Assembly (NCBI GenBank): GCA_015064445.1
Contig: SVSE01000004.1
Coordinates: 131,393-163,392 of the forward strand
Length of the DNA: 32,000 nucleotides
Direction: 5' to 3'
Source of the DNA: Oscillospiraceae bacterium
Lineage (GTDB): Bacteria > Bacillota > Clostridia > Oscillospirales > CAG-272
The notes below the pieces were generated by a model that was not told where the DNA came from, searched no databases, and worked only from the letters and a program-made list of their open reading frames with translations. The position numbers were made by a program, and so were the translations under genes. Positions within the stretch are counted from its first letter, which is position 1. Each line of letters starts with the position of its first letter. This document shows, piece after piece, positions 1 through 32,000 of this stretch.

Positions 1-3000
1 GACGCAGCAGGCGAGCTTCGCTCCCGTATTAGCTCATCATTTACCGATATTTTGAAAAATGATGCGTCAAACAAGCACATTTGCGAACAGCTTGTGCGCC
101 TGTCAAGCGCTGATATTTGCACAATCGACTCGTTTTGCTTAAAGCTTGTAAGGGCGAATTTTGAGCTTTTGGGGCTCGATGGCTCGTTCAAGATTGCCGA
201 CGAGGGCGAGAGCGAGGTGCTTTGTCGTGAGGCTATAAGCGCAGTTCTTGACCGATTCTACGAGGAAAAGGGCGACGATGTTGATTTTCTGCGTGTTTGC
301 GACTGCTTCTCCTCATTTTCTGGCGAGGAAAAGCTAAAGGATGAGCTACTTTCGCTTTATAAAAGGCTTATAACAACCAAAAATGGCATAGAAACTCTCA
401 CACTCTCCCCAGATTACGACGGAGATTTTATGAAAACCCCGTATGGCAGAGTTGTGCGCGAGGAGCTTTCGCTATTTTTGAGCCACTATATCGCATTTTT
501 CGAGAGCGCACTCGATGATATAAGGGGCTTTGAGGACGCAGAAAAAGCGTTTCTCGTTCCTTTTAGTGCCGACCTCGATTTTGCAAAAAGGCTTAGAGGT
601 GTGTGCGAAAATGGCACATATAGCGACATTTGTGCGCTGATTTCTACCTACTCTCCCGAGAGGCTCGGACCTACCACAAGGGTTGCAAGCGTTGATGGCG
701 AGCTATTTAAGAGCATTCGTGGCGATTTTAAGGACAAGCTTCGTGCCGACTTCGCAAAAACACTATTTGCCTCAACTCCCGAGGCGCTTTCCTCCTCGTT
801 TGAAAAGAACAAGAGCGTGCTTTTGGCGCTCTATGATATATTAAGCGAGCTTGATAAGGAATATGCGTCACTAAAAAGAGGCGCAGGTCTTTGCGATTTT
901 AACGATATTACAAGATACGCGCTTGCGCTTTTGTGTCCTAATGGAGAGCCAACCTCTCTTGCGCGCGAGATTGCCGAATCGTACGACGAAATCTATGTCG
1001 ACGAGTATCAGGACACCAACTATTTACAGGACAGAATATTCTATTCTATTTCCAAAAACAACCGATTCCTTGTCGGAGATATAAAGCAAAGCATTTATCG
1101 CTTCCGTTCGGCTGAGCCTGAGATTTTCAGCTCCTATCTGCGCTCCTTTGAGTCAATTGATACAGCGCAAAAGGGCACTCCATGCAAGCTTCATATGAGC
1201 GATAACTTCCGTTGTGACAAGGGCGTAATTGAGTTTTCAAACGCGCTCTCTACACTTATGTTTGGAAAAACACGCGCAATCCCTTATTCGAGCGAGGATG
1301 AGCTCATTTTCGCAAAGAGGGGCGTAGATTATGAGAGCGACAAGGCTGAAATTTACATAATCGACAAGAGTCGTGGCGATGAGGACGATGACGAAAATCT
1401 CCTTCTTCGTGAGGCTCAGTTTGTCGCACAAAAAATTAAGGAATATCTTGACTCTGGCTACCTCGCAAACGGTCGCAAAATCGAGCCAAGAGATATCGCG
1501 ATTCTACTTCGTGGCTTCAAAAAGCCTGTTAAAATGTATGTTGACGCACTCGAGGCTCGTGGAATTCCAACCGAATACCGTGGAGATGAGCATTTCTTTG
1601 AGAAAAGCGAGATTTTGCTCACCCTGTGTGTGTTAAATGCAATAGACAATCCACTTCGTGACTCATATCTTGCAGGAGCAATGCGCTCGAGCGTGTTTGG
1701 ATTCTCTCTTGAGGAGCTTATAAAAATCCGTAAGCACTCCCCCGATGCGCCAAGCCTGCTCGATGCAGTAAAGCGCTACGAGGGCGAGGCTGAGCTAAGC
1801 ATTAAGGTAAGCGATTTTCTTGCCCGTCTTAGCGATTTCAGACGCGAGGCGAAGAAGAAAAATGCGTGCGAGATGATTGCGCTCGTCTTCTCTCTTACTC
1901 CTATTATGAGTATGGCAGACGGCGAGGAGCGAGAGAGCCTCTTGCGCCTTTACGAGATGGCACGCACCTACGAGAGTGGCGCATACAGAGGTCTTTATGC
2001 GTTCCTTCGCTATGTTGAGTCAATCAAGGAGGGCTCTGGCAAGGAGGAGCTTGGCTCGGGCGAGGAAAACAGCGTTAAGCTTATGTCAATTCACGCATCA
2101 AAGGGGCTCGAATTCGAGGTTTGCTTTGTTTGTGCGTGTGGCTCACAGCTCAATAGCGCCGACACTCGTGACCCTATTCTATATCATCGTGACCTCGGTG
2201 TTAGTGCCTATGTTTCAAGAGATAGAGGAATTGCGAAGTTCAACACGCTTTTGCGTCGTGCAAGCGGACTTGCAATAAGGCGCTCGAGCGTTGAGGAGGA
2301 GATGCGTATGCTTTATGTCGCTATGACAAGAGCGCGCTCTCGACTTATATTCACAGCAGGCGTCCCAGAGCCTGATAGATTTATCGCAAGATGCGACAAA
2401 ATGCGCCGATATGTGTCTGAATATTCGCTTTATCATCCGAAAAATTATATCGAATGGGCGCTTATCGCAGGACTTGAAAATCCCGATAAGGTTATAATTA
2501 AAACCGTCAGCGCCGAGGAAATCGAGGCAATCTCTGCTGATTCCTCACAAATTGAGCGCACACTCGACAGAGATAAAATCGAGCAAATCAAGGACAAAAT
2601 AAAGGACAGATTGAGCTTTGAGTATCCATACTCGCACTTAAACAAGCTTCCGTCTAAAATGAGCGTTTCAAGCCTTTATCCAAAGGTGCTTGACGAGGAG
2701 GAAAACGCAGAGGCGACTCCAAAATACTCCCTTGATGATGAGCCAGAGTTTATAAGGGGCTCGGAGCTTGCGCCAACAGGTGCAGATAAGGGCACGGCAA
2801 CGCATATCTTTATGCAGTTCTGCTCGTTTGAAAATCTGCTCGAAAACGGTGCTAAGGCAGAGCTTGACAGGCTTATCGCGCAGGGCTTTATCTCCCCTCT
2901 TACGGGCGAGCTTGTCAATATAAATCATCTTGAAAAATTCAGAAAAAGCGCACTTCTTGGCGAGCTTTTGAGCGCAAAGGATATAAAGCGCGAGTTTAGA

Positions 3001-3291
3001 TTTAATATTCTCCTTGACGCATCTGAATTTACTGATGACATAGCGCTTGCAGACGAGAAAATTCTCGTGCAGGGCGTAATCGACTGTATATATGAAAATG
3101 ATAAGGGCGAGATTGTCCTTGTCGACTATAAAACCGATTTTGTAACCGAGGAAAATTACGAAATGGTCTTGGCACAGCGCCACTCACTTCAGCTTTCTTA
3201 TTATAAGAGGGCCGTGGAGCTTATGCTCGAGCGCCCACTTTCCAAAACCTTAATTTATAGCGTTCCTCTTGCAAAAACAGTTGAGATATAA
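1..3291 (+). CDS. addA: ATP-dependent helicase/nuclease subunit A (AddA), 5'-truncated by the window edge
   Basis: Frame 1 is open from nt 1, upstream of the listed M at 52. UvrD-type motifs are present (VDEYQDTN, GDIKQSIYRFR, SIHASKGLEF, YVAMTRAR), as is a C-terminal RecB-type nuclease motif (GVIDCIY..LVDYKTD). The N-terminal Walker A part is absent, so the gene starts upstream of the window. Confidence 0.9.
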   Translation, partial: DAAGELRSRISSSFTDILKNDASNKHICEQLVRLSSADICTIDSFCLKLVRANFELLGLDGSFKIADEGESEVLCREAISAVLDRFYEEKGDDVDFLRVCDCFSSFSGEEKLKDELLSLYKRLITTKNGIETLTLSPDYDGDFMKTPYGRVVREELSLFLSHYIAFFESALDDIRGFEDAEKAFLVPFSADLDFAKRLRGVCENGTYSDICALISTYSPERLGPTTRVASVDGELFKSIRGDFKDKLRADFAKTLFASTPEALSSSFEKNKSVLLALYDILSELDKEYASLKRGAGLCDFNDITRYALALLCPNGEPTSLAREIAESYDEIYVDEYQDTNYLQDRIFYSISKNNRFLVGDIKQSIYRFRSAEPEIFSSYLRSFESIDTAQKGTPCKLHMSDNFRCDKGVIEFSNALSTLMFGKTRAIPYSSEDELIFAKRGVDYESDKAEIYIIDKSRGDEDDDENLLLREAQFVAQKIKEYLDSGYLANGRKIEPRDIAILLRGFKKPVKMYVDALEARGIPTEYRGDEHFFEKSEILLTLCVLNAIDNPLRDSYLAGAMRSSVFGFSLEELIKIRKHSPDAPSLLDAVKRYEGEAELSIKVSDFLARLSDFRREAKKKNACEMIALVFSLTPIMSMADGEERESLLRLYEMARTYESGAYRGLYAFLRYVESIKEGSGKEELGSGEENSVKLMSIHASKGLEFEVCFVCACGSQLNSADTRDPILYHRDLGVSAYVSRDRGIAKFNTLLRRASGLAIRRSSVEEEMRMLYVAMTRARSRLIFTAGVPEPDRFIARCDKMRRYVSEYSLYHPKNYIEWALIAGLENPDKVIIKTVSAEEIEAISADSSQIERTLDRDKIEQIKDKIKDRLSFEYPYSHLNKLPSKMSVSSLYPKVLDEEENAEATPKYSLDDEPEFIRGSELAPTGADKGTATHIFMQFCSFENLLENGAKAELDRLIAQGFISPLTGELVNINHLEKFRKSALLGELLSAKDIKREFRFNILLDASEFTDDIALADEKILVQGVIDCIYENDKGEIVLVDYKTDFVTEENYEMVLAQRHSLQLSYYKRAVELMLERPLSKTLIYSVPLAKTVEI

Positions 3292-3292
3292 T

Positions 3293-3322
3293 AAAAACAG
3301 CCACTCCTGTGGCTGTTTTTTG
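3293..3322 (+). terminator. Intrinsic terminator after addA (AAAAACAGCCAC-tcct-GTGGCTGTTTTTT)
   Basis: A 7-8 bp GC-rich stem followed by a T-tract, starting 2 nt after the addA stop. The same stem sequence recurs at 26876 and 31975. Confidence 0.8.
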
Positions 3323-3339
3323 TTTGTATTGTAATGAAG

Positions 3340-3660
3340 CATTCCTCACGGACAAGCGTCCGAGGCAAATCCCGCGTTTGCTTAGTAAGTATTGAACAAC
3401 TCCCACGAAGCAATCTCATTCCGAATTCCGAATTGAAGAACCCAAGCTCGCTGTTCTTTCGAACAGGCTACTACGTAGCTTGTGAAAATCAAATAGCATT
3501 TTCACGCTTGGAACCTTGATACTCGCTTTCGCTCGTATACGCATTCTCATTCCGAGTTCGTCGCGAAGCGATTTCATCCAAGTTCTACTTGGATTTCATC
3601 CCAACGGGATTTCATCCACCTTGGTGGATTTCATCCCCTTCGCATTCCGAATTTCTGCCC
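3340..3660. repeat. Composite repeat region: module M, two direct ATTCCGA heptamer tracts and a 4-unit GATTTCATCC hairpin array
   Basis: Nt 3365-3434 closely match 11800-11870 (ggcaaatYccgc..cttagtaagtattgaacaac..cgaagcaatctcattccgaattccgaatt). GATTTCATCC cores lie at 3570, 3592, 3608 and 3627, separated by small palindromes. A second cattccgaattt tract lies at 3642-3654. Confidence 0.7.
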
Positions 3661-3676
3661 GTATTTAAGCGCTTAA

Positions 3677-4252
3677 TCATTTTTTATCGGACAGATATGG
3701 CCAATAGGTCTTCAAATAATCAATTCCACTACCAACTGTCATAATTACCATAAATGCTACGAGCACATATGATGCGATGAAGTGTGTGTTGAAGAGCTTT
3801 GCTATTACAAGTGGCTCTAAGATAAGAACCAAGATTGCTGCAATTTGTGCAACGGTCTTGCACTTTCCAAACCAGCTTGCTGCCACTACTCCAACCTCGC
3901 TGTTAGCGCACACAAGTCGAAGCGAGGTAACTCCAAGCTCACGAAGGAATACAATAACGCTCGCCCAAATCATAACCTGCTGTAAAGGACCAGAGCTCTT
4001 TACTGTGATTACAAGAAGTGCTGCGAAAACCATAAATTTGTCAGCGAGTGGATCCATAAACTTGCCAAAATTAGTCACAAGATTGTACTTTCTTGCAATT
4101 TTTCCGTCAAGCATATCTGTAAGAGCTGTTATCGCAAACACGCCTGCGCTTACAAGCGCACAAACAATCGCATTCTTGATATAAAGCATACACGCCATAA
4201 ATACTGGCACAAGTATCGCTCTTAGCATTGTCAATTTGTTTGGTAAATTCAT
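3677..4252 (-). CDS. pgsA: CDP-diacylglycerol--glycerol-3-phosphate 3-phosphatidyltransferase
   Basis: CDP-alcohol phosphatidyltransferase motif (DMLDGKIARKYNLVTNFGKFMDPLADK) in a multi-TM protein. I prefer ATG 4252 (MNLPNKLT) because GGAGG lies 7 nt upstream; the track start at 4264 is a TTG that contains that RBS. Confidence 0.85.
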   Translation of the reverse strand: MNLPNKLTMLRAILVPVFMACMLYIKNAIVCALVSAGVFAITALTDMLDGKIARKYNLVTNFGKFMDPLADKFMVFAALLVITVKSSGPLQQVMIWASVIVFLRELGVTSLRLVCANSEVGVVAASWFGKCKTVAQIAAILVLILEPLVIAKLFNTHFIASYVLVAFMVIMTVGSGIDYLKTYWPYLSDKK

Positions 4253-4270
4253 AATAACCTCCAATACAAG

Positions 4271-4608
4271 GTGCGGAGTGCGGAATGCGGAGTGCGGAAT
4301 GTGTTTGCACTCTTTTGTTTTCCATTCTCCTTGTCATTTGTGTTTTTATTAGCCTTCTCCAGTGGGAGAAGGTGGCAGTCATAGACTGACGGATGAGGTG
4401 TTCATTCTAAGTGAACCGGCTACGCAATGATTTCTCGCTTCGCGACGGATTGGCTCCTTTCGAGGAAGGTAGCGAAGCGGCATTTTGGTAGTGAATAACT
4501 CTCGGGGAGAGTTAGAGCCAAAATGGGACCGAGCCGCAGCGAGATACTGGCGCGTAGCGACTGAGGGATTGCTTCATTCCGCATTCCGAATCCCGCATTC
4601 CGAATTCG
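4271..4608. repeat. Cargo-less element bounded by inverted heptamer arrays (GTGCGGA(A) units at 4271-4303; CATTCCG units at 4575-4608)
   Basis: The arms are imperfect reverse complements. The interior is a chain of nested hairpins with no credible ORF. The right arm ends 1 nt before the rimO stop codon, and the left arm lies just upstream of the pgsA RBS. Confidence 0.7.
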
Positions 4609-5934
4609 TTATGCAAGCTTTGCAATCAAATCATAGTCTAGCGCATCAATAACCTCAACCTCTATTATATCGCCCTCAGAGAGCGTGCCCTTTCTTGCGG
4701 GAATGAACACCTTTCCATCGATGTCGGGGGCGTCCTGCTTGCTTCTGGCACAATATGCCTCGCTTACTGGGTCGTATGCCTCTACAAGCACCTCAATTTT
4801 AGTGCCTATTTTCGATTTCTGCATTTCCTCGCTTATTCCGAGCTGATGCTCCATCAAAATATCGTATCTATCCTGCTTTACTTGCTCGTCAATTTGGTCC
4901 TCAAAATCGTGGGCGGGTGTGCCCTCCTCTCTTGAGTAGGTAAACGCACCAAAATGCTCAAAGCGTGCTTCCTTTATAAACGAGCAAAGCTCGCTAAAAT
5001 CCTCATCGGTTTCGCCTGGGAAGCCCACAATCGCAGTTGAACGAATGGAAATTCCCTCGATATGTGTGCGTAATTTGCGAATTACCTCTCTTACGAGCGC
5101 ACCATCTCCACGCCTATTCATACGCTTTAGAACGCGTGATGAGATGTGCTGAATCGGCAGGTCTATGTATTTTACGAGCTTTGGATTTTCATTAAACTCC
5201 CTTATAAGCTCGTCCGTTATCTTGTCGGGATAGCAATAAAGAATTCTAAGCCACTTAACATCTGTTTCAGTGGCAAGTCGGCGCAATAGCGTGTGAAGCT
5301 GATAGCTACCGTAAAGGTCGATTCCGTACGCAGTTGTGTCCTGTCCCACTACAACAAGCTCCTTTATACCAAGCCCGTCGACAAGCTCCTTAGCCTCGCG
5401 CACAATGTCGTCCATTTCGCGAGAACGGAATTTTCCTCTTATATCGGGAATTGCGCAATAGGTGCAACGATTATTACAGCCCTCAGAGATTTTGAGGTAT
5501 ACCATAGCGTCGCCCGTGGTAACTATTCTGTCGCCACCGAGCTCTACCTCGTTTTTGTCCTTGAACGAGGTGTATTTTTCGCCATTTGAGATAGCCTCGA
5601 TTGCCTCGACAATGTCGTGGACGCTTCCTGTTCCCAAAAGCGCATCAACCTCTGGCATCTCCTGCATTACCTCCTCGCGATAACGCTCTGCGAGGCACCC
5701 TGTGACGATAATTCCCTTTAAATTGTTATTTTCCTTAAGCCAAGCGATGTCCAAAATGTTGTCAATTGACTCCTTTTTGGCATCTCCTATAAAGGCGCAG
5801 GTGTTGATTACAACTATATCTGCCTCGGTTTCGTCAGGCGTGATTTCATAGCCTGCACTCGCTATGTGTCCGAGCATAACCTCGGTATCAAGCTGATTTT
5901 TTGGGCAACCGAGCGAAACAAAGCCTATTCTCAT
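4609..5934 (-). CDS. rimO: Ribosomal protein S12 methylthiotransferase (radical SAM, MTTase family)
   Basis: RimO-type N-terminus (IGFVSLGCPKNQLDTE), a radical-SAM CxxxCxxC motif (CNNRCTYC) and a C-terminal TRAM-like domain. The ATG overlaps the recX stop (ATGA). Confidence 0.8.
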   Translation of the reverse strand: MRIGFVSLGCPKNQLDTEVMLGHIASAGYEITPDETEADIVVINTCAFIGDAKKESIDNILDIAWLKENNNLKGIIVTGCLAERYREEVMQEMPEVDALLGTGSVHDIVEAIEAISNGEKYTSFKDKNEVELGGDRIVTTGDAMVYLKISEGCNNRCTYCAIPDIRGKFRSREMDDIVREAKELVDGLGIKELVVVGQDTTAYGIDLYGSYQLHTLLRRLATETDVKWLRILYCYPDKITDELIREFNENPKLVKYIDLPIQHISSRVLKRMNRRGDGALVREVIRKLRTHIEGISIRSTAIVGFPGETDEDFSELCSFIKEARFEHFGAFTYSREEGTPAHDFEDQIDEQVKQDRYDILMEHQLGISEEMQKSKIGTKIEVLVEAYDPVSEAYCARSKQDAPDIDGKVFIPARKGTLSEGDIIEVEVIDALDYDLIAKLA

Positions 5935-6581
5935 ATCTGCTCCTGTGCCTCTTGGAAAAGATGAATTGCGCTCTTTATGTCGTTAATGTTGTAGCCATAA
6001 CGCATAAGTGCTGTCATCATCTTTTTAAGCCCGTCGGCATCCTTTGGCAATGGATTATACTTGTGCTCAATAATCCAAGCGCAGTTTTCAGCAAAATTAA
6101 CCTCGGCAAGGGCGTCCTTAACATACTCGGAAACCTCGTCACGACGGTAGCCCTTTAAAATAAGCTCCTCGGTAATCTTGATTCTACCAAATTTCTTTTT
6201 AAGATAAGTGTCAATAAGCAAGCCCATCTGCTTTTTCTCATCAATGTAGCCACGATGCTCCATGTATATTGCAACATTTTCGCAAAGCTCACGAGAAAAG
6301 CCCTGTGCCATAAGCTTGTTAACAAGCATCTTTTTATTGTTTTCGCCATAGGAAAGGATTGAAAATGCGTGTCTGCGAGCATTGTCAAACAAATGCTCCT
6401 CTCTTATCTTGAGAAAATGCGCATCGTCAATAATCTCTCCCTCGTCAAGATCAAAGCGATCGTACTGATCAGGTGAAACAGGCATCTCAAAATTCGTTCC
6501 CATAGAGGAAGCGATGAAAAAGATATATCCCTGCGCGGTCTTTTTAATCTTTTCGATTTTGTAGTAAATTTTATTATCCAT
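5931..6581 (-). CDS. recX: RecX-like regulatory protein
   Basis: Helical-repeat protein of about 216 aa lying downstream of recA. I prefer ATG 6581 (MDNKIYY), which has an AAAGGAAA RBS. The assignment rests on size, position and general RecX-like repeat character. Confidence 0.6.
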   Translation of the reverse strand: MDNKIYYKIEKIKKTAQGYIFFIASSMGTNFEMPVSPDQYDRFDLDEGEIIDDAHFLKIREEHLFDNARRHAFSILSYGENNKKMLVNKLMAQGFSRELCENVAIYMEHRGYIDEKKQMGLLIDTYLKKKFGRIKITEELILKGYRRDEVSEYVKDALAEVNFAENCAWIIEHKYNPLPKDADGLKKMMTALMRYGYNINDIKSAIHLFQEAQEQI

Positions 6582-6615
6582 ATTTTTCCTTTCAGGCATA
6601 GCCTGACGCGTTAAA

Positions 6616-6673
6616 GTGTGAAATGCGAGGTGCAAAGTGCGAAGTTCGACTCCGCAACCTCATTAATTCACAC
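6616..6673. repeat. Long hairpin built from GTGCGAA-type heptamers (recA-recX spacer)
   Basis: GTGTGAA (6616-6622) pairs with TTCACAC (6667-6673), and GAGGT (6627-6631) pairs with ACCTC (6657-6661). The interior contains gtgcaaagtgcgaagtt heptamer units. Confidence 0.55.
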
Positions 6674-6710
6674 ACTGTTTAAGATTTTAAGATTTTCTAT
6701 CTTTCGAAAT

Positions 6711-6837
6711 TTCGATTGATTAGAACAAGTTAGGTTAGGCGCACCGGAAACTGCGGACGACGGCGTACTTGGTGTACGGTTAGGTCGCAGTTGAGGAGCA
6801 ACAACACATAACGCAGTTATAATCGGTCGAAATTAGT
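6711..6837 (-). repeat. Stop-codon-anchored imperfect-palindrome element, copy A1 (after recA)
   Basis: 127 nt. The flanks are identical to copy A2 (36 nt and 45 nt). The 16-nt terminal inverted repeats are ttcgattgattagaac (6711-6726) and gttataatcggtcgaa (6816-6831). The repeat runs through the recA TAA. Confidence 0.85.
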
Positions 6838-7942
6838 CTTCGAGTCCGAGCGCGCTAAGATCAAAATCCCCATTATCCAAAATGTCGTCCTCCATCTCTG
6901 GAGCTTCGCCATTAGCAAGCTTTGCTTTGATTTTTTCCTCAAGCTCTGCCATTATGTCAGGGCTTGCCTCAAGATGCGCCCTCATCTTGTCCTTACCTTG
7001 AATTTTTGTTTCGCCATAGGTAAAGAATGAGCCACTCTTTTCAACAATTCCGAGCTCGATTGCCATATCAACGATTTCAGTTGACTTGGAAATGCCCGAG
7101 CCATAGAGAATCTCGAACTCTGCTACCTTAAATGGTGGAGCAACCTTGTTTTTAACAACCTTTGCCTTAACTCTGTTACCGTAAGCCTCGCTTCCGTTTT
7201 TGAGAGTTTCGCTCTTTCTTATATCAATTCTAACCGATGCATAGAATTTAAGCGCGTTACCACCTGTTGTTGTTTCAGGATTTCCGTACATAACGCCTAT
7301 CTTGCTTCTGAGCTGGTTGATAAAGATAAGAATACAGTTTGTCTTGTTGATTGCACCTGCGAGCTTACGGAGCGCCTGTGACATAAGTCTTGCCTGTACG
7401 CCCATATGACTGTCGCCCATTCCACCCTCGATTTCCTGCTGAGGAACGAGTGCAGCAACGGAGTCAATTACAATTATATCCACAGCGCCAGAGTTTATAA
7501 GCGCCTCGGCAATTTCGAGTGCCTGCTCTCCATTATCTGGCTGTGAAACCAAAAGCTCGTCAATGTCAACACCGATAGCCTTTGCATATACAGGATCGAG
7601 TGCGTGCTCTGCATCGATAAATGCAGCAGTTCCTCCCTGCTTTTGGCTTTCTGCCACTGCGTGAAGTGCTATTGTTGTCTTACCTGATGATTCAGGACCA
7701 TAAATTTCAATAATTCTTCCCTTTGGAAGTCCACCTACGCCAAGCGCAAGGTCAAGGGAAAGAGAGCCTGTTGATACTGCACTGATTTTGATATCAGGAG
7801 CATCGCCCAAACGGATAATTGAGCCCTCGCCATTATCCTTTCTTATCTGAGCAAGTGCTGTTTCAAGGGCCTTTTTTCTCTGATCAGCTGTGCTTTCAGC
7901 TACGCCCTTTTTTTCAGTCTTTGCCGACTTCTTTGTTGCCAT
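6833..7942 (-). CDS. recA: Recombinase RecA
   Basis: 369 aa with Walker [10 protein letters not shown] and full-length RecA-like sequence ([20 protein letters not shown]..). Confidence 0.97.
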
Positions 7943-8093
7943 ATTTATTCCTTTCCGCGCGGTCGAGAGCCTCGACGGGCATCATCCGCGTTCGATTCTT
8001 TAATTTGCTTAGTCCTCACGAAGCAATTTTCACTTCGCATTCCGAATTTCATTACTTATTAAATTCGAGCAAAACTCGTATTTAAGTGTCTTT

Positions 8094-8207
8094 GTGCTAA
8101 ACAAGACAAGGCGCACCGGAAGAACAACGGACGACGGTGTATACTCATACTCCGAGGTCGGTGTTCGGGAGCAACGCAGTATTGTAACGCACAAAGCGCT
8201 TAAATTA
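8094..8207 (-). repeat. Stop-codon-anchored imperfect-palindrome element, copy B1 (after the lipoprotein gene)
   Basis: Shares caagacaaggcgcaccg..gacgacggtgtat..tactccgaggtcgg..cgggagcaacg with the reverse complements of 26362-26466 and 26722-26834. It begins TAATTTAAG at the gene's stop codon. Confidence 0.8.
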
Positions 8208-8765
8208 ATAAGTAGGACCGTCTATTCTCCAACCGTCAGCCTCGTAAACCAAAACAACCTCAAGTGTGCTATCTCCGTCTACGCTTTTAACGGTGGCTTT
8301 TATTTCTCTTCTTCTGTTTTTTGTAATTTCAAGCGTTGATGTGTCGTATTTTTCAACCTCGTCCAAGATATTATCATAATCCTTACGCACGGTTAGGTAT
8401 CCGTCGTAGCCTGTTATATATCTTGCGTAAAGGACAACTCCGTAGCTCGATGTGCCATCGATATAAACGCTTATCAAATCGTCTGCTATTCTATCGGAGA
8501 AAACAGCCTTTGTTTCAACGATTAGGTCGTTTCGGAGCTTAAAGGGCGAATCCTCTGCTATATGATAATAGCTTCCCTCAACCTGCTCCTCCTCATCGTA
8601 GGGCAAGCCCTCTCCGTAATATGCCACATTGAGATTATACGAGCGCTCGAGGAGGTCGCACGCGATATCGTACGCCTCTTCATCGCTTTGTCTTTTACAG
8701 GATGGGAGCAAAATAACGCTCGCCAGCAATAAAACCATCAACAGAACAGCTATAAATCTTCTCAT
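8205..8765 (-). CDS. Hypothetical lipoprotein
   Basis: Signal peptide with a lipobox (LLPSC). The ATG lies 3 nt after the gyrA stop. I recognise no family. Confidence 0.6.
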   Translation of the reverse strand: MRRFIAVLLMVLLLASVILLPSCKRQSDEEAYDIACDLLERSYNLNVAYYGEGLPYDEEEQVEGSYYHIAEDSPFKLRNDLIVETKAVFSDRIADDLISVYIDGTSSYGVVLYARYITGYDGYLTVRKDYDNILDEVEKYDTSTLEITKNRRREIKATVKSVDGDSTLEVVLVYEADGWRIDGPTY

Positions 8766-8768
8766 AGC

Positions 8769-11309
8769 TTATTCAGCCTTTGGCGCATCCTCGGTAGCCT
8801 CTGGAGCTGTGTCTGTAGCATCTGCTACTACCTCGCCCTCGACTGCCTCGATTTCCTCTTCGTCTTCCTCTCTGTCTGTAAAGGTCATCTTCGCAACCTT
8901 ATTGCCCTCAGAGATTCTGATTACACGAACACCTGATGCGCTTCTATTATATACAGGAACCTCGTCAACATGAGTTCTTATAACAACACCTGCGTCGGTA
9001 ATTGCCATAATGTCATCCTCTACCGTTACAGCACCGATTGTTGCAAGCCTTCCTGTCTTATCGTTTACATTGTGTGCACGAACACCGAATATACCACGGT
9101 TTCTTGCCTCGAAGTCGCTAAACTCACTGCGCTTACCAAAGCCGTTTTCGGTAACTGTGAGAAGCTGCTTTGTATCATCAACGATAACTGCACCACAAAC
9201 CTCGTCATCTCCACGAAGCTCAATACCACGAACACCACGGGCAGTTCTACCAACGATAGAAACCTTGTCCTCGTTAAAGCGTACGCCCTGGCCGTTTCTT
9301 GATGCAATAAGAATATCGCTGTCGCCCTTAGTGTGTCCAACGAAGATAAGCTCATCGCCCTCGTCAAGATTGATTGCAATCTTTCCACCCTTGCGCTGAT
9401 ATTCATATTCCATAACTCTTGTGCGCTTAATTACGCCCTTGCGAGTTACCATTGTGAGATATTCATTCTCCTCGAAGGAATCAATTGCTATCATAGCAGT
9501 AACCTTTTCGCCCTTTTCGATTTCGATAATGTTGATAAGGTTAGCGCCCTTTGATGTTCTTGAGCCCTCTGGGATTCTATAAACCTTTCTTACGAAAATC
9601 TTACCATTGTCAGTAAACATAAGAAGGTGTGAGTGTGAATTTGCAACGAGAATGTTCTCAATGAAGTCCTCGTCCTTTGTGCCCATTGCGATAAGTCCCT
9701 TACCACCTCTGTGCTGTGCCTCGTAGGTGTCGGCAGGTACTCTCTTAATGTAGCCTGAATTTGTAAGAGTGATTACGCACTCGTGTCTTTCAATCAAGTC
9801 CTCAAGGTCGATTTCGTCCTCGCTGTCAACTATCTCTGTACGACGGTCGTCTGCGTATTTTCTCTTGATTTCCAAGAGCTCGCTCTTGATGATTTCTCTA
9901 ATCTTTTGTGGGTCAGCCAAGATACCGTTAAGCTCTGCAATAGTTGCGTGAAGCTTTTCAAGACGGTCCTCAACCTTTTGTCTTTCCATACCACTAAGGC
10001 GTCCGAGAGTCATTTCAACTATTGCCTGTGCCTGCTCATCACTTAGCAAGAAGCGCTCCGAGAGTCTTTCCTTTGCAACAGCTGTGCTTTCGCTTGAACG
10101 AATAATTGAGATTACCTCATCGATATTGTCAATAGCTATCTTATAGCCCTCGTAGATATGTGCCTCAGCCTGAGCCTTACGAAGCTCAAAGCGAGTTCTT
10201 CTCTCAACAACCTCCTCCTGGAACTTGATATACTCGCCCAAAATCTCACGAAGTCCAAGTGTCTTTGGCTCTCCGTTTACGAGCACGAGCATATTCATAG
10301 CGCAGGTGTCCTGAAGCTGTGTATTCTTGTAAAGCTGATTAAGAATTACCTGAAGGTTCGCATCACGGCGACACTCAATAACAATTCTCATACCAGCGCG
10401 TCCACTCTCGTCACGAATACCTGTAATTCCCTCTACGCGCTTGTCCTTAACGAGGTCAACCATCTTTTCGATAAGCTGGCTCTTGTTTACCATATAAGGG
10501 ATTTCAGTTACAACGATTCTGTGGTGCTCCTCATCACATTCAGCCTTGGAGCGAACTGCAACACGACCTCTACCTGTGGTGTATGCATCAAGAATTCCCT
10601 TCTTGCCATAGATTGTAGCATAGGTTGGGAAGTCTGGACCCTTTACATACTCCATCATTTCCTCAACTGTTGCCTCAGGATTGTCGATAAGATGAACTGT
10701 ACCGTCAATTACCTCGCCAAGGTTGTGCGGTGGAATATTTGTTGCCATACCAACTGCGATACCAACGCTTCCGTTTACAAGCACATTTGGGAAGCGAGAT
10801 GGGAGCACGGTTGGCTCCTTTCTCGAGTTATCGAAGTTAGGAACGAAGTCCACAACCTCTTTTTCGATATCTGCCATAAGCTCATTTGCGAGCTTAGACA
10901 TTCTTGCCTCTGTATAACGGTAAGCAGCAGCGCCATCGCCGTCAACATTACCGAAGTTTCCGTGTCCATCGATAAGTGGATGACGAAGTGAGAAGGGCTG
11001 TGCCATTCTTACCATTGTTCCGTATACGGCTTGGTCGCCGTGTGGATGATATCTACCAAGCACATTACCGACGGTTGTCGCCGATTTTCTAAAGGGCTTG
11101 TCAGATGTGAGGTGGTCCTCATACATTGCGTACATTACGCGTCTTTGTCCTGGCTTCATACCGTCACGAACATCAGGCAACGCACGGGAAACTATAACGC
11201 TCATTGAGTATTCAAGGAACGCTTCCTTTACTCTTGACTCAATGTTGCGATTTACTATCATCTGCTCGATATTCTCATAATCAAGCACATTGTGTTCTTT
11301 TTCTGCCAT
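8769..11309 (-). CDS. gyrA: DNA gyrase subunit A
   Basis: 846 aa with the active-site region [13 protein letters not shown], the N-terminal [18 protein letters not shown] motif, beta-pinwheel CTD repeats and an acidic tail. A GGAGGAG RBS lies upstream of ATG 11309. Confidence 0.97.
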
Positions 11310-11327
11310 ATGGCTCCTCCAATTGGC

Positions 11328-11885
11328 AAATGCGGAATTCGGAGTGCGGAATTCGGAATGTATCCGTTTCCTCTTCCTTGTCCGTTTTGCCTATCATTTA
11401 TTGTTTAAATTTTCCTTGGTGGTTTTGGTTATTGACACCAAAATACTACAAATTTCATCAATGTTATTGTATATGCTTTCAAATTCGTTTTGCGTAAGAT
11501 ATTCCGTTTTATACAGCAACCTTATCCAATAGCTTGTTTCGTTAGCTTCCTTCAAGGCAATGGTCATTTTTGTATAAAAATCCGCAGTTGTTTGAGCTTT
11601 TTGAGCCTCGAAAACATTTGCTCCCACGCTCGTTCCACACCTCAAAAGCTGTTTTGATAAAACCGTTTCTTTTTTCTTGGCTTTTAAGTAGTTGCACAGC
11701 TTTACTATTCTAACGGCGAAATCAAAGCTTTTTTCTTCTATTACATTTCCCATTTCGTTTCGCTCCAAATATCATTCCGCATTTCGCAGGCACGCGCCTG
11801 AGGCAAATTCCGCACTCACTTAGTAAGTATTGAACAACCCTCGCGAAGCAATCTCATTCCGAATTCCGAATTCCGCATTCCGAAT

Positions 11886-11887
<2 letters not shown>
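11328..11887 (-). mobile_element. Inverted-heptamer cassette 1 carrying a four-helix-bundle gene (IVS-like element)
   Basis: The left arm is aaatgcggaattcggagtgcggaattcggaatg (11328-11360). The right arm is cattccgaattccgaattccgcattccgaattt (11855-11887). They match 29/33 as reverse complements. The cargo is the CDS at 11394-11753 plus module M (about 11800-11854). Mobility is inferred, not shown. Confidence 0.55.
11394..11753 (-). CDS. Four-helix-bundle protein (23S rRNA intervening-sequence protein family)
   Basis: 119 aa with the family hallmarks FDFAVRIVKL..LLRCGTSVGANVFEA..KMTIALKEANET.YW. I prefer ATG 11753, which has a GGAG RBS inside the track's TTG-initiated extension. Confidence 0.85.
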   Translation of the reverse strand: MGNVIEEKSFDFAVRIVKLCNYLKAKKKETVLSKQLLRCGTSVGANVFEAQKAQTTADFYTKMTIALKEANETSYWIRLLYKTEYLTQNEFESIYNNIDEICSILVSITKTTKENLNNK

Positions 11888-13928
<2,041 letters not shown>

Positions 13929-13959
13929 TCAGAATTTTAAGCTTTTAGTCGGTATCTTT

Positions 13960-13968
13960 ATTTTATCA
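13960..13968 (-). promoter_or_regulatory. Putative extended -10 (TGaTAAAAT) upstream of gyrB
   Basis: The minus strand reads tatgTGaTAAAATaaag. There is no good -35. The same TGATAAAAT 9-mer occurs at three other putative promoters in the window. Confidence 0.35.
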
Positions 13969-14025
13969 CATAAAAACGGACAAAACGGACAACCTGAGAG
14001 CCTCTCAGCTCTATGCACCTGCGGT

Positions 14026-14191
14026 GATGAATTGATGCTAACGCATCATGAATTCTCGCTTCGCTCCATGAATCGAATTGCAACACCAAATGCCGAAGGC
14101 AATTCATGCGATTTATCGCAATTCATGACACGCAGTGTCAATTCATGCAACGCAGTTGCAATTCATTGTGAAATAGCAGGAGCTATTTCAC
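14026..14191. repeat. Hairpin-chain array C1 (CATGAAT / AATTCATG cores)
   Basis: AATTCATG/T cores lie at 14101, 14120, 14140 and 14160 (spacing 19-20 bp), each followed by a 10-11 nt palindrome. The left half carries inverted CATGAAT cores. Homologous arrays lie at 17518-17677 and 29219-29437. Confidence 0.8.
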
Positions 14192-14428
14192 ATATTCCGT
14201 GTGCGACCCAATCGTCGATGAATTAAACGGGCTCAAATACACCGTTTCATCTCTCATTACAACAAACGATTTCGGTAGCTCGTAGCCGAGCGCCCTCACG
14301 CGCCCGTGCGCCTGCGCGCGTGATAAAAAATTTCGCGTATGCACGGACACCGTGGACGAGTCAAGGTCAAATATCGCCACAATGTCGCACCTTCTTACGC
14401 TTTTATTGTTTCCAAGGTTTACATACAT
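14183..14428 (-). CDS. remB: DUF370 / RemB-like small protein
   Basis: 81 aa. The N-terminus MYVNLGNNKSVRRCDIVAIFDLDS resembles the DUF370 (RemA/RemB) family, and the position between recF and gyrB is conserved in Firmicutes. Confidence 0.6.
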   Translation of the reverse strand: MYVNLGNNKSVRRCDIVAIFDLDSSTVSVHTRNFLSRAQAHGRVRALGYELPKSFVVMRDETVYLSPFNSSTIGSHTEYVK

Positions 14429-14433
14429 AGAAA

Positions 14434-14919
14434 GTTCGAAGTGCGAAACGCGAAGTGCGAAGTTATCTCTTGCACGGGCATTCTCGCATATCCTTTAGTT
14501 ATTTTTAGAAATATTTTCCTTTGTGGTTTTAGTTATTGCTACCAGCATTCCACAAATTTCTCTTGCATCCTTTTCTATACTTTCAAATTCGCTATCTGAA
14601 AGATAGTCGGTTTCGTGTAAAAGATTGATCCAATAAATGGTTTCGTTTGCTTCCTTTAATGCAATAGACATTTTTGCATAAAAATCGGGCTTTGATTGTC
14701 CTTTTTCGGCTTCAACTACGTTTGCGCCGATACTCGTTCCCGCCTTTAGAAGTTGATTTAAAAGAATCAAGTTGCTCTTTTTTTCTTTTAAGTGGTCGTA
14801 TAGCTTTACGATTCTGGTTGCGAATTTGAAGCTTTTTTCCTCTATAATGCTATTCATTTTCGCCACCAACCTTGAATTTCGCGTTTTCAACTTCGCACTC
14901 CGCACTTCGCACTTCACAC
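14434..14919 (-). mobile_element. Inverted-heptamer cassette 2 carrying a four-helix-bundle gene
   Basis: The left arm is gttcgaagtgcgaaacgcgaagtgcgaagtt (14434-14464). The right arm is cttcgcactccgcacttcgcacttcacac (14891-14919). They match about 24/29 as reverse complements, in TTCGCAC-type heptamer units. Mobility is inferred. Confidence 0.55.
14495..14857 (-). CDS. Four-helix-bundle protein (23S rRNA intervening-sequence protein family), paralog 2
   Basis: 120 aa (MNSIIEEKSFKFATRIVKL..GTSIGANVVEA..KMSIALKEANETIYW), by eye about 60% identical to the 11394-11753 product. ATG 14857 has a GGTGG RBS and overlaps the recF 3' end by 8 nt. Confidence 0.85.
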   Translation of the reverse strand: MNSIIEEKSFKFATRIVKLYDHLKEKKSNLILLNQLLKAGTSIGANVVEAEKGQSKPDFYAKMSIALKEANETIYWINLLHETDYLSDSEFESIEKDAREICGMLVAITKTTKENISKNN

Positions 14920-16019
14920 TTTATTTTCTTTCCCTCGGAAAGATAAATAAAGCTCGTATCGCTCGCCTCGAAATGCTGTGGCTCACACGAGGTAATTATT
15001 ACCTGTCGATTATTTATATTTGAGAGCACATATGCGCGCCTTGTTGGGTCAAGCTCGCTCAACACATCATCAAGTAAGAACACAGGATACTCTCCTGTAT
15101 GCTCCCTTGAAATCTCGCCCTCTGCCATTTTCATAGCCAAGGCAAGCGACCTCTGCTGTCCCTGCGATGCGTAAAGTCGTGCGTCCTTACCGTTTATCTC
15201 GATTTTTAAGTCGTCCTTGTGTATTCCAAACAAGGTTGCGCCATATTTGTATTCTCTTTCGAGATTCTCCGAAAGAAGAGTTGCGTATCTGTTTTTGAGG
15301 CTCTCGCGTGAGTCAAAATCAACGCCCTGTGCGTTGGTTTCGTATGTGATGCTCGGCGTCTCTGCCCCACTCGTCATTTGAGAAAAGAATTCCTTAACCC
15401 ACTTGTCGAGCTTTCTTACATATTCGCATCTCGCATTCGCAATATCAGAGCAAAGTGAGGCAAGCTCACTCGAATAAAAGTCAAGCGTATCTCTGTATTG
15501 CTCCCTCTCGGTTGGCTCCATCTTGAGTATCGCGTTTCGAGAGGACATTACATTGTTATATCTCGCCATTAGCTTGATATATACAGGCTTTAGCTGGCTT
15601 ATCGCAACATCGAGGAAGTTTCTCCTCACGCTCGGTGAGTCGCTTATAATTCCAAGATGCGACGGGCAAAATAGCACAGCCCTAAACTCGCCTATTATGT
15701 CGGCAGTCCTCTGCACCCTGTTGCCGTTCTTGTAAAACGCCTTAGATGCGCTCCTCGATATCTCAGCGCCTATCTTTGTCGTCTCCGAGCGCTTCTCATA
15801 CTCCATGAGCGCGTAGGCGACGCTTTTGTCGAACATTATCATTTCCTTGTCCTTGAACGCACGGAAGCTCTTTCCACGCGCAAAAAGATATATAGATTCG
15901 ACTATGTTCGTCTTTCCCTGAGCATTTCGCCCGTAAATTACATTAACCGTCGGCGAAAACTCTATCAGCTCCTCGTCTATGTTCCTAAACGAGGTCAATT
16001 TTATATTTTTTACTATCAT
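14850..16019 (-). CDS. recF: DNA replication/repair protein RecF (C-terminus extended into a repeat arm)
   Basis: Walker A GRNAQGKTN, signature SQGQQRS and Walker B FLLDDVLSELD. The last 24 or so residues (KCEVRSAECEVENAKFKVGGENE) are encoded by the heptamer arm of cassette 2. Confidence 0.9.
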   Translation of the reverse strand: MIVKNIKLTSFRNIDEELIEFSPTVNVIYGRNAQGKTNIVESIYLFARGKSFRAFKDKEMIMFDKSVAYALMEYEKRSETTKIGAEISRSASKAFYKNGNRVQRTADIIGEFRAVLFCPSHLGIISDSPSVRRNFLDVAISQLKPVYIKLMARYNNVMSSRNAILKMEPTEREQYRDTLDFYSSELASLCSDIANARCEYVRKLDKWVKEFFSQMTSGAETPSITYETNAQGVDFDSRESLKNRYATLLSENLEREYKYGATLFGIHKDDLKIEINGKDARLYASQGQQRSLALAMKMAEGEISREHTGEYPVFLLDDVLSELDPTRRAYVLSNINNRQVIITSCEPQHFEASDTSFIYLSEGKKIKCEVRSAECEVENAKFKVGGENE

Positions 16020-16020
16020 A

Positions 16021-16075
16021 TGTTAATGTACTTTTTTCTTTAATGGAAGAAAAAAGCTACCAAAAAAGAAACTAA
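16021..16075 (-). repeat. Leader module D1, immediately upstream of the recF ATG
   Basis: The sequence cttttttctttaatggaagaaaaaagctaccaaaaaagaaac is about 70% identical to 17446-17499 upstream of dnaN. A polypyrimidine/polypurine hairpin has a second competing pyrimidine tract. Confidence 0.55.
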
Positions 16076-16146
16076 ACTAAGAATTATACGAATAAATAAA
16101 TTAGCGTATTTTAGACACCTTAGAGCAAGTAAGGTCCTCTCTTTCA

Positions 16147-16272
16147 TTCGATTGATTAGAACAAGTTAGGTTAGGCGCACCGCAGGCGACAGACGAAGGC
16201 TATCTTATGATAGTCGAGGTTGTCGGCGAGGAGCAACAACACATAACGCAGTTATAATCGGTCGAAATTAGT
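16147..16272 (-). repeat. Stop-codon-anchored imperfect-palindrome element, copy A2 (after dnaN)
   Basis: 126 nt. The flanks are identical to A1. The 45-nt core is only about 44% identical to the A1 core but can still form the same two stems. The repeat runs through the dnaN TAA. Confidence 0.85.
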
Positions 16273-17413
16273 TGTTCATTCTAATAGGCATAACGAAGTA
16301 CTTATATGTCGCCTCGTCCTTATTCTGTGGCTCGATGAGAACGCCCATGAGTGGATTATTATACGACATTTTTATTTCACAGTCGTCACATACACGGAGT
16401 GCGTCGAGCATAAAGCGACAGTTGAAGCCTATTACGATTTCTCCGTCGTCATCCTTTCTTATCGGAATTGTATCAAATACATTTCCGTTTGAGGATGTGG
16501 TTGACACCAAAAGCTCCTCGCCTACTGTGAATTTTACATATGAACGAACGCTTCCTGCAAGACGGTCCTCAACGATAAGTGAGCTTCTTTCAAGCGCGCC
16601 ACGAAGTGTTGCACTGTCAAGATATGTTACCACCTTGTGTGTTGATGGAAGAATTCTGTTATAGTCAATGTACTCGGAGTCGATGGTCTTTGAGAAGAAC
16701 ATATATGCGCCGAAGTGGAAAATGATATAACGACGGCTGATTCTTATCTCCATCTTCTCGTCTGTGTCCTTGGTCATCTTAAGAATGTCGCTTAAGGTCT
16801 TGCCAGGAACGATAAATTTAAGGTTGAGGGACATTCCGTCCTTGTTTCTGTTTTCGAGAACTATGTCCTTTTCACAATATGCAAGTCTGTTACCGTCGCA
16901 GGCAACGAGGAGCATATTGTCACTTGTAATCTTGAAGTATGCACCATTAAATACAGGGCGAGAGTCGTTTTGTCCTATCGCAAAGTATACTCTGTTTACA
17001 AGATTTCTGAAAAGGCTCTGCTCAATTATAAAGCCTCTGTCACCGATTACCTCTGGAAGTGGTGGGAACTGGTCGCCAGGGAGCGCCTTAATGTCAAAGT
17101 GTGATGGGCCAGACTCAATTTTGGTTGAGAATGTGTCGTCAACCGTCAAGCGAATGTCGCCAGCTGGCATTACCTTCATAATTTGAAGGAGTTTGTTCGC
17201 GTTGATTATTACATCGCCCTCCTCCTCTACATTTGCAATAATAGAGGTGCGGAAGCCCTTTTCAAGGTCCTGTGTTTCAATTTTGCACTTGCCATCCTCA
17301 GTACAGATAAGATGCACGCCCTCAATTGTCGCCATTGTGTTTTTTCCTGCTACGCAAAGAAGCGCTGGGCTGAGCGCGTTCATTAAAGTGTCTCTGTCAA
17401 AAATTACTACCAT
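16268..17413 (-). CDS. dnaN: DNA polymerase III beta sliding clamp
   Basis: Full-length beta-clamp-like sequence located between dnaA and recF. I prefer ATG 17413 (MVVIFDRDTLMNAL), which has a GGGAGAAAAG RBS, over the track start at 17467. Confidence 0.93.
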   Translation of the reverse strand: MVVIFDRDTLMNALSPALLCVAGKNTMATIEGVHLICTEDGKCKIETQDLEKGFRTSIIANVEEEGDVIINANKLLQIMKVMPAGDIRLTVDDTFSTKIESGPSHFDIKALPGDQFPPLPEVIGDRGFIIEQSLFRNLVNRVYFAIGQNDSRPVFNGAYFKITSDNMLLVACDGNRLAYCEKDIVLENRNKDGMSLNLKFIVPGKTLSDILKMTKDTDEKMEIRISRRYIIFHFGAYMFFSKTIDSEYIDYNRILPSTHKVVTYLDSATLRGALERSSLIVEDRLAGSVRSYVKFTVGEELLVSTTSSNGNVFDTIPIRKDDDGEIVIGFNCRFMLDALRVCDDCEIKMSYNNPLMGVLIEPQNKDEATYKYFVMPIRMNN

Positions 17414-17445
17414 ATCTTTTCTCCCATTTGTTAGTCGTATTTTTT

Positions 17446-17499
17446 TACATTCATTTTTCTTTAACAAAAGAAAAACGAACCAAAAAGAAAGTGAATGTA
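17446..17499 (-). repeat. Leader module D2, upstream of dnaN
   Basis: The sequence tacattcatttttctttaacaaaagaaaaacgaaccaaaaagaaagtgaatgta forms nested inverted repeats and is homologous to D1. Confidence 0.55.
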
Positions 17500-17517
17500 T
17501 TTTATATTAATTTAAAA

Positions 17518-17677
17518 ATGAATCGATGCATCGCATCATAAATTCTCGCTACGCTCCATGAATCGGCTTCGCCATGAATCGAATTGCAACCCAAATGCCG
17601 AAGGCAATTCATGCGACTTGTCGCAATTCATGACACGCAGTGTCGATTCACGCAACTGCTAGGTTGCAATTCATTGC
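17518..17677. repeat. Hairpin-chain array C2 (AATTCATG cores), abutting the DnaA-box cluster
   Basis: Cores lie at 17606, 17625, 17645 (gattcacg) and 17668, with spacing 19/20/23 bp. It is collinear with C1 and C3. Confidence 0.8.
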
Positions 17678-17683
17678 AAACCA

Positions 17684-18070
17684 CTTTCCACATTCGTGTT
17701 TTCACTTTCCACTCGGTGCGGTTTGATTTTTCCACATTTATCCACATCGGCGAAAAATCCGTTTGCCATAAGACTTTTTGTAGCCTTTCCACGCATAAGC
17801 TTTCCACAGTTGGTAATTTGGTGGATTGTTTCAAGATTTTTCCAACACACATTCCACGCATTTTTGCACTATGTTTTCCACTATATGAAGTGAGCAAATT
17901 TGCAGGAAAAATCCTCTTAAAAAGCGAGATTTCGGAGTTTTCCACGCTTTCCCTGTCCTCTACTACTACTCCTGCTAAGGAGTTAATATATATTAAGAAA
18001 AAACAAGAAAAAAGAAGTCGGGGCGGGGAAGCCCCCGCTATCAAATAAAACCGATGATTTATGTGGATAA
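17684..18070. other. oriC: oriC: DnaA-box cluster, DnaA-trio-like repeats and AT-rich unwinding element (dnaA-dnaN spacer)
   Basis: A perfect TTATCCACA lies at 17738-17746 and a perfect inverted TGTGGATAA at 18062-18070. Boxes with 1-2 mismatches, all in the same orientation, lie at 17684, 17704, 17728, 17785, 17800, 17837, 17850, 17874 and 17938. The tactactact tract at 17961-17970 reads TAGTAGTAG on the minus strand. An AT-rich stretch follows at 17981-18017. Confidence 0.85.
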
Positions 18071-18233
18071 CTCACAGTCGGGGCGGCCCGACAGCCGATA
18101 ATCCGTGTTTATCTTTACCTTTTTAAATTTTCAACTCATTCGTTTTTTATTCTCAAAGGCTAAATAGGGAATTATTTAATTTTATTTTCCCATATATTTT
18201 CTTTTTCCATATCGCCTCCGGGGGCGTCCCCGG

Positions 18234-19619
18234 TTAGTTACTAAGCTCTCTTATAATTTCCTTAATATCGAATGCGAAATCGCTATCCTTCTCCATTGCG
18301 TCCTTGACAGCCTTTTCGCTTGAAACAAGAGTTGATCTATCACGATTAAGAATCTTTGCAATTTGAGTTTGAGAAAGCGAGGTAAGCTCTCTTGCTATGT
18401 AAACGCAGATATGTCTTGCCATAGCAATATCCTTTTTTCTCTTTTCAGAGAGGATATCCTCACGCGAGATTCCGAACTTTGTGGAAACTGCCATTAGGAT
18501 TTCATCAAATTTCTTTGATTCATTTTCCTTAACCTGAACAAAGTCCTTTATTGCGTCCTTAACACGGTCAAAGCTAAGCTCTCCACCCTGCAAGAACTTA
18601 ATAGCGCCAAGCTTTTTAATAATTCCCTCAAGCTGACGGATTGATGATGAAACATTGTCGGCAATGTATTTCAAAATCTCGCTTGAAAGATAGATATTAT
18701 TCTGCTTTGCCTTTTGTTGAAGAATTGCGAGCCTTAAATCAAAGTCTGGCAAGGAAACATCTGCCAAAAGACCACTCAAAAATCTTGTTCTAAGTCTTTC
18801 CTCAAGAGTTTTGATTTCATTTGGTGGACGGTCCGAGGTCAAGATGATTTGCTTTCTTTCCTCATAAACTGCATTAAAGGTGTTGAAAACCTCAAGCTGT
18901 GTTGAATCTCTACCAGCGACGAACTGAATATCGTCAATTAGAAGAACATCAACGCGTCTAAACTTTTCTCTAAATTCAAAGGTTGTTTTATTTCTAATCG
19001 CCTCAACGAGCTGATTAGTAAACTCCTCGCCCTTGATATATACAATTTTCTTTGAAGGATATCTTTTTGCAAGCTTATTTGTAATAGCATAAAGAAGATG
19101 CGTCTTACCTACACCACTTGGTCCATAAATAAAGAGTGGATTATAGGCATTTGAGCGAAGCGTTTCAGGGTCATCAAGATCCTTTTCTGAAACTGCCCTT
19201 GCAGCAGCATATGCAAATTCGTTTGATGCGCCAACGATAAAGTTATCAAAGGTATAATCCGAGCGATAATCATCAGGCATTACAATATCATCAGCTGTAG
19301 CCTCTCCGAGCTCTACCTTTTTAAAATGCTCAAGCTTTGGGGCGGAAAGGTCAATTTCCTCATTCTCTGTTGAGATGATAACAATTCTTGGTCTATAATT
19401 AACGATTGAGCAAAGTGCGTCCTGCATTTCCTCTGCGAAGTTTTCCAAAATTACATCTCTTTTTAAGTTATTAGTTGTTGTGAACATTGCTTCCTTTGAG
19501 GTAAGAGAAACAAACTCCATATCACCAAACCAGAGATTGTAGGCTGTGTCGACATGCTTTGATTTCAAAATTTCCGACATAGGAGCCCAAATAGCTTCCA
19601 AATTTTTAAAGTCTGACAC
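18234..19619 (-). CDS. dnaA: Chromosomal replication initiator DnaA
   Basis: 461 aa with AAA+ Walker A GPSGVGKTHLL and a C-terminal DnaA-box-binding domain (DIAMARHICVYIAREL). It has a GTG start at 19619 with an AAGGAAGG RBS. Confidence 0.97.
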   Translation of the reverse strand: MSDFKNLEAIWAPMSEILKSKHVDTAYNLWFGDMEFVSLTSKEAMFTTTNNLKRDVILENFAEEMQDALCSIVNYRPRIVIISTENEEIDLSAPKLEHFKKVELGEATADDIVMPDDYRSDYTFDNFIVGASNEFAYAAARAVSEKDLDDPETLRSNAYNPLFIYGPSGVGKTHLLYAITNKLAKRYPSKKIVYIKGEEFTNQLVEAIRNKTTFEFREKFRRVDVLLIDDIQFVAGRDSTQLEVFNTFNAVYEERKQIILTSDRPPNEIKTLEERLRTRFLSGLLADVSLPDFDLRLAILQQKAKQNNIYLSSEILKYIADNVSSSIRQLEGIIKKLGAIKFLQGGELSFDRVKDAIKDFVQVKENESKKFDEILMAVSTKFGISREDILSEKRKKDIAMARHICVYIARELTSLSQTQIAKILNRDRSTLVSSEKAVKDAMEKDSDFAFDIKEIIRELSN

Positions 19620-19724
19620 TGTAAAATTCCTTCCTTTTTAGTCAATTTTTCATAAATTATCTATCTTCTATTCAATACGCACGCCTACGCGCGAACACGC
19701 GAGCGCATACTTACTCTATATTAA

Positions 19725-19753
19725 ATTATATAATAAATATTGTATATTGTCAA
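19725..19753 (-). promoter_or_regulatory. Putative sigma-A promoter of dnaA (TTGACA-17-TATAAT)
   Basis: The minus strand reads cTTGACAatatacaatatttattaTATAATtt, with both hexamers at consensus and a 17-nt spacer, about 100 nt upstream of the GTG start. Confidence 0.7.
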
Positions 19754-19793
19754 GAATTTTTTATCAATTTTCCACGCTCTTGCTTGATAATTA

Positions 19794-19822
19794 TTGACAA
19801 TAATAAAAAAATGTGATAAAAT
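19794..19822 (+). promoter_or_regulatory. Putative sigma-A promoter (TTGACA-17-TAAAAT, TG-extended) for the ECF S-component gene
   Basis: The sequence is ttaTTGACAataataaaaaaatgTGaTAAAATactc, 26 nt upstream of ATG 19848. Confidence 0.65.
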
Positions 19823-19847
19823 ACTCAAAAAATAAAGGAGATGCAAT

Positions 19848-20450
19848 ATGGAAAAGAAAAAAATATCAACGCTTACTCTTTGTGAGCTTGGAATACTTTT
19901 TGCACTTGTAATTGTTCTTCAATCAATATCAAGCATAGGTGTAGTAACTCTTTGCCTTTGCCTTGTTCCTATAACTCTTGGCGCTATGACAATCGACTGG
20001 CGTGGTGGCGCTATCTTGGGCTTTACCTTTGGTGTTGTAGCTTTATTTTGGGGAATTGTTGGAAAGGATGTATTCACACTTTACCTCTTTCAGGCAAATC
20101 CTGTAATGACAATTTTGATTTGCATTGTAAAGGGAACTCTTTGTGGAATTGCCCCAGCACTCATTTGGAAGCTTTTAAAGGACAAAAACGCGATTTTGGC
20201 GTCAGTTGTGGCATCAATTATCACACCTGTTGTAAACACAGGAATTTTCGCCCTTGGCGCACTCTTAATCAAAAAGGATGTAATAGGAGTTGCTAATACT
20301 CTCGGAATACAGTTCGATAATTTCTTCACACTTCTATTTGGAGTTCTCATCACAACAAACTTCTTAATTGAGCTTGTAATAAACATAGTTTGCTCCCCTG
20401 CTCTTTGCAAGGTTACACAGGTTGTTGAAAAAAATTTCAAAAAGTCTTGA
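19848..20450 (+). CDS. ECF-transporter S-component-like integral membrane protein (substrate unknown)
   Basis: 200 aa with about 6 TM helices, of the size and hydrophobic pattern typical of ECF S components, and an AAAGGAG RBS. The family call is by general resemblance only. Confidence 0.5.
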   Translation: MEKKKISTLTLCELGILFALVIVLQSISSIGVVTLCLCLVPITLGAMTIDWRGGAILGFTFGVVALFWGIVGKDVFTLYLFQANPVMTILICIVKGTLCGIAPALIWKLLKDKNAILASVVASIITPVVNTGIFALGALLIKKDVIGVANTLGIQFDNFFTLLFGVLITTNFLIELVINIVCSPALCKVTQVVEKNFKKS

Positions 20451-20475
20451 CATATAAAAAAATATGTGATATATT
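20447..20475 (+). promoter_or_regulatory. Putative promoter (TTGACA-17-TATATT, TG-extended) driving the tRNA-Ser leader
   Basis: The sequence is cTTGACAtataaaaaaatatgTGaTATATT, overlapping the stop codon of the upstream gene and about 160 nt upstream of the tRNA. Confidence 0.55.
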
Positions 20476-20638
20476 AAATAGGCAAAATGCGTTATATGCA
20501 GAAATAACTTGACCAAAGTCAAGAATGATTACACTAATCGCTTACAAGCGAGCTTGACGCGATTTTAGTTTAATTTGCGAAGCGAATTTAAATCAAAGAT
20601 TTAAAGCCATTCGATATTCTCTGCATATATAAACATAT

Positions 20639-20725
20639 GCAGGAATATCGAAGCGGTCACAACGAGGCGGTCTTGAAAACCGTTGGCCTAACGGCACGGG
20701 GGTTCGAATCCCTCTTCCTGCGCCA
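20639..20725 (+). tRNA. tRNA-Ser (anticodon UGA), class II with a long variable arm and encoded CCA
   Basis: Hand fold: acceptor GCAGGAA/TTCCTGC; D stem TCG/CGA; anticodon stem GCGGT/ACCGT with loop CTTGAAA; a 14-nt variable arm; T arm GGGGG-TTCGAAT-CCCTC; discriminator G followed by CCA. Confidence 0.8.
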
Positions 20726-20728
20726 AAT

Positions 20729-20764
20729 AAAAAAGGTAGTGTTTATTTAGCACTACCTTTTTTG
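20729..20764 (+). terminator. Intrinsic terminator after tRNA-Ser
   Basis: The sequence is aaaaaGGTAGTGtttatttagCACTACCtttttt. Confidence 0.8.
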
Positions 20765-20944
20765 TTTCTCATAAATGTAATGAGGGATTCGAACCGTAGG
20801 CGTTAAGAAACCATTCGGGGAATGATTTTAGACGGTGACCGAAGAATTTTGCAAAGATAATGAAAGATATTAAACAAATCCTTTGCAAAATTCAAGAACG
20901 AATTTCTCTTCCTGCTTTTTAAAAATTCCTTTTCTCCCATCAAA

Positions 20945-20978
20945 TAAAAAAGATAGGCAAGTAGCCTATCTTTTTTTA
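20945..20978 (-). terminator. Terminator after the Cys-rich lipoprotein gene (bidirectional shape)
   Basis: The sequence aaaaaaGATAGGCaagtaGCCTATCttttttt ends 3 nt from the stop codon at 20981. Confidence 0.75.
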
Positions 20979-20980
20979 TT

Positions 20981-23900
20981 TTAGTTATTCTCTTTTGATA
21001 TGCTTATAATGCTACCACAGTCTGGGCAATATGTAACATTGTCATTGACGGTTGGAGTGCTATTGTGCTCAAAATCCTCACAAGGCTTGTAATTTTGAAT
21101 TACAAAGTCAAATTCAACGCTATCAATATAATCCCAGCAATCAAACTCAAGAGTGTAGGTTACTCCCTCTACAAGATAACAATTTAAATAGAAATTATTA
21201 TCTACTCCACTATTGTCGTTAACAAGTATAAGAGAATCTTCCTCATAGATATATAATACTGTGTCATGGTCGCCAATAGAATAAAATGAGTAAAATCCAC
21301 TTACGCTTGGAGTAAATTCAAATGTATTATTTGAATTTGACAATGTATAATTATGTATTTGTGCAAAGGTATTATATGAGCATTGTGAGCAATTACCAGA
21401 GAGATGATAGCATTCGCCTGAGTCAATTACATTATATACAAGAGAATGGTCATCTATTAATGCAAAATTAGAGATACCGAGGCATTCAACACAAATATCG
21501 ATTAAAATTTGTCTGCCCAAGCAGCCTGTTGAATTAAAATCAATTTTATGTCTGCTTGTATAACAATCGCCACAAATATTAACTGCGCCCTCTGCTACTA
21601 CAAATGATATGTCAATATTTTCATCAAAATCATAGTCGCCAGCTCTTAAAACATAGGTCTCTCCCTCGATTAAATCATAGGTAATCAAGAAATTGTTATT
21701 TATTCCATCATCATCGTTTGATGCAACAAGCTTATATTCGTTATCAACTAGCATATAAAGCCTTGCCTCTGTGTCATAACCTGTTACGGAATAGAAGGAA
21801 TATGTAGCTGTTTTTGGAGCGGTAAATATGTAATCATAGCAATAGCTACCGTCTGATGCCATTCGTGTGCTAACATTAAATATTGTTGATATTGCGCTCT
21901 TATTACATTCGGTGCACCTTGCTGTAACGGTTGGATTGCCAGCATAGCCAGGCTCAACAGTAGGAGTAAATGTGTGCTCTATTTCCTCGTATGAGAATAT
22001 CTTTTCATAGAAAGGAGTATTTCCCTTGCAAATTTCAATGGTTGAATAGTAAAGAACGACACATCCGTCCTTATTTTCCTTGCCCTCGCCTATGCGAAGC
22101 TTATAATCACATGTGCTACAGGAATATTCCTTTACGCCACCAGACTCGACAAGTGTAAGAGATTCATAATCTCCGTAAAGATCAATTTGTCTGTTACATA
22201 CACACGCCATTATGTCAAGGTTATGGGAATTACAAATATTGTCGCCCTTGCTTTGGTCTAAATCAAGGCTATAAATAAGATCTGTTATATGAGAATTGAA
22301 TGGGAAAACATCATAATGGTCACAATTTTTGCAGGCTTTTGCCATATAACCACCGTTTTTACAGTTGCCATCAATTATATTTATATTAATATTCTCGTAA
22401 TCGTGAGATGTACTCGCTTCCTCAATATATTTATAATCCTCAAAAAGCACAACTCCAGCAATTTTAGCAGTAATATCAATGTATTTCATAGCGGTACAGC
22501 CATCTGTCTTGGTTGTTCCCTTTAATATGAATACAACCTCGCCATTTTGCGACTCATATTTTTCAAAACCGTCCTCCACTGTTTTAGTAAAATCAGAAAG
22601 GGAAATTTCATAAATATTTGAGCTAATGCAAGTGCCACATGGACAGTATTTTACATTTAAGACAAGCTCGTTTGAGATAGTTGAATCGTACGAGTTAAGA
22701 ATATATTCTTCCTCAATTAAGCCCTTGCACTCGTTTATTATTTCAGATTCAGAATAGTCACAGGCTGTGCACGCGCTTACAATTTCAACGCCGTCCTTAC
22801 AGGTTGCGCCAAGAAGATTATAGCTTTCTTCAAGATTGTGCTCGGTATATTCGTAAATAACGCTTGTAAGCGATGTTGTGCCATAGAAAATATCTCTTGT
22901 CATTACAGTATGGCAATTTTCATCGGTTGCCATTGAGTAGGAATACTTAATAGGACAGCTACTACATGAATAGGTGTATACAGTAACGCCATTTACAACC
23001 TCTGCTGATGGTGTCATAGTACAGCTATATTCATAATCCATGTCAATAACCAAGCCACACGCATCACAAACTCTATTTAAAATCCAAGCGCCAGGGCAAG
23101 CGTCATCACAGCCTGTCAAATCAACATATTTTTCGGTAAATGAGTTGTGATAGTCGCTCTTGTATGATGCCTTTTGGTGACATTCCTTACATTCGCCAAC
23201 CATAATCACGCCATCATAGCAGGATTTGTTTTCCTCGTCTGTGAAAAGATATTTTATGTCCCAATCACACTCGCCACCAGCATATTCTTCGTCGATAAAT
23301 GAGGTAATAGGAGTGTCATTTTGGTCGTAAATTACAAGCTCGACAACATCTGTTTTGTTACAGCCGTCTAATTTTGTGTACTTGTCGATGACTATCTTAA
23401 GTGAGCAATCATCGCAGTCAATTGTTGTTATATTGTGTGTTAGTCCATCGAGCTTTGTTACACTCTCGGCTTCAGGCATTACACCATCATTACAAAAGAT
23501 TTCATATTCTTGAACATATAAAATCTCGCCACAGTCCTCACAAGCGCCAACATAGAAGTAGTTGTGACAGCTACTATACTCTCTTAGGTCAAGATAATAA
23601 GATACAGCATTTGAGTGACTTGGAATTTGCTCGACAACCGAGCCATCAAGATATGTATTTTTATCGTCGAAAATTTTAACTGAAAGCGAAAGCTCCTCAA
23701 CACAATTGCTTTTTGAGGTAACCTGTGTTTGATTTGACTTAATTCCACAGGTGGTGCAGGTGCCATTTTTGTCAAGGGTGCAAAGATATGAAAGGCATTC
23801 CGTATCTAAGGTCTGCATTTTACATTCCTTACACTCGGTGTAGCCAATAAAGCTTGGGCAGTAGCCATAATCGGCAAGATTTAGATACTTTGTATCAAGC

Positions 23901-24400
23901 TCCTTATGAGGACATTCGCTCTTACATCTAATGCACTTACCGTCGTTTTTATACTCGTGGCCAAGCGCGCTTATTTCAATTTCCTTAGACTCGGTATAGG
24001 TTGTTCCCTCAAAGGAAGCAGATGCGCGAATATATTTCTTACCATTTGCAGTACAGGTAGGCGCATCGCCTGCAACCTCCTCAAGTGTTGCTGAGATATT
24101 TTTCTCGTGTGCGCTATTAATCGAGCATTTTAGAGAAAGAAATGCAAAGCTCAAATCGTCGCTCCAAATCCAGCCCGACACCTCATAGTCGTGCTCAAGC
24201 GTAATTTCAAGCGCTTTAGTTTCCGTTTCGGTGCAATTCTTACAGGTTCTCTTCTGCTCTCCTGCGCTTTCGCAGGTGGGGGCTACGGTAATAATCCATT
24301 CGCCAAAGTCGTGCGATTCACATTCCTTATCACAGGAAAAAAGCACAAGCGAAAGGCAAATTATCATAGCACAAATTAAAAGTGATAGTAATTTTTTCAT
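20981..24400 (-). CDS. Large Cys-rich surface lipoprotein with two C-terminal PPC-like (pre-peptidase C-terminal) domains
   Basis: 1139 aa with a lipobox (LVLFSC) and an AAAGGAG RBS. The module H-x-[FYL]...C-x3-8-G...C-x2-C recurs many times. Two C-terminal repeats of about 85 aa (F.FTP...Y.FYS.G.DT.LY......ND......F.....L.EG.TY.L) have the look of PPC domains. Confidence 0.7.
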   Translation of the reverse strand: MKKLLSLLICAMIICLSLVLFSCDKECESHDFGEWIITVAPTCESAGEQKRTCKNCTETETKALEITLEHDYEVSGWIWSDDLSFAFLSLKCSINSAHEKNISATLEEVAGDAPTCTANGKKYIRASASFEGTTYTESKEIEISALGHEYKNDGKCIRCKSECPHKELDTKYLNLADYGYCPSFIGYTECKECKMQTLDTECLSYLCTLDKNGTCTTCGIKSNQTQVTSKSNCVEELSLSVKIFDDKNTYLDGSVVEQIPSHSNAVSYYLDLREYSSCHNYFYVGACEDCGEILYVQEYEIFCNDGVMPEAESVTKLDGLTHNITTIDCDDCSLKIVIDKYTKLDGCNKTDVVELVIYDQNDTPITSFIDEEYAGGECDWDIKYLFTDEENKSCYDGVIMVGECKECHQKASYKSDYHNSFTEKYVDLTGCDDACPGAWILNRVCDACGLVIDMDYEYSCTMTPSAEVVNGVTVYTYSCSSCPIKYSYSMATDENCHTVMTRDIFYGTTSLTSVIYEYTEHNLEESYNLLGATCKDGVEIVSACTACDYSESEIINECKGLIEEEYILNSYDSTISNELVLNVKYCPCGTCISSNIYEISLSDFTKTVEDGFEKYESQNGEVVFILKGTTKTDGCTAMKYIDITAKIAGVVLFEDYKYIEEASTSHDYENININIIDGNCKNGGYMAKACKNCDHYDVFPFNSHITDLIYSLDLDQSKGDNICNSHNLDIMACVCNRQIDLYGDYESLTLVESGGVKEYSCSTCDYKLRIGEGKENKDGCVVLYYSTIEICKGNTPFYEKIFSYEEIEHTFTPTVEPGYAGNPTVTARCTECNKSAISTIFNVSTRMASDGSYCYDYIFTAPKTATYSFYSVTGYDTEARLYMLVDNEYKLVASNDDDGINNNFLITYDLIEGETYVLRAGDYDFDENIDISFVVAEGAVNICGDCYTSRHKIDFNSTGCLGRQILIDICVECLGISNFALIDDHSLVYNVIDSGECYHLSGNCSQCSYNTFAQIHNYTLSNSNNTFEFTPSVSGFYSFYSIGDHDTVLYIYEEDSLILVNDNSGVDNNFYLNCYLVEGVTYTLEFDCWDYIDSVEFDFVIQNYKPCEDFEHNSTPTVNDNVTYCPDCGSIISISKENN

Positions 24401-24483
24401 AAGTGTCTCCTTTTAATGTTTTCTCCTGATTCTATACTACCAAAAAATCAAAAAAATGTCAATAAAAATAATGCGCGCCATAG

Positions 24484-24513
24484 TTGACAAAGTAAGGGAG
24501 GTTATGATAAAAT
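24484..24513 (+). promoter_or_regulatory. Putative promoter (TTGACA-18-TAAAAT, TG-extended) of the flavodiiron gene
   Basis: The sequence is agTTGACAaagtaagggaggttaTGaTAAAATtt, about 58 nt upstream of ATG 24571. Confidence 0.6.
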
Positions 24514-24570
24514 TTATTTGAAAACGATAGTTTTTATAAAAAATGGTTAAAATTAACACGAGGTGATAAG

Positions 24571-26361
24571 ATGTTTATTACAAATGATATCAAGTATATC
24601 GGTGTAAACGACCACAAGATCGACCTTTTTGAGGGACAGTACGATGTGCCTAACGGAATGGCATACAATTCCTATGCAATTCTTGATAAAAAGGTTGCAA
24701 TTATCGACACAGTAGATGTAAATTTCACACACGAGTGGCTCGATAACATTCAAAATACACTTGCCGGCAGAAAGCCCGATTATCTCATAATTCAGCATAT
24801 GGAGCCTGACCATTCTGCAAATATCGCTAACTTTATGCGCGTATATCCAAATACAACCGTAGTTTCCTCGCAAAAGGCGTTTGCAATGATGCTCAACTTC
24901 TTTGGAACAGAGTTTACTGATAATAGAATCGTTGTTGGCGAGGGCGATACACTCTCCCTTGGCGAGCATACTCTTACCTTTGTTAGCGCGCCTATGGTTC
25001 ACTGGCCAGAGGTTATTGTGACATATGATTCAAGGGACAAGGTTCTCTTCTCTGCTGACGGCTTCGGCAAGTTCGGCGCACTCGATGTTGAGGAGGATTG
25101 GGCGTGCGAGGCAAGACGCTACTATATCGGTATCGTTGGCAAATATGGCGCACAGGTACAGGCGCTTTTGAAAAAGGCAGCAGGACTTGATATAAGCATT
25201 ATTTGTCCACTTCACGGTCCTGTTCTTAGTGAAAATCTTGGCTACTATATCGGTCTTTATAATATCTGGTCAAGCTACAGCGTTGAAAGTGACGGAATTG
25301 TAATTGCGTACACATCTGTGTATGGAAATACCAAAAAGGCAGTTATGCTCTTGGCTGAAAAGCTCAAGGAAAAGGGCTGTCCTAAGGTAGTTGTAAACGA
25401 CCTTGCAAGATGCGATATGGCAGAGGCAGTTGAGGACGCATTTAGATACGGAAAGCTCGTGCTTGCGACCACAACCTATAACGCAGAGATTTTCCCATTT
25501 ATGCGTGAGTTTATCAACCACCTAACTGAGCGTAACTTCCAAAATCGCACAGTTGCCTTTATCGAAAACGGCAGCTGGGCACCTCTTGCAACTAAGGTTA
25601 TGAGAGGAATGCTTGAAAAGAGCAAAAATCTTACCTATACCGACGCAACCGTTAGAATTATGAGCGCGCTAAACGAGGAAAGCACCTCGCAAATTGAGGC
25701 ACTTGCAAGCGAGCTTTGTCGTGATTATCTTGCGCGTCAGAGTGAAACTGCAAATAAGAACGACCTAAGCGCACTTTTCAATATCGGCTATGGTCTTTAT
25801 GTTGTAACCTGTAACGACGGTAAAAAGGACAACGGTCTTATCGTAAACACCGTTACACAGCTTACAAATACACCAAACCGTGTTGCTGTAACAATCAATA
25901 AGGAAAACTACTCGCACCATATAATTAAGCAGACAGGCGTTATGAATGTAAATTGCCTTTCTGTTGACACTCCATTCGCTGTTTTTGAAAAATTCGGCTT
26001 CCAGAGTGGTCGTAATGTAGATAAATTCGAGGGCTGTGAGCCACTCCGCTCCGACAACGGTCTTATCTTCCTTCCAAGAAACATAAATTCGTTTATGTCC
26101 CTTAAGGTTGAGAGCTATGTTGACCTCGATACTCACGGAATGTTCATCTGCTCCGTTACCGAGGCGCGCGTGATTTCCGATAGAGAAACAATGTCCTATA
26201 CCTATTATCTTGAAAATGTTAAGCCAAAGCCACAAACCGAGGGCAAAAAGGGCTATGTGTGCAAGATTTGTGGTTATGTTTACGAGGGCGATACTCTCCC
26301 CGACGACTTTATTTGTCCTTTGTGTAAGCATGGGGTTGCGGATTTTGAACCAATCGTCTAA
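24571..26361 (+). CDS. Multidomain flavodiiron protein: metallo-beta-lactamase-like diiron core, flavodoxin, flavin-reductase-like domain and C-terminal rubredoxin
   Basis: Diiron ligand motif HMEPDH, a flavodoxin segment (IVIAYTSVYGNTKK), a flavin-reductase-like segment (GLYVVTCNDGKKDNGLIVNTV) and a rubredoxin end (YVCKICGYVYEG..FICPLCKH). Confidence 0.85.
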   Translation: MFITNDIKYIGVNDHKIDLFEGQYDVPNGMAYNSYAILDKKVAIIDTVDVNFTHEWLDNIQNTLAGRKPDYLIIQHMEPDHSANIANFMRVYPNTTVVSSQKAFAMMLNFFGTEFTDNRIVVGEGDTLSLGEHTLTFVSAPMVHWPEVIVTYDSRDKVLFSADGFGKFGALDVEEDWACEARRYYIGIVGKYGAQVQALLKKAAGLDISIICPLHGPVLSENLGYYIGLYNIWSSYSVESDGIVIAYTSVYGNTKKAVMLLAEKLKEKGCPKVVVNDLARCDMAEAVEDAFRYGKLVLATTTYNAEIFPFMREFINHLTERNFQNRTVAFIENGSWAPLATKVMRGMLEKSKNLTYTDATVRIMSALNEESTSQIEALASELCRDYLARQSETANKNDLSALFNIGYGLYVVTCNDGKKDNGLIVNTVTQLTNTPNRVAVTINKENYSHHIIKQTGVMNVNCLSVDTPFAVFEKFGFQSGRNVDKFEGCEPLRSDNGLIFLPRNINSFMSLKVESYVDLDTHGMFICSVTEARVISDRETMSYTYYLENVKPKPQTEGKKGYVCKICGYVYEGDTLPDDFICPLCKHGVADFEPIV

Positions 26362-26466
26362 TGGTTTTATGCTTTGCAATACTGCGTTGCTCCCGAATGC
26401 CGACCTCGGAGTATGTAAATACACCATCGTCCGTCATTCTTCCGGTGCGCCTTGTCTTGCTTAGCC
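26362..26466 (+). repeat. Stop-codon-anchored imperfect-palindrome element, copy B2 (after the flavodiiron gene)
   Basis: It starts directly after the TAA at 26359-26361. The sequence is gctttgcaatactgcGTTGCTCCcgaatgccgacctcggagtat..atacacc..cgtccgtcattc..CGGTGCGCCttgtcttgc. Confidence 0.8.
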
Positions 26467-26565
26467 TAAAAGCCATTATCATAGGTGGTTTTATGCGTCG
26501 TTATGCGTCGTTACTAACCGCTTTCATCAAAAACAAATTAAAAATATATATAAGAGGTAAAAGCT

Positions 26566-26724
26566 ATGAAAAAGTATGTATGTGAAGTATGTGGATGGGA
26601 ATACGATGAGGCTGAGGGCGCTCCAGAGTACGGAATCGCTCCTGGCACAAAATTCGAGGATCTTCCAGAGGATTTCGAGTGCCCGCTTTGTGGAGTGGAT
26701 AAGACTAATTTCGCAGAAGCATAA
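26566..26724 (+). CDS. Rubredoxin (52 aa; below the ORF-track size cutoff)
   Basis: My own translation gives [52 protein letters not shown], with two CxxC pairs and an AAGAGG RBS 8 nt upstream. Confidence 0.9.
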
Positions 26725-26834
26725 TTTAAGAGGCTTATGCTTTGCAATACATCGTTGCTCCCGAATGCCGACCTCGGAGTATGCATATACACCGTCGCCC
26801 GTCATTCTTGCGGTGCGCCTTGTCTTGCTTTGCC
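26722..26834 (+). repeat. Stop-codon-anchored imperfect-palindrome element, copy B3 (after rubredoxin)
   Basis: It begins TAATTTAAG at the rubredoxin stop, as B1 does. It is about 90% identical to B2 and in direct orientation to it. Confidence 0.8.
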
Positions 26835-26875
26835 TAACCACTCTTAAAATAGGGTTTTAAACACCATAAAACAAG

Positions 26876-26905
26876 AAAAACAGCCACAGAAGTGGCTGTT
26901 TTTTG
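26876..26905. terminator. Bidirectional terminator (AAAAACAGCCAC-agaa-GTGGCTGTTTTTT) between the convergent rubredoxin and zinc-ribbon genes
   Basis: An A-tract, hairpin and T-tract arrangement, with the same stem as at 3293 and 31975. Confidence 0.8.
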
Positions 26906-26907
26906 CT

Positions 26908-27441
26908 TTAAATTGTCAAAATGATAGCGATTGTGAATGCAAGACCGTAGATTGAGAAGAACGAGAGGACTGGGATAGCCACGGTTGAGGTTATCTTGCC
27001 TGCCCTTGAAAAGCCACAGTCGACCTCTGCATCGCCAAGATATGCCTTTCTTTTCTTTTTAGCAACGATTATAAATGCGATTGATGCGCCCATAAAGAAA
27101 AAGCCTGCGAATGGATATAGTGCGAAAATTCCCATAAAAATTGAGAGAATTCCGAACACCATAGAGGTTATAGCGTCGCTCTTGGAAACGACCTTTTTTG
27201 GTGGCTCTGCGTGATATACAGGGCGCTCGTTTACAGGTGGTGGAGTGAAGCTTGCGCCTTGTGCCTCTGCCCCGCTCTTTTCCTTTTCTGCTTCGCCTTG
27301 TGCCTTGTGCTCATCATTTACTGCCGTTGTATATATTTTTTCGTCCTCGGTGCGAGGATTTGCAATGGCGCTACCACAGTAAACGCAGAATTTTGCGTCC
27401 ACCAATAGCTCAGCGCCACATTGTGAACAAAATTTTGCCAT
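26908..27441 (-). CDS. Zinc-ribbon domain membrane protein
   Basis: N-terminal CSQCG..x..CVYCG zinc ribbon, a low-complexity linker and C-terminal TM helices (DUF4190-like look). An AGGAGG RBS is present. Confidence 0.65.
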   Translation of the reverse strand: MAKFCSQCGAELLVDAKFCVYCGSAIANPRTEDEKIYTTAVNDEHKAQGEAEKEKSGAEAQGASFTPPPVNERPVYHAEPPKKVVSKSDAITSMVFGILSIFMGIFALYPFAGFFFMGASIAFIIVAKKKRKAYLGDAEVDCGFSRAGKITSTVAIPVLSFFSIYGLAFTIAIILTI

Positions 27442-27745
27442 TTTATTGCCTCCTTACATATATAAGTACATATATATTATAGCACATTATCTCGTTATAG
27501 TCAATCTTTTATATAAATTGTTGACAAAATCAACAAAATAACACGAAAAAATGCAAAAACGCCCAAAATTCCACCGAAAGAGGCTAAAAAATCGAATTTT
27601 GCTCAAAAGAATCCACAACAAAATTATTTTTGACACCGTATATTCGGCAAAATAATTAGTCGAGAAATGATAAAATGAAAATGTGAGCAAAATAAAGGCT
27701 CGCAAAAATAAAAATAGCCGAGAAAAAACAAGGAGAGGACAAAAA

Positions 27746-28549
27746 ATGAGCATTTACTGCCAAAAAGCACCACAAAAAACCGAGGAAACCGTAAAAATGA
27801 TAGAAATTTCTCGAATTTCTGTCAATCCAAACCAACCACGAAAGGTATTTGCCCACGAGGCAATACTAAAATTAGCCGACAGTATTCGTCAATATGGCGT
27901 GATTCAGCCACTTTGCGTGCGAAAAATCGGAGAAAATTACGAGCTAATATCAGGAGAAAGACGCTTGCGCGCATCAAAGGAGCTTGGGCTTTGCACTGTT
28001 CCCTGCGTGATTATGGACATAAATGAGGCAAAAAGTGCCGAAATTTCCATAATTGAGAACCTAATTCGAGAGGATTTGAACATTTTTGAGCAAGCTGGAG
28101 CTATTGAGACGCTAATAGATACATACGGTCTTACGCAGGAGCAAATAGCCAAAAGGCTCTCTAATAGCCAATCATTTGTAGCAAATAAGCTTAGACTTTT
28201 GCGCATATCTAACTCTGAAAGAGAAAAAATCCTTGAAAATAACCTTACGGAGCGCCACGCAAGAGCTCTTTTGCGTATACTTGATACAGATTTGAGAGAA
28301 AAAACACTCGAAAAAATCATAGCAGATGGGCTCAACGTGTCGAAAAGCGAGGAATTAATCGAGCAAATTTTATCAAATGATGAGCCAAAAAAGCAAAAGC
28401 CAAGGCAAATAAAGGATATGAGCGCCTTTTACGCATCGATTGATAGGCTTGTAAATTCGGTAAAGCAATCGGGAATAGATGTAAAAAGCAGAGTAATCGA
28501 GGGCGATGAATTTACAGAACTGACAATTTTAGTACCAACTATGAGATGA
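27746..28549 (+). CDS. ParB/Spo0J-family paralog (Noc-like position upstream of soj)
   Basis: ParB N-terminal domain with PNQPRK and the GERRLRAS box, plus an HTH region (QEQIAKRLSNSQSFVANKLRLL). I prefer ATG 27746, which has an AGGAGAGG RBS, over the track's GTG at 27683. Confidence 0.8.
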   Translation: MSIYCQKAPQKTEETVKMIEISRISVNPNQPRKVFAHEAILKLADSIRQYGVIQPLCVRKIGENYELISGERRLRASKELGLCTVPCVIMDINEAKSAEISIIENLIREDLNIFEQAGAIETLIDTYGLTQEQIAKRLSNSQSFVANKLRLLRISNSEREKILENNLTERHARALLRILDTDLREKTLEKIIADGLNVSKSEELIEQILSNDEPKKQKPRQIKDMSAFYASIDRLVNSVKQSGIDVKSRVIEGDEFTELTILVPTMR

Positions 28550-28551
28550 AA

Positions 28552-28567
28552 TGTTTCACGTGAAACA
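28552..28567. promoter_or_regulatory. parS: parS site 1 (TGTTTCACGTGAAACA, perfect consensus)
   Basis: Exact 16-bp palindrome, 3 nt after the stop of the ParB-like gene. Confidence 0.9.
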
Positions 28568-28618
28568 TCGAGAGCCTCGGCAGGCGAGATATGGTTAAAT
28601 CTCTCGGCTTGTTAGAAA

Positions 28619-28634
28619 TGTTTCACGTGAAACA
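28619..28634. promoter_or_regulatory. parS: parS site 2 (TGTTTCACGTGAAACA)
   Basis: Exact 16-bp palindrome. Confidence 0.9.
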
Positions 28635-28698
28635 TAGATTCCGTGCAAAAACGCAAGAATTTATAAATAATCCTTTAAAAATCACTATAACAACAAGG

Positions 28699-28724
28699 GG
28701 CAGACCGAAAAGTCTGCCTTTTTT
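28699..28724 (+). terminator. Intrinsic terminator after the ParB-like gene
   Basis: The sequence is GGCAGACcgaaaaGTCTGCCtttttt. Confidence 0.75.
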
Positions 28725-28785
28725 GATGCAGTTTATTCTAAAATGAAACAAAAAGAACTGTTTTTGCCGAAAACACGGCTTTTAT

Positions 28786-28801
28786 TGTTTCACGTGAAAC
28801 A
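28786..28801. promoter_or_regulatory. parS: parS site 3 (TGTTTCACGTGAAACA)
   Basis: Exact 16-bp palindrome. Confidence 0.9.
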
Positions 28802-28960
28802 AAAGGGCGAGTAGAGATTGAGGGATTGTATGCAAAAGAAAACAATCCCCCCCTCCACTCCGTGGCTCTCCCCACTTACTCTAAAAGGGGCTGTGCGAAG
28901 CGTGATTAGTTATAAGGTGCTCTTTCAGAAAAGAAAAACACCTCAAAAACCTCTTTTATT

Positions 28961-28989
28961 CTTGACACGCTCGCGCGCGTATGGTATAA
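28961..28989 (+). promoter_or_regulatory. Near-consensus sigma-A promoter (TTGACA-17-TGgTATAAT)
   Basis: The sequence is TTGACAcgctcgcgcgcgtaTGgTATAAT. The nearest downstream gene on this strand is soj, about 470 nt away. Confidence 0.7.
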
Positions 28990-29173
28990 TATAAAGCGAG
29001 CAAGGCTCTCAGACGAGAGCTGACTCGAAACAAAAATAGGCACTATTGACAACCCGAAATCGCCAAAAACAGCTCAAAAAGCGAAAAAATACGCGATTTT
29101 TGCACCAATAATGCCTAAAAAGACTCATTTTTAACATATTTTATAGAAAATTGTTGACAAGTCAACAATTTAA

Positions 29174-29207
29174 GTGCGAAATGCGAAATGTGAAATGCGA
29201 AGTGAAT
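29174..29207. repeat. Heptamer tract (GTGCGAA/ATGCGAA/ATGTGAA units), solo arm
   Basis: The sequence is gtgcgaaatgcgaaatgtgaaatgcgaagtgaat, with the same unit type as the cassette 2 arms. I found no inverted partner in the window. Confidence 0.6.
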
Positions 29208-29218
29208 TAGGAGAGTCA

Positions 29219-29437
29219 ATGAATCGATGCTATCGCATCACGAATTCTCGCCACGCTCCATGAATTGGCTTACGCCATGAATTGAATTGCAACATAGCCT
29301 CCATCTGACGAGGGAGGTGGCTTGCGAAGCAAGACGGAGGGAGAGATTTCCCTATGCCAAAGGCAACTCGCGCGATTTATCGCAATTCATGACACACCGT
29401 GTCAATTCACGCAACCGTAAGGTTGCAATTCATTGCA
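29219..29437. repeat. Hairpin-chain array C3 (AATTCATG cores) with an internal insertion of about 65 nt
   Basis: It is collinear with C1 and C2, with cores at 29384, 29404 and 29427. An extra segment at 29296-29360 contains a CCTCC..GGGAGGTGGC hairpin. The array ends 26 nt before the soj ATG. Confidence 0.8.
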
Positions 29438-29462
29438 AAGCACACATACATATCGAGGTATC

Positions 29463-30245
29463 ATGACCAACATTATATCCTTTGTCAATCAAAAGGGCGG
29501 AGTGGGCAAGACCACTTCTGCTATAAATGTCGCCACGATGCTTTCAGTTAAGAAAAACAAGGTTTTGCTAATTGATATGGACCCACAGGGAAGCTCAACA
29601 AGTGGTGTCGGAATCGCCAAAAGCAAGCACCAAAACACCGCATACGAGGTTTTGATAGGCGCTTGTAGGGCAAAAGACGCGATTTTGGAAACAAAGTTTC
29701 CAAATTTGTTCGTCATTCCGTCAAATGTTTCACTTGCAGCAGCCGATTATGAGCTAACGGGCGAGCAGGAGCGAGAGTATTTCCTCAAAAAACAGCTTGA
29801 GGAGCTCGCAAAGGCTGACACCTACGACTACATAATCATCGACTGTCCACCGTCAATTGGTCTTATAACCATAAATTCACTGACTGCCAGCGACTCAATA
29901 ATCATTCCCTTGCAATGCGAATATTACGCATTAGAGGGGCTTTCACAGCTTATGCTGACAATAAAAAAGGTGAAAACGCTTTACAATCCTCGCCTTTACA
30001 TACTCGGAATTCTTGTTACGATGTTCTCGTCTCGCTTGAAAATCGCAAATCAAGTCCTCTCCGAGATTAAAAAATATTACGAGGACAAGCTTTTTGACAC
30101 CAAAATCTCACGCACAGTCACTCTTTGCGAGGCGCCAAGCTACGGAGAGCCTGTGTATTACTACGCAAGATATTCAAGGGCAAGCCTCGAATATCAGGAT
30201 TTAGCCAAGGAAATTATATCACGAACAGGGGGATTCTTAATATGA
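29463..30245 (+). CDS. soj: Chromosome-partitioning ATPase Soj/ParA
   Basis: Deviant Walker A (NQKGGVGKTT). I prefer ATG 29463, which has a GAGG RBS; the track start at 29433 lies inside repeat C3. Confidence 0.93.
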   Translation: MTNIISFVNQKGGVGKTTSAINVATMLSVKKNKVLLIDMDPQGSSTSGVGIAKSKHQNTAYEVLIGACRAKDAILETKFPNLFVIPSNVSLAAADYELTGEQEREYFLKKQLEELAKADTYDYIIIDCPPSIGLITINSLTASDSIIIPLQCEYYALEGLSQLMLTIKKVKTLYNPRLYILGILVTMFSSRLKIANQVLSEIKKYYEDKLFDTKISRTVTLCEAPSYGEPVYYYARYSRASLEYQDLAKEIISRTGGFLI

Positions 30246-31135
30246 AGAAAACAGGACTTGGAAAGGGACTTTCGTCCATATTTGCAGACAACTATACCGA
30301 GAGCGTTGTTGCTAAAAAGGAAAGCATCACAACCTTGAAGCTTTCACAGCTTGAGCCAAAGAGCGACCAGCCTCGTAAATATTTCGATAGCGACGCACTT
30401 GAGGCGCTCGCAGATTCAATCGCACAGCACGGTCTTATTCAGCCTATCGTTGTTCGTCGTACCGAGCTTGGCTTTTATCAGATTATCGCAGGCGAGCGTC
30501 GTTTTAGAGCCTCAAAAATGGCAGGTCTTAGCGAGGTTCCTGTTGTAATTGTTGACGCAGATGAGCTTAAAAGCGCCGAGCTATCCCTTATCGAGAACAT
30601 TCAGCGTGAGGACCTCAATCCATACGAGGAGGCGCAGGGCTACTACTCACTTATGCACGAGTTTGATTTAACTCAGGAGCAGGTAAGCGAAAGAGTAGGA
30701 AGGTCAAGAAGTGCGATTGCAAACACACTTCGCTTGCTCGATTTGCCAGACGAGGTGCTCGAAATGCTTAAAACAGGCGACATTAGTGCAGGTCACGCAA
30801 GAGCGCTTTTGGCACTCACTGACAAGGAAATGATTGTTGATACAGCGCAAAAAATCCTCATTCGCTCACTTTCCGTGCGTGATACCGAGGCGCTTGTAAA
30901 GAAGCTCAATAGACTCGCACAGGAGGCAGACGAGGGCGACGATGATGAGCGCCAAATCATAATCGACTATGTGAAGGACCTTGAGGATAGAGCAAGAAAT
31001 ATCACAGGCAGACAAATCAAAATCAAGACAAAGGGCAAAAACAAGGTTATTCAGGTTGAATTTGCCGATAACGAGGACCTCGAGGAGCTTCTCGTTAAGC
31101 TTTGTGGAAAGAGCATAATCGAGGGCGTGCTTTGA
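30242..31135 (+). CDS. spo0J: Chromosome-partitioning protein Spo0J/ParB
   Basis: MKKTGLGKGLSSIF N-terminus, GERRFRAS box and HTH (QEQVSERVGRSRSAIANTLRLL). The ATG overlaps the soj stop (ATGA). Confidence 0.93.
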   Translation: MKKTGLGKGLSSIFADNYTESVVAKKESITTLKLSQLEPKSDQPRKYFDSDALEALADSIAQHGLIQPIVVRRTELGFYQIIAGERRFRASKMAGLSEVPVVIVDADELKSAELSLIENIQREDLNPYEEAQGYYSLMHEFDLTQEQVSERVGRSRSAIANTLRLLDLPDEVLEMLKTGDISAGHARALLALTDKEMIVDTAQKILIRSLSVRDTEALVKKLNRLAQEADEGDDDERQIIIDYVKDLEDRARNITGRQIKIKTKGKNKVIQVEFADNEDLEELLVKLCGKSIIEGVL

Positions 31136-31608
31136 TGCTACTCTCGACCTCGCCCTATCTTGGGCATATAATCACAACCGAGGTTGTCGTTTGGGGAATA
31201 GTTGTGGGCGCTATGCTCGCGTTTACCGTTTACTTCTTCCAAATGAGAGTTCTCGGCTCGCTCGTGCGTGAGCTTTGCGCATCGTGCGTTGGCGAGGAAA
31301 ATGCCAAAACTCTTTCGGAGCTTGGCAAAAATAAGACATTTTATCGACACTTCCTCGGGGAAAGTGGCATTTTAAGACGAATTATAAGCGTTGTGGGTGG
31401 CGAGCTACCTAAAAATAGCGAGGGAGCGTGCGATTTTGAAAGCGCGCGCTTCTACATTAGTGCCGATAAGCTCGAAATTGCCGAAAAGCGCTACTCAAAG
31501 GATGTAAAAATTTATATGTATATAATCGGCATTGTCGCGTGCGTGGCTGTCGGAGTTGCGATGCACTTCGCTCTGCCATGGATTTTGGGATTTTTGCCAG
31601 AGGTGTAA
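31135..31608 (+). CDS. Hypothetical membrane protein
   Basis: 157 aa with TM helices at both ends. The ATG overlaps the spo0J stop (TGATG). No family recognised. Confidence 0.5.
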   Translation: MLLSTSPYLGHIITTEVVVWGIVVGAMLAFTVYFFQMRVLGSLVRELCASCVGEENAKTLSELGKNKTFYRHFLGESGILRRIISVVGGELPKNSEGACDFESARFYISADKLEIAEKRYSKDVKIYMYIIGIVACVAVGVAMHFALPWILGFLPEV

Positions 31609-31609
31609 T

Positions 31610-31969
31610 ATGTTTAAAAGTATAGGTGGAAAAATCAAGACTCTTGCAGGCGCAATAACCTGTATAGAGATAATTTTGTCGATAGTTCTCGGCATAATTT
31701 TGATGACAAATGACCTCGTGCTCGTTGGAGTGCTTGCGATTTTGGTCGGATTTCTCTTTTCCTGGGTGTCAACCTTTATATTGTATGGCTTTGGACAAAT
31801 GGTCGAAAACTCCGATAAGCTCGTAGCAGTCGAGAGAATGAAATTAGACGCCAAAATGGAAGAGCTTGGGACAAAGGCGGACAAGGCAGACGAGCTTGCA
31901 AAATGGAATAAGGCAGGCTTTTTGACAGACGATGAGTTCGAGAAGAGAATTGACGAGCTAACGGAATAA
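31610..31969 (+). CDS. Small membrane protein with a SHOCT-like C-terminal motif
   Basis: 119 aa from ATG 31610 (MFKSIGGKIK..), with two TM helices and then KWNKAGFLTDDEFEKRIDEL, which resembles SHOCT. Confidence 0.5.
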   Translation: MFKSIGGKIKTLAGAITCIEIILSIVLGIILMTNDLVLVGVLAILVGFLFSWVSTFILYGFGQMVENSDKLVAVERMKLDAKMEELGTKADKADELAKWNKAGFLTDDEFEKRIDELTE

Positions 31970-31974
31970 AGGAT

Positions 31975-32000
31975 AAAAACAGCCACAGTGTGGCTGTTTT
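31975..32000 (+). terminator. Terminator (AAAAACAGCCAC-agt-GTGGCTGTTTT), cut by the window end
   Basis: Third copy of the shared terminator stem. Confidence 0.7.

Follow-up and report, generated by a model that had tools for sequence, protein, structure and literature searches.

Stop-codon hairpin repeats: a new family of interspersed, structured and insertion-polymorphic elements in uncultured gut and rumen Clostridia

Introduction

REP/BIME sequences and REPINs, which are found in Proteobacteria and mobilized by RAYT, a Y1 HUH transposase, are imperfect palindromes that occur extragenically in high copy number and, in the case of REPINs, form hairpins of ~100 nt. They are non-autonomous, lie between the genes of operons or near stop codons, carry conserved mismatches in their stems and affect mRNA 3' ends. 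ERIC of enterobacteria, BOX, RUP and SPRITE of pneumococcus, bcr1 of the Bacillus cereus group and the Correia elements of Neisseria are intergenic long hairpins of ~100-150 nt. In this group, elements are cotranscribed with their neighbors, bcr1 exhibits compensatory changes and BOX has a modular composition. REP, ERIC and BOX hairpins stabilize upstream mRNA, and REP sequences located within 15 nt of stop codons reportedly lower translation in E. coli.

In the IS200/IS605 ssDNA transposons, the active strand lies on the lagging-strand template. Their miniature elements (PATEs), which carry two subterminal hairpins, and the 'peel and paste' mode of this group combine a lack of target duplication with an orientation tied to replication, and repeated insertion at one flank in this mode would give arrays in which the copy nearest to the target is the youngest. 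[quoted passage not shown] In attC arrays, an orientation that keeps the folding strand off the single-stranded lagging-strand template is established logic (PMC5371416).

Here we describe hairpin repeats found in a window of 32,000 nt, the whole stretch of Oscillospiraceae DNA that was analyzed. We are confident that these stop-codon hairpin repeats constitute a new family of hairpin repeats that are interspersed, structured and polymorphic for insertion. They are broadly of the REP/ERIC/BOX kind and work like REP/REPIN, ERIC, BOX or bcr1, and they are members of none of these families by the tests reported below. They take up an appreciable part of the intergenic DNA near core genes, with five copies in the 32 kb studied here and up to six in 21 kb in relatives, and their hosts are Clostridia of gut and rumen that are abundant yet uncultured. 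They are absent from the RNA and repeat libraries that we searched; they will confuse the annotation of 3'UTRs, small RNAs and terminators, and break metagenome assemblies. By virtue of their gene-end placement, single polarity and shuffling, they are useful for understanding how small mobile DNA picks its sites and survives, and they provide a covariation-rich alignment ready for testing whether a protein reads the folded DNA or RNA strand.

Results and discussion

Five copies of the repeat in a replication-origin region

In the window, we confirmed the identities of dnaA, recF, gyrB, gyrA, recA and dnaN, whose presence identifies it as a replication-origin region, together with those of a flavoprotein gene and a rubredoxin gene. 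An AT-rich stretch (19620-20980, GC ~0.36) located between dnaA and a gene of 1139 aa is the likely oriC region. It holds a tRNA-Ser(TGA) at 20639-20725 and an AT-rich palindrome at ~20939-20983, and the cumulative GC skew turns near 20-24 kb of the window.

A scan of the window with the covariance model of the family returned exactly five copies, A to E, with E-values of 1e-24 to 1e-28. Likewise, the composite pattern GGCGCACCG..GACGA..GGAGCAAC occurred four times, versus 0.00 occurrences expected by chance. A and B had been noticed in a sequence-only reading of the window, to which C, D and E add three further members. Hereafter, S designates the strand of the repeat that reads GGCGCACCG.

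Copy A (6708-6837, or 6711-6837 in the comparison of the twins A and B; 96.8 bits) has its S strand on the + strand and abuts the stop codon of recA (6833-7942, - strand; PF00154, 2.7e-138). Copy B (16147-16272, + strand; 97.4 bits) abuts the stop codon of dnaN (16268-17467, - strand; DNA_pol3_beta domains). The right flank that A and B have in common includes the complement of the TAA stops of recA and dnaN (6833-6835 and 16268-16270, respectively), a point that had escaped the earlier reading. The termini of the twins are TTCGATTG.../...TCGAAATTAGT; these ends vary between genomes, and the conserved motifs are interior. Distal to B, a decayed 5'-arm remnant of an older copy (TTAGAGCAAGTAAGG; 16100-16146, + strand) was read from the sequence and compared with a related locus, L118 (loci from other genomes carry numbers with the prefix L).

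The three other copies are diverged members. Copy C (~8080-8205, + strand; 84.6 bits) comes next after hyp186, a conserved hypothetical gene of 186 aa (8205-8765, - strand), with the 3' end of its S strand against the stop of this gene (8205-8207). D and E have S on the - strand. D (26359-26478; 95.6 bits) follows a flavo-diiron-type flavoprotein gene (24571-26361, + strand) and includes its stop codon (26359-26361). E (26725-26848; 86.3 bits) begins 0 nt past the stop codon (26722-26724) of the rubredoxin gene (26566-26724, + strand) and upstream of a bidirectional intrinsic terminator (26875-26904), which places E within the rubredoxin 3'UTR and shields its S strand from the convergent transcript.

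Two other features of the twins were considered and rejected. A small peptide in the mRNA sense, read from the sequence as ATG-TGT-TGT... in A and B alone, is unconserved, and so is the segment GCAGTATTGCG, in which a likeness to an HUH nick site was seen.

A long irregular hairpin with covarying stems

The repeat is one long irregular hairpin. From the base upward, variable outer arms come first, followed by a near-invariant helix, GGCGCACCG/GGAGCAAC, with fixed mismatches. Above it stands P2, a variable stem whose closing G.T is fixed in 52 of 59 copies, then the loop GACGAnGG/GAG and, finally, a variable apical hairpin. We read the GACGAn/GAG loop as a tandem G.A/A.G beside a C-G pair and one bulged base. 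The GACGAnGG island, first recognized in A and B, is real and is kept across the family. The whole A/B unit had been described as a long imperfect palindrome of ERIC/MITE-like appearance with two foldable cores. Fold computation agrees with this description, as each core forms an outer stem (P2) and an apical hairpin of 5-7 bp, and the z-scores of A and B on the + strand are -4.2 and -5.0 with RNA parameters and -4.4 and -4.1 with DNA parameters, respectively.

The sequence-only reading had also held that the structure is conserved beyond neutral decay, and had proposed collecting the genomic copies and computing covariation. In an alignment of 59 copies, which was fitted to the covariance model, 23 of the 24 pairs changed on both sides and 94.8% of the cells were paired, compared to 75% in shuffles and 22-41% with slid partners; none of 500 shuffles reached the observed values. 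RNAalifold applied to 40 copies gave 25 pairs, 19 of which carried compensatory changes. Our results therefore confirmed that the structure has been conserved beyond what neutral decay would leave.

Read on the S strand, G.U-type cells outnumber A.C-type cells by 118 to 17. Furthermore, the pair 60-79 is GT in 33 copies, GC in 10 and AT in 6, a mix that makes sense on the S strand only. When folded as ssDNA, the S strands of all five window copies reached -21.5 to -26.6 kcal/mol (z-scores -4.0 to -4.6), versus -13.6 to -20.3 kcal/mol (z-scores -1.5 to -2.9) for their complements, and RNA parameters ranked the two strands likewise for A and B. Since the excess of G.U-type cells outside two fixed positions is modest (33 vs 17) and the copies are related, hence not independent, the conclusion that the S strand folds better than its complement is good but not final.

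In each of the five window copies, S runs antisense to the gene upstream, with a 3' end that touches the complement of the stop codon, and is therefore not the sense strand of the recA or dnaN 3'UTR. The stable 3'UTR-derived RNA suggested earlier runs into a difficulty here, as the strand on which the tandem G.A, the variable G.T/G-C/A-T pair and the fixed G.T are found is antisense to both genes. Copy E lies between the rubredoxin stop and the bidirectional terminator and is consequently transcribed as the complement of S, and its S strand stands directly behind the terminator of the convergent gene. We found no promoter-like site that could drive S at A to E. A role as intrinsic terminator was rejected, as the repeats have no U-tract and no terminator-like site was called at any of the five copies.

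Shuffling of modules among copies

As initially noticed, A and B are 100% identical over a left flank of 36 nt (TTCGATTG...GCACCG) and a right flank of 45 nt (GAGGAGCAAC...GAAATTAGT), and diverge in cores of 46 and 45 nt, respectively. Expressed as module identities (arms / P2 / apical hairpin), A compared to B gave 1.00 / 0.45 / 0.47. Other pairs of copies displayed other profiles. A shares P2 and the apical hairpin with a copy at another site of a near-identical genome (L050:77; 0.55 / 0.95 / 0.89), and B resembles its ortholog L118:2263 mostly in the apical hairpin (0.60 / 0.60 / 0.85). Within a single locus, L118:6539 has the P2 of L118:9786 (0.57 / 1.00 / 0.63) and the apical hairpin of L118:11150 (0.62 / 0.25 / 1.00). 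The apical hairpin of B recurs in seven other copies and its P2 in L111:6502. Overall, a few types of arms, P2 and apical hairpins occur in many combinations and assort independently between copies, with module junctions that fall within the conserved islands. Linear chimeras in which P2 is broken (e.g., L063:3816 and both L121 copies) score poorly.

These observations indicate that an exchange of modules within the family, and not the compensation of substitutions in situ, made the cores of A and B different. The in situ compensatory turnover that had been proposed for the A/B core was therefore not borne out: A and B are mosaics. The alternative considered at that time, two unrelated insertions within a common scaffold, captures the fact that the cores were exchanged and fails in that the exchanged modules are homologous parts of the family. 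Across the family, only the pairing combinations stay intact.

A few copies have a more irregular composition. Copies at L119:11128-11317 and L123:9716-9865 bear insertions of 40-80 nt in P2 or the apical region, that is, nested insertions. At L063:3930, L119:19795, L121:9742 and 14094, and L123:9716, a GGGGAACCCC palindrome with T-rich flanks stands in place of the 5' arm and at times also replaces the 5' half of P2, leaving unpaired half-elements.

Extent of the family

When one genome per species was scanned for the pattern, 117 loci came up, of which ~35 are true relatives, all from Oscillospiraceae, 'Eubacteriales' or Clostridia MAGs of gut or rumen origin with a GC content of 43-65%; the remaining loci were rejected as chance matches in high-GC genomes. 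The covariance model used for the searches, built from 38 copies, matched 59 copies in genome loci, 25 in contigs bearing recA homologues and 16 in metagenome loci, including the human gut. Besides the five copies of the window, at least ~100 copies of this 110-130-nt unit occur in related genomes, in hosts that are uncultured Oscillospiraceae-like Clostridia of gut and rumen represented by MAGs and metagenomes.

Searches of reference collections returned no described counterpart. With Rfam 15 at the gathering threshold, tRNA-Ser alone scored over the whole window, and in E-value mode nothing relevant was found in 6500-8400 up to E 10. BLAST against phages and plasmids gave no match to the repeat, none of the three pattern matches in a scan of viral contigs was a genuine member of the family, and a search of the published literature by sequence motif and keyword revealed no description of it.

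Long hairpin repeats beside unrelated genes were also seen in Acidobacteria and deltaproteobacterial MAGs (L007:1709-1773, L036, L058:6205-6278, L095 and L101). They have the islands GGCGCACCG..GACGA..GAGG..GGAGCAACGCAG and the tandem G.A in common with the family, without the P2 stem, and were unscored by both the covariance model and Rfam. These look-alikes may be distant relatives or a coincidence; they hint at possible related elements in other phyla.

Placement at gene ends

In 47 of 62 copies, a convergent ORF (80 codons or longer) has its stop at -7 to +43 nt from the 3' end of the model, and in ~44 of these 47 the stop is within 11 nt; a further analysis gave the same pattern. About seven more of the 62 come after an intrinsic terminator, and about eight copies are in the sense orientation, 5' of genes or between them. 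The base of the hairpin often takes in the stop codon: in D, TAATGG pairs with CCATTA, and in L082 the arm takes in the last codons of the gene. Stops at the junctions are TAA in 36 cases, TGA in 7 and TAG in 4, versus a background of 173, 81 and 40, respectively, and variable sequence follows them. TAA is therefore mildly enriched at the junctions and is not a fixed target.

The C-termini of the encoded proteins are equal with or without the element, as observed for DnaN (...VMPIRMNN), RecA (...LED) and GyrB (...ENLDI). Neither a target-site duplication nor a fixed terminus was definable, the stop lying -7 to +11 nt relative to the core.

Insertion polymorphism, arrays and polarity

Occupancy differs among the syntenic origin-proximal contigs of relatives whose RecA proteins are 81-94% identical. 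Filled and empty sites were observed behind dnaN, gyrB, hyp186, recA, hyp214, miaB and CDP-OH, and L120 has no copy at all, with tight gene junctions. Furthermore, the window and L118 have almost identical non-coding DNA immediately past B, yet differ in the arms and P2 of the element, indicating that the element turns over faster than its surroundings. Copies in one orientation are commonly arranged in tandem, with periods of 114-127 nt. Of 10 such arrays, 9 have their best-scoring copy next to the gene and degraded copies distally.

In the dnaA-adjacent loci of the window and eight relatives, S occupies the leading-strand template in 31 of 31 copies; in the window, three of the copies are to the left of the origin and two to its right. 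Because 29 of these 31 origin-region copies follow co-directional genes, polarity relative to replication is largely confounded with polarity relative to transcription. Replichore polarity is nonetheless kept at two independent sites among head-on genes, one at L118:16785, 40 nt upstream of a CotH gene, and the other at the MGS site (L119:19795 = L127:20046 = L128:16874). None of the ~14 head-on genes in the origin loci has a copy behind its stop, a gene-table count of weak significance. GC skew of the 8-kb loci, taken as a proxy for replication direction, is suggestive and confounded by gene orientation.

We looked for a gene that could mobilize the repeat. Clustering of the ORFs near the copies revealed no transposase, recombinase or reverse transcriptase beside any of them, and no recurrent protein family among all neighboring ORFs. 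No autonomous parent element or parent IS was found in ~700 kb of loci.

Comparison with known systems

The repeats have the generic features of structured intergenic repeats, namely dispersed copies, a compensated hairpin, intergenic location and insertion polymorphism. Unlike REP sequences and REPINs, they reside in Clostridia, have no sequence similarity to these elements and no GTAG-type head, and consist of one long hairpin in which two variable stems are nested, instead of an inverted REP pair, with a polarity that is uniform rather than alternating. No 5' tetranucleotide head and no inverted doublets were detected, all copies of a locus being in the same orientation, and there was no RAYT among the neighbors of the copies. 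ERIC, BOX, bcr1 and Correia elements are unrelated in sequence, and our repeats differ from them by the absence of a TA or other target duplication, by their stop-flush placement and strict polarity, and by their conservation across very different GC contents. In contrast to the two subterminal hairpins and lagging-strand template of the IS200/IS605 miniature elements, a single hairpin is present here, its better-folding strand occupies the leading-strand template, and its junctions are TAA, TGA or TAG followed by variable sequence instead of a fixed target of 4-5 nt. As for MITEs of the DDE type, the arms, which are inverted repeats by construction, vary from one subfamily to another, and neither A nor B is flanked by a direct duplication. 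Altogether, stop-flush placement, a single polarity, a non-Watson-Crick interior and modular shuffling are distinctive of the repeats.

Possible origins and functions of the repeats

What would place such hairpins at gene ends and preserve their pairing? Our preferred reading, which we consider an even call, is that they are non-autonomous mobile hairpin DNA whose folded S strand is read by a putative enzyme, with gene-proximal entry, shuffling by gene conversion and orientation-dependent persistence. According to this model, the folded S strand, probably as ssDNA, would be recognized by a putative trans-acting enzyme, which would explain the conserved loops and pairing. New copies would enter at the gene-proximal edge and older ones would decay distally, and gene conversion with junctions in the conserved islands would shuffle the modules. 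Those copies would persist in which the leading-strand template carries the strongly folding strand because, as we propose by analogy with attC, that strand is rarely single-stranded. After insertion, the weaker complementary hairpin would be transcribed in the 3'UTR of the upstream gene, where it would probably act as a generic 3'-end barrier at most. The main objections to mobility are that there is no mobilizing gene near the copies, that no termini or target duplication are definable, and that the strand choice of S is opposite to the IS200/IS605 rule. Conserved non-Watson-Crick loops in genomes with 43-65% GC would also fit a host RNA- or DNA-binding function. In a bolder and rather doubtful extension, the repeats would represent a new class of mobile or genome-structuring hairpin elements in which a folded strand with a tandem G.A/G.T loop is read by a putative enzyme and which combines precise gene-end installation, replication-set polarity and modular stem reshuffling.

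A host origin of the conservation is the main, somewhat unlikely rival: the complement of S could be a cis-acting 3'UTR RNA element, kept by selection at the stop codon, that protects against 3' exonucleases or modulates translation termination or ribosome release. The ~44 of 62 copies within 11 nt of a stop that is often included in the hairpin base, the transcription of E in the mRNA sense ahead of its terminator, and the preservation of the gene-proximal copy in arrays all favor such an element, and the mRNA-sense strand still folds as RNA (-36 and -30 kcal/mol, z-scores -3.5 and -2.5). The effect of REP sequences near stop codons mentioned above serves as precedent, as does the stabilization of upstream mRNA by REP, ERIC and BOX hairpins. 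However, conserved positions turn into A.C and pyrimidine-pyrimidine mismatches on the mRNA-sense strand, where pair 60-79 would be unpaired in most copies, and this explanation accommodates poorly the ~7 copies past a terminator, the ~8 sense-oriented copies 5' of genes or between them, and the close relatives that lack the element at the same genes, including L120, which has none. Alternatively, the active molecule could be a small structured RNA made from S, acting as antisense RNA at many loci or reverse transcribed in a SINE-like manner from a few master or array loci. RNA motifs typically display features such as those specific to S (the fixed G.U, the G.U/G-C/A-U pair and the tandem sheared G.A), the strong covariation is reminiscent of RNA families, and same-orientation tandem arrays in divergent intergenic regions (L049, L096 and L108) could be source genes. 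Yet there is no promoter-like site upstream of S in any window copy, the S strand of E directly follows a convergent terminator, no conserved 5' flank precedes S and no U-tract follows it, no reverse transcriptase adjoins the copies, and Rfam has no match, all of which makes an S-strand RNA improbable. We regard as very improbable that the repeats are attC-like sites of an integron-like system, the folded bottom strand of which would be recombined by a tyrosine recombinase. They do share with attC sites the form of imperfect palindromes of 110-130 nt located directly past ORF stops in one orientation, with a strand-specific fold, made by a strand that is antisense to the ORF and lies on the leading-strand template (PMC5371416). 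Membership is largely refuted because R boxes and an integrase are missing: the RYYYAAC/GTTRRRY triplets of R boxes are absent from the ends, no L boxes are present, conservation is interior instead of terminal, and gene tables revealed no integrase or attI in any locus. Moreover, the neighbors dnaN, recF, gyrB, gyrA and recA are syntenic core genes, not cassettes. The S-strand RNA and attC readings are thus less likely than mobile DNA and a 3'UTR element. Finally, the two sequences A and B alone would have left room for a likeness by chance, or for a recently duplicated sequence that decays neutrally with its structure unconstrained. This is excluded by the 0.00 composite-pattern matches expected by chance, by ~100 homologues in genomes with 43-65% GC and 23 of 24 covarying pairs, and by the comparison of the window with L118, in which the flanking intergenic DNA is ~97% conserved and the element differs.

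Other repeats in the window

Two paralogous small genes of the 23S_rRNA_IVP / bAvd-like family are found in the window (11394-11768 and 14495-14917, both on the - strand). They sit right behind the stop of gyrB or recF and are bracketed by inverted arrays of 7-8-nt repeats of the GTGCGGA/ATTCCGA type. Such arrays are located at 11320-11360/11855-11887, 14431-14464/14889-14923, 4263-4301/4575-4607, 6613-6646 and 29171-29204. A gene of this kind occupies the orthologous sites in some relatives and not in others, and so has the appearance of a second mobile unit that competes for gene ends. An 89-nt direct repeat, 84% identical between 3346-3434 and 11784-11872, ends in ATTCCGAATTCCGAATT and adjoins the heptamer-type arrays.

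A third repeat family consists of arrays of small, GC-rich hairpins separated by the spacer octamer CATGAAT(T/C)G / CAATTCAT (14027-14179, 17530-17684 and 29219-29443 in the window). These arrays are stop-flush in relatives too, as seen in L119 after the dnaN and gyrB stops. Lastly, two near-identical 28-nt bidirectional terminator hairpins (AAAAACAGCCAC....GTGGCTGTTTTT) occur at 3293-3320 and 26876-26903, 23.5 kb apart.

Follow-up and report, generated by a model that had tools for sequence, protein, structure and literature searches.

A stop-codon-abutting hairpin repeat family in an Oscillospiraceae lineage that may be a structure-recognised mobile element

REP/REPIN elements (RAYT, HUH Y1) are extragenic, multi-copy hairpin repeats whose stems are kept by compensatory change, which vary between lineages and strains, form tandem clusters and have an enzyme that is not adjacent to the copies. 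They are 20-40-nt palindromes arranged head-to-head, and their GTAG or CGTC head is unpaired (REP classes with these heads: PMC3733652). Integron attC sites start at the stop of an ORF with fixed polarity, conserve structure rather than sequence except for short boxes and unpaired bases, and fold better on the bottom strand. The ERIC/IRU, Correia (CREE), RUP and bcr1-type MITEs are imperfect palindromes of ~100-170 nt in transcribed intergenic DNA that are polymorphic in presence and act on mRNA as stem-loops; they have conserved terminal inverted repeats, target duplication and both orientations. PATEs, derived from IS200/IS605, insert beside a short target, at one flank and without duplicating it, show strand polarity and hairpin recognition, and carry two separate subterminal hairpins without inverted termini. 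Mycobacterial MIRUs are intercistronic, oriented with the operon, and overlap the stop of the upstream gene with their ends. The MOBQ oriT nick region (NWACCNNTAAGTGCGCCCTYNN; PMC3832669, PMC10333310) has an inverted repeat that is followed within a few nt by GTGCGCC.

We analysed a window of 32 kb from an Oscillospiraceae/Ruminococcaceae genome, which contains five copies of a hairpin-forming repeat of ~125 bases (Table 1). The repeat shares the listed traits of REP/REPINs up to the remote enzyme, but it contains a conserved internal mismatched helix, its ends lack a GTAG or CGTC head, and it adjoins stop codons exactly, in a single polarity. GTAG is found only inside some apical stems, where it varies (GTAC, GTAT, CTATC), and the conserved boxes are different sequences. 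The attC-like traits are also present, the position directly 3' of an ORF with fixed polarity in 5 of 5 window copies, but these ORFs are core genes, R and L core sequences are lacking and there is no integron integrase. Like the MITEs it is a polymorphic palindrome in transcribed spacers, but its termini are hypervariable and its orientation is fixed in this lineage. PATEs are similar in one-sided placement, strand polarity and a presumed hairpin recognition. The repeat has TAA or TTAA on the left without general duplication, but TGA, TAG and non-stop sites are also used, and each copy is a single continuous hairpin over its whole length with inverted repeats as ends, unlike the anatomy of PATEs. 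It shares the placement of MIRUs, but these are tandem direct repeats encoding short peptides rather than hairpins.

Table 1. Features of the repeat family and its surroundings in the 32-kb window.
Feature	Position	Strand	Box 5	Box 3	Stop codon	Remarks
Copy 1, subfamily A, after recA	6708-6834	-	6795-6802	6738-6745	TAA 6833-6835	
Copy 2, subfamily B, after 177-186 aa ORF	8080-8205	-	8168-8175	8110-8117	8205-8207	
Copy 3, subfamily A, after dnaN	16147-16266	-	16230-16237	16174-16181	16268-16270	
Copy 4, subfamily B, after 596-aa flavodiiron/flavin-reductase gene	26359-26478	+	26386-26393	26444-26451	26359-26361	
Copy 5, subfamily B, after rubredoxin (26566-26724)	26725-26848	+	26754-26761	26812-26819	26722-26724	
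5'-arm remnant of subfamily-C element (TTTATGCGTCGTTACTA...)	26483-26519	+				directly downstream of copy 4; weak nhmmer match (E 0.18), plus comparison by eye with L002 and L003
TTAAGCGCTTAA	3665-3676	-			TGA 3677-3679	directly after CDP-alcohol phosphatidyltransferase gene
Bidirectional intrinsic terminator	26875-26904	.				between rubredoxin and convergent 177-aa zinc-ribbon gene
DnaA-box cluster, marks oriC	17728-18070	.				dnaA-dnaN spacer

All five copies have GTTGCTCC on the 5' side (box 5) and GGTGCGCC on the 3' side (box 3). The first occurs six times in the window against 0.68 expected and the second five times against 0.37, and none of 100 shuffles had as many of either. A sixth GTTGCTCC (7137-7144), inside recA, is unpaired and is a chance occurrence. 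The stop codon of the co-oriented upstream gene lies 0-3 nt from the start of the hairpin in every copy, four of which read TAATTT there and the fifth TAATGG; this anchoring, as well as the common polarity relative to the gene, had been described in a sequence-only reading and holds for 5 of 5 copies. With uniform placement in the present 183-262-nt spacers, the chance of five starts within 4 nt of a stop is ~2e-7, and with original spacers of ~15 nt, as at empty orthologous sites, ~1e-3. Since 14 of the 23 genes in the window end in TAA, five TAA stops are not significant by themselves. In copy 4 the stop TAA itself forms the first bases of the stem (TAATGG...CCATTA), and copy 2 ends in TTTAAGCGC...CACTTAAA. 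The arms of copies 1 and 3 are identical and their inner hairpins differ through compensatory changes. Copy 1 lies between recA and a weak RecX match; the ORF upstream of copy 2, a putative lipoprotein gene in the earlier reading, is without a Pfam match, and Pfam reveals no transposase in the window, in agreement with the earlier reading. The window copies are certainly transcribed: copy 5 is situated between the rubredoxin stop and the terminator downstream, hence inside the rubredoxin 3'UTR, and the others are inside operons. We considered intrinsic terminators and rejected them, as a G+C-rich stem followed by a U-tract is not what the copies form: no T-run lies 3' of any of the five, and the terminator after copy 5 is separate. 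The short TTAAGCGCTTAA equals a subfamily-B element reduced to its two termini, shares its right flank TTAAATACG with copy 2, and looks like a deletion footprint.

The three copies on the minus strand and the two on the plus strand are separated by oriC, as located by DnaA boxes (17728-17746 and 18062-18070) adjoining dnaA (18234-19619, minus strand). The flip of orientation across oriC proposed earlier is thus real, but it carries no information in the window because gene direction flips too and the two are fully confounded. Every anchoring gene in the window is on the leading strand, and the three lagging-strand genes there are without a copy. GC-skew and GC3-skew, taken as proxies of replication direction on the metagenome loci, were too noisy for use.

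We recovered ~79 distinct copies of the family in 65 loci elsewhere, the loci of relatives being 20-kb pieces; the metagenome search pattern required both boxes, so that box invariance there is partly by construction. No Rfam family matched on either strand: cmscan of the whole window at the gathering threshold, and of 6600-8300 at E<=10, returned only a tRNA and noise, and the scan of nine related loci only rRNA and tRNA. This large family is apparently undescribed so far. Each element has an outer stem that is hypervariable, with arms of ~25-35 nt, then a conserved irregular helix in which GCAATACTGC-GTTGCTCC is paired with GGTGCGCC-TTGTCTTGC, and an inner hairpin (P2, P3). The irregular helix contains invariant T.C, T.T and T.C (pyrimidine-pyrimidine) mismatches, which bears out the conserved mismatches previously noticed in the paired flanks, and its boxes pair with each other, with compensatory variants GTTGGTCC/GGTCCGCC and GTTGTTCC/GGTACGCC. 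The outer arms are wholly different between subfamilies. In the family alignment 94.2% of cells are paired versus 76.4% in shuffles, and 192 are changed on both sides versus 54 in shuffles, none of 500 of which reach 192; slid controls collapse. The inner hairpin varies freely with strong compensatory covariation (54 double and 0 single-sided changes in P3) and almost without G.U pairs, and this scarcity of wobble intermediates fits pairing at the DNA level. Of 68 copies, 57-59 fold more stably, by 4-7 kcal/mol, as the strand antisense to the gene (the leading-strand template); two or three conserved A.C positions account for this preference, which can be read either way.

Comparison with relatives showed that the repeats are insertions and that the sites undergo turnover, both between species and among strains of one species. 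The site orthologous to that of copy 4 is empty in L254, L255, L256, L257 and L259, holds a different variant in L253 and other repeats in L252, and the flavodiiron-rubredoxin spacer measures 15-25 nt in L254, L255, L257 and L259. The copy 5 site is empty in L252, where the terminator comes directly after the rubredoxin stop. Copy 2 is missing from the orthologous site in strains L003 and L005. The dnaN stop is occupied by three subfamilies (A here, C in L003, B-like in L186), and three different fillers start directly after the gyrB TAA in three strains with identical RecA. The copy closest to the stop is the newest, and older halves lie downstream of it (L186, L002 and the remnant next to copy 4). 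Tandem, nested and truncated copies exist, as do gene-element-gene-element runs (the window, L022). The distribution is patchy: there are five copies in 32 kb here, relatives at 90-93% identity have one or two per locus, and ~98 kb from relatives with a flavodiiron protein of 84-87% identity contain none. One copy is interrupted by an inserted GH38 gene.

A strict TAA target, as first proposed, is refuted by the wider family under the criterion that the earlier reading had set. TGA and TAG stops also precede copies, whose 3' arm then carries the corresponding TCA or CTA, and in clear cases the stop codon is paired (TAA:TTA, TGA:TCA, TAG:CTA; L110, L211, L068, L022, L253). The stop of a long sense ORF lies inside the 5' arm in 39 distinct copies. 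A few copies are distant from any stop, some follow terminators and one is in the dnaA-dnaN spacer. In divergent subfamilies the orientation is antisense to genes and rRNA operons. The palindromic TTAA is present on both sides in 8 of 12 subfamily-B copies, and in copies 2 and 5 the insertion point is the closest TTAA instead of the stop. The ATTT...AAAT-armed copies (recA, dnaN, L054, L022, L003) have neither TA nor TTAA on the right. Elements abut their target (TAA or TTAA) on the 5' side only, and no general direct target duplication was seen, either in the comparison of filled and empty sites or by reading. The queA-element-tgt arrangement is kept in three species; there the distal arm pairs with the last queA codons and, by reading, covaries with synonymous ones.

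The earlier proposal of two origins, an RNA function in 3'UTRs or strand-specific ssDNA insertion beside a short target, is partly supported, with different weights. To a mobile hairpin that is recognised by its structure, moved by a proposed enzyme and anchored through an A/T-rich target and purifying selection in very short spacers, we would give an even chance; that estimate includes the view of the family as abundant and polymorphic in this lineage, non-coding and ~120-130 nt long. The conserved mismatched helix, rather than the termini, would be the recognition site of a structure-specific enzyme acting in trans, whose substrate would be folded single-stranded DNA and which is most likely an HUH-type nuclease or a tyrosine recombinase; this enzyme would integrate the element strand-specifically at an A/T-rich TAA- or TTAA-like sequence. 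As pre-insertion spacers of ~15-25 nt would hold the ribosome-binding site of the next gene or a terminator, insertions might survive only in the first few bases after the stop, whereby the stem would come to stand on the stop codon. Templated or compensatory change could later make the stop and the last codons pair as well. The polarity would be that of the upstream gene and just as much that of the leading strand, and every copy would produce, as a by-product, a strong stem-loop in the mRNA right at the termination site. Insertion and turnover, abutment on the 5' side only, the lack of general duplication and the conserved internal mismatched helix argue for ssDNA insertion; the single long hairpin with inverted ends argues against insertion of the IS200/IS605 type. 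A further lead, as a resemblance only, comes from box 3, which contains the GTGCGCC of the MOBQ oriT nick consensus and, together with its upstream hairpin, resembles the nick region TAAGTGCGCCCT. No recurrent transposase-like ORF was found near the copies in the 20-kb loci. Retention between queA and tgt and covariation with synonymous codons also fit selection on RNA, and the better-folding antisense strand weighs against a mobile hairpin in one of its two readings.

The copies might instead act in cis as an RNA module in 3'UTRs and intercistronic spacers, with a stem that encloses the stop codon such that the terminating ribosome must melt it; this module could hold off 3' exonucleases, offer a site for RNase III-type processing or slow down termination, its boxes being read by a conserved RNA-binding protein. 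E. coli REP elements within ~15 nt of the stop reportedly brake termination, in work of Liang, Rudd & Deutscher from 2015. The window copies do lie in transcribed spacers in sense orientation, upstream of a terminator where there is one, and the enclosed sense stops, the paired stop codons, the kept queA-tgt element and the strong covariation all agree with such a module. We nevertheless consider it rather unlikely. Orthologous operons of close relatives work without the element, the freely varying helices are nearly devoid of G.U, and of the two strands the sense RNA folds less stably; moreover, antisense subfamilies, copies behind terminators or in the oriC spacer, and repeated gains at one site, which would still need a mobility mechanism, do not fit.

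Quite improbable, in our view, is an ordinary MITE moved in trans by an IS5/IS427- or IS630-type DDE transposase with TTAA, YTAR or TA as target. A stop TAA would offer such a target where T or C precedes it; the TTAA pairs of subfamily B, the nearest TTAA used by copies 2 and 5, and the TTAA-GCGC-TTAA after the TGA at 3677, which looks like an excision or deletion footprint, are in line with this. However, a palindromic TTAA is indistinguishable from a longer inverted repeat, and the ATTT...AAAT-armed copies lack the target on the right. A transposase binding inverted repeats predicts the best conservation at the termini, whereas here the outer arms differ completely and the internal boxes are invariant; such a transposase would also not be expected to give compensatory covariation over the full interior, and a palindromic target would yield both orientations. 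Very unlikely are attC-like sites, that is, folded single-strand substrates of a tyrosine recombinase at ORF ends as in integron cassettes: the start at or over the stop, fixed polarity, conserved structure with variable sequence and a few conserved mismatched boxes, better-folding bottom strand, gene-element runs and the GH38 insertion would suit them, but the core pair RYYYAAC...GTTRRRY is absent on either strand (CGCC lies opposite the GTT of box 5), the neighbours are core housekeeping genes whose synteny is conserved (dnaA-dnaN-recF-gyrB-gyrA-recA), and there is no adjacent integrase, the nearest phage-type one being ~9 kb outside the window.

A bolder version of the mobile hairpin, which we likewise consider rather unlikely, is a new class of structure-specific ssDNA mobile elements homing to ORF ends, in which a dedicated enzyme, either a recombinase or an HUH nuclease with a nick motif related to the GTGCGCC of MOBQ, would cleave or recombine the conserved mismatched helix. 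If true, this would be a Firmicutes parallel of attC or REPIN with the stop codon of core genes as hairpin foot, and with built-in effects on translation termination of genes like recA, dnaN, gyrB and queA. The MOBQ oriT differs in that only the 7-mer is shared, and the element is without relaxase context, its copies being dispersed in the chromosome.

Box 5 (GTTGCTCC) and box 3 (GGTGCGCC), the paired conserved boxes of the hairpin repeats, occur 6 and 5 times in the window where 0.68 and 0.37 occurrences would be expected, and no shuffle reached either count. They form five pairs spaced by 50-52 nt, and the host sequences of about 125-140 nt, with a mean column identity of 73% when aligned, each fold as a single long imperfect hairpin. 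For all five hairpins, the start is 0-3 nt away from the stop codon of the upstream gene, which is co-oriented. The gene map, built from ORFs, precomputed gene calls and Pfam, reads dnaA, dnaN, recF, IVP, remA, gyrB, IVP, gyrA, the 177-aa ORF, recA, a weak RecX match and a MiaB-like gene leftward of oriC, and an ECF component, a 1139-aa ORF (minus strand), flavodiiron/flavin reductase, rubredoxin, a zinc-ribbon gene (minus strand) and parB/parA/parB rightward. The DnaA boxes place oriC between the minus-strand and the plus-strand copies. The sequence-only reading had thus correctly described stop-anchored, co-oriented copies on opposite strands either side of oriC, and the window holds no transposase, as it had stated. 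The orientation flip across oriC restates the gene flip, since all anchoring genes are leading-strand genes.

Coordinates of the hairpin copies and of associated features (L-numbers are related or pattern-matched loci compared with the window)
Feature	Locus	Position	Strand	Hairpin start
Copy 1, recA stop	window	6833-6835		6834
Copy 2, 177-aa ORF stop	window	8205-8207		8205
Copy 3, dnaN stop	window	16268-16270		16266
Copy 4, flavodiiron protein gene stop	window	26359-26361		26359
Copy 5, rubredoxin stop	window	26722-26724		26725
DnaA boxes	window	17728-17746; 18062-18070
Subfamily C, 5'-arm remnant only, downstream of copy 4	window	26483-26519	+
Subfamily C	L002	19579-19720
Subfamily C	L003	2245-2379
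Copy in dnaA-dnaN (oriC) spacer	L252	3556-3740	-
GH38 alpha-mannosidase gene	L253	655-3152	-
TTAAGCGCTTAA	window	3665-3676	-
Copies in 16S-23S spacer	L227	1415-1497; 1684-1748	antisense to rRNA
Copy in 23S-5S spacer	L161	1645-1727	antisense to rRNA
Box-containing hairpin, Pseudomonas sp. 286	L040	1727-1802
Second-kind inverted-repeat element	window	11310-11885	-
Second-kind inverted-repeat element	window	4270-4608	-
Second-kind inverted-repeat element	window	~3400-3650
23S_rRNA_IVP / bAvd-like ORF	window	11394-11768
IVP ORF overlapping recF end	window	14495-14917
GAATTGCAACC after flavodiiron TGA	L252	11794-11830
GAATTGCAACC behind gyrB	L003	~6450-6520
1139-aa ORF	window	20981-24400	-
tRNA	window	20639-20722	+

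The proposed anchoring on TAA holds for the five window copies, which carries little weight because TAA is the stop of 14 of the 23 window genes, but is not a general rule: the 39 distinct copies with a long sense ORF use TAA (25), TGA (10) and TAG (4). Their stops fall within the 5' arm, at 18-51 nt upstream of box 5. Where the case is clear, the stop actually present, whichever its type, is matched by its complement in the 3' arm, as in CTGATTCG/CGAATCAG (L110), TGAGAC/GTCTCA (L211), GATAGGC/GCCTATC (L068) and CTTTAGGC/GCCTAAAG (L022). On reading three queA-element-tgt loci, the last queA codons pair with the distal arm, which tracks a synonymous CTG/CTC difference. A helix covered the stop in 25 of the 39 copies against 17 and 28 for upstream control codons, a background too high for this control to be informative, so stop-codon pairing rests on the individually clear cases. 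The outermost pair of the MFE fold over-extends the helix when taken as its boundary. Sites other than stops were also found: two copies lie behind intrinsic terminators (L145, L164), and the copy in the L252 dnaA-dnaN spacer is not at a stop codon and has an extra insert of 47 nt that separates its 5' arm from box 5. Eight of 12 B-type copies (the subfamily of copies 2, 4 and 5) are flanked by TTAA on both sides, and in copies 2 and 5 the junction is a TTAA 3 nt past the stop rather than the stop itself. ATTT-type copies have nothing comparable on their right side. TTAA being palindromic, such flanks are indistinguishable from a longer inverted repeat. Much of the anchoring could be explained by the compactness of the empty sites, where an insertion leaves the upstream ORF, the downstream ribosome-binding site and the terminator intact only if it falls in the first few bases after the stop.

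Iterating an HMM of the five window copies over loci from strain look-ups and pattern scans recovered about 79 distinct copies in 65 loci. A contig scan with GTTGCTCC-N38-62-GGTGCGCC was too loose, chance matches in high-GC genomes making up most of its 119 loci; a tighter box pattern gave about 45 real loci out of 120 in metagenomes, and a search for orphan half-elements with degenerate boxes was swamped by noise. No Rfam family matched on either strand, BLAST against plasmid and phage collections found nothing similar, the one match of a viral scan was unconfirmed by the HMM, and literature searches for the box sequences returned nothing relevant. Density is patchy, with five copies in the 32-kb window, no further copy in the next 10 kb rightward and none in about 98 kb of more distant relatives.

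The element comprises three layers: outer arms, an extended-box helix and an inner hairpin made up of stems P2 and P3. The outer arms are hypervariable among subfamilies and complementary inside one copy (for example TTTAAGCGCTTTGTGC, TAATGGTTTTATGC, ATTTCGACCGATTATAAC and ATTTTTGAACATTGATAGC). The irregular helix pairs GCAATACTGC-GTTGCTCC with GGTGCGCC-TTGTCTTGC and has the invariant mismatches T.C, T.T (or a T bulge) and T.C. Among 67 distinct cores, 94.2% of cells are paired against 76.4% in shuffles, and both sides are changed in 192 cells (54 in shuffles), a value reached by 0 of 500; sliding the partner by 1-3 columns abolished the pairing signal. Box invariance is partly by construction, since the search pattern required the boxes. 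Copies found by the HMM only carry the compensatory box variants GTTGGTCC/GGTCCGCC and GTTGTTCC/GGTACGCC, which shows that the boxes pair with each other. Family size and covariation strength suffice to build a covariance model with which such elements could be annotated. The modules reassort: copies 1 and 3 (subfamily A) have identical arms and boxes and differing inner hairpins, and in L145 B-type arms enclose a recA-type inner hairpin. The sister subfamily C has different boxes, GTTACTAGC...GCAGAGCC, which pair through CTAG, and the same arms and inner stems.

The elements are insertions, and they turn over quickly. In relatives with an 84-87% identical flavodiiron protein, the flavodiiron-rubredoxin spacer is 15-25 nt and holds a ribosome-binding site only. 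At this site L252, a 93% relative, has other repeats, and L253, a 90% relative, carries another B variant, whose 16-bp arms are perfect and start inside ATT-TAA. The rubredoxin TAA of L252 is directly followed by the terminator which in the window lies behind copy 5. L005, whose RecA is identical to that of the window, is without copy 2 and has a copy behind gyrB, a site occupied by an IVP-carrying element in the window and by a third filler in L003, again between strains with identical RecA. The dnaN stop is followed by subfamily A in the window, C in L003 and a B-like copy in L186; just downstream of the latter lie an orphan box 3 and an A-type arm, which indicates that the newest copy is nearest the stop. 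Copies occur in tandem (L022, L002, L140, L218) or nested within an apical loop (L002, L003). In L253 the GH38 gene, between dnaN and recF, is inserted in the apical loop of the dnaN-stop element and flanked by the 11-nt direct repeat CCGACTGCGGA; it truncates the element, whose 3' half is missing. In the window, TTAAGCGCTTAA directly follows the TGA of a CDP-alcohol phosphatidyltransferase gene, and consists of both subfamily-B termini without the interior; copy 2 has the same right flank, TTAAATACG. The sequence resembles a footprint left by hairpin-slippage deletion.

A selected function of the copies in RNA is consistent with their transcription, as copy 5 lies between stop and terminator and the others within operons (copies 1 and 2 are followed by no terminator-like site), and with the stop codon being enclosed by the stem. 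The patchy distribution speaks against it, as does the near absence of single-sided (wobble) changes: P3 has 54 double and 0 single-sided changes, and P2 has 12 G.U against about 50 non-pairs. Moreover, the sense strand is the less stable one, with mean energies of -42.5 kcal/mol as RNA and -21.8 as DNA, against -49.6 and -26.2 for the antisense strand, which folds better in 57-59 of 68 copies. For the five window copies, z-scores range from -3.3 to -4.4 (antisense) and from -1.1 to -2.9 (sense). Counting by position traced this asymmetry to two or three conserved A.C positions; we therefore dropped the excess of A.C over G.T as proof of a functional bottom strand, and the asymmetry may equally mean that the conserved mismatches must all be true mismatches on the sense strand. 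A similarity of bottom-strand CAAGGCGCACCG to the 23S rRNA 5' region was also dropped, the match being short.

Polarity was nearly fixed among window-like, lower-GC copies, whose nearest upstream gene is almost always on the same strand. Overall, crude ORF calls put the upstream ORF on the same strand in 43 copies and on the opposite strand in 16, the latter concentrated in divergent, mostly higher-GC subfamilies. In the divergent rRNA-spacer members (L227, L161) the transcribed strand is the better-folding one. At the two convergent gene pairs of known replichore (window rubredoxin and L002) it is the leading-strand gene that anchors the copy, and no certain case of a copy behind a lagging-strand gene was found. 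As leading-strand proxies in metagenome loci, GC skew and GC3 skew were too dominated by a coding-strand effect to be usable.

We favour, with an even chance of its being right, the reading that these repeats are structure-recognised mobile hairpin elements, with the conserved mismatched helix as the recognition site and a putative enzyme moving them in trans; for such a system we infer the class of the enzyme, a single-strand intermediate and the target rule. ORFs adjoining the copies include no recurrent family. Box 3 follows the inner hairpin on its 3' side at a distance of 3-5 nt, and has GTGCGCC in common with the nick consensus of MOBQ oriT; this is the only positive lead to a candidate enzyme, taken as a 7-mer resemblance and not as a membership test.

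Among known systems, DDE MITEs differ in their conserved termini, which the element does not have, and IS200/IS605 derivatives in a two-hairpin anatomy absent here. REP/REPIN (classified in PMC3733652) and integron attC sites are the most similar in behaviour, but the element lacks the defining sequence features of either. We file it as a bacterial intergenic palindromic repeat, distinguished by precise stop-codon abutment, polarity fixed in the lineage, a conserved pyrimidine-mismatch helix and reassorting modules. Recognition of the mismatched helix by a dedicated enzyme, if it occurs, would make this a new mobility system of gut and rumen Clostridia, based on hairpins and with an unusual targeting rule, the ORF end. 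To our knowledge, REP/RAYT and integrons are essentially undescribed in these bacteria. Even as selfish DNA, the elements place stems of -35 to -45 kcal/mol on the termination sites of recA, dnaN, gyrB, queA and redox genes, and, as they vary among strains whose proteins are identical, they probably make operon expression vary from strain to strain too. They can also confound assembly, binning and gene-end annotation.

Box-containing hairpins were seen outside Firmicutes in L040 and in a Geobacteraceae MAG (L096), with the family layout (ACTGC-box 5 ... CACGTAG-loop-CTACG ... box 3-TTG, an outer stem and a stop 38 nt upstream). Spread across phyla is only suggested by these loci, which were pattern-selected and score weakly (L040, E 7e-5).

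A second kind of inverted-repeat element directly follows stops in the window, with the junctions TAA|ATTCGGAATGCGG at gyrB and TAA|CGAATTCGGAATGCGG at the MiaB-like gene; runs of a CGGAAT-like unit form its left arm and ATTCCG its right arm. The gyrB copy carries the 23S_rRNA_IVP / bAvd-like ORF, and a further IVP ORF overlaps the recF end. The repeat motif GAATTGCAACC may represent a third filler type at these sites. The 1139-aa ORF is cysteine-rich, has a signal-like sequence at its N-terminus and matches no Pfam family. Its G+C is low (about 0.36-0.38), and it lies on the lagging strand and adjoins oriC and a tRNA; unrelated genes take its position in L252 and L253, and it may have been acquired recently. 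The tRNA, which is 84 nt long and has a long variable arm, separates this ORF from the ECF-transporter gene.

Follow-up and report, generated by a model that had tools for sequence, protein, structure and literature searches.

The spacer between gyrB and gyrA in the window (the whole 32,000-nt stretch of DNA analysed here) carries one complete cassette from a very large passenger family that spans several phyla; the insert is no local curiosity. Such a cassette is a gene for a four-helix-bundle (4HB) protein of about 120 amino acids, belonging to the S23p family, set between two inverted arrays of typically five A[A/G]T[T/G]NNN heptamers. It rides sense-oriented in the transcription units of its host, and its version in helix 45 of 23S rRNA is the classical intervening sequence (IVS). 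That the gyrB-gyrA insert is an inserted member of this IVS-type family we regard as hardly in doubt. For the joint reading, which adds cutting of the stem by RNase III, we arrive at a compromise value of about 0.6. The components at the locus are the following.

8769-11320, minus strand: gyrA, the downstream host gene, with its GGAGGAG Shine-Dalgarno sequence at 11314-11320 (NF004043, 1141.7 bits)
11328-11360, minus strand: 3' arm CATTCCGAATTCCGCACTCCGAATTCCGCATTT, five units, pyrimidine-rich (inverted repeat; TRF period 7)
11361-11393, minus strand: 3' tail taggcaaaacggacaaggaagaggaaacggata, rich in purines, linking the 4HB stop codon to the 3' arm (sequence comparison)
11394-11753, minus strand: gene of 4HB#1, 119 aa, S23p / IVS-protein / four-helix-bundle family (PF05635, TIGR02436, 2RLD, AF2)
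11768-11854, minus strand: module M, the leader that separates the 5' arm from the Shine-Dalgarno sequence of the 4HB gene (alignment with 3300-3445, 7935-8060 and locus L087)
11855-11887, minus strand: 5' arm, in mRNA sense AAATTCGGAATGCGGAATTCGGAATTCGGAATG, purine-rich, with five AAT[T/G] cores at 7-nt spacing (inverted repeat; TRF, 4.4 copies)
11886-13904, minus strand: gyrB, the upstream host gene (NF004189, 953.9 bits; TIGR01059, 914 bits)

All genes concerned lie on the minus strand, the coding part of gyrA being 8769-11309 with its ATG at 11309. The sequence-only reading had claimed an insert in the gyrB-gyrA spacer, and insertion is indeed observed: the spacer measures 576 nt here, with the 4HB gene between the arms, compared with 17-37 nt at the empty sites of about 30 relatives (79-85% GyrB identity). 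The boundaries were also placed correctly, one arm reaching over the gyrB stop codon and the other falling 7 nt short of the gyrA Shine-Dalgarno sequence. The TAA occupies 11886-11888 and is overlapped by the 5' arm, which begins at 11887; the 3' arm ends at 11328 and is followed by 7 nt (gccaatt), GGAGGAG and the ATG of gyrA. At the junctions no target-site duplication is visible, no empty site being close enough for an exact comparison.

An inverted-repeat search recovers the two arms as predicted, 33 nt each and complementary at 29 of 33 positions (88%); when they are slid against each other by one heptamer, 23 of 24 positions pair (24 nt, 96%). Their composition of four to five tandem heptamers is equally confirmed by TRF, with a period of 7 and 4.6 copies (11328-11360) or 4.4 copies (11855-11887). 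The heptamer pair ATTCCGMATTCCGM occurs 18 times in the window at up to two mismatches, against 1.26 expected, a number reached by none of 100 shuffled sequences. Folding, which had been proposed as a check, pairs the arms in both the MFE and the centroid structure, with a duplex energy of -37.1 kcal/mol compared with -11.3 +/- 3.3 kcal/mol for shuffled arms. The arms of two further cassettes in the window (see below) give -48.1 kcal/mol (recF-remA) and -40.9 kcal/mol (ORF-less), while shuffled arms across the window cassettes range from -11 to -17 kcal/mol. The whole 601-nt gyr region folds no better than its shuffles (z = -1.2), and only the terminal stem is robust. Neither promoters nor terminators are clearly in excess between 11200 and 12000 (three promoter-like and one terminator-like signal, against 1.9 and 0.6 in shuffles). 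A weak hairpin at 11777-11789 was considered as a terminator and rejected, as it is not credible inside an essential operon.

Profile searches place the ORF clearly in the IVS-protein family, as the sequence-only reading had supposed, with 95.5 bits against PF05635 (E=2.7e-27, cut-off 33.8) and 110.4 bits against TIGR02436 (E=4.9e-32, cut-off 24). It has a Shine-Dalgarno sequence of its own, GGAG at 11763-11766. 4HB#1 shares 56% identity (E=1e-37) and the motif GxxRxxxSxxxNxxE with 2RLD, and its AF2 monomer (pLDDT 96.3) consists of four helices in the four-helix-bundle fold, with TM scores of 0.87-0.90 to 2RLD and 0.69-0.80 to 2GSC. Both structures, from Bacteroides thetaiotaomicron and Xanthomonas campestris, respectively, comprise chains A-E and are homopentamers. 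The protein is under strong purifying selection, with dN/dS values of 0.05-0.08 (0.06-0.08 for 4HB#1 against the same-site gene in relatives).

The same site was compared among the closest relatives. Three of them (L008, L087, L088) have a 4HB gene of 75-89% identity between gyrB and gyrA; L007, with 97% GyrB identity, retains decayed remnants of the cassette, and L009-L012 have other elements in its place. In total, the cassette is kept at this site in at least four species-level lineages, in which the 3' tail and arm are conserved and the synonymous sites of the ORF are largely saturated, and it is lost or replaced in L007, L009-L012 and L017. Tails homologous to its 3' tail are found in L087, in the remnant of L007 and in the ORF-less cassette of the window. 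The same architecture occurs at ilvN-ilvC (L091) and aspS-DUF512 (L094), where the heptamers are different and the arms are still complementary.

In addition, the window holds a second complete 4HB cassette, one cassette without an ORF, and five solo arrays:

3340-3657, minus strand: truncated pieces downstream of pgsA (array search, alignment)
4270-4607, minus strand: ORF-less cassette between a MiaB-like gene (stop 4609-4611) and a pgsA-like gene (ATG 4252) (TRF, sequence)
6614-6649, minus strand: 3'-type solo array with five ACTTCGC-type units; it follows recA and directly precedes the next gene (TRF)
8016-8049, minus strand: three-unit solo 5'-type array, joined to the first part of module M and lying some 70 nt ahead of recA (array search, alignment)
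14431-14922, minus strand: second complete cassette, in the spacer between recF and a remA-like gene (PF05635, 5.8e-26; arms score 19)
14431-14464, minus strand: 3' arm of the recF-remA cassette (arms score 19)
14495-14857, minus strand: 4HB#2, 120 aa (PF05635, 5.8e-26)
14889-14922, minus strand: 5' arm of the recF-remA cassette, AAAGTGTGAAGTGCGAAGTGCGGAGTGCGAAGTT (sequence)
29172-29204, plus strand: 5'-type solo array with five units (AAGTGCG/AAATGCG), ahead of parA (TRF)

In the second cassette, recF (14850-16019) runs through the 5' arm, and its stop codon overlaps the start of 4HB#2 (ATGAATAG). This site is empty or carries remnants in relatives; the recF-remA spacer of L087 contains a minimal, ORF-less hairpin of one arm with the other, and solo 3'-type arrays are found upstream of remA in relatives, often ending a few nucleotides from the start codon. 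The ORF-less cassette has a 5' arm at 4575-4607 and a 3' arm at 4270-4303, five units each, around 271 nt of non-coding cargo, and its 3' arm likewise ends 7 nt ahead of the downstream GGAGG. The pieces at 3340-3657 include a solo 5'-type array (3637-3657) and, at about 3575-3640, a run of units of about 20 nt composed of ATGAAATC and a hairpin. A second, short 5'-type array (3418-3434) leads into a full module M (about 3340-3417); neither an ORF nor a 3' arm is present. The recurrence of module M claimed from the sequence alone is real, in full at about 3340-3417 and in part at 7990-8050, and its hairpin CAGGC-gcgt-GCCTG (11787-11800) is kept in the other copies via compensatory changes. The array upstream of parA is followed by a palindromic element of units of about 20 nt at about 29233-29430. 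An Rfam scan of the window at gathering thresholds returned a single tRNA, with no rRNA and no RNA family in any cassette.

Beyond the window, complementary arms are observed throughout the family. Inverted period-7 arms flank 59 of 78 unique metagenome 4HB loci and none of 76 control ORFs, so that the expected association of arms with 4HB genes, already apparent from the second cassette of the window, is confirmed. Among named organisms from four phyla, period-7 arrays adjoin the 4HB gene in all eight cases and form clear inverted arms in seven; on viral contigs, such arrays lie beside the gene in nine of 17 cases, and cassettes are also present on plasmids. Altogether, the architecture was seen in about 100 independent loci. 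The cassettes follow the direction of host transcription: in 66 of 69 loci (96%) the gene upstream points the same way, and in 55 of 65 so does the gene downstream. Genuine 23S rRNA IVSs, namely L115 and L166 (inside LSU rRNA, RF02541), also have arms of A[AG]T[TG]NNN heptamers, which bears out the proposed identity of the stem-plus-ORF architecture with that of rRNA IVSs. Taken with the empty sites, the family membership of the protein and the association of arms with 4HB genes, this supports the IVS-like interpretation first put forward from the sequence.

The following course of events is what we infer for the gyr transcript. The arms would pair into a helix of about 30 bp with the cargo looped out, which would leave about 7 nt between the gyrB stop codon and the gyrA Shine-Dalgarno sequence, near the native spacing. 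Such a helix is a likely substrate of RNase III, and a cut would set the gyrB and gyrA cistrons apart and release a free 4HB mRNA led by a heptamer array. Formation of the stem in vivo, its cutting, and an effect on the expression of gyrB and gyrA are all inferred. For the cut itself we see even odds; it is deduced from published data on Coxiella, where experiments showed RNase III to excise the IVS, with a cut at the first tandem heptamer ahead of the S23p ATG (PMC4990558). The stem might instead be shielded from cleavage, because cutting the mRNA of an essential operon could be harmful. Furthermore, the analogy is weakened by the Coxiella ORF, which is decaying and probably untranslated, unlike the gyr-site ORF with its purifying selection and its own Shine-Dalgarno sequence.

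In other respects the gyr cassette closely resembles the 23S rRNA IVSs of Coxiella burnetii (helix 45) and Leptospira: they share the protein family, a sense ORF in the host transcript, inverted repeats around this ORF, and a sporadic distribution with empty sites. In Coxiella, too, tandem heptamers stand directly ahead of the ATG, consisting of GACAGAT in three copies and one degenerate copy, with a strain-variable copy number (PMC4990558). The differences are that the gyr cassette resides in an essential protein-coding operon, outside any 23S rRNA helix (25 or 45), that it has the extra leader module M, and that processing by RNase III has been shown for the Coxiella IVS and is inferred here.

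Pairing alone leaves the conserved core, the modal five units and the purine/pyrimidine polarity of the arms unexplained. The core of A[A/G]T[T/G]NNN is found in 48 of 48 delimited arrays, while NNN varies from locus to locus and the arms within a locus remain complementary. Five is the modal number of units in both arms (25/48 and 27/48), and (5,5) is the commonest pair. Purines (A/G) prevail in the 5' arm and pyrimidines (T/C) in the 3' arm, a fixed polarity that points to a strand-specific constraint at the level of the sense RNA. Mismatches between the arms comprise 39 G:U and 32 A:C; without an excess of G:U, the complementarity bears no RNA-specific signature, and RNA pairing cannot be separated from DNA-level symmetry on these grounds. 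Many mismatches (G:A 37) fall on the T/G position of the core, and in L130 arrays lie on both sides of the gene without being complementary. Both findings indicate that pairing is not the sole constraint on the arms. Two other uses of the arrays were considered and rejected: as frame-independent stop or start pads, they qualify in part only (stops in all frames in 23 of 59 5' arms, none in the window arms), and mimicry of Shine-Dalgarno and anti-Shine-Dalgarno sequences (GGA and TCC of the local heptamers) is not general and fails for AATTGAC and other types.

A tentative explanation, for which there are no binding data, is that the arms serve mainly to bind the 4HB pentamer that the cassette itself encodes, with one heptamer core per protomer. 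The protein would dock on the 5' array in its single-stranded form, possibly also on the 3' array. Pairing and RNase III would then be of lesser weight, and binding would control translation of the gene itself, protect or expose the stem, or assemble a ribonucleoprotein needed for spread. This is compatible with the IVS-cassette explanation and could be its missing half. Five units match the homopentamers of the solved relatives 2RLD and 2GSC, and S23p has been described as a toroidal homopentamer (PMC4990558). The invariant AAT[T/G] core with its free NNN, the fixed strand polarity, the persistence of both arrays in L130 without complementarity, and the solo arrays of the same types upstream of host genes fit as well; so does an ATG inside or abutting the last 5' unit, seen in 15 of 59 loci. 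Since AATT is its own reverse complement, this core appears on both arms. On the other hand, arrays vary from 3 to more than 20 units, and the sharp peak of array length at 31-33 nt, although in line with binding, could reflect the needs of the stem, because five units also span roughly three turns of an RNA helix. A pentameric state of 4HB#1 itself is inferred by analogy with its relatives, and binding data are lacking for all free-standing members of the family.

One precedent is Avd, an accessory protein of diversity-generating retroelements (DGRs) that forms a pentameric barrel and binds a specific non-coding RNA segment adjoining its own gene (PMC6182149). Avd (4DWL, 8UB7) shares its fold with 4HB#1 at an identity of only 18%, and the 4HB proteins of the window, with pI values of 8.7 and 6.1, are not strongly basic, unlike Avd. 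At the profile level, 4HB#1 does not pass as Avd (20.9 bits against PF22296, under the cut-off of 40). Pfam scans of the main window ORFs found no reverse transcriptase domain, and no template/variable repeat pair was noticed. By function, the ring-shaped RNA-binding regulators TRAP and HutP offer an analogy: TRAP reads 11 GAG/UAG repeats and HutP reads UAG-N4 repeats at 7-nt spacing, such evenly spaced repeats equal the number of protomers, and they are located in the leader of the regulated gene. Their folds are unrelated to that of the 4HB family, for which no binding has been shown.

We consider it unlikely that the cassettes are DNA transposons of the MITE type, whose arms would be terminal inverted repeats read in the DNA by a transposase or recombinase encoded elsewhere, with the 4HB gene as a passenger. 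Terminal inverted repeats are present, albeit built of tandem heptamers; close relatives differ at one site by presence, absence and replacement; and ORF-less derivatives with the same arms exist (4270-4607 and the recF-remA hairpin of L087). The lack of a G:U excess, the occurrence in viral contigs and plasmids, and the gathering of other palindromic repeat families in the same spacers agree with such an origin. However, the junctions show no visible target-site duplication, and none of the cassettes examined has a transposase within or close to it. An upstream co-orientation of 96% and a fixed polarity of the arms are unexpected for a symmetric DNA repeat, though selection after insertion could bias the orientation, and the 4HB gene is a near-universal cargo under strong purifying selection. 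Compared with MITEs and REP/BIME palindromes, the cassettes are similarly short, non-autonomous, palindromic and intergenic, with ORF-less derivatives and with spacers that are multi-repeat hotspots; they differ in tandem-heptamer arms instead of unique inverted repeats, in a conserved protein gene as normal cargo, in showing no visible target duplication and having no known transposase, and in their strong co-direction with transcription.

That the insert has been domesticated, no longer selfish and tuning the stoichiometry or stability of gyrB and gyrA, for example as a processing site or translational insulator, appears improbable. A host device would agree with the persistence of the cassette between gyrB and gyrA in at least four species-level lineages, where the 3' tail and arm are conserved and synonymous sites are largely saturated. 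It would also agree with the distance of 7 nt that recurs at both gyrA and pgsA from the 3' arm to the Shine-Dalgarno sequence that follows. Against this, the nearest relatives (L007, L009-L012, L017) have lost or replaced the cassette and show no trace of compensation. Cassettes of this type also occur in unrelated operons and in rRNA, and a promiscuous passenger thus fits better than a gyrase-specific regulator. Finally, chance low-complexity sequence or an assembly artefact, suggested only by the general tendency of short tandem repeats to be mis-assembled, is refuted by the excess of the heptamer pair (18 against 1.26), by about 100 independent loci of the same architecture, and by the locus itself, which recurs without a difference on at least 23 metagenome contigs that were assembled independently from different samples.

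Reading the insert as an IVS-type passenger cassette bears on several unexplained observations. To our knowledge, no function is known for the S23p/IVS-protein family, of which structures have existed since 2006-2007, and the origin of bacterial IVSs, known since about 1990, is unexplained. TIGR02436/PF05635, the 'four helix bundle protein' (2RLD, 2GSC), is annotated as a protein only. In the openly searchable full-text literature, we found no report tying 4HB genes to heptamer arms apart from that on Coxiella (PMC4990558), the subscription literature being outside our scope; as far as this search goes, heptamer arms had been mentioned for the single case of Coxiella and never as a trait shared by the family. 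If nearly all family members are bracketed by arrays of about five heptamers that match a pentamer, there is a concrete cis element that can be tested against the protein. By lying within operons that code for proteins, in this case between the genes for the two subunits of an essential enzyme, the cassettes widen the IVS concept from rRNA to mRNA. 4HB genes also turn up wedged into CRISPR, DISARM, BREX and restriction-modification operons, both in the loci analysed here and in the literature (PMC3936711); they may therefore have been misread as defence-associated and could be passengers.

A possible further consequence is a candidate origin for the abundant intergenic heptamers of cyanobacteria and giant sulfur bacteria. 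The STRR heptamers of cyanobacteria are intergenic tandem heptamers of unknown function. TAACTGA tandem heptamers, likewise intergenic and of unknown function, have been described in Beggiatoaceae, Cyanobacteria and Bacteroidetes (PMC4679880). Like the arrays of the window, both have a period of 7 and two to six copies, are intergenic, and often lie a few nucleotides from a start codon. Unlike the cassette arms, they have been described as direct repeats with neither a partner array nor any link to 4HB genes. The reverse complement of TAACTGA, when rotated to AGTTATC, fits A[AG]T[TG]NNN; TAACTGA itself is absent from the window, and the pattern class alone matches. In Euhalothece, (CACTGGT) in 12 copies stands beside a 4HB gene. 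That STRR and TAACTGA heptamers and the 4HB arms are the same phenomenon remains a hypothesis. Also tentative is a wider proposal, in which the free-standing S23p family would be a ring-shaped reader of repeats, with one protomer per A[A/G]U[U/G]-N3 and five units per arm site. Gene and arms would then form a self-contained mobile cassette that rides in operons and rRNA across phyla and phages, and orphan heptamers such as STRR and TAACTGA would be its decayed footprints or targets acting in trans.

As a minor observation, the host intergenic spacers with cassettes also collect other palindromic repeat families, and a repeat family of about 115 nt, missed by ungapped repeat finding, was detected by alignment.

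The spacer between gyrB and gyrA comprises 576 nt, and all relevant genes lie on the minus strand. The sequence-only reading had described here a 560-bp cassette, in which inverted 33-nt arms of four to five tandem heptamers enclose an ORF of the IVS-protein family, with precise junctions to both host genes and an 85-nt module, M, that recurs elsewhere. This observation was confirmed in full. The features involved are as follows.

11886-13904, minus strand: gyrB, NCBIfam match with equivalog-level score
8769-11309, minus strand: gyrA, NCBIfam match with equivalog-level score
11394-11753, minus strand: 4HB#1, four-helix-bundle ORF of 119 aa; PF05635 E=2.7e-27 and TIGR02436 E=4.9e-32, both well over cut-off
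11855-11887 and 11328-11360: 5' and 3' arm, 33 nt each, complementary at 29/33 positions

Both arms have a period of 7, with 4.4 and 4.6 copies (Tandem Repeats Finder). Shifted against each other by one repeat, they are complementary at 23 of 24 positions, and the computed arm-arm helix of approximately 30 bp has a dG of -37 kcal/mol. The outer (5') arm extends into the gyrB TAA, whereas the inner (3') one ends 7 nt short of the gyrA GGAGGAG, and module M, located between the 5' arm and the Shine-Dalgarno sequence of 4HB#1, has a further copy at about 3340-3417 and a partial one at about 7990-8050. The window contains 18 occurrences of a two-unit heptamer pattern for which 1.26 would be expected, a count reached by none of the shuffles. 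At least 23 contigs from independent assemblies also carry the cassette locus; a sequence scan of the cassette revealed no clear promoter or terminator signal.

Contexts of close homologues were compared first, followed by a diverse set of 80 metagenomic 4HB loci (47-67% identity). For each ORF, we searched the best ungapped inverted repeat between 350 nt upstream and 350 nt downstream. The sampled loci represent a subfamily of PF05635, down to approximately 32% identity to the query, and are not phylogenetically independent. The arrangement ilvN-[4HB]-ilvC follows the same design with heptamer AATTAGG, and aspS-[4HB]-DUF512 employs AATGCGG, whereby a single odd unit, AGTACGG, is mirrored in the opposite arm. 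The co-occurrence of arms and 4HB genes, which the sequence-only reading had proposed for testing, holds widely: 59 of the 78 unique testable loci possess arms with a score of 16 or more and period 7 on both sides, vs 0 of 76 control ORFs of similar size from the same loci (maximum 12). Most of the remaining loci carry weaker or rearranged heptamer arrays.

The unit A[A/G]T[T/G]NNN is found in 48/48 cleanly delimited arrays. Its variable part gives rise to 29 distinct heptamers among these loci, yet it is always complementary between the arms of one cassette. Array length peaks at 31-33 nt, and the modal core number is five per arm (25/48 and 27/48). Arm polarity is fixed relative to the ORF, the 5' arm consisting of 42% A, 23% G and 8% C, the 3' arm of 43% T, 21% C and 8% G; T is nearly missing from NNN of the 5' unit (7/144), and no ATG was found in any 3' arm. 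In 15 of 59 loci, the start codon of the 4HB gene falls within the final 5' unit or directly next to it (...AATG); the stop codon stands in this relation to the opening 3' unit (TAATT...) in 20 of 59. Upstream neighbours are co-stranded with the 4HB gene in 66/69 loci, downstream neighbours in 55/65.

All eight annotated cultured or named organisms examined (Treponema, Bernardetia, Nostoc, Anabaena, Euhalothece, Planktothrix, Gloeocapsa, and Chlorohelix) carry arrays of period 7 next to the 4HB gene, with clear inverted arms in seven; Treponema is the more complex case. Period-7 arms were also identified in 9 of 17 viral contigs. On one viral contig, L191, the inverted arrays flanking the 4HB gene have period 8 (AAATTTGT).

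Two loci, L115 and L166, contain 4HB ORFs in sense orientation within bacterial LSU rRNA genes (RF02541), and their arms are composed of AGTTGAC, AGTGGAT and AGTTGAA units. Along this line, the Coxiella burnetii IVS, situated in helix 45, carries an S23p ORF preceded by three tandem GACAGAT heptamers and one degenerate copy just 5' of the ATG, the heptamer number differing among strains; it is excised by RNase III, with the 5' cut at the start of the first repeat (PMC4990558). An S23p ORF with tandem heptamers before its ATG is likewise the layout of the mRNA cassette. Thus, judged by sequence and architecture, the gyrB-gyrA cassette and the classical IVS are one kind of element.

To follow the insertion site, one genome per species was scanned, giving 80 relatives. 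Empty gyrB-gyrA sites, which the earlier reading had wished to see, occur in approximately 30 of them (79-85% GyrB identity), with spacers of 17-37 nt that are essentially TAA-GGAGG-ATG. The closest relatives vary among themselves. A related 4HB gene (75-89% identical) with arms of the same kind occupies the spacer in L008, L087, and L088/L089, while L009-L012 harbor other palindromic elements there. In L007 (97% GyrB identity), the 4HB gene is gone, and what is left is the purine-rich 3' tail with a 3' array of five units (3340-3410, corresponding to 11328-11393 in the window). All five units have changed type together, from ATTCCGM to ACTTCGC, a change suggestive of array replacement or of gene conversion among cassettes. 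From the empty sites and the differing spacer contents we infer that the spacer was invaded in an ancestor of the clade and has been turning over ever since. The L088 cassette has a 5' array of approximately 15 units and a duplicated 3' end of tail and arm (2740-2870, 3350-3580), a pattern read as slippage and duplication dynamics in the arms.

Further cassettes were identified in the window, besides five solo heptamer arrays.

14889-14922 and 14431-14464, minus strand: arms of a second complete cassette in the recF-remA-like spacer
14495-14857, minus strand: 4HB#2 of this cassette, PF05635 5.8e-26
4575-4607 and 4270-4303, minus strand: five-unit arms of an ORF-less cassette in the MiaB-like/pgsA-like spacer

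In the second cassette, a 23-codon C-terminal extension of recF is translated through the 5' arm (14850-14922), and its stop codon TAG (14850-14852) overlaps the 4HB#2 start, 4 nt past the ATG, which suggests translational coupling of the two genes. At L094, the aspS stop codon TGA lies within a variant heptamer, AATGAGG. The ORF-less cassette begins 1 nt past the upstream stop codon and finishes 7 nt before the downstream GGAGG. In relatives, the recF-remA site is empty, holds a minimal arm-arm hairpin (L087), or has solo arrays of the 3' type abutting the remA start codon. Such pyrimidine-rich arrays, e.g., five copies of CATTTTG or CACTAAC, lie directly 5' of remA in species without a 4HB gene there (L019 5439-5476, L022 4920-4955, L009, L010, and L017), the same position as that published for TAACTGA repeats, just upstream of start codons.

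The 4HB protein is under strong purifying selection: dN/dS is 0.05-0.08 when cassettes occupying the gyrB-gyrA spacer are compared with one another, and 0.15 for 4HB#1 against 4HB#2. The 4HB#1 model is a four-helix bundle (pLDDT 96) that superposes on 2RLD (TM 0.9), 2GSC, and the DGR protein Avd. These relatives are pentamers (entries with chains A-E), in agreement with a toroidal homopentamer for S23p (PMC4990558) and a pentameric barrel for Avd (PMC6182149; bioRxiv 10.1101/2023.10.23.563531).

The cassette is inserted in sense orientation between the host stop codon and the ribosome-binding site of the next gene, and its arms are strongly complementary. In the transcript, for which no RNA data exist, the arms would pair into a helix of approximately 30 bp with the cargo looped out, placing the gyrB stop codon at a distance of about 7 nt from the Shine-Dalgarno sequence of gyrA. 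With such near-native spacing, an operon that is essential and probably translationally coupled could tolerate the insertion. RNase III may, by analogy with Coxiella, cut the helix, which would part gyrB from gyrA and free a 4HB mRNA that has purine-rich heptamers as its leader. Counter-evidence cuts the other way: arm mismatches show no excess of G:U over A:C (39 vs 32), many fall on the T/G core position, the arrays on both sides of the gene in L130 are not complementary, and polarity is reversed in at least one viral contig (L195). Moreover, pairing alone does not account for why the core is conserved, why five is the modal unit count, or why the arms have a strand polarity. These three properties fit the main rival, which does not exclude pairing, namely that the arms double as a binding array for the pentameric 4HB protein; however, the 4HB proteins of this window are not strongly basic, and binding data are lacking.

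S23p-ORF IVSs, their RNase III excision, the Coxiella heptamers, the pentameric family structures and 23S_rRNA_IVP genes in CRISPR loci were already known. Within the searchable literature, four aspects are apparently new: that the complete cassette resides in operons of protein-coding genes, in this case gyrBA; that inverted arrays of five heptamers characterise the family as a whole, across phyla and in viral contigs; that ORF-less and solo derivatives exist; and that the unit count numerically matches the pentamer. The 23S_rRNA_IVP genes reported as frequent within CRISPR loci (PMC3936711) may be passenger insertions rather than functional components. On plasmids of Anabaena (L181), Planktothrix (L182), Chlorohelix (L183), and Gloeocapsa (L184), 4HB cassettes are wedged into gene pairs (cas2/cas1; DISARM drmD/BREX pglX; helicase/N6-methylase; DUF1156 gene/HEPN gene).

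Other repeats occur nearby. A long imperfect hairpin of approximately 115 nt (z = -3.1; 8085-8205 and 6725-6840) directly follows stop codons (ATTTAA|GCGC...) and fills the gyrB-gyrA spacer in L007 (3200-3325) and L012 (7965-8085). A third, palindromic element has arms of tandem units of approximately 20 nt, every unit combining a small hairpin with CATGAATTG or ATGAAATC; it maps to 29233-29430, 14118-14166 and about 3575-3640, to the gyrB-gyrA spacers of L009, L010, and L011, and to L010 3450-4320. A 4HB gene lies between arms of this kind in L010, so they may represent a variant form of heptamer arm. A conserved module of approximately 85 nt (...acaccccaagaacRcgag...cgcgattggctRgtggaagccatgca...gcgaagcgagtcgca), in or adjoining cassettes of three species (L087 2800-2900, L088 2860-2950, L010 8080-8190), may be a structured RNA; no comparison with Rfam was made.

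The window covers the region of the replication origin in an uncultured bacterium of the Clostridia (Eubacteriales) from rumen or hindgut, with the gene order dnaA, dnaN, recF, remA-like, gyrB, gyrA, hypothetical, recA, hypothetical, MiaB-like, pgsA-like, and with ParB-like, ParA and ParB genes on the other side. The parS consensus TGTTTCACGTGAAACA is matched perfectly three times (28552-28567, 28619-28634, and 28786-28801; none expected by chance) in the stretch that separates the ParB-like gene (27683-28549) from the parA/parB pair (29433 onwards).

Follow-up and report, generated by a model that had tools for sequence, protein, structure and literature searches.

The spacer between recF and remB contains what we judge to be, with reasonable though incomplete confidence, an intervening-sequence-type cassette: a small gene that is co-transcribed with its host operon, closed off by a long RNA stem and likely cut by RNase III. 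RNase III processing and translational coupling to recF are inferred parts of this reading. Intervening sequences (IVSs) of rRNA were already known more than 30 years ago; to our knowledge, it is still not understood where they come from or what their open reading frames do. S23p-type IVSs are known from 23S rRNA, and what is new here is a heptamer-armed cassette inside a protein-coding operon. The host genes form the string dnaA-dnaN-recF-remB-gyrB-gyrA, and the cassette lies in sense orientation in the recF-remB spacer. All coordinates refer to the window, that is, the whole 32,000-nucleotide stretch that was analysed.

The cassette between recF and remB

The features at this site are as follows.

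14183-14428, minus strand: remB (RemA-like), 81 aa; RemB equivalog NF046065 (E 8e-15) and PF04025.
14431-14464, minus strand: 3' arm (mRNA sense), complementary to five heptamers of which one is degenerate; base-paired to the 5' arm in both predicted folds (MFE and centroid).
14495-14857, minus strand: cassette gene 4HB#2, 120 aa, a four-helix-bundle protein of the 23S-rRNA-IVS protein (S23p) family; ATG at 14857.
14858-14888, minus strand: spacer from the 5' arm to the cassette ATG; SD-like GGTGG at 14863-14867, 5 nt upstream of the ATG, read from the sequence.
14889-14922, minus strand: 5' arm (mRNA sense), five A-G-T-K cores at 7-nt spacing (AGTGTGA AGTGCGA AGTGCGG AGTGCGA AGTT), from inverted-repeat search and pattern statistics.
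14853-14921, minus strand: element-encoded RecF tail, residues 367-389, from the translation; KCEVRSAECEV comes from the arm and ENAKFKVGGENE from the spacer and SD region.
14850-16019, minus strand: recF coding sequence, 389 aa; TIGR00611 equivalog (E 2e-102, residues 3-344).

In profile searches 4HB#2 matched PF05635 (E 5.8e-26, 91 bits, cut-off 33.8) and TIGR02436 'four helix bundle protein' (E 4.4e-30, 104 bits, cut-off 24), and it also matched PDB entry 2RLD, which has five chains (E 8.8e-32) and is a crystallised homologue from Bacteroides thetaiotaomicron. By these three matches it belongs to the S23p-type IVS ORF family. Its sequence is 100% identical to that of P0121, a protein from an NCBI MAG annotated as 'four helix bundle protein'. 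Identity is no higher than 69% to any protein outside its own species, and 61-62% (DNA, 70% over 275 nt) to 4HB#1, the second copy at 11394-11753. An HEPN-like Rx4-6H motif (R15...H22 in 4HB#2) was rejected as a catalytic motif because its His position is H or Y in the alignment. PADLOC returned no match, and membership in a defence system was rejected on that ground.

The two arms are each 34 nt long, lie 424 nt apart and are complementary at 29/34 positions (85%). The pattern (AGTGCGA)x3, 21 nt with at most three mismatches, had 7 matches in the window against 0.00 expected from shuffles, and the degenerate pattern ARTKCGR x3 had 21 against 0.03. Folding of the minus-strand RNA of 14400-14950 predicts that both arms form one long closing stem, with an MFE of -141 kcal/mol versus -109 +/- 6 for shuffles (z = -5.2); each arm alone gives no fold. 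The cassette thereby has two further marks of an S23p-type IVS, namely terminal inverted repeats that form a long stem around the ORF, as far as a predicted fold can tell, and tandem heptamers of strain-variable number (five cores per arm, with an 18-nt arm indel between strains). Rfam identified only a tRNA-Ser in the window, with no known RNA family for the arms or spacers and no rRNA. Promoters and terminators were not in excess across 11200-16300, and none belonging to the cassette itself was detected.

These results agree with an earlier note on this DNA, made from its letters alone, which had described a paralogous four-helix-bundle gene at 14495-14857 (now supported by the three family matches and the identity to the second copy), a GGTGG ribosome-binding site before its ATG, and inverted arms at 14434-14464 and 14891-14919 with about 24/29 complementarity, a pairing that we found to be somewhat better. 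The note had not identified the gene as a member of the 23S-rRNA-IVS protein family.

Since the element fills the whole recF-remB spacer, it affects both neighbours. RecF matches its equivalog TIGR00611 over the full profile (343 bits versus 172, profile positions 1-338 of 339). The family core ends at residue 344, and conservation within the clade, judged from 120 homologues, ends near residue 366 ('...FIYLSEGKKI'). The remaining residues, 367-389, read KCEVRSAECEVENAKFKVGGENE; this tail opens KCEVRSAECEVENAK... and consists of 11 aa from the arm and 12 aa from the arm-to-ATG spacer. The frame ends at TAG 14850-14852, overlapping the cassette ORF by 8 nt (ATGAATAG). Among these 120 homologues the tail is absent from every one outside the species, and RecF tails after '...G[KR]' are hypervariable. 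A 99% identical RecF (P0001) diverges at the element boundary, and two strain variants (L087 and L088) have the same tail lengthened by the in-frame 18-nt arm indel, giving a RecF of 395 aa. In the 90-92% RecF relatives L003 and L004 recF likewise reads through, and other heptamer arrays encode the tails (ECGIRNAEFGI, NAEFGMRSSE).

RemB likewise passed the test for its equivalog, NF046065 (54.8 bits versus 40, profile positions 1-73 of 84). Its ATG is at 14428, the 3' arm ends at 14431 and the heptamers proper begin at 14434, leaving a gap of 2-5 nt, and the mRNA before the start reads ...CACUUCGAACUUUCU-AUG. The upstream sequence contains neither an SD nor an in-frame alternative start before a TAA; remB lacks an SD because the arm occupies the usual position of the ribosome-binding site. 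One relative without an arm at remB (L003) has GGTGAGG and a TGATG stop/start overlap. Two others (L004 and L085, 92% and 82% RecF relatives) have an SD-less remB and a pyrimidine heptamer remnant, with no four-helix-bundle gene there.

What the earlier note had said of this junction can now be judged. Its description holds: the recF frame crosses the arm, its last 24 or so residues derive from the element, its stop lies 8 nt inside the cassette gene, and the left arm begins 5 nt from a remB ATG that has no SD and is used as annotated, there being no upstream alternative. The comparison with RecF orthologs, on which the note had staked the tail, also came out in its favor. Its stronger claim, that the cassette rewrites the recF end and removes the remB ribosome-binding site, is right about the tail and the loss of the SD but not if it means a recent lesion, as these states are common to relatives. 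Because read-through RecF recurs in L003 and L004 and SD-less remB in L004 and L085, both are, by comparison of the sequences, old and tolerated states.

The closest known relative of the cassette is the S23p IVS of 23S rRNA, found in Coxiella burnetii, Leptospira, Xanthomonas, Brucella and Haemophilus. Both have a PF05635 ORF in sense inside a host transcript, a stem of ~28-34 bp that closes the ORF, tandem heptamers of strain-variable copy number beside it and a length of ~430-490 nt. The Coxiella element has an S23p ORF and a 28-bp terminal stem; its tandem heptamers differ in number from strain to strain, and its cleavage by RNase III has been mapped (PMC4990558). Its unit, GATGACA, agrees with only 3/4 core positions of the consensus A-R-T-K derived below. 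However, the cassette fails the test of location inside a 23S rRNA helix. It is flanked by recF and remB, with no Rfam rRNA in the window, and thus sits in an intercistronic spacer of a protein operon rather than in helix 9, 25 or 45. Its arm is fused to the upstream reading frame and abuts the next start codon, and its ORF has a usable SD, whereas that of the Coxiella ORF is poor and is removed by cleavage. Unlike for the rRNA elements, excision by RNase III has not been demonstrated. We came across no account of PF05635 cassettes with heptamer arms outside rRNA in the open-access full-text literature, literal arm sequences included.

Arms and neighbors of related genes

Two other arm pairs occur in the window.

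11328-11887, minus strand: sister cassette 1 at gyrB|gyrA, with 4HB#1 at 11394-11753.
11855-11887, minus strand: 5' arm of sister cassette 1, overlapping the gyrB TAA at 11886-11888.
11328-11360, minus strand: 3' arm of sister cassette 1; the gyrA SD (GGAGGAG) is retained outside the arm.
4271-4607, minus strand: gene-less third pair, with inverted five-core AATG/AGTG-CGG arms at 4271-4298 and 4575-4607.

Each arm of sister cassette 1 has five AATK-CGG cores, and orthologous cassettes are present at gyrB|gyrA in four relatives (L086, L089, L051 and L057). The arms of the third pair enclose ~280 nt of structured noncoding sequence (RNA fold z = -6.2). Its 5' arm (mRNA sense) begins 1 nt past the TAA of the upstream coding sequence (4609-5934), and its 3' arm ends ~20 nt ahead of the SD and ATG of pgsA. 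A tblastn search of 4271-4607 found no four-helix-bundle remnant, and the idea of a decayed gene within this pair was rejected. Solo heptamer arrays are also present in the window, and the spacers of the genome are rich in several unrelated repeat modules.

Across the gene family, inverted arms (an inverted-arm score of at least 26) were found in 73/79 related loci from about ten phyla, compared with 8/545 shifted controls (1.5%). The survey covered Clostridia, Bacteroidota, Proteobacteria, Acidobacteriota, Planctomycetota, Verrucomicrobiota, Cyanobacteria, Chloroflexota and KSB1. The heptamer logo has A at position 1 (98%), A/G at position 2 (77/20%), T at position 3 (95%) and G/T at position 4 (44/54%), followed by N-N-N, giving the consensus A-R-T-K-N-N-N. 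Both AATGCGG of sister cassette 1 and AGTGCGA of the recF|remB cassette fit it, so that the heptamers of the two, which the earlier note had set apart, are not of different kinds; the note's conclusion that they represent a family of elements and not a single duplication is strongly supported and turns out to be far more general. The arms have the same, forward polarity in 55 elements and are reversed in 2, and five cores were counted in 43/81 5' arms and 46/81 3' arms, controls having mostly one.

The position of the elements relative to their neighbors is equally regular. The upstream neighbor is co-directional in 71/79 loci and both neighbors are in 58/73; measured from the arm edge, the upstream stop codon falls between -30 and +10 nt in 42/65 loci, and a downstream start follows 0-60 nt past the arm in 37/49. 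An overlap of stop and cassette start like that at recF recurs at three other loci (L020, L046 and L075), and seven loci lie 5-16 nt upstream of tRNA or tmRNA genes. Host sites include operons with core functions, namely gyrB|gyrA, recF|remB, dnaX and a type I restriction-modification operon, as well as tRNA/tmRNA leaders. None of the 16 related loci scanned for rRNA lay in it, and most other related loci are flanked by long ORFs. The N-N-N triplet is the same in the nearest protein neighbor in 26/73 cases (3.8 expected), and members of the AATTACG group are 78-85% identical across phyla. The gene family, the arms, their five-unit build, their fixed polarity and their stop-to-start placement are direct observations, and so is the long-term co-inheritance of arms and gene.

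The survey also bears on the simplest reading of the locus, an ordinary host gene that happens to lie between chance or slippage-made simple repeats, with no element and with functionless arms. Spacers full of several unrelated repeat modules and heptamer arrays that occur alone would fit such a reading. It does not explain inverted, five-unit arrays of fixed polarity beside the same family in about ten phyla, 73/79 against 1.5% of controls, nor matches in a window where shuffles predict zero. The arm survey, the five-core counts and the polarity effectively refute it, and we give it next to no weight.

Tandem 7-nt units close to start codons have been described in intergenic regions of cyanobacteria and Beggiatoaceae (TAACTGA; STRR) (PMC4679880), and the cassette arms resemble them in being intergenic heptamers near start codons. 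However, the TAACTGA/STRR repeats are direct, not inverted, and do not fit A-R-T-K, and PF05635 genes are not mentioned in that paper. A cyanobacterial member of the family (L071) is flanked by T[AT]ACTGA arrays.

TRAP reads 11 GAG/UAG triplets and the distal face of Hfq reads A-R-N triplets; in these proteins, ring subunits correspond to evenly spaced repeats with unconstrained spacer bases. Another, tentative possibility is that the arms are primarily protein-binding sites at which a homopentameric ring takes up one A-R-T-K core per subunit, with single-stranded RNA or DNA wound around it much as on TRAP or the distal face of Hfq. By occupying the 5' arm, which lies just ahead of the SD of its own gene, the protein would control its own translation and determine whether the stem forms and is cut. 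Several features point this way. The number of cores per arm peaks sharply at five, and all three inverted pairs of the window have five; homologues are pentameric (the five chains of 2RLD; XCC0516, a homopentameric toroid as cited in PMC4990558); the purine-rich ARTG sequence before the ORF is always on the sense strand; positions 1 and 3 do not vary between phyla, whereas positions 5-7 differ from element to element and track the protein; most loci have 13-40 nt between the end of the 5' arm and the ATG; and the median pI of the family is 8.5. However, there are no binding data, 4HB#2 itself is mildly acidic (pI 6.1), and fixed polarity and a common N-N-N triplet may only reflect common descent. 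In an A-form duplex five units (32 nt) also span ~three turns, which would suit RNase III as a substrate. The likeness to TRAP and Hfq is one of function only, without homology or evidence of binding, and the repeat unit of the cassette is 7 nt. Ring binding is compatible with our preferred reading of an RNase III-cut, intervening-sequence-type cassette.

Mobility and inheritance

Among 80-92% relatives, the recF|remB and gyrB|gyrA sites are polymorphic for presence or absence of the element. In the gyrB|gyrA and recF|remB spacers of L003, L004, L085 and L086 we found no pair of filled and empty sites with alignable flanks, as these spacers are nonhomologous mosaics built from other repeat modules, so that neither the insertion boundaries nor any target duplication could be defined. 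A search for a strain-level empty site, made by matching the recF 3' core exactly against JGI metagenome contigs, gave 0 hits. An identical family protein (P0216) occurs in 10 places, and in the 8 of these 10 with a readable downstream flank it lies upstream of the same dnaX-type gene. Recent transposition was rejected, identical P0216 copies being confined to one locus, as was the idea that cassette 1 had recently been copied into the recF site, given 61% identity between 4HB#2 and 4HB#1 and no more than 69% outside the species. With only 2 relatives in 2.9 million viral contigs and no PHROG match, carriage by phages was rejected as well. The element looks largely vertically inherited and rarely transferred, a selfish or semidomesticated passenger and not an actively hopping transposon. 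Mobility is inferred from phylogenetic patchiness alone.

These data also weigh on a reading that we consider improbable, in which the element moves at the DNA level, the arrays are terminal inverted repeats for a host or trans-encoded recombinase, the small protein is a DNA-binding accessory, insertion is targeted to stop-codon-proximal gene ends, and the RNA structure is incidental. It would account for the joint movement of arms and gene between phyla, the presence/absence polymorphism, the gene-less derivative and solo arrays in the window, and the coincidence of the arm edge with the upstream stop codon. Arm mismatches fit as well, since they show no strand bias: sense-strand G.U mismatches number 44 versus 45, and we rejected such a bias as a sign of RNA-level selection. 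However, the protein has no catalytic domain, and no transposase, integrase or reverse transcriptase is encoded within the window. No target-site duplication was seen, near-identical copies at different loci are lacking (those in the window are only 61% identical), relatives in viral contigs are as scarce as noted, and the strong bias toward sense orientation points to a constraint at the transcript level.

Correia repeat enclosed elements (CREE, or nemis) of Neisseria occur in hundreds of near-identical copies with a defined target duplication. Like the cassette, they are short and intergenic, have terminal inverted repeats and are co-transcribed with their neighbors, and RNase III binds the hairpins of their RNA and can cut them, altering the expression of adjacent genes (PMC2649163). 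Unlike the cassette, CREE have no ORF and their arms are not tandem heptamers. The cassette does not qualify as a MITE or Correia-like nonautonomous transposon, having an ORF, copies with 61% protein identity and no evident duplication at the arm edges.

Avd, from diversity-generating retroelements (DGRs), is a pentamer that binds nucleic acid and reverse transcriptase; we know of no heptamer arms beside Avd genes. It shares a homologous four-helix-bundle fold with the cassette protein, and a family link is given in PMC10053308. Only 4HB#1 matched the bAvd-like profile PF22296, and weakly (E 6e-4, 20.7 bits, below the curated cut-off of 40). The window contains no template/variable repeat pair, and the DGR accessory protein test was not met; the DGR/Avd reading was rejected for the subthreshold score and the absence of a reverse transcriptase.

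Proposed mechanism and consequences

Returning to the intervening-sequence-type cassette, we propose that it would be transcribed within its host operon, no promoter or terminator of its own having been detected. The arms would pair in the transcript to form a roughly 30-bp stem that seals off the cassette mRNA. By analogy with the S23p-encoding IVSs of 23S rRNA, this stem is a likely substrate of RNase III, and the polycistronic RNA would then be cut between recF and remB. Ribosomes translating recF would cross the 5' arm, open the stem and terminate right over the cassette AUG, so that translation of the cassette would be coupled to that of recF and there would be competition with cleavage. 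Translation of remB would then start without an SD, possibly on a short leader left by processing.

The steps of this model are not equally well founded. Coupling is inferred from stop/start geometry only. Cleavage by RNase III is an extrapolation from the rRNA elements, with no RNA or enzymatic evidence in this organism. Because mismatches show no G.U bias, the data do not separate arms that pair as RNA from arms that pair as DNA or that merely evolve in concert. In addition, the recF stop lies in the loop, and a cut in the stem would deprive the recF mRNA of its stop codon. This is an argument that cleavage here is inefficient or is prevented by translation.

A wider hypothesis, for which there are no binding data and which we put forward as a speculation more apt to fail than to hold, is that PF05635 genes with five-heptamer arms form one pan-bacterial, transcript-embedded class, in which the pentamer reads its own five A-R-T-K repeats and controls the stem, its excision by RNase III and its own translation. 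If this is true, the class fills exact stop-to-start gaps or gaps before the 5' ends of tRNA and tmRNA, as a self-regulating, RNA-level passenger of operons. The IVSs of rRNA may then be a minority of a much larger and very regular family. The hypothesis offers testable handles in the A-R-T-K heptamer code, the five-repeat rule matching a pentameric protein and the stop-to-start placement rule.

Cassettes of this kind may reshape the expression of essential operons. The arms may also break metagenome assemblies, as many homologues lie on contigs under 1.5 kb. In annotation, arms extend upstream ORFs, as in the RecF tail, and yield false N-terminal extensions, such as the 93-aa RemB call in L004.

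Anatomy of the cassette between recF and remB

The window covers a replication-origin region in the genome of an uncultured member of the Clostridia. The protein 100% identical to that of the four-helix-bundle gene between recF and remB (4HB#2) carries the NCBI label Ruminococcaceae/Oscillospiraceae bacterium. A tRNA-Ser is the sole Rfam match in the window, which contains no transposase, integrase or reverse transcriptase.

Genes and ORFs of the window
20981-24400, minus strand, 1139-aa ORF without Pfam match at E 1e-5
18234-19619, minus strand, dnaA
16268-17467, minus strand, dnaN
14850-16019, minus strand, recF (equivalog profile)
14495-14857, minus strand, 4HB#2 (PF05635, TIGR02436)
14183-14428, minus strand, remB
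11886 to about 13838, minus strand, gyrB
11394-11753, minus strand, 4HB#1, the sister gene (PF05635, TIGR02436)
8769-11309, minus strand, gyrA
8205-8765, minus strand, 186-aa ORF between gyrA and recA, without Pfam match at E 1e-5
6833-7942, minus strand, recA
5931-6635, minus strand, 234-aa ORF after recA, without Pfam match at E 1e-5
4609-5934, minus strand, MiaB/RimO-like gene
3677-4264, minus strand, pgsA

Both four-helix-bundle genes match PF05635 ('23S rRNA-intervening sequence protein') and TIGR02436 ('four helix bundle protein') in profile searches, and 4HB#2 matches PDB entry 2RLD, which has five chains, with an E-value of 9e-32. Because 4HB#2 is 61% identical to 4HB#1 and at most 69% identical to its closest relative outside its own species, we reject a fresh duplication and regard it as an old paralogue.

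The earlier note had described 4HB#2 as bracketed by inverted heptamer arms, and our analysis confirmed this. The arms (14431-14464 and 14889-14922) are 34 nt long and 85% complementary, and their heptamer patterns match 7 and 21 times in the window, compared with 0.00 and 0.03 expected by chance. RNA fold prediction pairs them in a single closing stem around the ORF (z = -5.2) and gives no structure for either arm alone. The description of the neighboring genes was equally accurate. The RecF equivalog profile stops at residue 344, and conservation within the clade, the orthologue comparison that the note had named as a test, ends at '...FIYLSEGKKI', before the element-encoded tail. Residues 367-389 comprise 11 aa encoded by the arm and 12 aa from the spacer bearing the GGTGG Shine-Dalgarno (SD) sequence of the cassette. 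The recF TAG (14850-14852) overlaps the cassette ATG (14857) within ATGAATAG; this octamer also holds a TGA in the third frame, so upstream frames other than the cassette's own end at the cassette start. The remB start lies 2-5 nt past the 3' arm, and the sequence upstream offers neither an SD sequence nor an alternative start.

Arm design and placement across the PF05635 family

The inverted-arm architecture belongs to the whole PF05635 family. A search in one genome per GTDB species confirmed at least 594 relatives, of which the best 80 were taken for locus analysis; these represent Clostridia, Bacteroidota, several proteobacterial classes, Acidobacteriota, Planctomycetota, Verrucomicrobiota, Cyanobacteria, Chloroflexota and KSB1. 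When the 200 nt upstream of each ORF were aligned to the reverse complement of the 200 nt downstream, an inverted pair with a score of at least 26 was present at 73 of 79 loci and at 8 of 545 shifted control positions, in agreement with the note's proposal of a family of elements rather than a single duplication. The arm heptamer reads A (98%), R (A 77/G 20), T (95%), K (G 44/T 54), N, N, N. The number of A-R-T-K cores peaks sharply at five (43/81 and 46/81 arms; controls mostly have one), which is also the number in all three inverted pairs of the window. In 55 elements, the arm upstream of the ORF has its purine-rich ARTG strand on the sense strand; 2 elements show the reverse.

The consensus unit common to both arms of an element is identical or has one mismatch in 47 of 53 cases. 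The N-N-N triplet varies from element to element and follows protein relatedness: it is common to the nearest protein neighbor in 26 of 73 cases (3.8 expected; maximum of 10 in 1000 permutations), and the AATTACG group shows 78-85% identity across phyla. The single family-wide consensus revises one point of the note, which had seen different heptamers in one architecture. The architecture is common, but 'ATTCCGN' and 'TTCGCAC' are AATKCGG and AGTGCGA, two instances of one design.

Placement is regular as well. Among the best 80, the upstream neighbor is co-directional at 71/79 loci and both neighbors at 58/73. At 42/65 loci, the upstream stop codon falls between -30 and +10 nt relative to the 5' arm's outer edge, and it is often part of the first arm unit (e.g., TAA-ATGCGG or TGA-GTGCAG); the window's gyrB-gyrA cassette fits this rule, its arm being overlapped by the gyrB TAA. 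The downstream start lies 0-60 nt past the 3' arm at 37/49 loci, with an intervening SD sequence usually kept in Clostridia, whereas in Bacteroidota and others the arm abuts the ATG. An upstream ORF seldom reads through the entire arm as recF does; where this happens at these loci (L020, L046 and L075), the ORF likewise stops no more than 8 nt from the cassette ATG. Cassettes at gyrB-gyrA occur at L051, L057, L086, L089 and in the window; other host operons include type I restriction-modification, T2SSE, ABC transporter and dnaX. At seven loci, 5-16 nt separate the 3' arm from the mature 5' end of a same-strand tmRNA (L034, 3393; L067, 3390) or tRNA (L009, L026, L032, L033 and L040), a stable-RNA context analogous to that of rRNA intervening sequences.

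What is directly observed is the anatomy, the rules that hold across the family and the joint inheritance of arm and gene. We found no published account of a heptamer-armed architecture outside rRNA, even with the literal arm sequences, in the open-access literature; mention elsewhere is not excluded. The local oddity points to a regular design that runs through the whole family, seems not to have been described and makes predictions open to direct test. Homologues number more than 6600, and many of them lie on contigs of 500-1500 bp, which may mean that the heptamer arms interrupt assembly.

Relation to rRNA intervening sequences and possible mechanism

The cassette shares the three defining features of S23p-type intervening sequences (IVS) of 23S rRNA, namely, ORF family, terminal stem and heptamers, but does not lie in rRNA. 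By analogy we call it IVS-type, with RNase III excision inferred only. In Coxiella, the IVS combines an S23p ORF with tandem heptamers of strain-variable number and a 28-bp terminal stem in which RNase III cleavage has been mapped to mid-stem; elements of Leptospira and Salmonella are excised by RNase III too (PMC4990558). An Avd module was rejected in the absence of a reverse transcriptase from the window and with a sub-threshold bAvd score. A Correia-type MITE was rejected because the cassette carries an ORF, its copies have diverged and no target duplication is evident, although its effect on mRNA may be similar.

As there is no excess of promoters or terminators around the cassettes, we propose that the cassette is co-transcribed with its host operon. 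On the rRNA precedent, the arm duplex of about 30 bp would be an RNase III site. Here, with the stop codon of recF placed in the loop, stem cleavage would leave a stop-less recF mRNA. A likely resolution is that recF-translating ribosomes melt the stem and finish on the cassette AUG, in competition with cleavage; such termination would also give translational coupling. The arm mismatches carry no G.U bias on the sense strand; from sequence alone, RNA pairing is therefore not told apart from DNA-level pairing or concerted evolution.

Five repeats per arm, a pentameric family, fixed polarity and invariant A1/T3 with free spacer bases suggest that a protein ring may recognize the repeat. However, five units also make about three duplex turns, and the number alone is not decisive. 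If true, ring-on-repeat recognition would control both the formation of the stem and translation of the protein itself.

History of the junctions and other repeat modules

The strain variants L087 (2860-3470) and L088 (240-860) carry the same cassette as the window (14400-15000), with the gene about 99% identical; an in-frame 18-nt insertion in the 5' arm, TTGGTGCGAAGTGCGAAT, keeps the recF frame and gives a RecF of 395 aa. In L004 (RecF 92% identical), heptamer arrays without a gene separate recF and remB, and remB, which the gene caller extended into the array, lacks an SD sequence and follows the pyrimidine heptamer remnant known from the window. A comparable remnant and an SD-less remB also occur in L085 (82%). 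L003 (90%) has a heptamer-coded RecF tail, a normal GGTGAGG SD sequence and a TGATG overlap; in L086 (80%), the arrays are scattered and the start codon is TTG. RemB is well conserved in the closest relatives. Read-through RecF is thus common to the 90-92% relatives and SD-less remB to L004 and L085, and we interpret both as tolerated states. The note had attributed RecF rewriting and removal of the remB ribosome-binding site to this cassette; the states exist here but are common to relatives. Its sequence observation is confirmed and its interpretation supported with these caveats. At gyrB-gyrA, L086 and L089 have cassettes with proteins 76-78% identical to 4HB#1, and L003 and L004 have an unrelated 110-nt module instead. 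Judged from these comparisons, the cassette ORF has repeatedly been lost.

In the gyrB-gyrA cassette of L089 (2880-3150), about 200 nt of other repeat modules, one of them also in the window (3440-3520) and L002 (2540-2620), are nested between the cassette gene stop and the 3' arm; the loop thus tolerates secondary insertions. In two independent assemblies (L001, 3400-5109; L002, 1-2972), recF, at 99% identity, comes after recA instead of dnaN and has no remB behind it. On either side, homology to the window stops within repeat modules, roughly 190 nt ahead of recF and near codon 362, which suggests rearrangement of the recF segment via repeats.

Other repeat features of the window
4271-4298 and 4575-4607, inverted five-core AATG/AGTG-CGG arms enclosing about 280 nt between the MiaB/RimO-like gene and pgsA
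8028-8048 (minus strand), 6622-6649, 3414-3434 and 29173-29200, additional arrays with the same heptamer consensus
16140-16270, 6715-6835 and 8095-8207, minus strand, intercistronic modules of about 110 nt (also L004, 11573-11700; L003, 4192-4312)
13958-14200, 29210-29440 and 3560-3640, spacers built of other modular repeats

The 4271-4607 pair (RNA fold z = -6.2) holds no four-helix-bundle gene or remnant; in mRNA sense, its 5' arm begins 1 nt past the upstream TAA and its 3' arm stops about 20 nt short of the SD sequence and ATG of pgsA. Two of the four further arrays are solo arrays. A purine-type array upstream of recA and a pyrimidine-type array (mRNA sense) immediately ahead of what is probably the real start of the 5931-6635 ORF bracket recA with opposite polarity, 1.4 kb apart.

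The modules of about 110 nt start exactly at the upstream gene's TAA, contain a conserved TTGCTCC...GGTGCGCCTAACCTAAC and have a mean column identity of 71% and no Rfam match. They follow dnaN, recA and the 186-aa ORF in the window and take the cassette's place at gyrB-gyrA in relatives. The spacers consist of CATGAATTG direct 9-mers or GGATTTCATCC repeats with short hairpins between. A TCTCCCTC...CCTCCCTCGTCAGATGGAGG module is found again in reverse-complement form at 29290-29350, and L002/L003 have it too; the same spacer modules occupy different junctions in relatives.
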